The notes beneath the pieces are model-generated. The model did no database searches. It saw only the letters and a list, made by a program, of their open reading frames with translations, and had not been told where the DNA came from. A program made the translations under genes and the position numbers. Below are positions 1 to 24,377 of a DNA stretch of 24,377 nucleotides, piece by piece (position 1 is the first letter of the stretch; the number at the start of each line of letters is the position of its first letter). The stretch is from a virus. Location: positions 1 through 24,377 of the IMG/VR virus record IMGVR_UViG_3300025313_000008. One strand, 5' to 3'.

Positions 1-85
1 GTCCTTTCTTTATCTTAAGTGCCTGTATGATTTCTTCTTCTCTATGATAATGACCGCTAAACATGTAGATATCTTCTTTAACCAT
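1..85 (-). CDS. hypothetical protein, N-terminal part (runs off window)
   Basis: ATG at 85, open frame MVKEDIYMFSGHYHREEEIIQALKIKKG to window edge; 5 nt from the upstream stop. Confidence 0.5.
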   Translation of the reverse strand, partial: MVKEDIYMFSGHYHREEEIIQALKIKKG

Positions 86-90
86 TTTTT

Positions 91-264
91 TTATCCTCTA
101 AACTCCTTCTTTTCTTTTCTTTCCCATACTTTGATTTCTTTCGACATTAATTTGAGAGTTTGTTTTACATTACCGTTCATACTATGATTCATTATCATAT
201 ATTGACAAGCTCTACAATGAGATAGATGAGATTGTTGTGATGCTATTGCTACTTCGTCTTCCAT
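91..264 (-). CDS. 57-aa hypothetical protein (HCxxC)
   Basis: Manually translated MEDEVAIASQQSHLSHCRACQ...; TAATG overlap with upstream ORF. Confidence 0.6.
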   Translation of the reverse strand: MEDEVAIASQQSHLSHCRACQYMIMNHSMNGNVKQTLKLMSKEIKVWERKEKKEFRG

Positions 265-506
265 TATTTTTTCTTCCTCTTGCTATCTAATGCATATGTA
301 TTATAGGTAAATCTTATTGTTCTCTTTCCATTGTGGAATATTTCTTTTCTCCACGGTTCCATTAACACTTCTTCAATTCCATTTTCTAGAGAAAAATCAT
401 CTGGATATACTCTTTTCTTTAGCATTTTATTTATGATTGATTTTGTATAACGTAATGTGTGCCTCATTGATTTTTCGCTAGCTTCTAATTTACAAGTCAT
501 TCGCAA
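264..506 (-). CDS. hypothetical protein
   Basis: ORF track; coupled to downstream ORF. Confidence 0.55.
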   Translation of the reverse strand: MRMTCKLEASEKSMRHTLRYTKSIINKMLKKRVYPDDFSLENGIEEVLMEPWRKEIFHNGKRTIRFTYNTYALDSKRKKK

Positions 507-585
507 TACCCCATTTTTCTACAATACTCCCAATATTTTTTTATATATTGAAGATTTATTCCTATTTTGCCAATAGTGTAATATA

Positions 586-828
586 TCATTTTATAAACCT
601 CTTCCCAAATATCTTTTCTACTAACGTGGATTTTTGGTTCATTCTAAACTCCAAGTAATTTAAAAATGAATCAGTATGCATTGGTGGTTCATACATCCTT
701 CTTTGTGTTGGAGCATCTATTACATGTGCACCAAGTCTGTGTGTCCAAACTATGCCATTGCCGTCTTTTGTTGAATATGATTCTGCTATTGTGGGTCCTT
801 CTGCTAATTTCTTTTTCATTTTCCACAC
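586..828 (-). CDS. hypothetical protein
   Basis: ORF track; overlaps upstream ORF end in a co-oriented array. Confidence 0.6.
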   Translation of the reverse strand: MWKMKKKLAEGPTIAESYSTKDGNGIVWTHRLGAHVIDAPTQRRMYEPPMHTDSFLNYLEFRMNQKSTLVEKIFGKRFIK

Positions 829-1106
829 GTCTCAAAATGTATCCGTTCTTCTTCACTCATGAACTCTTTTGGTACAGTAACAATACGGGCTTCTGTTTCA
901 GTTAATACAACATAGATAAAAATCACATTTTCGTCAATATCATATTCAACTTCATCTACCTTCCAGTTGTCTGCTTGAATTGTTACCAAATCGCCTTTTC
1001 TTGGTATAAATTTTAATTTTGGTTGACCTAATATCCTACATTCCCAATGAGGAATATGCATTGAGTTGTCATCCCAATATCTAGAACGAATCTCTATTTT
1101 ACTCAA
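816..1106 (-). CDS. hypothetical protein (FIPRKGD motif, similar to 14010..14237)
   Basis: ORF track; motif IPRxGD/E...VxxVxY/H shared with ORF 14010..14237. Confidence 0.65.
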   Translation of the reverse strand: MSKIEIRSRYWDDNSMHIPHWECRILGQPKLKFIPRKGDLVTIQADNWKVDEVEYDIDENVIFIYVVLTETEARIVTVPKEFMSEEERIHFETCGK

Positions 1107-1240
1107 GTAAATCCTCTATTTATAAAATCAATTTTCTTTTGAATAAAATCTACTATTTCTTCTCTTGTCCATTTTTCACTAATTGATTGTTCAAATTCTT
1201 TTTTTAGTTCATCCAATACCATCTCAGATTCTGTTATCAT
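1103..1240 (-). CDS. 45-aa hypothetical protein
   Basis: Manual translation MITESEMVLDELKKEFEQ...; TTGA overlap with next ORF; TTTATAT box upstream. Confidence 0.55.
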   Translation of the reverse strand: MITESEMVLDELKKEFEQSISEKWTREEIVDFIQKKIDFINRGFT

Positions 1241-1272
1241 TATTATTCCTCTGTTAAATGGCTCATATAAAC

Positions 1273-1575
1273 CTAATCCACTTTATCCAATACTTCACGA
1301 ATTGTACTGGCATATTCTATATCTATTCTTTCCAAATTTGGCAATTCATCCTCAAATGTGCTTGCCCTACATATACATTGCTTATTATCGCATTGAATGG
1401 CATGATCTATTAGCCAATGAGTTATGTATCTATAACTTCTAAATAGTTCTATCTGATGTGGAGTGAGTTTTACATCGCGTACTATTTTGTTTCTTCTACT
1501 TTGTCTTTGGTTCATTTTAACACCTATGAACACGCATTGGACAACCGGCTTTATGTTCTTTACCAGTGCTACCAA
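1273..1575 (-). CDS. hypothetical protein (H/C cluster); start uncertain
   Basis: ORF track. Confidence 0.5.
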   Translation of the reverse strand: MVALVKNIKPVVQCVFIGVKMNQRQSRRNKIVRDVKLTPHQIELFRSYRYITHWLIDHAIQCDNKQCICRASTFEDELPNLERIDIEYASTIREVLDKVD

Positions 1576-1628
1576 AACAGTTACTATATTCTACCCCACA
1601 ATAATGACATATCATTGCTCTAACCATA

Positions 1629-1904
1629 TTACTTCACCATACTATCTAATACCCTACCTATAATCCTTTCGACATATTCGTTTAAATATATTTGACCATG
1701 ATAAATGTCGCCAGCAATATCGGCTTTAAACGTTACTATATCACCTTCAATCTCCTGCCTAATATTTCTAATCGCGAAGATTGTACCATTTGGAGTTTCA
1801 TGTATCTCTATATCTTTAGAATGATCTATTGTTGGTGTATAATAACCTTCTTCATTCATATAGCCATCCTCTACCATTACAGTGTCCACATACTTGTGAA
1901 TCAT
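1629..1904 (-). CDS. hypothetical acidic protein
   Basis: ORF track; start may be internal (ATG at 1859). Confidence 0.55.
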   Translation of the reverse strand: MIHKYVDTVMVEDGYMNEEGYYTPTIDHSKDIEIHETPNGTIFAIRNIRQEIEGDIVTFKADIAGDIYHGQIYLNEYVERIIGRVLDSMVK

Positions 1905-2037
1905 CTAATCTTTCTTCCCTTGTAAAATAGAATATTCCCTTACCTTTACATACTTCACACATTGGCAAAGTATACATATTGTCTAAGTAAATTTTTGGTT
2001 TTCCACCATGATACATCTCAACGTAATAATCATTCAT
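1852..2037 (-). CDS. small DnaJ-type zinc-finger protein
   Basis: Two CxxCxGxG motifs (CEVCKGKG, CGHCNGRG). Confidence 0.7.
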   Translation of the reverse strand: MNDYYVEMYHGGKPKIYLDNMYTLPMCEVCKGKGIFYFTREERLDDSQVCGHCNGRGWLYE

Positions 2038-2371
2038 ATTCCTTCATACACTCCCATTGTACATCATGCTGACATATCATTGGTTTTGGTGCTTCATCAC
2101 CCTTTACCATTAATATGAGACGCTCTGTATACATTATTTTATCACATTTCTTATCATGTTCTACTATTGCATAATAACCAGTTTTGGGTATTTTATCCCC
2201 GTTAAATACACGAATAATCTTTTCTGGAAAAAAGAATTTCCATTCCTTATAATGATTTCTTTTGAAGCATTTTTTATGATAATCATGCATTGTTATATCT
2301 TCTTCTAATCCAGCACTACATTGTTGTTGCCATGAAAATATCCTCTTTTTACAACCATTACATTTTTTCAT
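2030..2371 (-). CDS. Cys/His-rich hypothetical protein
   Basis: CNGC...HKKC and further C/H residues; ATGA overlap. Confidence 0.65.
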   Translation of the reverse strand: MKKCNGCKKRIFSWQQQCSAGLEEDITMHDYHKKCFKRNHYKEWKFFFPEKIIRVFNGDKIPKTGYYAIVEHDKKCDKIMYTERLILMVKGDEAPKPMICQHDVQWECMKEYE

Positions 2372-2481
2372 TCTTCCTCACAATATTTTTTATACTCTTT
2401 TGGATAATGTTCTATAGCCCATTGTCTTTCCTCGTCAGAACATATACATGTTATATTATCACAACCAAAACAGGGTTTCAT
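2368..2481 (-). CDS. 37-aa Cys micro-protein
   Basis: MKPCFGCDNITCIC...; ATGA coupling to 2030..2371. Confidence 0.55.
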   Translation of the reverse strand: MKPCFGCDNITCICSDEERQWAIEHYPKEYKKYCEEE

Positions 2482-2485
2482 TTTT

Positions 2486-2683
2486 TTACACCCATTTAAT
2501 TTCCCCAAGGGATGTTAACGCAATTAACCATATAAACGTAAGGAGAATACTACTAATAATGAGAAATCCTAAAAGCTCTTCTTTCTTTGCATTAAGATTT
2601 AGAATTAGGAAGATGATATGAACACCAATAAATCCTATCCAACCTAATATTGTGATAACTAAGGAAGATGTTATTTCAATCAT
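2486..2683 (-). CDS. small 2-TM membrane protein
   Basis: Two hydrophobic segments. Confidence 0.65.
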   Translation of the reverse strand: MIEITSSLVITILGWIGFIGVHIIFLILNLNAKKEELLGFLIISSILLTFIWLIALTSLGEIKWV

Positions 2684-2823
2684 TTCCCCTTACCATCCAA
2701 CCAGCAATCACAACATACCTCATGTCTATCAGGTATAGTCCATAATTTATTACAACTTGGACACTTTTTTATCATTACATTACAACCGCAATCACATACT
2801 TGTCCTTCTACCCAATCACTCAT
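2680..2823 (-). CDS. 47-aa zinc-finger micro-protein
   Basis: MSDWVEGQVCDCGC...CPSC...CCDC; ATGA overlaps at both ends. Confidence 0.6.
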   Translation of the reverse strand: MSDWVEGQVCDCGCNVMIKKCPSCNKLWTIPDRHEVCCDCWLDGKGK

Positions 2824-2972
2824 TTTCGCTCTTCCTCTATCTTCACTAATTGGTTATAAAAATCTTTAGGATCTATATTTGCCATATAACGCTTGTAATA
2901 GTCTTCTCGCCTCATTGGATTACTCATATTTACTGGAATTGGTTCATCTAGAAATTCTTCATATGTTTGCAT
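2820..2972 (-). CDS. 50-aa hypothetical protein
   Basis: Manual translation MQTYEEFLDEPIP...; fills the gap between coupled ORFs. Confidence 0.55.
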   Translation of the reverse strand: MQTYEEFLDEPIPVNMSNPMRREDYYKRYMANIDPKDFYNQLVKIEEERK

Positions 2973-2974
2973 AT

Positions 2975-3181
2975 TTACCACCCATACGGCAAAAGCTTCT
3001 TATCAAATGGCAATGGATCTGGATTTATTATATGACAAAATTCATTAAATGTTACATTCCTATCTCTTTTCATTCTACTTAATAGCGTTTCTTGTCTTTC
3101 TATTGCTTCCTCTAATTCTTTGTACTTTATCTGTAATTCTTTTACTCTTGCCTTTTCTTTCTTGGTAAATTTAGTTTTCAT
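2975..3181 (-). CDS. coiled-coil hypothetical protein
   Basis: ORF track; TAATG coupling. Confidence 0.65.
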   Translation of the reverse strand: MKTKFTKKEKARVKELQIKYKELEEAIERQETLLSRMKRDRNVTFNEFCHIINPDPLPFDKKLLPYGW

Positions 3182-3540
3182 TAATATCGCTCATTCCTTA
3201 AAACTTTTATTGCATATTCCCTGTTTAACAAATAAAGTGGTTTCTTAACTGTAGTAATGCTTCTATCCGTATGTACTTTTATCTTTGGTAATCTTTTCAT
3301 TTCTAAAACTCCCTTTCTTACTAATTGGGATATTGAAGCATGGATTGTTAGATAATTGGATGGAAATCTCATATTTACTAAATCATATATTTCTTTCTTC
3401 AAATATCTTTTATTTGGACTATCTATCAGCGTTGTGAGTATTTTTCTATGTGTATTGCTTGGAGCAAACATGTTATCAGCATATGATGTTCCTTCTCCAC
3501 TTACCCGCCTATAAGTAGATCCACATGTAGGACATCTCAT
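3181..3540 (-). CDS. CPxCG knuckle + winged-helix DNA-binding protein
   Basis: N-terminal CPTCGS; wHTH-like 'KEIYDLV...TIHASISQLVRKGVLE'. Confidence 0.6.
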   Translation of the reverse strand: MRCPTCGSTYRRVSGEGTSYADNMFAPSNTHRKILTTLIDSPNKRYLKKEIYDLVNMRFPSNYLTIHASISQLVRKGVLEMKRLPKIKVHTDRSITTVKKPLYLLNREYAIKVLRNERY

Positions 3541-3755
3541 TTCTTTTCCTCTTTCTTAATGAAATAGCTCACTTCGGGTAAATTATCTGTTTCTAATATT
3601 CCTTCAAATTTCAAGTCTCCACCTTCAAAATACATTTTTGTTATTTCACCTATTTTCTTGTCATTCTTCATTATTGGTTTTCCTTCGATATTTTCTCCTA
3701 ATTCAAATGATTCATTGCCAATTTTAATAAACCCTTTCACGTTAACCTTTTTCAT
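3537..3755 (-). CDS. hypothetical protein
   Basis: ORF track; coupled overlaps. Confidence 0.6.
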   Translation of the reverse strand: MKKVNVKGFIKIGNESFELGENIEGKPIMKNDKKIGEITKMYFEGGDLKFEGILETDNLPEVSYFIKKEEKK

Positions 3756-4141
3756 TAATGATCACTTTCCATTGTAAGTATTTGATAAACTCCCACTTTC
3801 TTCATCCACCAACTTACTGCCTGCATGAACTCAGTTTCGGATATCTCTTTATCACTATCACTTGAACGATCATTATACCATGTTTCCAGATTAACGCCAT
3901 AATATTTATCATGATAATACTTCCAATTTTCTACTAATACTTGTGAATCTCTCCAATCATCTTTCAATACACGATAAAAAGATTTCTTCTCATCATTAAA
4001 GTCATATGTTTTAAAGTATTTGCCTACCTTTCCCTGTAATGTTTTTACAACATTTTGTTCTTCCTTATCATGTTTTTCTTTCTCTCGTCTATATGTAATC
4101 TCATTAGCTTTCACTATGATTTCATCTTCTTCTGTTGTCAT
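3755..4141 (-). CDS. hypothetical protein
   Basis: ORF track; coupled overlaps. Confidence 0.7.
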   Translation of the reverse strand: MTTEEDEIIVKANEITYRREKEKHDKEEQNVVKTLQGKVGKYFKTYDFNDEKKSFYRVLKDDWRDSQVLVENWKYYHDKYYGVNLETWYNDRSSDSDKEISETEFMQAVSWWMKKVGVYQILTMESDH

Positions 4142-4350
4142 GATTTAAACCTCACATGATCTCCAGCGAAAAAACAAAGTATTGTTGCTAATATTCCAAA
4201 TACACTAATACAAGCACCTATAGCAAAAATAAAAGCATGAACTATACTAGCGGTTATACTATTGGTAGATACTATTGATACCCACATCAATGTTCCTATT
4301 ATTGTAATTATCCCCGTAAATTGATAATCCTTAATTGGTACTTCTATCAT
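4138..4350 (-). CDS. small 2-TM membrane protein
   Basis: Two hydrophobic helices; ATGA overlaps. Confidence 0.65.
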   Translation of the reverse strand: MIEVPIKDYQFTGIITIIGTLMWVSIVSTNSITASIVHAFIFAIGACISVFGILATILCFFAGDHVRFKS

Positions 4351-4670
4351 TTTTCATTATCGCCCAAATATTCTTTAAGTATTTCAAACAATTTTAATGC
4401 TTCTTCTATCTCATAAAGAGATAATCGATATAAATCCTGATGTACATATCTTTTTGCTCTCTTTAAACGTTTTTGCATATCACCTATTGGATCTTTAAAT
4501 TCATCCAACCATAATTGAGTTAATGATTTTCCTTGTACATTATGATATTCTGCGTGATCTGTTGCAACATATATTATTGAACCTTTTTTTAACTTAATTT
4601 TTCCTATTTTGGGAATAGACAACAATGAATTTCTTGATATTCTTGAATGTGATATTTTCTTCTTTACCAT
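4347..4670 (-). CDS. mini-protein containing a paralogous copy of the terminase ATPase Walker-B segment
   Basis: GKIKLKKGSIIYVATDHAEYHNVQGKSLTQLWLDE aligns ungapped with TerL GEISLKNGSVMYMVTDHNQYGHVEGKSLDHVMLDE (19/35 identical); own TATA (TATATATT, 4701-4694). Confidence 0.8.
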   Translation of the reverse strand: MVKKKISHSRISRNSLLSIPKIGKIKLKKGSIIYVATDHAEYHNVQGKSLTQLWLDEFKDPIGDMQKRLKRAKRYVHQDLYRLSLYEIEEALKLFEILKEYLGDNEK

Positions 4671-4708
4671 TTCATTTATTGAGTTGGATAGATAATATAT
4701 ACTAATGC

Positions 4709-4850
4709 TTTAGTATCATAAGACCACCGATCTTTATATACTATTGTGGTAATTTGATACTAAAATGTTAATGGGGTATTTGTATTATGGCACCCCTACC
4801 ACAACGAGAATTCCGAAACAGCGTTTCTATTCTGCTATTTCTTCACCCAA
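4709..4850 (-). ncRNA. candidate pseudoknotted small RNA
   Basis: Stems GAAATAGC/GCTGTTTC, GGGGTG/TACCCC, GTTGTGGTA/TACCACAAT crossing TTTAGTATCA/TGATACTAAA; G-U wobbles only on the minus strand; TATA at 4878-4871; no ORF. Confidence 0.6.
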
Positions 4851-4878
4851 GGTTCTTTAGTAACATACGTAATATAAA

Positions 4879-5058
4879 CTATACTTCTATGTAATCTGCT
4901 ATTTTGTTTTGTGACATTCCACACTTTACGCATCTCTTATCAATGAAATAATGTGTTTTACTTCCATGTTTTCTCTTTTCACACGGCGCTAGTTCACCAC
5001 AATATTTACATGTAATACTTGGCGGATTATCTGAACAGAATAAATGTGTGTGATCCAA
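4879..5058 (-). CDS. 59-aa zinc-finger micro-protein (TTG start)
   Basis: H..C..CKYCG..C...H...H...CVKCG; TTAATAT box ~24 nt upstream. Confidence 0.6.
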   Translation of the reverse strand: MDHTHLFCSDNPPSITCKYCGELAPCEKRKHGSKTHYFIDKRCVKCGMSQNKIADYIEV

Positions 5059-5085
5059 TGTTATTATATTTACTTTTCCCTAATA

Positions 5086-6924
5086 TTAACCATTGTTCCC
5101 CACAGATACCCACGAATACGATTGGTGAATATCTAAACATTTTTTCGCCAAAATACAACTCACTAAACTGTCGGGAGGATGTGAAAATTTTTTCGACTTT
5201 TTTTGAGTGGCGTCTGCACTTACATCTTCGTCTGGCTTTTCAGGTAAATCAACTCTGACTAACTTAGTCCAGTCATTTAGAATAAAGTCTAATTTATCTC
5301 TACTATCCGGATGATTTGGTATCATAAATCTAGGTCTTGTATAGTCTTCTACAAGCGGATTATCTGGATGTGGCACATATTCTCCTAAAAAGTCTACAAA
5401 CTCCTGTATCATTGTGCTTTTATCTAGTGTTACTTTTGGTACTTCATCACCATGTTCGTCTATCTTTCTTGTGAACTCTAATAGTGGTTTTGTTTCATCG
5501 CCTATTGTTCTTGAACCATAGAATTTATTTTCTCCTACACCCGCATATAATTTACCAGTTAATCTATTGGCACTACCGCTTTGTATTGCCTTTATTTGGT
5601 TTGCTCCGTATCCAAGGTCTCCCATACCTATATCACATTTTGCTACTTTAAACATCCAATTAATATATTCGGCTTGATCCATTTGATTTTCTCCGGGTCT
5701 GGGCTCAAGGAGTGCTAATTGCACTCTATTGTAGTTTGTTTGTACTTTATCACCTTCTTTTATTCTCCATACTATAAAGATAGCGATAACAGTTTGTGAT
5801 GGGCTTCCAGAACCAAAATCAACTCCCATACAAATAGCTACTTGTTTTCCATATGTATCCTTGATATCTCCTATTTGCTCCGGCGTTAATAACTGCAGAT
5901 AAGGATATGGGTTCATACAAATTTCTATCATTTCTCGTGTAATTGGTCTTCTTTCTGCTTTGTAAAAACCACCCATTACATGTGATGTATAAAGTGAACG
6001 ACTCATGTGTTTTCTACGCCATTCTATCGAATATTGTGGATCTACATCATAGTCATTAATTGCTGATTCTATTGTAAGTGGAATAGTTGGAAATATTGTT
6101 TGTGGTAAATAATAGCCATGCCAGTGTACTGCCCTTGGGTTTGTTACTTCCCAATGTCCGCGCAATACTTCTTTCAAGTATTCGCCTATAATGAGTCCAT
6201 GCTTTTCTCTCTTTAGGTGGTCTTTGACTAATCCAAATTGTAGTTTTTCTCTCCAATTAAGGTCATCATATATCCACTTTCGTTGATCTGTTCTACGCCA
6301 TAATTCCTCATATGGTGATCCACTTTCTCCACCAATTCCTAATACAGTTACCTTACCCATTGTTTGTGACATTGTTAATGTTACCCTATCAAAGTTTTGT
6401 ATATCTTGGTATTGGGCTTCATCTAACATTACATGATCCAATGATTTACCTTCTACATGTCCATATTGGTTGTGGTCTGTTACCATATACATTACTGATC
6501 CGTTCTTTAGTGATATTTCCCCGACGTTACCAAGCTTATGTCTTGGAAATAGCTTTAAAATTGGATTTGGTTCAAACGTACCATATTGTAATTTCTGCCT
6601 TGAATAACCCGATCTAGATACATCGTCATATGTTACATAACATGATTGAAATCCTGCAAATGCAGTCGTTTCAAATGCTAGAATATCAGTAGTGTAAGTA
6701 GATTTGAATATCTGTCTTCCTCCAATAATCATCTTATTTGGGTTATTATCCCTATAAATGTCCTCCCAGAAAGGAGCAACTAAAAATGACCGAGGTCTGC
6801 CTTCTACAAGTGGTCTTGCTTCTTCTATCCACCTTAGCGGTTCTGTAGGTAAAACGGGTAAATCACTTATTTGTTTGATCTTTTCCGCTAGGATCTTCTC
6901 TATATCATCCATATCATAAGGCAT
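5086..6924 (-). CDS. terL: terminase large subunit
   Basis: 612 aa; Walker A-like GGRQIFKST, Walker B VMLDEAQ, RNase H-fold nuclease MGVDFGSG...GDLGYG...HPPD. Confidence 0.9.
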   Translation of the reverse strand: MPYDMDDIEKILAEKIKQISDLPVLPTEPLRWIEEARPLVEGRPRSFLVAPFWEDIYRDNNPNKMIIGGRQIFKSTYTTDILAFETTAFAGFQSCYVTYDDVSRSGYSRQKLQYGTFEPNPILKLFPRHKLGNVGEISLKNGSVMYMVTDHNQYGHVEGKSLDHVMLDEAQYQDIQNFDRVTLTMSQTMGKVTVLGIGGESGSPYEELWRRTDQRKWIYDDLNWREKLQFGLVKDHLKREKHGLIIGEYLKEVLRGHWEVTNPRAVHWHGYYLPQTIFPTIPLTIESAINDYDVDPQYSIEWRRKHMSRSLYTSHVMGGFYKAERRPITREMIEICMNPYPYLQLLTPEQIGDIKDTYGKQVAICMGVDFGSGSPSQTVIAIFIVWRIKEGDKVQTNYNRVQLALLEPRPGENQMDQAEYINWMFKVAKCDIGMGDLGYGANQIKAIQSGSANRLTGKLYAGVGENKFYGSRTIGDETKPLLEFTRKIDEHGDEVPKVTLDKSTMIQEFVDFLGEYVPHPDNPLVEDYTRPRFMIPNHPDSRDKLDFILNDWTKLVRVDLPEKPDEDVSADATQKKSKKFSHPPDSLVSCILAKKCLDIHQSYSWVSVGNNG

Positions 6925-7562
6925 TATTCTTCACCTTTTTCCTCTTCTTCTTTTTCTTGTAGTTTGTTGATAATGTTCTGCAGTTCGGGTTTATCATAGG
7001 TTTTAGTAGTGTTTTCTTTAATAAATTGTTTTAGTGACCATACCGTTTCTGTCTTATTGGCTAATTGTGTGTATTCCTTGGTTGCTTGCATTAAAATTCG
7101 TTCATTATTCTGTTTAACTGAATGATAAATTGATTCATTTTGTAGCCTTAATCTCATTACATCGGCTTCGGTTGGATCATTTTCTCCTTCTGTTGATATT
7201 GCATTAATTTCTACATTTCTAGCATTATAATTAGATTCGGCTATTGCAATCTCTTCACTACATCTTGTTCCAATTTTTTTAAATTCTTGTAATGCTTCAT
7301 GATGATCTACTATAAATTCGCCTGTTAATACCCTATTTTCAATGAAATCTCTACCCTCTTCGCGTATTCGCTGTATATCCCTTCCTATTGTTGCTTCAGA
7401 TATATTTAGATATTCATAGTTGTTATCCTTTAACCACTTTGATATAGATACCGCTTTCTTATATCCAGCATCTTGTAATTGCTTTACTAATGAAATACGC
7501 CTATTGATTTTTTCTTCATCTGTGAGGTTATTTCCATCATTGCCCGTGCCTGTTTCCATCAT
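6924..7562 (-). CDS. putative terminase small subunit (N-terminal HTH + coiled coil)
   Basis: HTH-like 'ISEATIGRDIQRIR'; TAATG-coupled directly upstream of terL. Confidence 0.65.
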   Translation of the reverse strand: MMETGTGNDGNNLTDEEKINRRISLVKQLQDAGYKKAVSISKWLKDNNYEYLNISEATIGRDIQRIREEGRDFIENRVLTGEFIVDHHEALQEFKKIGTRCSEEIAIAESNYNARNVEINAISTEGENDPTEADVMRLRLQNESIYHSVKQNNERILMQATKEYTQLANKTETVWSLKQFIKENTTKTYDKPELQNIINKLQEKEEEEKGEE

Positions 7563-7838
7563 TAAACCATCACTATGTATTTACCATATAAGCATATATT
7601 ACCTTTTAGGCGTCACATGGGGTATTTTTTTGTGAATTATCTATTCATTAGCTTAGCCTAATTGTTATTAAGTAATTGCCGGTTTCTTAATAAAAAGTGT
7701 ATCGGAAGCAATCATGAATACCTGATTCTTTGCCAAAAACCTGATTGTTTAACAATAAAGTTATAGCCTATAGAGTTATTGCTTTAGTCTAGACTTTTAT
7801 GGACTTGTCGGCTTTGTCTTAGACAGATATCCAAAAAA

Positions 7839-7864
7839 CGTTGATCTACTGAACAAGATCAACG
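7839..7864 (-). terminator. hairpin + T6 terminator after the Zn-ribbon ORF
   Basis: CGTTGATCT-8nt-AGATCAACG followed by TTTTTT on the minus strand. Confidence 0.55.
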
Positions 7865-8017
7865 AGCACTGAATCTGTAGTATTTACACCTTCTACATTG
7901 TCTTAGTTCTCTTTCAATGAATTCCTTCTTACTACCTTTGAAGCTCTTTCTTATGTATAATTGCTCTAGTGTTATTTCCACTATTCCCCCGCAAATTGGG
8001 CATACTCTCGTAATCAT
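7859..8017 (-). CDS. 52-aa zinc-ribbon protein
   Basis: MITRVCPICGG...CRRCKY; TTTATATA box at ~8073-8066. Confidence 0.7.
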   Translation of the reverse strand: MITRVCPICGGIVEITLEQLYIRKSFKGSKKEFIERELRQCRRCKYYRFSAR

Positions 8018-8078
8018 GTGTTACACTATAAGAGTATTTGGATAATGTAGTTATGTTATACTAGTATATAAAGGATGT

Positions 8079-8183
8079 ATAGTGAATCCATTCCTCTCAT
8101 TGGGATAAATCCTTTGCCAACTCTTTCGAAGTAGTGTCTTTCGATTCACAGTTGAAGTAAGAGTCTATGGAATTACTCACTAT
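8079..8183 (-). ncRNA. candidate ~105-nt three-way-junction small RNA with a K-turn-like motif
   Basis: ATAGTGAG/TTCACTAT, TCCAT/ATGGA, CTCTTA/TGAGAG, CAAC/GTTG, TCGAA/TTCGA, GGAT/ATCC; TATA TTTATAAT at 8215-8208. Confidence 0.6.
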
Positions 8184-8232
8184 CGTTTATTATTATGCAT
8201 GTTCTCTATTATAAACTTTGTTATGATGTTAT

Positions 8233-8310
8233 ATCTGGAAAATACCCCGTTTTTCCAGATTTAAGTTCATTATGGTAAAAAACTATAATATTATGGTAAA
8301 TTACTATAAT
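8233..8310. repeat. 10-bp inverted repeat plus 2x 21-bp tandem quasi-palindromes
   Basis: atctggaaaa..ttttccagat (8233-8260); attatggtaaaaaactataat / attatggtaaattactataat (8269-8310). Confidence 0.7.
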
Positions 8311-8327
8311 AGAAAAAAAGAAAAAAA
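8311..8327 (-). terminator. archaeal oligo-T terminator
   Basis: T7-C-T7 directly after the stop of 8331..8507. Confidence 0.6.
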
Positions 8328-8330
8328 GGC

Positions 8331-8507
8331 TTAGCCGAATATACGTTTACCTAGTGTAAAGCCAAGTCCTACTAATTGTGCTCCAATGAGTACAAACAAT
8401 GTATTAGCATCGCCTATTACTCCTGTAGCAGTTCCAATTACTCCTAACAAGGTTGTTGAACCTATTAGGGCTAATGGTACGTTGTCATTTGTTCCGTTTG
8501 TTGCCAT
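8331..8507 (-). CDS. 58-aa hydrophobic 2-TM protein (missed by the ORF track)
   Basis: MATNGTNDNVPLALIGSTTLLGVIGTATGVIGDANTLFVLIGAQLVGLGFTLGKRIFG; TTTAAA box upstream, T-tract downstream. Confidence 0.8.
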   Translation of the reverse strand: MATNGTNDNVPLALIGSTTLLGVIGTATGVIGDANTLFVLIGAQLVGLGFTLGKRIFG

Positions 8508-8535
8508 TGTGAGTGTGTGTAATAGGAAGGGTAAT

Positions 8536-8769
8536 TTAAAGCTTTCTTATCACTGGTCTATGTAAAGCGTCATTTGCTATGTGTGTGTGCTTCAATACGC
8601 TAGCTTGGGCTTCTGTTTCTGTTTGCCATGATTTTCCACAATGATGAATACACCTATCATTTTTGTTATTATGACAATGAATAGCACAACCGCTTAGAAA
8701 ATTAGAACAGTCTTTTTTATCTTCAAAGTGCCTACAACTTACTTCATAATTCTTTTCTGCCATTAACAT
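8536..8769 (-). CDS. Cys/His-rich metal-binding protein
   Basis: Multiple C/H residues; TTTATATT box upstream. Confidence 0.6.
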   Translation of the reverse strand: MLMAEKNYEVSCRHFEDKKDCSNFLSGCAIHCHNNKNDRCIHHCGKSWQTETEAQASVLKHTHIANDALHRPVIRKL

Positions 8770-8793
8770 GGTTGGTTTTTACTATAATATAAA

Positions 8794-9954
8794 CTATTTT
8801 ACTGCTTCTTTAATCTTCTGAAATAATCCTTCTTCATGTGTTCCTTTAGCATAAACAACATATATCTTTGATAAAGTCTTACCTTCTGCCTTTCTTACCA
8901 CACGCCCGATACGTTGAACTATTGTGGTTTCATTCTTATTACTGGCGACTATGATTCCATGTCGTATATTTGGAACATCATAACCTAAATCAAGTGTATG
9001 AACTGTACCTATTACATGAAATGTTTTACCAAAGTTTTCAAGTATTTCTTTTCTCTTTTTCTTTCCCGTTTTTGCTGTAATGAATTCAAAACAATCACCC
9101 ATTATAGATTTCAATAATTCTAATGTTTGTATTCGCTCACAAAATACTATTGTTTGCTCATTGTTGAAGCTTTTTACCAATTCATATACTTTGTTTGCTT
9201 TTTCATGATTGTATTCCATAAGAAGCTTTCTTGCTTGAACTGCTTTGAACCACATTCCTGCCTCTCTTACACGTCCAAGCATTCTTTGTATATCTCGTGG
9301 ATTTGAAGTACCCATTGCATCGCTTAAATTCTTAATTGTGTTGCTGTATTGCGTATAAGCAATTTGACTTTCAGGTGAAAGACTAATGCTGTGATCTTCA
9401 ACTACAACTGGTGAAAGATAATCATTGCTAATAGCATCATTTAAATCTATTTCGCCTAAAACTGGACATGTTCGTAGAATTGTGCCAAATCTTTCATAGT
9501 TGAATTTATCCAAAGTAGCGGTTAAACATAACATATGTAAACCTTGATCATCAGCAATCTTCATTATTTCGCTAAATTTCTCAGCATAATCAGAAGCCAG
9601 ATGAACTTCATCGAAAACAATAAAGTCAAACTCATTGATAAGATGTAATTCATTGCTAATACTTTGATAAGTTGAAACGATTATTGATTGTTCTAGTTCT
9701 TTTTCAAGTGAATAATACGAACCAGCGACTAAACCATAGCCCTTTATTCGTTCAGTAGTTTGCTCTACCAATGTTATTCTAGGAGCAAGAAACAGTATTT
9801 TGGTTTCTTTTCGTTCTTGTAGGTATTGTTCCATGATTCCTATTGCTATTTCAGTTTTACCAGTTCCTGTTGCAAATAAGAAGGTTCCCCTTTTATTAGC
9901 ATTAAAGAATTTGTCTTTTGCATCAGTTTGATAGTCACGAAGGTTTACACTCAT
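8794..9954 (-). CDS. superfamily II (XPB/Rad25-like) DExH helicase
   Basis: LRDYQ, ATGTGKT, DEVH, TAT, LDLGYDVP, QRIGRVVR motifs. Confidence 0.92.
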   Translation of the reverse strand: MSVNLRDYQTDAKDKFFNANKRGTFLFATGTGKTEIAIGIMEQYLQERKETKILFLAPRITLVEQTTERIKGYGLVAGSYYSLEKELEQSIIVSTYQSISNELHLINEFDFIVFDEVHLASDYAEKFSEIMKIADDQGLHMLCLTATLDKFNYERFGTILRTCPVLGEIDLNDAISNDYLSPVVVEDHSISLSPESQIAYTQYSNTIKNLSDAMGTSNPRDIQRMLGRVREAGMWFKAVQARKLLMEYNHEKANKVYELVKSFNNEQTIVFCERIQTLELLKSIMGDCFEFITAKTGKKKRKEILENFGKTFHVIGTVHTLDLGYDVPNIRHGIIVASNKNETTIVQRIGRVVRKAEGKTLSKIYVVYAKGTHEEGLFQKIKEAVK

Positions 9955-10199
9955 TTGTTTTTCGCCTCATAAAGTCTTATTGCTTCACAATGTTTACAAT
10001 CCTTACTCTTAGAAAACTTCCAACCAACACATTTACAATAAAGATCAAAACTATATTTCGATTGATCTGCTCGTTCAACTTCATATGAATTATCCCCTTT
10101 AGTTGAACTTACCAACCAATGATTTGAATCTAATTCTTGAATTAAATCTTTTTCAACTAAATCTTGTGCTTGTTTCGTTTGACTTTCGCTTAATGTCAT
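9951..10199 (-). CDS. SWIM zinc-finger protein
   Basis: YEV...CKC..W......CKHC SWIM signature; TTTATATA box 24 nt upstream. Confidence 0.85.
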   Translation of the reverse strand: MTLSESQTKQAQDLVEKDLIQELDSNHWLVSSTKGDNSYEVERADQSKYSFDLYCKCVGWKFSKSKDCKHCEAIRLYEAKNK

Positions 10200-10254
10200 A
10201 CTATACCTTACCCCGTAGCGTATATAAACCCTTGTTTGTGTAAATTAACAACAA

Positions 10255-10851
10255 TCACCATATTTCTCTTAATGTATATAAATAAATATATTTTCCTTTA
10301 GTAGTTTCATATTTGGCTTCTCCATTTTTTAATGCTTTTTTTAATCTAATGGCATATGGCTTTAGTTTTCCATTGTAATATGATCTTATAGCTTTGTCAT
10401 GATATCTTCTTCCATTCCACATTATAACTCGGCTTTTTGCAGTTGTTCCTAAATTCTTAAAATGTGTTGCTTTGTAGATAGTGCCTTGATGATTAAATTC
10501 TGGATCTGCATATGATACAACTTTCTTTATGCCTGTATTATTCTTGAGCCATCTTAAACATTTGCCTATGAAGAATGATTCTGTGTTTTTAGGCGTATCA
10601 TCTATACAACAAAGTCTCCGTAGCTCAATAAGGTCTTCTTTCTTATTCACATACTTTTTCCAAGTATTAGCCATAGCTAACCAACCAAATACCATAGCTC
10701 CTATTAAATTACCATTACATTCTAACTTGAAACAATAAGTTGAAATTACACCGTTTATGTTTTTTGAATAATGCCATTTTTCTACAAAGTCCCGTATTTC
10801 ATTACGTTCACAAGGCGACACTACCATATTGCTAATACTTATTTTACTCAT
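10255..10851 (-). CDS. Mom-family (GNAT-fold) DNA adenine modification protein
   Basis: WHYS, ELRRL, PKNTESFFIG, VSYAD...HQGTIYKATHF motifs typical of Mu Mom-like proteins. Confidence 0.8.
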   Translation of the reverse strand: MSKISISNMVVSPCERNEIRDFVEKWHYSKNINGVISTYCFKLECNGNLIGAMVFGWLAMANTWKKYVNKKEDLIELRRLCCIDDTPKNTESFFIGKCLRWLKNNTGIKKVVSYADPEFNHQGTIYKATHFKNLGTTAKSRVIMWNGRRYHDKAIRSYYNGKLKPYAIRLKKALKNGEAKYETTKGKYIYLYTLREIW

Positions 10852-11005
10852 GTAATTTCCTATCTAATTCAAAACATTCACATGGTTCATTGATAATGTC
10901 AAATGAACAATCTTCTTGAACGCCTTTTATTTGTATTGTGTGTTGTGGCATGATTCTCATACAATCCTTATGTCTTTCTTTTATACAAAACCAACATTTA
11001 GTCAT
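10844..11005 (-). CDS. 53-aa Cys/His micro-protein
   Basis: MTKCWFCIKERHKDC...DCSFD...PCEC. Confidence 0.65.
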   Translation of the reverse strand: MTKCWFCIKERHKDCMRIMPQHTIQIKGVQEDCSFDIINEPCECFELDRKLHE

Positions 11006-11067
11006 TTGGAACTATCACCCAATACGATGTACCATATCTACTAATTCTCTTATATTTCCATGGAAAT

Positions 11068-11313
11068 TTAAACTCCAATTATATATCCACCTTTCTTTAA
11101 TGTAATGTTTAAACCCAATGCTACTTTTTCTGATGCTATCAATTCATTGCCATTCTTATGAGCCCATCTTACTATCCATTCTTCTGAATTGAGATCATCT
11201 GTTAATATCAATATTTCGTCATTATTTTCCATTTTACGCATTTCTATTTCTATTTTAAATAAGTTCTCCGGCACAAAAAGTCCACGCAGATCTAGTTTTG
11301 TTTGTTCACTCAT
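11068..11313 (-). CDS. TusA/SirA-fold protein lacking the persulfide Cys
   Basis: LDLRGLFVPEN vs consensus LDxRGLxCPxP; ILTDD...I.RW...G.EL pattern; probable start at ATG 11313 (ATGA overlap). Confidence 0.75.
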   Translation of the reverse strand: MSEQTKLDLRGLFVPENLFKIEIEMRKMENNDEILILTDDLNSEEWIVRWAHKNGNELIASEKVALGLNITLKKGGYIIGV

Positions 11314-11954
11314 GCTACTTTCCACTCTTTTTTCTTTGATATTTGTTGACAATGGGGGCATATTAACTTTGTTTCATTTTTAATGTAGCTTTTACGGAGT
11401 ATTCTTGAATAACTAAGGTTTTTCAAATCTGTATAGGCTTTCTCTATACTTAGTTTTCCATTTCTTACTTTGCCTTGTATTTCATTATTAGCATGTTCCA
11501 TTATGTATACCGACTTTGATACTGTTAAACCATTTACTCCTATTGTTTTTCCTATTATATCACCTACATTTCCTCTTTTTATACCGTCGTAATCTTCACC
11601 GCCATAATGTCTTTTTCGTGCAAGTTCTTTTTCTATAACATACATTTGATACATTAACTCTACGCGTTGAAATGCATTTAAATGTCTTCTTCTTACATTG
11701 CAATTTATTACATATCTTTTTTCTTCTTCTTTTGTTGCAAATTCTTGTATTCTATATTTTACTTCTATTCCCAATTCTTGACAAATTTCATATCTTGTAT
11801 ATCCATCTAGTATGAATCCATCTCTATTGATTACAATCGGATCATGTTGTCCATGTAGCATTATATCTTCTTTTAATGCCATACGTTCTTCTTTTGTAGG
11901 TCTTGGAACCAAGACTAAATATTCTTCTTTTACTTTAATTATTATTTTTACCAT
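11310..11954 (-). CDS. ParB/Srx N-terminal domain protein with HTH and C-terminal CPHC
   Basis: LKEDI..HGQHDPIVI....ILDGYTRY; NVRRRHL. Confidence 0.85.
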   Translation of the reverse strand: MVKIIIKVKEEYLVLVPRPTKEERMALKEDIMLHGQHDPIVINRDGFILDGYTRYEICQELGIEVKYRIQEFATKEEEKRYVINCNVRRRHLNAFQRVELMYQMYVIEKELARKRHYGGEDYDGIKRGNVGDIIGKTIGVNGLTVSKSVYIMEHANNEIQGKVRNGKLSIEKAYTDLKNLSYSRILRKSYIKNETKLICPHCQQISKKKEWKVA

Positions 11955-12210
11955 TTCCCTTTAACCTCTTTCTAATCATTGAGTATAATATAAACGATAC
12001 TTGAATAATTGATACTGTTTCAACTAAATCAACACCATAAAGAAGCCAATCTAATACAGGATTAACTCTAGAAACATGACCCCATTGTAAGTAAAGATCA
12101 AGATTCCATATCATATGAGGTATTTGAATTATCTGAATTATTGCAATAATGATTACTGAACCAAGTATCTTATTTTCGTACCAGTTCCAGAATCTAGTCC
12201 AACCGTTCAA
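11935..12210 (-). CDS. membrane protein
   Basis: Two hydrophobic segments. Confidence 0.7.
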   Translation of the reverse strand: MNGWTRFWNWYENKILGSVIIIAIIQIIQIPHMIWNLDLYLQWGHVSRVNPVLDWLLYGVDLVETVSIIQVSFILYSMIRKRLKGNGKNNN

Positions 12211-12658
12211 CCCAAACCTTGTCCAGTGGATCTTTCCACCACATATTTTGTTTTGTAAAGTCTGTAATTAATTTGTTATTCTTGTATAATTTCATACTTG
12301 CACCACTCATTTTATGTATTTCTGCACTTACCTTATCTGTACCATTTAATACATTCTTTCCTACAATCATTAAAACAATAACAACTTCATCGTCATATCC
12401 ACGCCATCCACATGATAAATATAATTGAATTTCATTTTCCTCTTCGCCCGGATTTGGACTAGTAGCATCCTTATAGACTTCACAATATTTGTATGGAAAT
12501 ATTTCAGAATTCCAATCAGGTGGAAGAGTCACTACTTTTCCTTTATAAAGTTCAACTAGTTTCCATCCATCAAGATGTTTTTTTATTCTTGGATCTATCT
12601 TATCCAAGTCTGCTTGTGTAAATTTCTCTTTAAATATAGAGAATGTTTGTTTAGTCAT
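12194..12658 (-). CDS. hypothetical protein
   Basis: ORF track, 154 aa. Confidence 0.75.
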   Translation of the reverse strand: MTKQTFSIFKEKFTQADLDKIDPRIKKHLDGWKLVELYKGKVVTLPPDWNSEIFPYKYCEVYKDATSPNPGEEENEIQLYLSCGWRGYDDEVVIVLMIVGKNVLNGTDKVSAEIHKMSGASMKLYKNNKLITDFTKQNMWWKDPLDKVWVERLD

Positions 12659-12746
12659 CTTTTTCTACTTTCATTTGACAATGGAGACATATATTCTTAT
12701 AGGTAATAGTTGTTTCTTTTCCACATTCAGCACAATACTTAGTCAA
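12651..12746 (-). CDS. 31-aa CxxC..CxxC micro-protein (TTG start)
   Basis: TKYCAECGK...ICLHCQ. Confidence 0.5.
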   Translation of the reverse strand: MTKYCAECGKETTITYKNICLHCQMKVEKDD

Positions 12747-12752
12747 AGCTAA

Positions 12753-12872
12753 TCATCTTTTTTCCATTTTTTGAAAGTCTATTCTACATTGAGGATGTGT
12801 GTAATGAAGAGGTAGGCATGGTTCGTTACATACGAAGCAAATACCACCGCCTTTAGGAAGTTCATTAGTCAT
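12753..12872 (-). CDS. 39-aa CxxC..HxxC micro-protein
   Basis: MTNELPKGGGICFVCNEPCLPLHYTHPQCR. Confidence 0.5.
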   Translation of the reverse strand: MTNELPKGGGICFVCNEPCLPLHYTHPQCRIDFQKMEKR

Positions 12873-12985
12873 CATTGATCTCCACCAACTCTATAATTCA
12901 TTCTACGTTTGTGACATTTACACTCACAACTAACTGGCTTATGACAAAGACCGTGTATGTCATTATTACAATTTTCTGTAATCAT
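12872..12985 (-). CDS. 37-aa C/H micro-protein
   Basis: MITENCNNDIHGLCHKPVSCECKCH; TTTAAA box upstream. Confidence 0.55.
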   Translation of the reverse strand: MITENCNNDIHGLCHKPVSCECKCHKRRMNYRVGGDQ

Positions 12986-13040
12986 AAAAGTGTATAACAC
13001 TAATAGCATTTAAACATTAATATTTGAAAAAGATTTATAT

Positions 13041-13175
13041 TTACCAAGTTGATTCGGGATTATTAGAACATCCTTTATCAGAACAAGTCAAATGAGCACC
13101 ACAATTTCCACAAAACAAATGACAAGTTTGCATATTCCACATTTTTTTACCACATTGTGGACATTTCTCAGCCAA
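13041..13175 (-). CDS. 44-aa CPxCG zinc-finger micro-protein (archaeal type)
   Basis: CPQCG..M....CHLFCGNCGAHLTCSDKG. Confidence 0.7.
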   Translation of the reverse strand: MAEKCPQCGKKMWNMQTCHLFCGNCGAHLTCSDKGCSNNPESTW

Positions 13176-13449
13176 AGTGACCAAACCTATTTCTTCCTTC
13201 AATATCTTCTTCTTTCTCAGACATTTTTATTATTTGTGATAACATTGCCCTTCCTGCTAAATATTGCTTCCATGATTGAAGTGTTTCTAAACATTCACAA
13301 TCTGGACATTTGATTTTTTGTGTTTTTATCCATTCATCAACCAAACTGCCTTTTTTTATTCCTAATATTTTAACCGCGTCACAATTAGTACAACCTACTC
13401 TAGCTTCATAAACCGTGGGATCTGTATTCTTTTCGTGATTAAGTATCAT
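13168..13449 (-). CDS. zinc-ribbon protein
   Basis: CTNC...CPDC. Confidence 0.7.
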   Translation of the reverse strand: MILNHEKNTDPTVYEARVGCTNCDAVKILGIKKGSLVDEWIKTQKIKCPDCECLETLQSWKQYLAGRAMLSQIIKMSEKEEDIEGRNRFGHFG

Positions 13450-13673
13450 TATCTCTCTAACATTAAAGAATGAACTTCTAGTATATTAGTCCTTAATTCG
13501 TCCCAATTTCTGCCTTGTGTTACTGCATGTAATTCTGGACATTGGGCGATCATAAATCCATCTTCACCATGACTTATTTCATACATATATGTATCCATTT
13601 CCATTATATTTTCTGTTTCATTGTATTTTGCCGTACCCTTGGAAATGTAATAATACTCAGGAATTTTCTCCAT
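13449..13673 (-). CDS. HicB-like (partial RNase H fold) protein
   Basis: EDGFMIAQCPELHAVTQGRNWDELRTNILE matches the HicB N-terminal pattern. Confidence 0.75.
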   Translation of the reverse strand: MEKIPEYYYISKGTAKYNETENIMEMDTYMYEISHGEDGFMIAQCPELHAVTQGRNWDELRTNILEVHSLMLER

Positions 13674-14007
13674 TTCCTAATACCGATTCTGCTTCTAAAA
13701 GGTTTTTTGCTTCAGTTTTACCATTATCTAAATCTATTACTTCTTTTACATCCATTAATCCTGTATTTTCTTTTTCTTGCTGTTCTTTAATAATGTAACG
13801 TGCAAGTTGTTCTTGAAGTGCTTTTACTTCTCCTTCTAACTTCCTAGATGTTTGCATGGATTTCCCTAATTCCATGTTACTTTTGTATAAACATTTCATA
13901 AGTTCTTTGTGTGAATGTCCCCTGTGTGTTGCTGTGCTTTTACCAAGAACTTTTTGATCCCACCCGCATACGCTGGATTTGATATTGCCGATAATAGAAC
14001 CAGCCAC
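13657..14007 (-). CDS. coiled-coil hypothetical protein
   Basis: ORF track. Confidence 0.65.
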   Translation of the reverse strand: MAGSIIGNIKSSVCGWDQKVLGKSTATHRGHSHKELMKCLYKSNMELGKSMQTSRKLEGEVKALQEQLARYIIKEQQEKENTGLMDVKEVIDLDNGKTEAKNLLEAESVLGNGENS

Positions 14008-14009
14008 AT

Positions 14010-14237
14010 TTAATCGCCTTTTTTACTTTTCTTTTTCTTTTCAGTTTTAGATAAATGAACCATTGTATCCACAACGCCTATAGTGCTTTTTAAGTCGATT
14101 CTGTGTTGAACCAAATCAACTACATATATTCCTGTTTTATCAACTGAAGCAATTTCTACAACTTCCCCTTCTCGTGGGATATAAGGGAGTCGTTGTTTGT
14201 TTTGTGGTTTTCCATCTATTACAAAAATCACAGCCAT
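14010..14237 (-). CDS. hypothetical protein
   Basis: ORF track; TTATATA box ~24 nt upstream. Confidence 0.7.
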   Translation of the reverse strand: MAVIFVIDGKPQNKQRLPYIPREGEVVEIASVDKTGIYVVDLVQHRIDLKSTIGVVDTMVHLSKTEKKKKSKKGD

Positions 14238-14270
14238 ATAAACCCTTAAACGTTCCTAGTATATAACTAA

Positions 14271-14399
14271 TTAGTTAAATGTAGAATCTATTGCATGATC
14301 AAAACATACATAATGAAATAAGCCACCTAAACCAACTCTATGAGTTGCTTTTTCATTGCAAAGTCTATTACAACACTTTATCTTTGATTTTTTCTTCAT
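14271..14399 (-). CDS. 42-aa C/H micro-protein
   Basis: MKKKSKIKCCNRLCNEKATH...VCFDHA. Confidence 0.55.
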   Translation of the reverse strand: MKKKSKIKCCNRLCNEKATHRVGLGGLFHYVCFDHAIDSTFN

Positions 14400-14401
14400 T
14401 T

Positions 14402-14710
14402 TTATCTACCATTATTACAATTTGGGTGTCTAGTTATGTGTTCATCGCAGTAATATTCGATGCATTCGTTACAGACATTTATTGCTCCTCGATTCCATTC
14501 TTTTTCACAAACTTTACAATAGACTTCTTTGATATGGTGTCTTGCACCTAATACATCATCTCTTGTTAGTTCTTCGGCTTTCTTTAATTGTCGTTTTTTA
14601 GTTAAATCTTCTCCTTTAAATCTTGGTTTGATGTTCCATTCATCTATTTCCCAATCTCGCCAGTCTTCACTACCCATTACTTGTTTAATGGATTGCTGAT
14701 ATTTAACCAT
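14402..14710 (-). CDS. AN1/B-box-like zinc-finger protein
   Basis: CKVC...CNEC...YCDEH...HPNC. Confidence 0.7.
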   Translation of the reverse strand: MVKYQQSIKQVMGSEDWRDWEIDEWNIKPRFKGEDLTKKRQLKKAEELTRDDVLGARHHIKEVYCKVCEKEWNRGAINVCNECIEYYCDEHITRHPNCNNGR

Positions 14711-15135
14711 TCTAATCTGTTCTGTGCTTGTGGTCTTTTTGATTTCACTAATGTAAACGCATCTTCTAATGTAAGTCCTAATCTAGTATGCATATACCAT
14801 GTCATAGCCAATGGACTTCGTTCCATACCAGCTCCACAGTGAACCAATAATCTTTCTTTTGCATCTATATGGTTTTGAATAATATGTGCTACTACGTCTA
14901 GTTGCACGGGCAAAGCTCTATCAACATATTCATGAATTAGATAATCCGTATCTTTTCCATCTTTATCTTTCATCATTATTTTTTCAAATCTTAATGTTAG
15001 AATAGGAATATGTAATATACTTAATGGTAATCTTTCAGGTCTAGTTTCTAAAACACATACTGCATTACCATCCCATACTAAAGCGTCTTCTAGATCACCT
15101 ATCCAGATGTCATGAATGATTTGATTTGCAGTCAT
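14677..15135 (-). CDS. dual-specificity (Cys-based) phosphatase
   Basis: LLVHCGAGMERS catalytic CX5R loop; 'DAFTLVKSKRP'. Confidence 0.9.
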   Translation of the reverse strand: MTANQIIHDIWIGDLEDALVWDGNAVCVLETRPERLPLSILHIPILTLRFEKIMMKDKDGKDTDYLIHEYVDRALPVQLDVVAHIIQNHIDAKERLLVHCGAGMERSPLAMTWYMHTRLGLTLEDAFTLVKSKRPQAQNRLEWLNISNPLNK

Positions 15136-15174
15136 ATCAATAGAATGTATATATTATTACATATTTAAACTAAT

Positions 15175-15232
15175 AGCAAGTGGGGAGTAAATTTCTAAGC
15201 ATGAAAGGTATAGGAACTCCCTTTACTTCGCT
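15175..15232 (-). ncRNA. structured RNA motif, copy B (3' of the ROT/TerD gene)
   Basis: AGC-G-AAGT-AAA-GGGAGT-TCCTA..TTTC/GAAA..ACTCCC-C-ACTT-GCT. Confidence 0.75.
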
Positions 15233-15234
15233 GT

Positions 15235-17232
15235 TTATTTATTCACTAACAGGTTTATAAATGTATCTGTTTCAAGTGCTTCTATTGAAAGATTGATACT
15301 GTTCTTTGTTGGTTCTGTAACGATTTTTGCTCCAACTTTTTCTAATACCTCATTAAATGTTATTTGGTTTGTTGCAAAGTTAGCTAAATAATCCCTTGCT
15401 AATTCTACATATTTGCCACCGCGAATTGCTATAGTGTCTCCTAATGCGGTTTCATTGAAATAGAATCTACATTCTCCATCTTTAACTGTTCCAAGTCCAA
15501 TAACTTTTTGGTTTACATCAATTACGCTTTTTACAACACATTTTAAATGATTTGGATTTATTGTGTAGTTTCTGCCAAAGCTATTAGGATGTTCTTCTGC
15601 AATCATTATTTTAAATGGTATTGGCGTACTTTTATCAAAATTAAAGTAGTTCAATGTTAGTAATAATGTGTCATCATAATCTTTGTTTATATAGAATAAT
15701 TCACTTGCTCCATTAGGTGCATCTGTAATATCCCCACTAAACAAAACGCTTCTATTGCCACTTCTGTAACTTGAATTCCAACCAATATGTCCACTGTTGA
15801 TAGCCATTGAATGTAAATCAAGATCAACTCTACGTGTTCCGTTATGGGTATCATATCTTCCATAATAATCGTCATCGTTTCTAGTTGCTTTATCAACTTT
15901 GACATTTTCCCAATATACACCAAATATCATATCCTTGCCAACTGTTATATAACTTCCACTAGGAATGTTTCCAGTAAATTGTTTTTCAGTTGCCGGTAAA
16001 GCATATGTTACATTTTCTGGAATATAGAATTCTTTTCCCTTTAAGTGCTTCAAATCTTTTGCTATTGATTTTAATACAACATCGTATACCTTTTTTGCAC
16101 CTTCAACGTTATCAAAATTCATTTCTGTAGCAAATGCCTTACCATTTCTTATTTTATACATTATGCTATTAGAATCTGACATGCGATAATTTAATGATTG
16201 TGCTAATCTAATCTTTCTAAAGATATTTACTCTATCTAGTTCTTCATTAAGTTTTACAGCACTTATTCTTCCTTCCCTTTTTAATATTCCCGTGATGTTG
16301 TTTAACAATGATTGTTTCATTGGTTTATGATATTTATCAGCCAAATGACTAATTCTATTGATTATTGCTCTCATTGCCTTATCATCAGATTTGAATGCGA
16401 GGAATAATGGTTTAAATCGTAAGAATATTTCTGCCAATCGTCTTATTCCAATACTTTTATCGTACTCAATGAATGAATCTACTATATCTACATCCGATGC
16501 TTTGATAGTTTCTATTGTCTTTTTATTTATAATTACAAGAGAATTTCCTGTAGTCTTGAATATTATTAATCTCAAAAATTCAAGAGGATCTTTTGGCATG
16601 ATATCCATTATAGTGTAAAGTCTGATTCTAACCTCTTTATTTCTAATTAATGAAACATCTTCTTCTGTTAAATCACAATATTTTGCAACTTCAATTACTT
16701 CGTCGAGACTCTTTAGAGCAATTCCACTACCAAGTATTTTTAATAGTTTTTCCTTTAATTGTTTTTTTGTGTACCCTTTAATTATGGTTAGTTTTATGCC
16801 GTCTTTGATTTCTGGCACATCTAGTTTTTCATTTGGTATGAAAACTGTGCTTTCATCATATACCCCCATTGCTTCATATCCATATGTTGTCATGTAATGG
16901 AATACTTGTTCTATCAATAATTGGAAATATGGTGCATCTCTGACTTTTTTCCATGATTTGTGAAAAGATGAATTCATCTGCTCTGGAGTAATACCAATTT
17001 CATCTGCTACTTTTTCAATTAAAAAACCTAATTCTCTTTCAGTATAATTTCCTGCTATTTCTCTCGAAAACATGAATCCATGATTTATTGTTTCCTCTGA
17101 AATATTCATTGATGGATTTTTCTTGTTTTGAGTACTTACAGGTATTGCTTTGAACAGTTTTAAAGTGCTATGAACAAGTGAGGAGTAAGTTTCACCATTG
17201 AAGTTTTTAGGAACTCCTTTTACTTCGCTCAT
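15235..17232 (-). CDS. ROT/TROVE-like helical repeat + C-terminal TerD-like domain protein
   Basis: 665 aa; helical N-terminal and middle region; C-terminal VDLDLH, GWNSSYR, FSGDITDAPNGASE motifs of TerD-like domains; family assignment recalled, not searched. Confidence 0.65.
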   Translation of the reverse strand: MSEVKGVPKNFNGETYSSLVHSTLKLFKAIPVSTQNKKNPSMNISEETINHGFMFSREIAGNYTERELGFLIEKVADEIGITPEQMNSSFHKSWKKVRDAPYFQLLIEQVFHYMTTYGYEAMGVYDESTVFIPNEKLDVPEIKDGIKLTIIKGYTKKQLKEKLLKILGSGIALKSLDEVIEVAKYCDLTEEDVSLIRNKEVRIRLYTIMDIMPKDPLEFLRLIIFKTTGNSLVIINKKTIETIKASDVDIVDSFIEYDKSIGIRRLAEIFLRFKPLFLAFKSDDKAMRAIINRISHLADKYHKPMKQSLLNNITGILKREGRISAVKLNEELDRVNIFRKIRLAQSLNYRMSDSNSIMYKIRNGKAFATEMNFDNVEGAKKVYDVVLKSIAKDLKHLKGKEFYIPENVTYALPATEKQFTGNIPSGSYITVGKDMIFGVYWENVKVDKATRNDDDYYGRYDTHNGTRRVDLDLHSMAINSGHIGWNSSYRSGNRSVLFSGDITDAPNGASELFYINKDYDDTLLLTLNYFNFDKSTPIPFKIMIAEEHPNSFGRNYTINPNHLKCVVKSVIDVNQKVIGLGTVKDGECRFYFNETALGDTIAIRGGKYVELARDYLANFATNQITFNEVLEKVGAKIVTEPTKNSINLSIEALETDTFINLLVNK
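17170..17232 (-). ncRNA. structured RNA motif, copy A (overlaps the start codon and first 21 codons)
   Basis: ATGAGC-G-AAGT-AAA-AGGAGT-TCCTA..TTCA/TGAA..ACTCCT-C-ACTT-GTTCAT. Confidence 0.75.
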
Positions 17233-17240
17233 TCCATAGG

Positions 17241-17263
17241 TTTATTAATCGCTTAATATATAC
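17241..17263. promoter_or_regulatory. divergent overlapping TATA boxes (tRNA on +, ROT/TerD gene on -)
   Basis: + TTTATTAA at 17241-17248; - TATATATTAA at 17262-17253; each roughly 20-25 nt from its start. Confidence 0.55.
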
Positions 17264-17271
17264 TTTATGCT

Positions 17272-17342
17272 ATCGGTTTAGTTCAACGGTAGAACATTGG
17301 GCTCATACCCCAAGAACCATGGTTCGACTCCATGTTCCGGTA
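17272..17342 (+). tRNA. tRNA-Met(CAT), initiator-type, with two U-U mismatches in the acceptor stem
   Basis: Cloverleaf: GTTC/GAAC, TTGGG-CTCATAC-CCCAA, CATGG-TTCGACT-CCATG; A1:U72 and three G-C anticodon-stem pairs; no encoded CCA. Confidence 0.88.
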
Positions 17343-17465
17343 TTACTTTATAAAACCATATCTCTTTAAACAATCCACACAAATTACCCCAAGAGCCGAT
17401 GCCTTTTCTTTTCTACATAGTCTACATGGTAAATCATAATCTGTTCTTTTGCCACTATCTTCCAA
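17343..17465 (-). CDS. 40-aa CxxC..CxxC micro-protein (TTG start)
   Basis: PCRLCRK...ICVDCLKR; TTAATAT box upstream; stop abuts the tRNA 3' end. Confidence 0.55.
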   Translation of the reverse strand: MEDSGKRTDYDLPCRLCRKEKASALGVICVDCLKRYGFIK

Positions 17466-17501
17466 TACTTAGTTTAGCCTAATCAATAATATTAACTTAT
17501 A

Positions 17502-17567
17502 TGGTGATATGATAGAATAGACGGATGGTACTTACGCCCTATCAGCGAATATCCTATCTTATCACCA
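17502..17567. ncRNA. long hairpin, candidate small RNA
   Basis: tggtgatatgatagaata / tatcctatcttatcacca (16/18 paired) plus inner gatgg/ctatc. Confidence 0.5.
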
Positions 17568-17581
17568 AAAATAAATTATAT

Positions 17582-17807
17582 TTACTCCTTTATAAGATTA
17601 TTGGTTTTGGGTTTAGAATATCTAAATTCTAACAAAAGAGCGATGAAGTTTTCAGGCAAATATATTGAAGGCGTGTATAGATGTTGACACTTTTTACACC
17701 ATTTTTCTATAGAAACTATATGTTGTTTCCTTAGTTTATCCACTTGGTGAAAATGATACGCTACAACGTGTTCTGCTAACTGGGATGTTCTTAGTCTTTT
17801 TCACCAT
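17582..17807 (-). pseudogene. frameshifted 74-aa ORF (extra A in an A5 run after codon 2)
   Basis: ATG GTG AAAAA G...; removing one A gives MVKRLRTSQLAEHVVAYHFHQ...WCKKCQH...; good TTTATATA box upstream. Confidence 0.5.
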
Positions 17808-17867
17808 AGTTACTAAAACAACGCCATATATAAATGTAAAAAAAAGGTAAATGAGCTACTTGCGGAT

Positions 17868-18071
17868 TTATAGATCTCCGTTTTCGTAGGCTCTGTTTGT
17901 TTGTTTAATACCTATTACAGTCAAAATGACAAATATTGCAGTTGTAACTATACCTGTTGCATCGTCATTATAATTTCCTGCTAATACTGGGGCTACTGTT
18001 TGCACAATTCCACCAACTGCACCGACTGTTAGGACTCCTAAGCTTTTTAGGGCTACTTTCCAATTAACCAT
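17868..18071 (-). CDS. 67-aa 2-TM membrane protein
   Basis: Two hydrophobic helices; own TTTAAA box and downstream T-tract. Confidence 0.8.
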   Translation of the reverse strand: MVNWKVALKSLGVLTVGAVGGIVQTVAPVLAGNYNDDATGIVTTAIFVILTVIGIKQTNRAYENGDL

Positions 18072-18118
18072 AGACCTGACTTCTTAGACGTAGTATTTAA
18101 ACATAAACCTACGCTTGG

Positions 18119-18355
18119 CTAGTCATGGCACTCATTTGACCATTCGCCATCTGTTATAACTTCGTCACATTCTCTACAATATGCCTTAATTTTCTTATCT
18201 TCTATCTTTAAAACCACAAGATTTATACCTTTATGACATATTTTACCACATTTTGTTATGCCTCCACAATGTTTTGGTGGAACATACCATCCATTAAAAC
18301 CAAGATTACCACTTAATGTATAATGTGGTTGTGTTGCTGATGTTGTGCTACTCAT
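18119..18355 (-). CDS. zinc-finger protein
   Basis: HCGG..KCG...YCREC. Confidence 0.6.
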   Translation of the reverse strand: MSSTTSATQPHYTLSGNLGFNGWYVPPKHCGGITKCGKICHKGINLVVLKIEDKKIKAYCRECDEVITDGEWSNECHD

Positions 18356-18678
18356 ACTCCCACCAACATATTTGTAACTCTTTCGAATATACTAACCATA
18401 TATTGCCCAGTCATCATGTCCATTATTCTATCTGCTATTCCGTTTTGAAATACATAATCTACTCCTTCTTTTAACACTCTTTCTTCTACTACATCAATTA
18501 TCTTAAAGACCGTTTGATTTGCAATTTGTGTAGTATTTTCTCCCGAATCTATTCCACTTAATACATCCGGCATGATGCCTTTAACTTCATTAGGAACCAT
18601 AAAATTCCATAAACTAAATGCGTTGTCGGGTGTTGGGTTTCTTATTATTGTGTTAAAATCAATCATCTTTTTTACCAA
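18352..18678 (-). CDS. hypothetical protein
   Basis: ORF track; ATGA coupling. Confidence 0.65.
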   Translation of the reverse strand: MVKKMIDFNTIIRNPTPDNAFSLWNFMVPNEVKGIMPDVLSGIDSGENTTQIANQTVFKIIDVVEERVLKEGVDYVFQNGIADRIMDMMTGQYMVSIFERVTNMLVGV

Positions 18679-18973
18679 ACTCCTTATTTTCTCTCATATA
18701 AGCCAATTCTACCTCAGACATAGTACGAGCACCAAGATAATCCAAAGTATATTGAAGTAAAACAATATGAGAACCACCTGAATGATGTTGACAATTAGTC
18801 CAATGAGACATTTCATCTGCTATTTTTTGTGCTTTTTTGCATTCTTCTTTTGTAAATGGTTTAGTTTCGTTTGCTAACCACAATGCATATGTATGAAACC
18901 AATTCTCTTTTGGTAAATGAGCCATTATTGATTTGGCATTACCAACTAATCCTTTATACAAAGTTTCAGTCAT
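18659..18973 (-). CDS. hypothetical protein
   Basis: ORF track. Confidence 0.7.
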   Translation of the reverse strand: MTETLYKGLVGNAKSIMAHLPKENWFHTYALWLANETKPFTKEECKKAQKIADEMSHWTNCQHHSGGSHIVLLQYTLDYLGARTMSEVELAYMRENKEFGKKDD

Positions 18974-19098
18974 GGATTAATTCCTCCCATTTGCGTGACT
19001 TTGATACTTCCATATACTATTGCTCCTAGTATAATACCTAATAAAAGTGTAAACTTTAAATCAATTTGTTCATTACTTACTTTCGGCTTTCCATTCAT
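18970..19098 (-). CDS. 42-aa single-TM protein
   Basis: MNGKPKVSNEQIDLKFTLLLGIILGAIVYGSIKV...; ATGA coupling. Confidence 0.6.
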   Translation of the reverse strand: MNGKPKVSNEQIDLKFTLLLGIILGAIVYGSIKVTQMGGINP

Positions 19099-19107
19099 TA
19101 TAATAAG

Positions 19108-19554
19108 TTAGTGAATAGGTAATATATACCTATAATATTCTCCACTAATTACCTGATTTGCCATGTAGTCCCACAGTCTTTTATACTTAATCTTAAATCC
19201 TTTCTTATGTTTACTTGTTCTATGGTGTGCTAATTCATGGCACATTAATTCTATTAGTGCAAGATTTCCATATATTTCATGCCTTTCATTATGTCCAACA
19301 TATTTTGTTGTATAAACCTCTTGTTCTAACAAAGTCTTCTGCTTGATAACTACTCTATGTGGTTTTGCATTTGAAAAATATGCGTAGCATCCACTCATGT
19401 TACCTCGTCCTTTTCTAAGCAATCTGCTATTTTCTTTACTAAATGCAATTATTGTAGTTGGCGTAATCTTCATAATATCATTTGGAAACTTCTCTTTGAG
19501 TATTATAGCCGTTTTGAAACAAATGGCAATTCCTTTATTGATTTTATTGTTCAT
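19108..19554 (-). CDS. SprT/YgjP-like HExxH zinc metalloprotease domain protein
   Basis: LMCHELAHH....H.KGF; probable start at ATG 19554 given the TTTATATA box upstream. Confidence 0.7.
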   Translation of the reverse strand: MNNKINKGIAICFKTAIILKEKFPNDIMKITPTTIIAFSKENSRLLRKGRGNMSGCYAYFSNAKPHRVVIKQKTLLEQEVYTTKYVGHNERHEIYGNLALIELMCHELAHHRTSKHKKGFKIKYKRLWDYMANQVISGEYYRYILPIH

Positions 19555-19600
19555 ACATATCTTATATACTATGCGGTATATAAATGTTTGTTGATACAAA

Positions 19601-19772
19601 ATGTGTGGCTGGATAGTTACTCCAGTCCTCTTGTCTTTGTTAAGGTTTTATTTGTCATCCAAGTGTGCAAACTCACACCACCACACATATTATATATTGT
19701 TGCAGAGCCTAATAAATTTACTTCGGATAAGGACACCGCATCTGACACGCAGATCTCTGACTCTCTCACAAC
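19601..19772 (-). ncRNA. two adjacent multi-stem RNA modules (candidate small RNA or RNAs)
   Basis: ATGTGTGG/CCACACAT enclosing GTGTG/CACAC and CTGGA/TCCAG; TTGT/ACAA and CAGAG/CTCTG enclosing ATCTG/CAGAT and CGG/CCG; TATA at ~19797-19791. Confidence 0.5.
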
Positions 19773-19818
19773 ATAGGTTATGTGTAGTTGCTTATAAAAA
19801 TAAAAAATGAAAGAAGAC

Positions 19819-20082
19819 TTAAATTAGTCCTTCTTTTTCGTATTTGGCTCTTTTGACTTCATAATCTGCAAGTTGTTTTCTTCGTGTTTCAAGATTCTTA
19901 TCAATACCTTTTAGGGCTTTGTTAATGAATGCTTCATTAAGACCTTTTCCTAAATATGATTCAGTTTTTACGCGTTCTTTTTCTAGGCTTGCAATATTTT
20001 CTTTAATGAATTTAATCTGCAGATCTATTTGCTTTCGAGTCCCCTCTTTTGCTCTTTCTGAGTGCTTTGCCATAATAAGCAA
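19819..20082 (-). CDS. coiled-coil hypothetical protein (likely start 20073)
   Basis: ORF track; TATA spacing favours ATG 20073. Confidence 0.75.
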   Translation of the reverse strand: MLIMAKHSERAKEGTRKQIDLQIKFIKENIASLEKERVKTESYLGKGLNEAFINKALKGIDKNLETRRKQLADYEVKRAKYEKEGLI

Positions 20083-20106
20083 TGGATGTAATTAGTATAT
20101 AACTTT

Positions 20107-20349
20107 TTAAAGCTTTCTTCGTCCTGTTCCTCTTCCAGTAGACACATATCTACCTTTTGAAGATGTTTTACTGCCCTTTTTCTTTTTCAAGTCCTTTACT
20201 TTTACTTGTCTGGTTCCTCTATCCACAGATACTGTTCCTTCGTCATCTGCTTTATCAAGTGATTTGTCTAAGAATTTTTTGAATTCTTTACCAGTCCAAT
20301 TTTCGGGGTTTTCAGGTAATTTGCTCTTTTTGGTTCCTCTATTTGCCAT
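20107..20349 (-). CDS. small Lys/Arg-rich protein
   Basis: Basic composition; TTTATATA box ~24 nt upstream. Confidence 0.75.
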   Translation of the reverse strand: MANRGTKKSKLPENPENWTGKEFKKFLDKSLDKADDEGTVSVDRGTRQVKVKDLKKKKGSKTSSKGRYVSTGRGTGRRKL

Positions 20350-20371
20350 ACTATCCTATAACACACCATCC

Positions 20372-20554
20372 TTATATAAATTTAAAAAAATGAAATTTGC
20401 AGATCTTACATCTGCTCACGATTAGCCCTTTTGTGTTCTTTATTTCATACACTTGGTGGCTATGTCCTCGTGCTTTTCTTCGCACATACCGACGATATCG
20501 TAAAATTTGTCGTTTTTTACGAGTATCAGTATATGGTACTCTTGTATAAGGCAT
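20372..20554 (-). CDS. very basic small protein with HxH..CxxC
   Basis: ORF track. Confidence 0.6.
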   Translation of the reverse strand: MPYTRVPYTDTRKKRQILRYRRYVRRKARGHSHQVYEIKNTKGLIVSRCKICKFHFFKFI

Positions 20555-20608
20555 TATGTATGACTCATACTTTTCACATAATTACTATACAGTGGTTCTA
20601 TTTAAATT

Positions 20609-20747
20609 ACGTGTTCTTAAAGTGGCTCAGTTATCGAACAATTTATACAGCCTTCATCGCCACAACACGTTTGATAAAGATACCACGTTGCTCTTTATCA
20701 GATCATCGGGCTATTAACCCTCGGAAATCTCCCCCTTCTTGAAACCG
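20609..20747 (-). ncRNA. candidate small RNA with a box C/D-like K-turn
   Basis: TGATAAAGA/TCTTTATCA; ACGTGTT/AACACGT; GTGGC-GAT-GA-AG..CT-GA-GCCAC; TATA TTATATAA at 20774-20767. Confidence 0.6.
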
Positions 20748-20778
20748 TCTGTCCTACCACGACATATTATATAACGTA

Positions 20779-21762
20779 TTACTTGTATATAATTGTAATG
20801 TTATGGTTTTTATGATCTGTTACTTCAGGCTTAAGAATTACTTTTCTTCCACAATTCTCACATTTAAAATTGAGAGAGGATAATTTTATTTTATTGTGTT
20901 CACATAAGTCTTCTATATCTTTCCAAAAAGTGTCATCGTATTTCAATTTTACTTCTTTTAAATCAAATTCCTCTAAAAATTCTTTAAATCTGATTTTACT
21001 AACATCCGCGTTCATTACACTTTGTACTTTTTGTTTTATTACAACTTCAGGTAATGGTGGAAATACCAATGTTTGATTAAAATGACTTAGATGATATAAT
21101 AGTTCATCTTCCTTTAAACCAAAACTATGTCTCATTGCTACTCCAAGCGTATACACACTGTAATCTCTTTCTCCTTCTTTTACACCTTTTAAAATTTCAA
21201 CAACTCCTTTCTTTATACGTTCTGGATTGAACCCATGATTCGATAAACTATTAATGAAGCCATCCAAATCTATATCCTGTATATCCAATGTGCTTGAAAT
21301 TATTTTATATTCTTTACCAGTCTCTGGATTGATTGAACCCGGAATTAATACGTAAGTTCCTTGTGATTGAATATCTATGCGTTGACCTTTATCATTTTTT
21401 AACCTCAAACTTGTTTCAGGTAATTTTCCCTTTGGTTTAACACATACATGATATCCTTTTCCAGTTTCAACTATCAATGTTTCTTTTTTTCTTTTTTCCC
21501 AGTCATCAAAAACTTTTGATAACTCACGATCATCAAGGTCTATAACTACTAAATTACCCGATGACGTACCACAAATAACTGCTCCATTTTGTCCTTCTTT
21601 AATTTCCATATTACATTTTTCAGTTTGAAATATCTTCCAACCGGGCTTACCAGTTTGTGGGTTTATTGGCATATTTGTTTCATCTGGAAGTTTAGACTTT
21701 GGTTTAAGTGGTATTACATTTAGTCCTTTTTCCCTGTAAAGTTTTACAAACCCCTGTATCAT
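20779..21762 (-). CDS. bifunctional primase-polymerase (Prim-Pol + PriCT-1-like) with C-terminal Zn motif
   Basis: GLNVIPL...SKLP, LVVIDLD, ETGKGYH, IDIQSQGTYVLIPGS, EGERD, PPLPE. Confidence 0.9.
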   Translation of the reverse strand: MIQGFVKLYREKGLNVIPLKPKSKLPDETNMPINPQTGKPGWKIFQTEKCNMEIKEGQNGAVICGTSSGNLVVIDLDDRELSKVFDDWEKRKKETLIVETGKGYHVCVKPKGKLPETSLRLKNDKGQRIDIQSQGTYVLIPGSINPETGKEYKIISSTLDIQDIDLDGFINSLSNHGFNPERIKKGVVEILKGVKEGERDYSVYTLGVAMRHSFGLKEDELLYHLSHFNQTLVFPPLPEVVIKQKVQSVMNADVSKIRFKEFLEEFDLKEVKLKYDDTFWKDIEDLCEHNKIKLSSLNFKCENCGRKVILKPEVTDHKNHNITIIYK

Positions 21763-21796
21763 ATTACTACATTTATGTTAAGCCTTAATATAAATT

Positions 21797-21899
21797 GATA
21801 GGGCTCCACGGACAGAGGCACCTATCTGACAATGAAATCACGGAAAAATTTCTAAACCGTTGTCCAGTGGTCAGATGCTTTGCATGACAGCATTTGCAA
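21797..21899 (-). ncRNA. candidate pseudoknotted RNA upstream of the primase
   Basis: ATCTGAC/GTCAGAT, ACGG/CCGT, GATAGG..CTC/GAG..CCTATC whose 8-nt loop TGTCCGTG pairs with upstream CAC(T)GGACA; TATA at 21929-21922. Confidence 0.6.
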
Positions 21900-21935
21900 C
21901 ATAAGTAATTGTTAATTACGTAATATAAATGATAA

Positions 21936-22121
21936 CTATTCATTAGTTAGTTTTGCGTCTACCAAAAAGTCCTTTGTTGTTAGGTATGTCCTTGCTATAT
22001 TCCATCTACTACTCCATGTAAAATTATCTAATAATACGTAACATGTTTTGCACATCATAGTAGTCCAAGATTCGCCTCTGCCTTTACGATGAACCCCTTC
22101 ACAAAGCCTACAACGTGTCAT
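21936..22121 (-). CDS. zinc-finger micro-protein
   Basis: CRLC...CKTC. Confidence 0.65.
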   Translation of the reverse strand: MTRCRLCEGVHRKGRGESWTTMMCKTCYVLLDNFTWSSRWNIARTYLTTKDFLVDAKLTNE

Positions 22122-22167
22122 ACCCAGCTATATAAAGGCGGGACCCCACATATAAATGTACCGAAAT

Positions 22168-22998
22168 CTAATTTTTTATTACTGATTTTTCCCATCCATA
22201 CGCTAAATCTGGAATTAGAACTTGATAATATTTACTAAATCCATCTTCACCATAAAGTTCTATTAGTGCTTTGATATCATCATTTGTTATTTGTATATCT
22301 TTCAAGTTTTTTGAACGTACATCAAATTGTGGAAGCATAATTGATTTAAAATCATTTCTAGTTGTATCACTCCAATGACCTAGTCCCATTGCATGAGCAA
22401 ATTCATGCTGAACAACTATTCTAATTGCTTCATCAGAAATTGGTTCTGACGTAAACATTGATTTACCTAATTTTACTTCATATGAACCATCAGCATTTTT
22501 TGTCATGTTGGTAAAATCTAATTGACCTAAATTTATTTCATTTGTTGGTGCAAATGTGAAAATATCTATAAATGAAAATTTATGAGTTGAACTTCTATAA
22601 TCAAAAGATGTGTATCCTTGTGCCATACCTAAATCACTTTCCATTGGATTTAAATTCTCGGCATCAAATACTATCAATACATTACATTGGGGGAAATCTG
22701 TTGGTTTTTTATCAAAGTGAGTAGAATTATGTATGAATTCATATGTAAAATCCCAATTACCTCCATTGGCTTCTTTTTCCAGTTGTTTAGACCATTCACT
22801 TATCCATTTTACGGTTTTTTTATAAAGTCCTCTTTTTGCAAAATCTACTTGTGGGTTTTCGGCTTCAAATACACAAACATTGGGGTTATTGGATTCGATC
22901 CTTATTTTCATGTATTCTGTATAATCCGCATATGCTAAATTTGAACCTAATAGTCCTATAATTAACAAAAGCACTAATACTGGTGCTATTTTTTGCAT
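22168..22998 (-). CDS. secreted matrixin (M10-like) zinc metalloprotease
   Basis: Signal peptide ending AYA; HEFAHAMGLGH, Met-turn SIMLP, DDIKALIELYG. Confidence 0.88.
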   Translation of the reverse strand: MQKIAPVLVLLLIIGLLGSNLAYADYTEYMKIRIESNNPNVCVFEAENPQVDFAKRGLYKKTVKWISEWSKQLEKEANGGNWDFTYEFIHNSTHFDKKPTDFPQCNVLIVFDAENLNPMESDLGMAQGYTSFDYRSSTHKFSFIDIFTFAPTNEINLGQLDFTNMTKNADGSYEVKLGKSMFTSEPISDEAIRIVVQHEFAHAMGLGHWSDTTRNDFKSIMLPQFDVRSKNLKDIQITNDDIKALIELYGEDGFSKYYQVLIPDLAYGWEKSVIKN

Positions 22999-23104
22999 AT
23001 TTTATATAACCTTTTCTCATATATTAATAGATAAAAGGTGTTTTATCAGACCGTATCTAGAATGTCCGAATGGCTTTTCAACCGTCATTATTTCTATATA
23101 TATA

Positions 23105-23542
23105 CTACTTATAAACCTTTCTTCTTATCTTATTCGTATACCAATCTTTTCGCCATTCTGCCCACGTTGATGCCTGTAACCCATAATACTTAGCCATAAA
23201 AGCTTCTGGAGTCATTATTTCCCCATTTAATTTCCATGGTTCAACCTTGACTAAACACGTTCTATCCTTTTTAAATGGTTCTACAACCAAACAAAAGAAC
23301 TTTTTACTACATTCTTCTAATTCGTTTCTTTCATCTGGAGCAATATAGTCTTCTTTCGCCGTGTTTTTGCATTGTGCGTAAAGTGCTATTGAATTATTTG
23401 CCCATCGTGGAGGAATTGATCTAACGTCAGCAACTCCTTTAGATGCATATGATCTTACATTATCAAAGTGATGATAAAGACAATAATACAGCCATTCATA
23501 TTCAAAAGATGCACCTTTCTTATATTGCCAATTTCTACCCAT
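23105..23542 (-). CDS. Holliday junction resolvase, Hjc-like PD-(D/E)xK
   Basis: YKKGASFEY...VRSYASKGVAD...AQCK. Confidence 0.75.
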   Translation of the reverse strand: MGRNWQYKKGASFEYEWLYYCLYHHFDNVRSYASKGVADVRSIPPRWANNSIALYAQCKNTAKEDYIAPDERNELEECSKKFFCLVVEPFKKDRTCLVKVEPWKLNGEIMTPEAFMAKYYGLQASTWAEWRKDWYTNKIRRKVYK

Positions 23543-23574
23543 ATTATATCTACATTAAGGTGTAATTTAAATGA

Positions 23575-24351
23575 TTAGTATTTTTTACCACACATTTGGC
23601 ATTTGCCATTTATTTTTTCGGTAATAACTTTGCAATTTGGACAATCTACATAACTAGGATCTTCTTCTAATGATCTCATCCATTGTTGGTGTCCCTTTTT
23701 ACCACTTCCTTTTCCACCTTCTTTTGCTTCTTTTACAGTATGTTGATAATCTGAATCAAATACATGTCCGGAAGGAACAAATACGTGTCCAGAATAATCT
23801 GTATGTTTATCTTTTGTAGTACCGCAAAATGCACATTTATTCGGATTTAATGCTTCTGTTATTCCATGTTTAGTTTTAAGATGATTTTTCATATCAGAAT
23901 ACATAGAACCTCCCGTATATTCATATTCTAAAATATCAAATCCTTTGGAACATATATTACATTTATAATAACCTCGAGTTTCACCATGATAAGCATCGGG
24001 TGGATCATAACTATAATATTTATCTTCCCAATCTTCTTCATTCTCTTTTGCTTTATGGTATCCAGCATATTCATATTCATCTGGACTTGAAGTTTTCCCT
24101 GATATATAGTCTTTTTCTGCTTTATCTAAATAATTTTGTATTCCTTGGTTCTTCCAGCCTACGTGTGCCTTATCTTTTCTTTTTGGATCTTTACTCGCAT
24201 ATGGTTTTCTACCACTTCCTACACCTCCTTCTTCCGCCAGATTCTGTCTAAACCAATCAGGTAGTTCATTCCATTCTGAATTTACTAGTTGATCTATTTG
24301 TTGCATAGATACAAGAGGATCTGAACTATCACCAAAATATCCAGCATCCAT
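23575..24351 (-). CDS. modular zinc-finger protein with GGxGSG repeats (putative virion-internal protein)
   Basis: EGGVGSGRK and EGGKGSGKK; C2H2 (CNIC...HLKTKH), CAFCG..H, CPNC..CQMCG. Confidence 0.65.
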   Translation of the reverse strand: MDAGYFGDSSDPLVSMQQIDQLVNSEWNELPDWFRQNLAEEGGVGSGRKPYASKDPKRKDKAHVGWKNQGIQNYLDKAEKDYISGKTSSPDEYEYAGYHKAKENEEDWEDKYYSYDPPDAYHGETRGYYKCNICSKGFDILEYEYTGGSMYSDMKNHLKTKHGITEALNPNKCAFCGTTKDKHTDYSGHVFVPSGHVFDSDYQHTVKEAKEGGKGSGKKGHQQWMRSLEEDPSYVDCPNCKVITEKINGKCQMCGKKY

Positions 24352-24377
24352 AACTAAATCTCTTCTTGAACTTTGAC

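Follow-up and report, generated by a model that had tools for sequence, protein, structure and literature searches.

The window, by which we mean the whole stretch of DNA analysed here (24,377 nucleotides), is the first 24.4 kb of a 98.4-kb IMG/VR record, has a G+C content of about 32% and carries nearly all of its genes on the minus strand. The subject of this study is a small gene that follows the terminase genes of this virus (the mini-gene; its product is P0001). The features at the locus are as follows:

4138-4350 (-): predicted small membrane protein of 70 amino acids, translationally coupled to the mini-gene (ATGA stop/start overlap)
4347-4670 (-): mini-gene, 107 amino acids (P0001), with a TerL-derived core and a helical hairpin tail (ORF list and translation)
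4365-4490 (-): helical hairpin tail of the mini-protein (helices 61-77 and 81-102), not TerL-derived (AlphaFold2)
4500-4604 (-): conserved core, mini-protein residues 23-57 (gapless alignment to TerL 135-169)
4500-4664 (-): TerL-homologous part, mini-protein residues 3-57 (BLASTP)
4692-4772 (-): conserved non-coding element of about 80 nt, promoter/operator-like (recognised by its conservation; putative promoter)
5086-6924 (-): large terminase TerL, 612 amino acids, parent of the mini-gene fragment (phrog_675, E 5e-26)
6418-6522 (-): TerL residues 135-169, the parental segment of the mini-gene core
6924-7562 (-): putative small terminase, 212 amino acids (position and a weak HTH match)

TerL has 572 homologues at E<=1e-10, some of which carry Pfam Terminase_6N. 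Its Walker A motif (G-G-R-Q-I-F-K-S-T) occupies residues 68-76 and its Walker B motif (M-L-D-E) residues 166-169. The stop codon of the 212-aa gene overlaps the TerL start, and its product matches HTH_11 at E 0.001, which is under the Pfam cut-off; judged by its position and this weak HTH, it is probably TerS. In relatives of a second type (type B, the window being type A), an unrelated 147-aa gene (L021:5500-5943) stands at the small-terminase position although TerL is 75% identical. The exchange between these non-homologous genes looks like a swap of the TerS module. The long spacer between TerL and the mini-gene contains a zinc-ribbon-like small ORF with two CxxC pairs (4879-5058, minus strand), which matches phrog_17317 weakly (E 1e-4) and is missing from type-B relatives, where the spacer is about 200 nt shorter.

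The terminase genes (within 5086-12658, minus strand) stand among replication and DNA-modification genes, away from the structural module. The first three of the following genes belong to the terminase neighbourhood, and the others lie further along the window:

8794-9954 (-): SF2 helicase
10255-10851 (-): Mom-like protein
11310-11954 (-): ParB-like protein
14677-15135 (-): dual-specificity phosphatase-like gene
20779-21762 (-): PrimPol-type primase
22168-22998 (-): matrixin-like metallopeptidase gene

A tRNA-Met gene (17271-17343; ARAGORN, Rfam 55 bits) lies on the plus strand, which has almost no protein genes.

When TerL relatives were sought in species genomes, 22 of the 23 loci belonged to Nitrosopumilaceae/Nitrososphaerota (identity 41-54%), and some of the Nitrososphaerota loci sit within contigs of 0.45-1.9 Mb. 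Because the TerL relatives are almost confined to Nitrososphaerota genomes, the host of this tailed virus is very probably an ammonia-oxidising archaeon. The 98-kb record has no tyrosine integrase, and a prophage-style superinfection-immunity reading of the mini-gene therefore finds no support in the lifestyle of the virus.

The end of the TerL gene lies 415 nt upstream of the mini-gene. Residues 23-57 of the mini-protein align without gaps to TerL 135-169, with 19 of 35 amino acids and 71 of 105 nucleotides identical, and different codons encode 9 of the 19 identical residues. Among 200 shuffled versions of the mini-protein, the best 35-residue identity to TerL averaged 9.1 and reached a maximum of 12. 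The first-pass annotation had drawn attention to this match between the codons at 4500-4604 and 6418-6522 and to the different synonymous codons used for conserved residues, and its coordinates and counts were exact. The homology is not limited to the core. BLASTP aligned mini-protein residues 3-57 to TerL 109-169 (46.6 bits, E 2e-11, 23 of 61 identities, one 6-residue gap), and an HMM of the mini-protein family matched the virus's own TerL with E 7e-18. Since the homology extends N-terminally of the core, the basic N-terminus that had been described as unrelated to TerL is partly a degenerate TerL remnant, whereas the description of the other flank as a helical C-terminus without TerL similarity holds.

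The core contains a beta-hairpin (K-x-G-S turn; N-G-S), T-D-H, the following strand, a G-K-S loop and the Walker B strand up to L-D-E. This L-D-E (mini-protein residues 55-57) aligns with TerL 167-169 and with the I-D-E of T4 gp17, and the family profile aligns with gp17 221-257, a stretch which closes at that Walker B motif. Searches of PDB sequences, first with TerL and also with a profile of 24 TerL sequences, gave no usable match, so the structural position of the segment is taken from the gp17 profile alignment and textbook motif knowledge. The assignment of the retained piece to hairpin, G-K-S loop, Walker-B strand and catalytic glutamate follows established knowledge of T4 gp17. TerL homology stops at residue 57-59, after which P0001 is a helical hairpin without TerL similarity. 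There is no Walker A P-loop and no C-terminal nuclease domain in P0001, as had been noted before, and the C-motif and lid subdomain are missing too. The mini-gene is single-copy in the 98-kb genome. A role at the DNA level, as a recombination substrate or pac mimic, was rejected because the mini-gene and TerL copies are 68% identical and share only short runs.

Relatives of the mini-protein were collected by an exhaustive HMMER search of 1.84 billion representatives and a subsequent profile search. HMMER/phmmer returned small proteins of 98-154 aa that match over the core and the C-terminal tail (E 2e-13 to 9e-5). The profile search added two more, one with a Zn-ribbon tail instead of the helical hairpin. 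In total there are about ten relatives, all intact (90-154 aa) and all with the TerL-like core up to Walker B, and most have the helical hairpin tail. We define the family as P0001, P0004-8, P0010, P0012, P0013 and P0016, with P0017 as a subfamily that has the Zn-ribbon tail. The family motif, which P0001 matches, is G-x-I-x-L-K-N-G-S-x-I-Y-x-x-T-D-x-x-x-Y-x-x-V-x-G-K-S...L-D-E, followed within about 10 residues by the helical hairpin (A..Y..AL..I..AL). Alignment columns I25, S31, Y42, V45, G47, D56, E57 and L85 are invariant and K48 is nearly so; the Walker B D and E are found in 11 of 11 members. The exact P0001 protein occurs on at least 21 contigs.

No family model for the mini-protein or its relatives was found in Pfam or PHROGs. 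Pfam DUF5886 (PF19233) scored 20.1 bits against a gathering threshold of 36.5 (E 8.6e-4) with P0001 only, one of 11 members, and was taken as a chance match. A tblastn search of 50,697 GenBank phage records gave no match to the family, and the 10-kb surroundings of the 23 Nitrososphaerota-associated TerL loci contain no member. This rarity, together with the absence from most relatives, indicates that the mini-protein family is not a core packaging component. The mini-gene adjoins TerL in the clade of the window; in L015, L020 and L053 the family member lies away from TerL, in arrays of small ORFs or after a family-B DNA polymerase.

Some members come from other settings. The sister subfamily P0017/P0145 (90 aa; L053:6001-6273 and L055:3001-3273) has the same TerL-like core with a CxxC...CxxC zinc-ribbon tail and belongs to a different virus type, in which a coupled 98-aa gene always precedes it and two divergently oriented P-loop-like genes (154 and 182 aa) lie nearby. 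P0012 (NCBI MGH7901605.1) is encoded on a 1.7-kb contig binned to a Thermodesulfobacteriota MAG, a placement that is probably a binning artefact of viral DNA.

The longer relatives reveal how the family arose. The four longest members begin with M-[T]-R-K-[KQ]-F-K, aligned to the Walker A motif of TerL (M-R-K-K-F-K-T-T with G-R-Q-I-F-K-S-T), and run on through Y-D-D and S-K-Q-K-L, both alignable with TerL. What remains of Walker A in these long forms is only R-x-x-F-K-[TK]-T, the preceding strand and the glycines being gone. The basic N-terminus of P0001 aligns with their degenerate region between Walker A and the core. Because the longer relatives start inside the Walker A motif, the alignments show that the family began when a stretch of TerL reaching from Walker A to Walker B was duplicated, and that a tail was added to it.

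Selection on the gene was estimated throughout by the Nei-Gojobori method. In five deep comparisons the omega of the core (residues 21-57) was 0.23-0.46, as compared with 0.16 for TerL and 0.07 for the helicase. The Zn-ribbon subfamily pair, which is not saturated (dS 0.42), gave 0.20. The mini-protein core is thus, by these estimates, under purifying selection. The first-pass annotation had named the lack of intact homologues or a dN/dS near 1 as the signature of a decaying duplicate, and neither was found: core omega is 0.2-0.46, and the frame is intact in all of the approximately ten diverged members and in every one of 40+ contigs. A functionless remnant of a partial TerL duplication could still be argued from the whole-gene omega of 0.4-0.8 in deep comparisons, from a tail omega that lies near 1 (0.34-1.39, with synonymous sites of the tail near saturation) and from the two variants of P0013, in which 4 of 5 differences are non-synonymous. 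However, several columns are invariant, the helical hairpin is retained and confidently predicted, the promoter-like element is conserved, and where the mini-gene is absent from near-identical viruses a homologous allele, rather than a deletion, takes its place. Decay is thereby largely refuted and we regard it as highly improbable. On the same comparisons, ORF 4347-4670 is a genuine gene for a 107-aa micro-protein derived by partial duplication of the ATPase domain of the lineage's own TerL, and the data back the earlier suggestion of a domesticated fragment through the homology, the intact homologues and the core omega.

Core and tail have different histories. Compared in pairs, the members average about 54% identity in the core and about 29% in the tail (range 17-72%). 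By their tails the members form the pairs P0004/5, P0006/10, P0007/12 and P0008/16, whereas core similarity groups them differently, and three of the four tail pairs consist of one long and one short form. Either the N-terminal part has been lost repeatedly or core and tail have recombined, as far as the alignments can tell. Because long and short forms have three tail types in common, the core together with the tail appears to be the unit selected.

The mini-gene is the first gene after the element at 4692-4772 and heads a mosaic operon of small genes. The element contains an imperfect palindrome (TAGTATCA..ACCAC / GGTGG..TGATACTA) enclosing a TATA-like TATATAAAG, and a second, proximal TATA-like box, TATATATTAT, is centred about 27 nt before the mini-gene ATG. 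All four pairings of a TerL type (A or B) with a mini allele (P0001 or P0013) have the element in nearly invariant form; it is 90% identical in the more distant virus L024 and is interrupted by an inserted ORF in L015. Across diverged viruses it is kept far better than the flanking genes and forms the left edge of the mosaic array. From these features it looks like a promoter with an operator. The element overlaps the 3' part of a putative 'pseudoknotted RNA' flagged at 4709-4850. The earlier proposal that the mini-gene has its own TATA box and leads a coupled operon is in keeping with the proximal box and with the ATGA overlap, the promoter role being a putative one.

Downstream, positions 1-4700 (minus strand) hold about 20 tightly packed, overlapping small ORFs without family matches, including ten after the mini-gene that have no Pfam or PHROGs match. 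Directly behind the mini-gene, the window, L005, L022 and L024 encode homologous versions of the 70-aa membrane protein (39-75% identity), and L015, L018 and L019 do not. The protein thus recurs behind three different mini alleles, in the closest clade only. Upstream neighbours are unrelated between viruses, and no other partner gene is conserved.

This setting raises the question of whether the TerL-derived hairpin and strand were exapted as a scaffold, in a small protein with a non-packaging target such as a host takeover factor working with the coupled membrane protein. All neighbours are uncharacterised small ORFs of an accessory array, translational coupling to the 70-aa membrane protein recurs in four contexts, the gene lies away from TerL in other viruses, and in the P0017 subfamily the core is joined to a wholly different Zn-ribbon tail. 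However, it is exactly the functional TerL residues (the G of the G-K-S loop and the Walker-B D-E, with K nearly always) that are kept over more than 50% divergence, which is unexpected for a pure scaffold. We consider a scaffold role rather doubtful.

The mini-gene behaves as an allelic cassette. Between 12661 and about 4710 the window is matched at 99-100% identity by L022 and L023. Past that point these contigs carry P0013 in place of P0001, and the match resumes from about 4330. P0013 has 98 aa and shares about 36% amino acid and 55% nucleotide identity with P0001 (dS about 0.8). Viruses with a TerL that is only 78% identical in nucleotides carry P0001 with one synonymous change, inside a 99.7% identical block at about 4303-4775. 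Each of the two TerL types is found with each of the two mini alleles, so there is no sign of co-adaptation to the resident TerL, and both alleles occur within the same sample. The downstream small-gene array is patchy as well, with whole-gene insertions and deletions and blocks of less than 80% identity between near-identical viruses, and a second near-identical block (1598-2217, 99%) is shared by type A and type B viruses that are otherwise 86% identical. The mini-gene as a single divergent hotspot was ruled out by this second block and the mosaicism of the whole array. Taken together, the allelic cassettes, their free association with either TerL type and the shuffled cores and tails favour, on these sequence comparisons, a role in conflict or as an accessory over a housekeeping one.

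Structure prediction separated the two parts of the protein. AlphaFold2 with the family alignment placed helices 61-77 and 81-102 of P0001 at pLDDT 90-97, and the TerL-like core at about 55. In the long form P0006, with TerL segments included in the alignment, the hairpin was again confident while the TerL-like part remained below 50, and there is accordingly no evidence that the long forms are compact mini-ATPases. The ESM Atlas's own model of the mini-protein was equally poor, and the look-alikes in that atlas were uninformative (feature scores of 0.80 or less; structure matches were generic helical bundles). The low confidence of the core fits a segment that folds on a partner, although a shallow alignment could equally explain it. 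One complex prediction of full-length TerL with the mini-protein scored 0.00, which counts neither for nor against binding.

The reading that we rank first is that the mini-protein mimics TerL and competes for a partner of the packaging machinery. We propose it tentatively, as one possible mechanism. The invariant residues are functional ones of TerL and yet no ATPase can form, which suggests mimicry of a TerL element toward its binder. The TerL-like segment, apparently not self-folding, would probably be a molecular mimic that competes for the binder of TerL 109-169, most likely the neighbouring TerL subunit, TerS or the portal. DNA packaging would then be braked or disturbed, either in the virus itself early in infection or in co-infecting relatives, and the tail might be the variable part through which the protein oligomerises or holds a partner. 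Fragments of paralogues usually act on the partners of the parent protein. We place the packaging machinery first for this reason and because terminase-binding packaging inhibitors are established. The significant homology to TerL, the approximately ten intact diverged members with core and tail, the purifying selection on the core, the proximity of the mini-gene to TerL in the window clade and the confident modelling of the tail only, in short and long forms, as for a segment folding on its partner, are all consistent with this proposal. There are precedents in Gpi (PMC11417361) and in TerI, whose locus has the same architecture as the one described here (10.1101/2025.02.27.640495). On the other hand, the poor core models may stem from the shallow alignment, the family is missing from most relatives, the 23 Nitrososphaerota-associated TerL loci included, and its gene is not adjacent to TerL in L015, L020 and L053. 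The free combination of mini alleles and TerL types shows no co-adaptation, and interference with packaging gives no account of how the virus spares its own identical TerL core.

The same swapping of alleles could reflect an arms race with the host, in which the mini-protein is a decoy or antagonist of an immune sensor that recognises terminase. In such a mechanism it would be made early from its own promoter, and its unfolded TerL-like strands would occupy an Avs-type STAND or Upx-type sensor without productive activation. We rank this second and do not think it very likely. Alleles of about 36% identity exchange in a hypervariable accessory operon between 99-100% identical genomes of the same sample, whatever the TerL type, and such swapping, with the shuffling of core and tail, is a pattern commonly shown by conflict genes. 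No family member varies in the G or in the Walker-B D-E, and K is nearly constant, although an ATPase cannot form, and the core is predicted to be unable to fold alone. Avs2 and Avs3 read active-site features of the terminase, and for Upx, which occurs in archaeal phyla and for which the ATPase domain suffices, threading of unfolded ATPase beta-strands by beta-augmentation has been modelled (PMC13601566). T4 Vs.8, a paralogue resembling the TerL ATPase, also engages EcAvs2 (PMC13601566). However, beta-augmentation is sequence-independent and leaves the conserved residues unexplained, while Avs interfaces are large and fold-shaped and far exceed a 35-residue segment. Moreover, the T4 protein Vs.8 activates Avs2 rather than blocking it (PMC13601566), and we found no published terminase decoy. 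The first-pass annotation had raised both an immune decoy and a dominant-negative modulator of the motor, and the exchange of alleles, their occurrence with either TerL type and the core/tail shuffling do not choose between a decoy and interference with the motor.

A more specific version, which we hold to be distinctly unlikely, is that the mini-protein is a virus-made 'terminase epitope': unfolded TerL strands with a Walker-B site, made before TerL itself, would jam Upx-like or Avs-like sensors, and archaeal viruses that circulate together would exchange alleles and tails so as to match the sensor variants of their hosts. If true, this would be the first decoy against prokaryotic pattern-recognition immunity, and in archaea.

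Whichever partner is involved, about 35 conserved residues around Walker B and a helical handle represent a minimal selected element, in which the G and D-E are kept, K nearly always, and the rest has been trimmed repeatedly. The mini-protein could serve as a small, tractable reagent for finding the binder of the Walker-B segment, be it a TerL subunit, TerS, the portal or a host sensor. To our knowledge, almost nothing is known about virus conflicts in ammonia-oxidising archaea. Its alleles are exchanged as cassettes downstream of a single conserved promoter-like element in viruses that occur together, which makes the mini-gene a candidate marker of conflict between viruses, or between virus and host, in these organisms.

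Several known systems resemble the mini-gene in part. Eukaryotic microProteins such as Id and LITTLE ZIPPER are small paralogues with one interaction piece that act by forming non-productive complexes. This is the mechanism proposed here for the mini-protein, but they belong to another domain of life and to other folds, so that the likeness is an analogy only. In T4, shorter terminase-derived polypeptides (gp17'A, gp17'B and gp17'') are annotated beside full-length TerL. These products of internal initiation are in-frame N-terminal truncations that keep the C-terminal part, whereas the mini-gene is a separate locus encoding a mid-ATPase fragment.

PLE Gpi and SaPI Ppi, both small proteins, bind a subunit of the terminase and block packaging. 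Gpi, from a Vibrio cholerae satellite, binds TerL, and its alleles are unusually variable (PMC11417361). Unlike the mini-protein, Gpi and Ppi are satellite-encoded, are not homologous to TerL and have an experimentally demonstrated function. The TERi locus of Listeria comK prophages is similar in its layout: a highly conserved promoter is followed by alternating unrelated or diverged genes, including that for TerI, a 65-aa protein that binds TerS (bioRxiv 10.1101/2025.02.27.640495). Both loci encode a small mobile-element protein tied to the terminase, and here too a conserved element of about 80 nt precedes alternative alleles. However, TerI was not derived from a terminase, its phage is a temperate one of bacteria, and two self-immunity genes accompany it, none comparable having been identified here.

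The closest counterpart is Vs.8 of T4 (219 aa, AF158101), likewise a separate phage gene homologous to the phage's own TerL ATPase domain, with no nuclease domain and uncharacterised. Vs.8 reportedly has Walker A and B motifs in common with gp17, and its toxicity in combination with EcAvs2 is reported as well (PMC13601566). It comprises the whole ATPase core with both Walker motifs, whereas in P0001 only about 55 residues remain, the last of them at Walker B, and a helical hairpin has been added. An hhalign comparison of the mini-protein family with Vs.8 detected no similarity (probability 0.14%, E 0.42). By these comparisons the origin of the family is independent of Vs.8 and lies inside a TerL lineage that is almost confined to Nitrososphaerota genomes. 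Stand-alone copies of the terminase ATPase domain recur in phages, in T4 Vs.8 and others, and we know of none with an assigned role. Against these stand-alone paralogues, what is new in the mini-gene is the reduction to a sub-domain fragment, the new tail, the behaviour as an allelic cassette and the Nitrososphaerota-linked TerL lineage.

Follow-up and report, generated by a model that had tools for sequence, protein, structure and literature searches.

Two modules of separate history in an ORF-less viral gap: a predicted H-type pseudoknot and a promoter palindrome

Next to the large-terminase (TerL) gene in a 98.4-kb IMG/VR virus record lies a gap of 208 nt (4671–4878), flanked by a 59-aa zinc-ribbon ORF and a 107-aa terminase-fragment gene, and the question it raises is whether it encodes a structured RNA and, if so, of what size and kind. 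The first-pass annotation proposed a single RNA of ~140 nt whose fold depends on a long-range pseudoknot between two stems (a and c), with a possible role as a packaging RNA (pRNA), a ribozyme or a nuclease-resistant RNA. The question reaches beyond this one virus, which appears to infect a member of the Nitrososphaerota. These archaea are globally abundant ammonia oxidisers, and we know of no structured non-coding RNA for their viruses; a literature search likewise found no paper on structured non-coding RNAs, or pseudoknot RNA, in archaeal viruses.

Setting of the gap and its relatives

The window, by which we mean the whole stretch of 24,377 nt that was analysed, is the first 24.4 kb of the record. 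Its G+C content is 32%, and the minus strand carries nearly all of its genes. In a PHROG comparison, the 612-aa TerL protein (5086–6924) matches the large-terminase families phrog_675 and phrog_2. A profile of TerL relatives run against genome collections found 20 loci, every one of them in Nitrosopumilaceae or other Nitrososphaerota, and we therefore take the host to be an ammonia-oxidising archaeon. No DNA similar to the window was found among GenBank phages, and the gap sequence has no second copy anywhere in the 98-kb genome. ARAGORN and Rfam together identified one RNA gene in the window, a tRNA-Met (17271–17343), and neither a tmRNA nor any other family. The tRNA lies on the plus strand, opposite to essentially all of the window's protein genes.

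Genes that lead operons in the window are preceded by a TTTATATA-like box ~26–33 nt 5′ of the ATG, usually with no Shine-Dalgarno sequence. By motif and spacing, these are predicted to be archaeal BRE/TATA promoters that produce leaderless or near-leaderless mRNAs. The archaeal TATA box is located ~23 bp upstream of the transcription start, and a 5′ UTR of 8 nt or less defines a leaderless mRNA (PMC4247193).

Directly upstream of TerL, and overlapping its start, is the gene for a 212-aa protein (6924–7562) with a weak HTH_11 match, a candidate for the small terminase or for a partner that binds DNA. A Mom-like DNA-modification protein (phrog_1384, E 5e-60) is encoded near a ParB-like nuclease/partition protein (10255–10851 and 11310–11954), and the two may belong to a DNA-modification module.

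The comparisons below use three lineages, A, B and C, whose TerL proteins are 75–87% identical. More than 20 metagenome contigs encode the identical 107-aa protein, and their gaps fall into two haplotypes, A and B, which occur in JGI samples that include 3300025319, 3300025001 and 3300025167. Type B is that of the window and includes the zinc-ribbon ORF, while in type A (e.g., L002) the promoter that we call P1 directly follows the TerL stop codon. In lineage C (L046, L060 and L061), whose TerL is 75% identical to that of the window and 87% to that of A, P1 also directly follows TerL and is succeeded by a homologous ORF-less stretch of ~85 nt; the downstream gene is a different one, and there is no big hairpin. 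In most of the other relatives, recovered by exact-protein look-up, TerL is immediately followed by a gene, and the RNA is absent. Two features at the upstream edge of the gap are needed from here on.

4879–5058, minus strand: 59-aa zinc-ribbon ORF, between TerL and P1, in B-type records only
4868–4880, minus strand: promoter P1 (BRE/TATA type, TATA box 4878–4871), conserved in lineages A, B and C

The zinc-ribbon ORF has two CxxC pairs, a TTG start and a TATA-like box of its own, and it is not called by metagenome gene callers.

From a long-range model to a local pseudoknot

The stems on which the ~140-nt model was built do exist in the sequence: stems a and c, and the hairpins GGGGTG/TACCCC, AGATC/GGTCT and GAAATAGC/GCTGTTTC. 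Stem a consists of 8 perfectly complementary nucleotides (4744–4751 with 4797–4804) plus one G-U pair, and stem c of 10 (4709–4718 with 4755–4764), extendable to 19-nt arms at 84%. Read from the sequence, the two stems cross in the way that was described, and the four G-U pairs attributed to the minus strand are also found. These crossing arms, and a position near TerL, are what speak for the model. The difficulty is with stem a: when the 208-nt gap is shuffled by dinucleotides, a perfect 8-mer inverted repeat of this sort arises in 42% of cases, which puts it at chance level, while a perfect 10-mer like stem c arises in 4%. In the minimum-free-energy fold, the 5′ arm of stem a has a local partner and not 4751–4743, and stem a competes with a stem that is conserved (S1, below). 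In addition, lineage A, the only sister lineage with the same 3′ half, has no 5′ partner for stem a at all, so that the expected conservation of this stem in related viruses fails.

The a/c pseudoknot is not conserved, and it bridges two modules of different history. Upstream of 4773, types A and B have strongly diverged, whereas the segment 4773–4347 is 96–99.7% identical between them. The proposed single unit thus falls into two halves that join at about 4773.

The functional roles suggested for the ~140-nt RNA fared no better. At gathering score, Rfam has no match to the gap in the window or in 11 related loci. Even at E ≤ 10, there is no match in lineages A, B and C to a phi29-like pRNA (RF00044), none to the self-cleaving ribozymes (hammerhead, twister, HDV-like, pistol, hatchet and hairpin) and none to an xrRNA; the fold that is conserved is a simple H-type one with no three-way junction. 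The likeness to phi29 pRNA is that a virus-encoded structured RNA would lie near packaging genes. It differs in that we identified neither a three-way junction nor interlocking loops, and in that TerL fits classical large-terminase PHROG families and not the phi29 gp16-type ATPase, which is nuclease-less and works on terminal-protein-primed DNA; the PHROG match of TerL extends to residue 478, which would imply a nuclease half. Taken together, we give the one-RNA, long-range model almost no credence, and it illustrates how a pseudoknot that looks plausible in one sequence can dissolve on comparison with a sister lineage.

The minus strand of the gap nevertheless folds better than its shuffles (z = −2.8), and the plus strand does not (z = −1.4). 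We enumerated pseudoknots in the three lineages and found the same small one independently in each.

4773–4803, minus strand: H-type pseudoknot, 31 nt (enumeration in three lineages and covariation)
4803–4799 with 4790–4786, minus strand: stem S1, 5 bp across lineages
4798–4797, minus strand: loop L1, 2 nt across lineages
4796–4791 with 4778–4773, minus strand: stem S2, 4–6 bp across lineages
L2, minus strand: absent in the window, 0–1 nt across lineages
4785–4779, minus strand: loop L3, A-rich, 7–9 nt across lineages

The order of the strands (5′S1-5′S2-3′S1-3′S2), a 2-nt L1 over an S2 of 4–6 bp and an L3 of 7–9 nt over a 5-bp S1 are those of an H-type pseudoknot. S1 is built from the 5′ arm of the former stem a, and S2 is the hairpin listed earlier as GGGGTG/TACCCC. 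The earlier claim of a structured minus-strand RNA containing a pseudoknot therefore stands, but the pseudoknot that is conserved is a local one (4803–4773) and not the long-range a/c version.

Comparison of the lineages shows that this structure is maintained. In a four-row alignment (A6), 97.6% of the cells pair, and in 4 of the 11 pairs (two per stem) both partners change; the homologue covariation sought by the first-pass annotation is thus found in both stems of the local pseudoknot and not in stem a, which is not conserved. In type A, one position at the junction end of S2 fails to pair, the only one to do so. When the partners were slid by 1–3 columns, 31–47% of the cells paired with 0–1 double changes, a control that favours the structure, since the structure was derived from the same sequences, and that covers only three independent lineages. 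G-U pairs in lineages B and C assign the pseudoknot to the minus strand. The P1 RNA is 57–65% identical among lineages, compared with 76–81% for TerL DNA, and yet the pseudoknot is kept.

We next consider how easily such a structure arises by chance. Loosely defined, pseudoknot-compatible sites occur at ~3 per kb. With a stricter definition, requiring at least 5 G-C pairs and an L3 of at least 60% A, this is the sole site on either strand of the 98-kb genome, and the related loci, 780 kb in all, contain roughly 15 distinct, unrelated sites, of which many are within genes. One could accordingly suppose that there is no functional RNA here, that the region is a decaying spacer or the remnant of a former small gene between promoters, and that the pseudoknot is a coincidence of choosing stems after the fact. 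Such a reading would account for the region evolving faster than the flanking genes, for P1 driving small protein genes at this place in relatives, for a 5′ hairpin (below) that is not conserved and for the frequency of loose sites. It does not sit well with the rarity of the strict site, with its recurrence at the homologous place in A, B and C, where the stem sequences differ, or with four double-sided changes and no broken core pair, and we judge it improbable. We conclude from the comparison that a conserved RNA structure very probably does exist in the gap, and that it is not the one first proposed but a smaller one.

The structure has a narrow distribution. An nhmmer profile of the region from P1 to the pseudoknot, run against all of the fetched loci, recovered lineages A, B and C only. 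When IMG/VR and GTDB genomes were scanned with the core of the A/C-type pseudoknot, only the sister contig and three chance bacterial matches came up. A candidate pseudoknot in L028 and L040 was dismissed, as it falls inside a small zinc-finger ORF. S1 and S2 are each stable as a lone hairpin in every lineage, and the data could equally fit a pseudoknot or a switch between two alternating hairpins; the loop lengths fit classical pseudoknot geometry.

Several known RNAs have a similar architecture. In luteovirus-type −1 frameshift pseudoknots (e.g., BWYV P1-P2), S1 is 5 bp, L1 is 2 nt, S2 is short, L2 is 0–1 nt and an A-rich L3 of ~7 nt can form minor-groove triples with S1. This is nearly the same architecture as in the window; unlike those signals, the window pseudoknot would lie in a non-coding, promoter-proximal transcript of an archaeal DNA virus, with no slippery heptamer and no overlapping frames. 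A −1 programmed frameshift signal was rejected, given that no ORF crosses the pseudoknot in any lineage. The T4 gene 32 mRNA leader pseudoknot is a protein-binding translational operator that is recognised by its shape, and it resembles the present one in that it is compact, of the H-type and located near the start of a phage transcript (5′ end), with A/U-rich sequence after it. The difference is that no cognate single-strand-binding protein gene is adjacent here, and the downstream genes vary and have their own promoters.

Riboswitches of the preQ1-I and SAM-II structural class are the remaining comparison. The pseudoknot shares with preQ1-I (RF00522) an H-type form of ~30 nt with a 5-bp P1, a 2-nt L1, a 4-bp P2 and an A-rich 3′ loop; lineage C further shares with the SAM-II and SAM-II long-loop consensus (RF00521, RF01726), also H-type, the P1 sequence, an A-run and a tail motif. 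Over the pseudoknot of lineage C, Rfam gives sub-threshold scores of 18.7 bits for SAM-II long loop, 14.6 for SAM_alpha and 13.0 for PreQ1, far under the respective gathering scores of 44, 36 and 39 bits, and the preQ1 and SAM-II models have no match in lineages A or B. A small ligand-sensing aptamer would be suggested by the topology, the size and these weak matches. However, L1 is three different dinucleotides across the lineages, and L2 is absent or a single purine, without the ligand-pairing cytosine of preQ1-I (for which the 13-bit match is confined to lineage C). The hairpin loop is 5–7 nt compared with ~18–21 nt in SAM-II, so that the L1 strand of the SAM-binding triplex is missing. With L1 and L2 too short and too variable, there are no preQ1 or SAM-II ligand pockets; no conserved pocket of another kind is visible, and no linked metabolic gene was seen. 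We therefore consider an aptamer of this class very unlikely.

What the comparisons leave is, in all likelihood, an RNA motif that is new but structurally of a familiar type, narrowly distributed in an unexplored group of viruses. The candidate is small and sharply defined (31 nt, two stems and an A-rich loop, with comparative support and clear coordinates), and it is directly testable.

A predicted transcription unit from P1

The TATA box that had been ascribed to the RNA is present at 4878–4871, as part of P1. P1 begins at the stop codon of the zinc-ribbon ORF in the window (lineage B), and it fits the TATA motif located ~30 nt 5′ of most operon-leading ATGs in the window. Comparison shows that it is homologous to a promoter of relatives: in L159, L160, L067 and L166, a P1-type promoter stands right after the TerL stop, with a leaderless or short-leader gene 27–33 nt downstream. 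From this homology, the transcription start in the window is predicted near G4848, and a Y-T-R-G motif aligns at the predicted start in A, B and C. Both P1 and P3, the promoter of the terminase-fragment gene described below, have the motif and spacing of archaeal BRE/TATA promoters as seen at other genes of the genome, and their starts are predictions.

4846–4848, minus strand: predicted transcription start (G after T4849), placed 23 bp downstream of the TATA box
4815–4841, minus strand: 5′ hairpin H1 (4841–4834 with 4822–4815, 8 bp, 11-nt loop), from folding, z about −2
4762–4765, minus strand: U4 tract, candidate 3′ end of the P1 RNA, from sequence, 8 nt after the pseudoknot

What P1 would transcribe appears to be non-coding. 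The description of the region as ORF-less holds across the lineages, in that no ORF is conserved in any frame among A, B and C. In the window, all sense frames of the RNA region are interrupted by stops, and antisense ORFs of 31 and 35 aa exist; in lineages A and C there are stops in all six frames, so that neither a small ORF nor an antisense ORF is conserved. In each of the three lineages, a separate TATA box precedes the next gene at leaderless spacing (P3 in the window, P2′ in L046), and no Shine-Dalgarno sequence was found before the ATG at 4670. From these facts, transcripts from P1 would not be needed as mRNA, and those that read through would be ill-suited to translate the next gene.

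Our preferred reading is that the gap consists of two modules, of which the first (4880–4762) is a small non-coding transcription unit that yields a discrete RNA of ~85 nt, and we put its probability at roughly 55%. In this scheme, the archaeal promoter P1 would start an ORF-less RNA near 4848, the pseudoknot (4803–4773) would form its conserved core and transcription would probably end at the U4 tract 8 nt farther on. Archaeal transcription terminates at U-tracts. The U4 tract of the window is a weak terminator signal; in lineage C, a U-rich tract occurs 5 nt past the pseudoknot, and the same tract is the next TATA box. Both ends of the transcript are inferred. The 2-nt L1 would cross S2, and the A-rich L3 could line the minor groove of S1, and the pseudoknot may be a rigid element at the 3′ side, which would stabilise the RNA or present a shape, rather than a sequence, to a protein. 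Against this reading, there is neither a conserved single-stranded seed nor a known partner, and the pairing of the 5′ hairpin is not conserved. H1 is stable in lineage B; lineages A and C also have 5′ hairpins, stable in A and no better than shuffles in C, whose pairings are not alignable with H1. The variant L050 has a one-base indel within the H1 loop. Support for H1 is weak.

The P1 transcript could instead serve the downstream operon in cis, as its long and structured 5′ leader, with the pseudoknot (plus the big hairpin in A and B) affecting read-through, stability or translation, or occluding P2 and P3. No strong terminator separates the pseudoknot from the next gene, two paired-position substitutions in the hairpin keep pairing only as minus-strand RNA, and 5′ UTRs of 50–300 nt occur in ~20% of the mRNAs of another archaeon (PMC4247193). 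A leader of this kind would not be expected to keep its pseudoknot while the downstream gene differs between lineage C and A/B, and a 175-nt leader with no Shine-Dalgarno sequence, in front of genes that have leaderless-spaced promoters of their own, is poorly placed for translation. We regard the long leader as unlikely, although less so than the absence of any functional RNA, and favour the discrete ~85-nt RNA because of the downstream promoters, the lack of a conserved frame and the U-tract after the pseudoknot.

A more specific proposal is that viruses of ammonia-oxidising archaea encode small RNAs of a new class whose recognition module is this pseudoknot, serving as a minimal, riboswitch-like aptamer or as a shape-specific decoy or partner. 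The target may be a host or viral protein, such as a packaging, RNA-decay or defence factor, and the promoter located where the terminase operon ends may drive the RNA. This we advance as speculation with rather long odds against it, about on a par with those for the decaying spacer.

Two minor observations were made at these promoters. A 16-nt motif beginning GGTGAAAAAC is conserved at predicted P1-type starts (L159 3058–3075, L160, L067, L078 and L158), whether or not the following frame codes, and the predicted 5′ end of the window's RNA is similar. In lineage C, a tiny Lys/Glu-rich ORF of 24 codons (L046 4988–5062, also in L060 and L061) follows promoter P2′ at leaderless spacing; L060 and L061 differ in it by two synonymous changes and one non-synonymous change, and it may be a real micro-gene missed by callers.

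The palindrome and the terminase-fragment cassette

The second module (4771–4694) begins next to the pseudoknot and contains the former stem c.

4700–4771, minus strand: 72-nt imperfect palindrome/hairpin, from folding and inverted repeats, conserved in A and B
4740–4733, minus strand: TATA-like box P2, in the apical loop of the palindrome, from sequence
4694–4705, minus strand: promoter P3 (TATA box 4701–4694) of the leaderless terminase-fragment gene, from spacing
4347–4670, minus strand: 107-aa terminase-fragment gene, similar to TerL, part of the cassette

The palindrome pairs through an outer 5 bp, stem c (4764–4755 with 4718–4709) and an inner helix (4750–4746 with 4727–4723), and it is missing from lineage C. 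It abuts P3, whose TATA box has its first T 31 nt from the ATG at 4670, the same spacing as at other promoters of the window and at P1 of L166. P2 and P3 each represent one copy of a 25-nt direct repeat (D3). The module would thus be a cassette promoter region, with two tandem TATA boxes in the palindrome, that drives the leaderless terminase-fragment gene.

Residues 3–57 of the terminase fragment align with TerL residues 109–169 at 38% identity (E 2e-11), as expected of a diverged copy. A group I intron or a split terminase was rejected, since TerL is itself of full length, with the fragment gene as a distinct and diverged copy. In the fragment gene, one synonymous difference in 324 nt separates A from B, and the adjoining 103 nt differ at only 4 positions. 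The near-identity of 4773–4347 in spite of TerL DNA that is only 78% identical means that this segment is a recently exchanged cassette, with its boundary at the junction described above. The pattern indicates that the palindrome and the terminase-fragment gene form a laterally exchanged, strongly conserved, moron-like unit, and the analysis thereby exposes a promoter palindrome and its gene moving together between viruses.

The four A/B substitutions in the palindrome bear on whether it works as RNA or as DNA. Two are in internal loops, and two are at paired positions, both of them exchanges between G-C and G-U on the minus strand. Such pairing-keeping changes are suggestive but weak as a sign of an RNA hairpin, as two transitions would keep the sense-strand pairing by chance roughly one time in four. 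For this 3′ module only, the palindrome may act on DNA, as the site of a dimeric regulator that brackets P2 and abuts P3. TATA boxes occupy its apical loop and its 3′ flank, it would be upstream of the start and untranscribed with P3 as the promoter, and it travels with the gene that it precedes. Set against these points are the two substitutions just described, a centre-to-centre spacing of 46 bp, which is unusual for one dimer, and a half-site that occurs nowhere else in the 98-kb genome apart from one near copy (4856–4865). As the half-site is not reused in the genome, it is no regulon-wide operator. A scan of IMG/VR for the stem-c arms found the sister contig as the only related sequence, the 11 other matches being chance palindromes. 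On balance, a DNA site is a tentative possibility, well short of an even chance.

More distant, marine relatives, with TerL ~62% identical (L072 2727–3050, and the post-TerL regions of L066 and L070), also have long gaps at this place. These are ORF-poor, higher in G+C and without an Rfam match, and by eye they contain several mutually crossing complementary stretches.

Follow-up and report, generated by a model that had tools for sequence, protein, structure and literature searches.

A set of unrelated structured RNA elements, candidate small RNA genes, in the intergenic gaps of an archaeal-type tailed virus

Do the longer intergenic gaps of a viral genome encode RNAs of their own, parts of neighbouring messages, DNA signals, or nothing beyond spacer? 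The question is raised by a stretch of 24,377 nucleotides (IMGVR_UViG_3300025313_000008:1-24377; hereafter the window) from a 98 kb tailed virus of soil and sediment, in which 154 of 164 ORFs lie on the minus strand. The virus was assigned to the archaeal type because its TATA boxes stand ~30 nt upstream of leaderless AUGs, sigma-70 sites are not in excess, and relatives carry tRNAs with a 56-nt insert in the anticodon loop. The initial annotation had proposed an archaeal virus with a rich repertoire of unannotated structured RNAs, to be sought in marine or sediment metatranscriptomes. The habitat is soil and sediment and not marine; the archaeal type stands, and a conserved set of elements was recovered in which covariation extends to five of six members, with E1 weaker. 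All six were found on the minus strand, with boundaries within a few bases of conserved cores; the limits of E2 and E3 coincide exactly with terminal stems. A seventh candidate was added:

E1, 4709-4850, minus strand: candidate RNA between the terminase and Zn-ribbon genes and the gene at 4347-4670.
E2, 8079-8183, minus strand: predicted RNA of 105 nt with several helices, its 5′ and 3′ ends pairing as the closing stem.
E3, 17502-17567, minus strand: predicted hairpin RNA of 66 nt whose apical region is conserved.
E4, 19601-19772, minus strand: predicted RNA of ~170 nt with two domains.
E5, 20609-20747, minus strand: element directly 3′ of the stop codon of an initiator-type primase-polymerase (PrimPol) gene, in a long form in six genomes and a short form in three.
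E6, 21797-21899, minus strand: element directly upstream of the PrimPol promoter, with a proposed pseudoknot.
E7, 17744-17808, minus strand: further candidate beyond the six, with terminal stem GGUGAAAA/UUUUCACC.

E1-E6 proved mutually unrelated in sequence, as had been noticed at the outset, and about 8 of the 14 gaps that exceed ~60 nt hold one of them, the tRNA or the paired motif. The GC enrichment ascribed to the elements was confirmed in part: against same-length windows E4, E5 and E6 rank in the top 1%, E3 at the 95th and E2 at the 90th percentile, but E1 only at the 81st. Taken together, the comparisons below point to at least five unrelated small structured RNA elements in this virus, and probably seven.

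Metagenomic relatives whose neighbouring PrimPol proteins are 51-66% identical were used for covariation analysis. In these genomes E1-E6 form discrete islands of conservation amid divergent flanks, and their cores equal or exceed the PrimPol coding sequence in identity within the same genome pair (relative L014: E6 0.95, E4 0.92, PrimPol 0.72; relative L020: E3 0.82, E4 0.83, PrimPol 0.66). Pairing was retained in E2-E6, with 91.5-98% of cells paired as compared with 25-60% when helix partners were slid against each other, in families of 3-9 sequences from a single clade and with a shuffle control that ignores relatedness. By element, the values were 34 pairs, 98% paired vs. 34-46% and 7 compensatory pairs for E2 (3 sequences); 25 pairs, 97.5% vs. 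25-60% and 6 for E3 (5 sequences); 26 pairs, 92.9% vs. 29-50% and 8, in 13 cells, for E4 (6 sequences); 24 pairs, 92.3% vs. 31-40% and 6 for E5; and 22 pairs, 91.5% vs. 30-45% and 4 for E6. The structures of E2-E6 are conserved, through compensatory changes, in related viral genomes. G·U cells outnumber A·C cells by 39:6, and the minus strand is therefore the strand that folds; a model of E3 (R2) likewise scored 123.8 bits on the minus strand vs. 35.6 bits on the plus strand.

Folding energies were uneven. MFE z-scores were -3.08 for E1, -2.1 for E2, -4.85 for E3, -1.9 and -2.8 for the two halves of E4, +0.25 for E5 and -0.85 for E6, so that E5 and E6 showed no advantage over shuffles; unconserved control gaps, which do not fold, gave -0.25, -0.31 and +1.35. 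For this reason the case is built on comparative evidence rather than on energy. Compensatory changes in the absence of a conserved frame, the mark of a structured non-coding RNA, were found in E2-E6, while E1 has a single relative.

The elements differ in architecture. E2 is conserved in relatives G001 and L014 within flanks that cannot be aligned, and the second domain of E4 is closed by a long-range helix, UGUGUGG (19681-19687)/CCACACA (19602-19608). The predicted E6 fold, which fits a pseudoknot and places two of its four compensatory pairs in the pseudoknot helix, consists of the following parts:

E6 helix a, minus strand: 21870-21874 paired with GUCAG.
E6 helix b, minus strand: 21861-21870 paired with 21806-21814.
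E6 hairpins, minus strand: hairpin c, and hairpin d formed by 21821-26 and 21797-21802.
E6 invariant 16-mer, minus strand: 21833-21848.

Support is weakest for E1, judged by its comparison with G001. There, 4773-4671 is ~97% identical, and 4850-4774 is not homologous; the conserved 3′ half (4773-4709) would form a long hairpin, UUUAGUAUCA...UGAUACUAAA, and the 5′ half has been replaced. On the minus strand, but not on the plus strand, two changes are compatible with G·U pairing. E7 is 92.6% identical in L020, with one G·U-compatible change and an MFE z of -1.4 (two sequences only), and is absent from G001.

A TATA box of its own had been claimed for each element. A PWM built from the promoters of 30 genes of this genome was used to score candidate boxes, and spacing was measured from the first T of the box to the first conserved base:

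E1 TATA box (TTTATATTAC), 4869-4878, minus strand: PWM 7.2, 29 nt upstream of the core; kept in G001 despite the differing sequence behind it.
E2 TATA box, 8206-8215, minus strand: 26-30 nt upstream of the core in 3/3 genomes.
E3 TATA box (CTTATAAAGG), 17587-17596, minus strand: 28 nt upstream of the hairpin in 4/5 genomes; homology with G001 starts exactly at the box.
E4 TATA box, 19790-19800, minus strand: invariant in 6/6 genomes; a variable spacer of 25 nt separates it from the conserved core.
Hairpin of the gene upstream of E4, 19816-19829, minus strand: with its T-run, precedes the E4 TATA box.
E5 TATA-like box, 20766-20775, minus strand: just 3′ of the PrimPol stop; scores 10.5 (PWM) in the window but is weak or missing in three relatives (L017, L019, L021).
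E6 TATA box, 21919-21930, minus strand: PWM 9.2; in L016 and L021 directly behind tRNA genes.
E7 TATA box, 17824-17835, minus strand: PWM 11.5.

The claim holds for E1 (1/1 genomes), E2 (3/3), E3 (4/5) and E4 (6/6), all at 26-30 nt, which matches the TATA-to-AUG spacing of the leaderless genes of this virus (28-31 nt); comparable scores were found in 0-5% of control windows. It holds in part for E6: in two of six genomes, L016 and L021, the box is 26 nt away, and in the rest it is further off, with 44-54 nt measured in L014 and in the window, both of which carry an extra 5′ hairpin. For E5 it was inconsistent, and an independent E5 promoter is doubtful because the box is weak or absent in three relatives. 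Terminator-like hairpins and T-runs of the upstream genes stand before the E2 and E4 promoters.

These modules shift between genomes together with their promoters. E2 adjoins E3 in L014, and in L020 E3 is followed by U6 and tRNAs. E3 and E6 adjoin tRNA genes in L016, L018, L020 and L021, and since the same elements lie inside the tRNA-gene arrays of relatives, we refer to an "RNA island".

We consider that the elements are, on balance, probably independent small RNP-forming RNAs, each a separate single-copy gene of ~65-170 nt on the gene strand. Each RNA would be initiated by host RNA polymerase ~26-30 nt downstream of a TATA box of its own, in the manner of the leaderless mRNAs, and the transcript would fold compactly, its helices maintained by selection. 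An element precedes the next gene's own promoter, which argues that each RNA would be its own unit, with its own 3′ end, rather than part of the next message. The RNAs would most likely function as protein-bound particles, with the putative E2 and E5 k-turns described below serving as docking sites for the universal archaeal protein L7Ae, and E5 and E6, which flank the PrimPol gene, probably acting in or on the replication module.

A possible but less probable interpretation is that the elements are cis-acting parts of neighbouring messages, either 5′ leaders, as E6 might be for PrimPol, E3 for a tRNA operon or the Zn-ribbon gene, and as E2 and E4 might be too, or, in the case of E5, the 3′ UTR of PrimPol. 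They would affect stability, translation or promoter use. Such control could run through 5′-terminal hairpins that stop 5′ exonucleases, through L7Ae acting on translation at a k-turn, or through transcriptional interference with a promoter just downstream; published work describes L7Ae controlling its own mRNA through a k-turn in the 5′ leader (PMC5539422, PMC6298567). No clear T-run terminator was found 3′ of any element within the window, so that read-through into the next gene is possible. E5 lies behind PrimPol in 9/9 aligned relatives, regardless of the next gene and in three of them without a good TATA box, and may be the 3′ UTR of the PrimPol gene. The 3′ end of E6 stops 2 nt short of the PrimPol TATA box and overlaps its BRE position in 6/6 genomes. 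E3 may double as a 5′ leader, because the conserved small ORF downstream of it has a TTG or ATT start and no strong promoter. Set against this, the genes after E1, E4 and E6 have canonical TATA boxes 29-31 nt upstream of leaderless AUGs, so a longer, leadered isoform would be unneeded and, under leaderless initiation, poorly used. The genes downstream of E2 and E3 vary among genomes, L017-L020 have PrimPol without E6 upstream of it, and conservation in E2 and E7 extends as far as the terminal stems that close them and no further.

The reading as independent RNAs gains a candidate partner from k-turn-like sequences in two elements:

E2 k-turn-like hairpin, 8118-8154, minus strand: CAAC-NRU-GA-AUC ... 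CGAAA-GA-GUUG.
E5 k-turn-like motif 1, 20701-20724, minus strand: GA-[covarying hairpin]-(G/A)AU-GA.
E5 k-turn-like motif 2, 20622-20663, minus strand: GUGRY-GAU-GA ... N-GA-GYCAC, within an outer helix ACGUGUU/AACACGU.

In E2 the two GA dinucleotides never vary, the 3-nt bulge is UGU, UAU or GAU, and the apical loop varies. In E5 motif 2 the GA dinucleotides are invariant in 6/6 genomes and the C helix shows covariation, with G-C replaced by A-U and C-G by U·G. Motif 1 occurs in 9/9 sequences with the hairpin GGGUU/AGCCC, GAAC/GUUC, GGG/CCC or GGGUCA/UGACCU, and no clear NC helix was seen in these nine. The k-turn sequence signature is present in E2 and in E5 motif 2, but their NC helices are weak. 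Archaeal L7Ae-bound k-turn RNAs (box C/D and H/ACA sRNAs, RNase P RNA and the L7Ae mRNA leader; PMC5539422, PMC6298567, PMC4245976) share the E2/E5 signature of a Watson-Crick C helix, a 3-nt bulge and tandem G·A/A·G pairs. E2 and E5 differ from archaeal k-turn sRNAs in size and architecture, and lack a conserved D box, C′/D′ boxes, a conserved guide and an ACA pocket. Judged from these motifs, L7Ae binding to E2 and E5 would fit; the functions suggested in the initial annotation, decoys for RNases or toxins and L7Ae sponges, are otherwise unsupported, and for its third suggestion, RNP components, these motifs are likewise the one pointer.

Two known classes were tried and rejected. For E5 as a box C/D sRNA, the window offers GCGAUGA...CUGA; in relatives, however, the "D box" reads AUGA, GCGA or AGGA, the spacer is unconserved (22-46 nt), and Rfam sR49 scored 16.6 bits vs. 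a 50-bit cut-off. E4 as an H/ACA sRNA has an ACA after its first domain in 5/6 genomes, but a 22-nt loop without an upper stem, pocket or k-turn. Rfam covariance models run over the whole window at E ≤ 1 returned tRNA alone, and at E ≤ 10 over 17400-21950 and the relatives nothing but tRNAs came near the gathering score. Rfam, GenBank viruses and 185,579 genomes yielded no match to the elements, and no RNA-seq run was found to contain the virus.

That the elements act as DNA, as origins or single-strand initiation sites (E5, E6), a packaging signal at the terminase (E1) or sites for viral regulators, is very unlikely. The initiator-type PrimPol gene does lie between E5 and E6, E1 is just behind TerL, and hairpins in ssDNA also covary and tolerate G·T. 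In plasmid pRN1 the replication origin is formed by a stem-loop region that follows the prim-pol gene, a position like that of E5; that origin acts as DNA, whereas the k-turn signatures of E5 are of RNA type and its G·U pairs are strand-specific. A DNA signal would leave unexplained the constant 26-30 nt TATA spacing across several unrelated elements, k-turn signatures are RNA motifs, and the G·U:A·C ratio indicates one strand, the transcribed sense strand. Repeats or iterons were not found, and E2 and E3 are distant from PrimPol.

Small unannotated protein genes, or chance folding of AT-rich spacers, are hardly credible: a 52-codon ORF (21785-21943) runs over E6 and a 50-codon GTG ORF over E4, and E5 and E6 fold no better than shuffles, but E6 is not coding because across its core the reading frame of relatives switches 2-5 times with respect to the window, changes in the sole long frame of E4 are mostly non-synonymous with a stop in G001, E5 has non-triplet indels (1, 2, 4 and 8 nt), a true small gene at 17343-17465 has 4/4 changes synonymous, and covariation and conservation lie well above controls.

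As independent RNAs, the elements would have partial counterparts elsewhere. Phage T4 encodes small stable RNAs (species 1 and 2, rnaC/rnaD) that lie inside its tRNA gene cluster and are processed from a tRNA precursor. They resemble E3 and E6 of four relatives (L016, L018, L020, L021) as virus-encoded structured non-coding RNAs amid viral tRNA genes, but the elements here have archaeal promoters, comprise several unrelated families with TATA boxes of their own, and show no sequence or Rfam relation to them. Adenovirus VA RNAs, EBV EBERs and herpesvirus saimiri HSURs are independently promoted, abundant, compact RNAs that bind host proteins (PKR, La, L22 and Sm), and are eukaryotic Pol III or Sm-class transcripts; they offer a model for the protein-binding mode proposed here for elements known from sequence alone. 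Bacterial and phage Y RNAs (Ro60/Rsr) are likewise small RNAs closed by a 5′/3′ stem, sometimes with adjoining tRNA-like modules. A Y RNA/Ro60 particle was considered and rejected: no link between the neighbouring 665-aa protein and TROVE emerged from Pfam, PDB sequences or the atlas, strains of the G001 type keep all the RNAs without the 665-aa gene, and no Rfam Y RNA matched. The packaging RNA of phi29, whose interlocking loops form a ring, is needed by a phi29-like packaging ATPase. Position by the terminase is its sole resemblance to E1, which lies just behind a classical TerL and whose 5′ half is unconserved in G001.

A bolder and unlikely reading is that E5 and E6, placed on either side of the PrimPol gene throughout this virus clade, serve viral DNA replication as dedicated RNA partners, and that E2-E4 and E7 are k-turn or hairpin RNPs capturing host L7Ae and other RNA-binding proteins. 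E5/E6 RNA might then prime or template PrimPol initiation, or might control copy number or timing in the manner of ColE1 RNA I/II. If true, this would be the first RNA-based module for replication or host takeover described in an archaeal virus.

The minus strand of the whole virus record (G000, 98,399 bases, estimated completeness 83%) holds 154 of 164 greedily picked ORFs. Recognisable proteins include a helicase and a Mom-like protein, in addition to the following in the window:

5086-6924, large terminase, 24% identity to Bacillus phage TerL
20779-21762, primase-polymerase (PrimPol)

At genes with an upstream gap, an A-rich stretch and TTTATATA lie ∼28–31 nt 5′ of the AUG, an archaeal BRE/TATA promoter that gives leaderless messages. 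A TATA matrix (PWM) trained on 30 gene-promoter sites of this genome scored at least 14 at 20 minus-strand sites and at no plus-strand site, and sigma-70-like sites were not enriched (81 found vs. 90.9 expected). Outside the window, two near-identical, very strong promoter boxes (AAACAAGCATTTATATACCCCACA) lie 714 nt apart at G000 94566 and 95280. The former is 381 nt ahead of the next called gene and adjoins a 208-nt gap (G000 94186-94393), covered by no relative, which could hold another RNA.

DNA of this virus was present in soil and sediment metagenomes from 19 studies, and none of the sequencing runs listed for it is an RNA run. The sole relative in IMG/VR is G001 (80.7 kb, genes at ∼84–91% DNA identity), and reads of four DNA runs show coexistence of G000-type with G001-type strains. 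With a profile built from PrimPol homologues, 80 metagenomic loci were retrieved, 9 of which (L012, L014-L021) belong to the same clade, with PrimPol at 51–86% protein identity; every RNA family described here is represented by few sequences from one clade only. Comparisons with these relatives were centered on six elements:

4709-4850, minus strand, element E1
8079-8183, minus strand, element E2
17502-17567, minus strand, element E3
19601-19772, minus strand, element E4
20609-20747, minus strand, element E5, behind PrimPol
21797-21899, minus strand, element E6, ahead of PrimPol

The initial annotation had described these stretches as GC-enriched, folded and mutually dissimilar. All six fit the minus strand best, the limits first assigned to them correspond to conserved cores, and no shared sequence was found among them. 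GC content is 0.35–0.46 vs. 0.33 for the genome; among same-length windows E4–E6 rank in the top 1%, with percentiles of 95 for E3, 90 for E2 and only 81 for E1. Folding z-scores are mixed (E1 −3.1, E2 −2.1, E3 −4.85, E4 −1.9/−2.8, E5 +0.25, E6 −0.85; unconserved gaps −0.25, −0.31 and +1.35), and the case is therefore carried by comparison with relatives rather than by energy. Against G001 the elements are islands of conservation: ∼105 nt of E2 are conserved between unalignable flanks, and identity at E3 begins exactly at the TATA box. In distant genomes the cores are conserved as well as, or better than, the adjoining PrimPol coding sequence (L014, E6 0.95 and E4 0.92 vs. 0.72; L020, E3 0.82 and E4 0.83 vs. 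0.66; L016, E6 0.78 vs. 0.67). E5 is less conserved in sequence and keeps its helices.

Pairs were counted on MAFFT alignments and compared with a slid or shuffled control that ignores phylogeny.

Pairing in aligned relatives (slid, control with partners shifted; compensatory, pairs with compensatory changes)
E2: 3 sequences; 34 pairs; 98% of cells paired vs. 34–46% slid; 7 compensatory
E3: 5 sequences; 25 pairs; 97.5% of cells paired vs. 25–60% slid; 6 compensatory
E4: 6 sequences; 26 pairs; 92.9% of cells paired vs. 29–50% slid; 8 compensatory (13 cells)
E5: 9 sequences; 24 pairs; 92.3% of cells paired vs. 31–40% slid; 6 compensatory
E6: 6 sequences; 22 pairs, pseudoknot included; 91.5% of cells paired vs. 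30–45% slid; 4 compensatory

The second domain of E4 is closed by a long-range helix, and the pseudoknot helix of E6, CCAC(U)GGACA/UGUCCGUGG, holds two of its four compensatory pairs. Summed over all counted pairs there are 39 G·U against 6 A·C, in structures derived on the minus strand and hence with some bias; this excess of G·U indicates that the folding strand is the minus, or gene, strand. For E1, with G001 as the sole comparison, identity is ∼97% in the 3′ half, where two changes are G·U-compatible; the TATA box is conserved, and the 5′ half behind it is unrelated sequence in G001. E1 is probably a structured RNA element. A pseudoknot stem considered for E1 (4805-4797/4751-4743) is not supported, as its 5′ strand is by eye unconserved in G001. 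Complementarity between elements was rejected (8–9 nt matches, E 0.1–0.8, unconserved).

Each element had been proposed to start ∼24 nt downstream of its own TATA box. This holds, at a slightly longer distance, for E1–E4: the first T of the TATA box lies 26–30 nt from the first conserved base in E1, in all three E2 sequences, in four of five E3 sequences and in all six E4 sequences, and such PWM scores occur in 0–5% of 30-nt control windows within genes. At E6 the distance varies by genome, from 26 nt (L016, L021) to 44–54 nt (the window, L014), the extra distance being a variable additional hairpin. The proposal is not consistently borne out at E5: the window has a good box, and L017, L019 and L021 have a weak one or none. 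In the six E4 genomes an invariant TATA block is followed by 25 variable nt and then by the conserved core.

The 3′ ends of the elements fall a few bases short of the next gene's promoter; a canonical leaderless promoter lies downstream of E1, E4 and E6, and that of the gene behind E4 has the best PWM score in the genome (21.7). Upstream, the E2 and E4 promoters are preceded by hairpin and T-run terminators of the upstream genes. Such sites, with the look of intrinsic terminators, were seen behind genes at 7833-7864, 8300-8330 and 19816-19829 (minus strand), and none behind any RNA element.

Promoters, boundaries and covariation lead us to lean towards each element being a gene of its own, encoding a small, stable RNA that binds protein. 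The main alternative, a lesser but real possibility, is that cis-acting leaders or UTRs account for some or all of the elements; the missing T-run terminators behind them keep it alive. It is strongest for E5, a possible 3′ UTR of PrimPol that follows the PrimPol stop codon in all nine aligned genomes and precedes a variable next gene. It is also strong for E3, which could be a leader, with a Zn-ribbon gene behind it in four genomes and tRNAs in one. The alternative extends to E6, which ends 2 nt ahead of the PrimPol TATA box and might therefore disturb PrimPol promoter function; E6 occupies this position in six genomes and is absent from it in L017-L020.

By gene order, the elements shift as promoter-plus-RNA cassettes. 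E2 and E3 are 9 kb apart in the window, and E2 abuts the E3 TATA box in L014; in L020, the place of the small Zn-ribbon gene behind E3 is taken by U6, tRNA-Asp and tRNA-Val, in this order. A further candidate RNA was identified:

17744-17808, minus strand, candidate E7; own TATA box at 17824-17835, terminal stem GGUGAAAA/UUUUCACC

E7 has a counterpart of 92.6% identity in L020 and none in G001.

Two elements carry motifs that match the consensus of the k-turn, the binding site of archaeal L7Ae, with weak non-canonical helices. In the E2 motif (CAAC-NRU-GA-AUC...CGAAA-GA-GUUG) the two GA dinucleotides never change and the three-base bulge is variable. In E5 (GUGRY-GAU-GA...N-GA-GYCAC) the C helix covaries, and all nine sequences carry another site, GA-[covarying hairpin]-(G/A)AU-GA. 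L7Ae is not encoded by the virus itself. For the elements, identity with box C/D, H/ACA, hammerhead, Y or tRNA-like RNAs was rejected, as was a VIPR vrRNA, whose tandem GGY/NN repeats are absent. Function as DNA, for instance as a pRN1-like origin next to PrimPol, is unlikely given the promoter spacing, k-turn signatures and strand asymmetry.

Coding sequence and chance, even taken jointly, are very improbable, and coding frames for E4–E6 were rejected on frame shifts, non-triplet indels and a stop. The frame of the E6 core relative to the window shifts 2–5 times across five relatives, and its invariant 16-nt stretch is unlike codon-wise drift; in G001 the single long frame of E4 contains a stop, and most of its changes are non-synonymous; E5 indels are 1, 2, 4 and 8 nt; and a 23-codon ORF overlapping E7 has four of four changes non-synonymous. 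As a positive control, all four changes against G001 were synonymous in an unannotated 40-codon ORF (17343-17465, minus strand; TTG or ATT start) for a zinc-ribbon-like CxxC...CxxC peptide, which is kept behind E3 in L014 and L019.

Other small Cys-rich genes of zinc-ribbon type (4879-5058, 7859-8017 and 21936-22121, minus strand) adjoin E1, E2 and E6. G001 (L010) has ∼200 extra bases between E2 and the Zn-ribbon gene (window 8018-8078), with three TTCTTTATATAAT copies as tandem promoter-like boxes, and carries a further 1.8 kb inserted between window 21949 and 21933. A 14-mer, TTAGGCTAARCTAA, forming a small TTAG...CTAA hairpin, is repeated in intergenic sequence at 7648-7661 and 17469-17482 (minus strand), one copy directly ahead of the small Zn-ribbon gene; when at most 2 mismatches are allowed, it has 3 matches vs. 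0.46 expected. Between E4 and E5 are two very basic small proteins (20107-20349, pI 10.4; 20372-20554, pI 11.1), possibly nucleic-acid binders. A cassette at 15137-17344, comprising a 665-aa gene and a plus-strand tRNA-Met that share a palindromic TATA (17252-17263) and diverge from it, is lacking in G001 and in co-resident G001-type strains (joint 15136->17345, two runs). TROVE identity of the 665-aa protein gains no support from Pfam, PDB sequences or the protein atlas.

In the relatives this region forms an RNA island. L021 packs 20 tRNA genes into 12 kb, and two of these end just ahead of the E6 TATA box. L016 and L018 carry a class II tRNA whose anticodon loop contains a 56-nt insert, a feature that fits an archaeal host. 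The tRNA arrays or insert tRNA near PrimPol lie at:

L021 3730-11695
L016 1574-1716
L018 2396-2538
L020 4633-4783

Every RNA family is single-copy. Beyond their training copies, covariance models of E6 (R1) and E3 (R2) recovered nothing in 600 kb, a set that included all of G000, G001 and 39 distant PrimPol loci. A 16-mer scan of IMG/VR for the E6 core yielded 49 loci, which apart from G001 are chance matches; genome contigs matched neither the PrimPol profile nor the E6 pattern, and GenBank phages gave no DNA match. Rfam returned tRNAs only, and noise at a relaxed threshold. We found no conserved, covariation-supported RNA families in the literature on archaeal tailed viruses, nor any published report of such families in archaeal viruses; in a 2025 virome survey on Nitrososphaeria viruses, non-coding RNAs go unmentioned.

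For Rfam the analysis supplies concrete new entries, the five to seven RNA families of one clade of soil viruses, which are unrelated to one another and have sharp boundaries, recognisable promoters and testable, putative protein-binding motifs. Structured virus-encoded RNAs are familiar from phages and eukaryotic DNA viruses. The arrangement raises the question of why the replication initiator lies between two conserved RNAs and, if the RNAs are expressed, annotation of archaeal viruses would be missing a whole class of genes.
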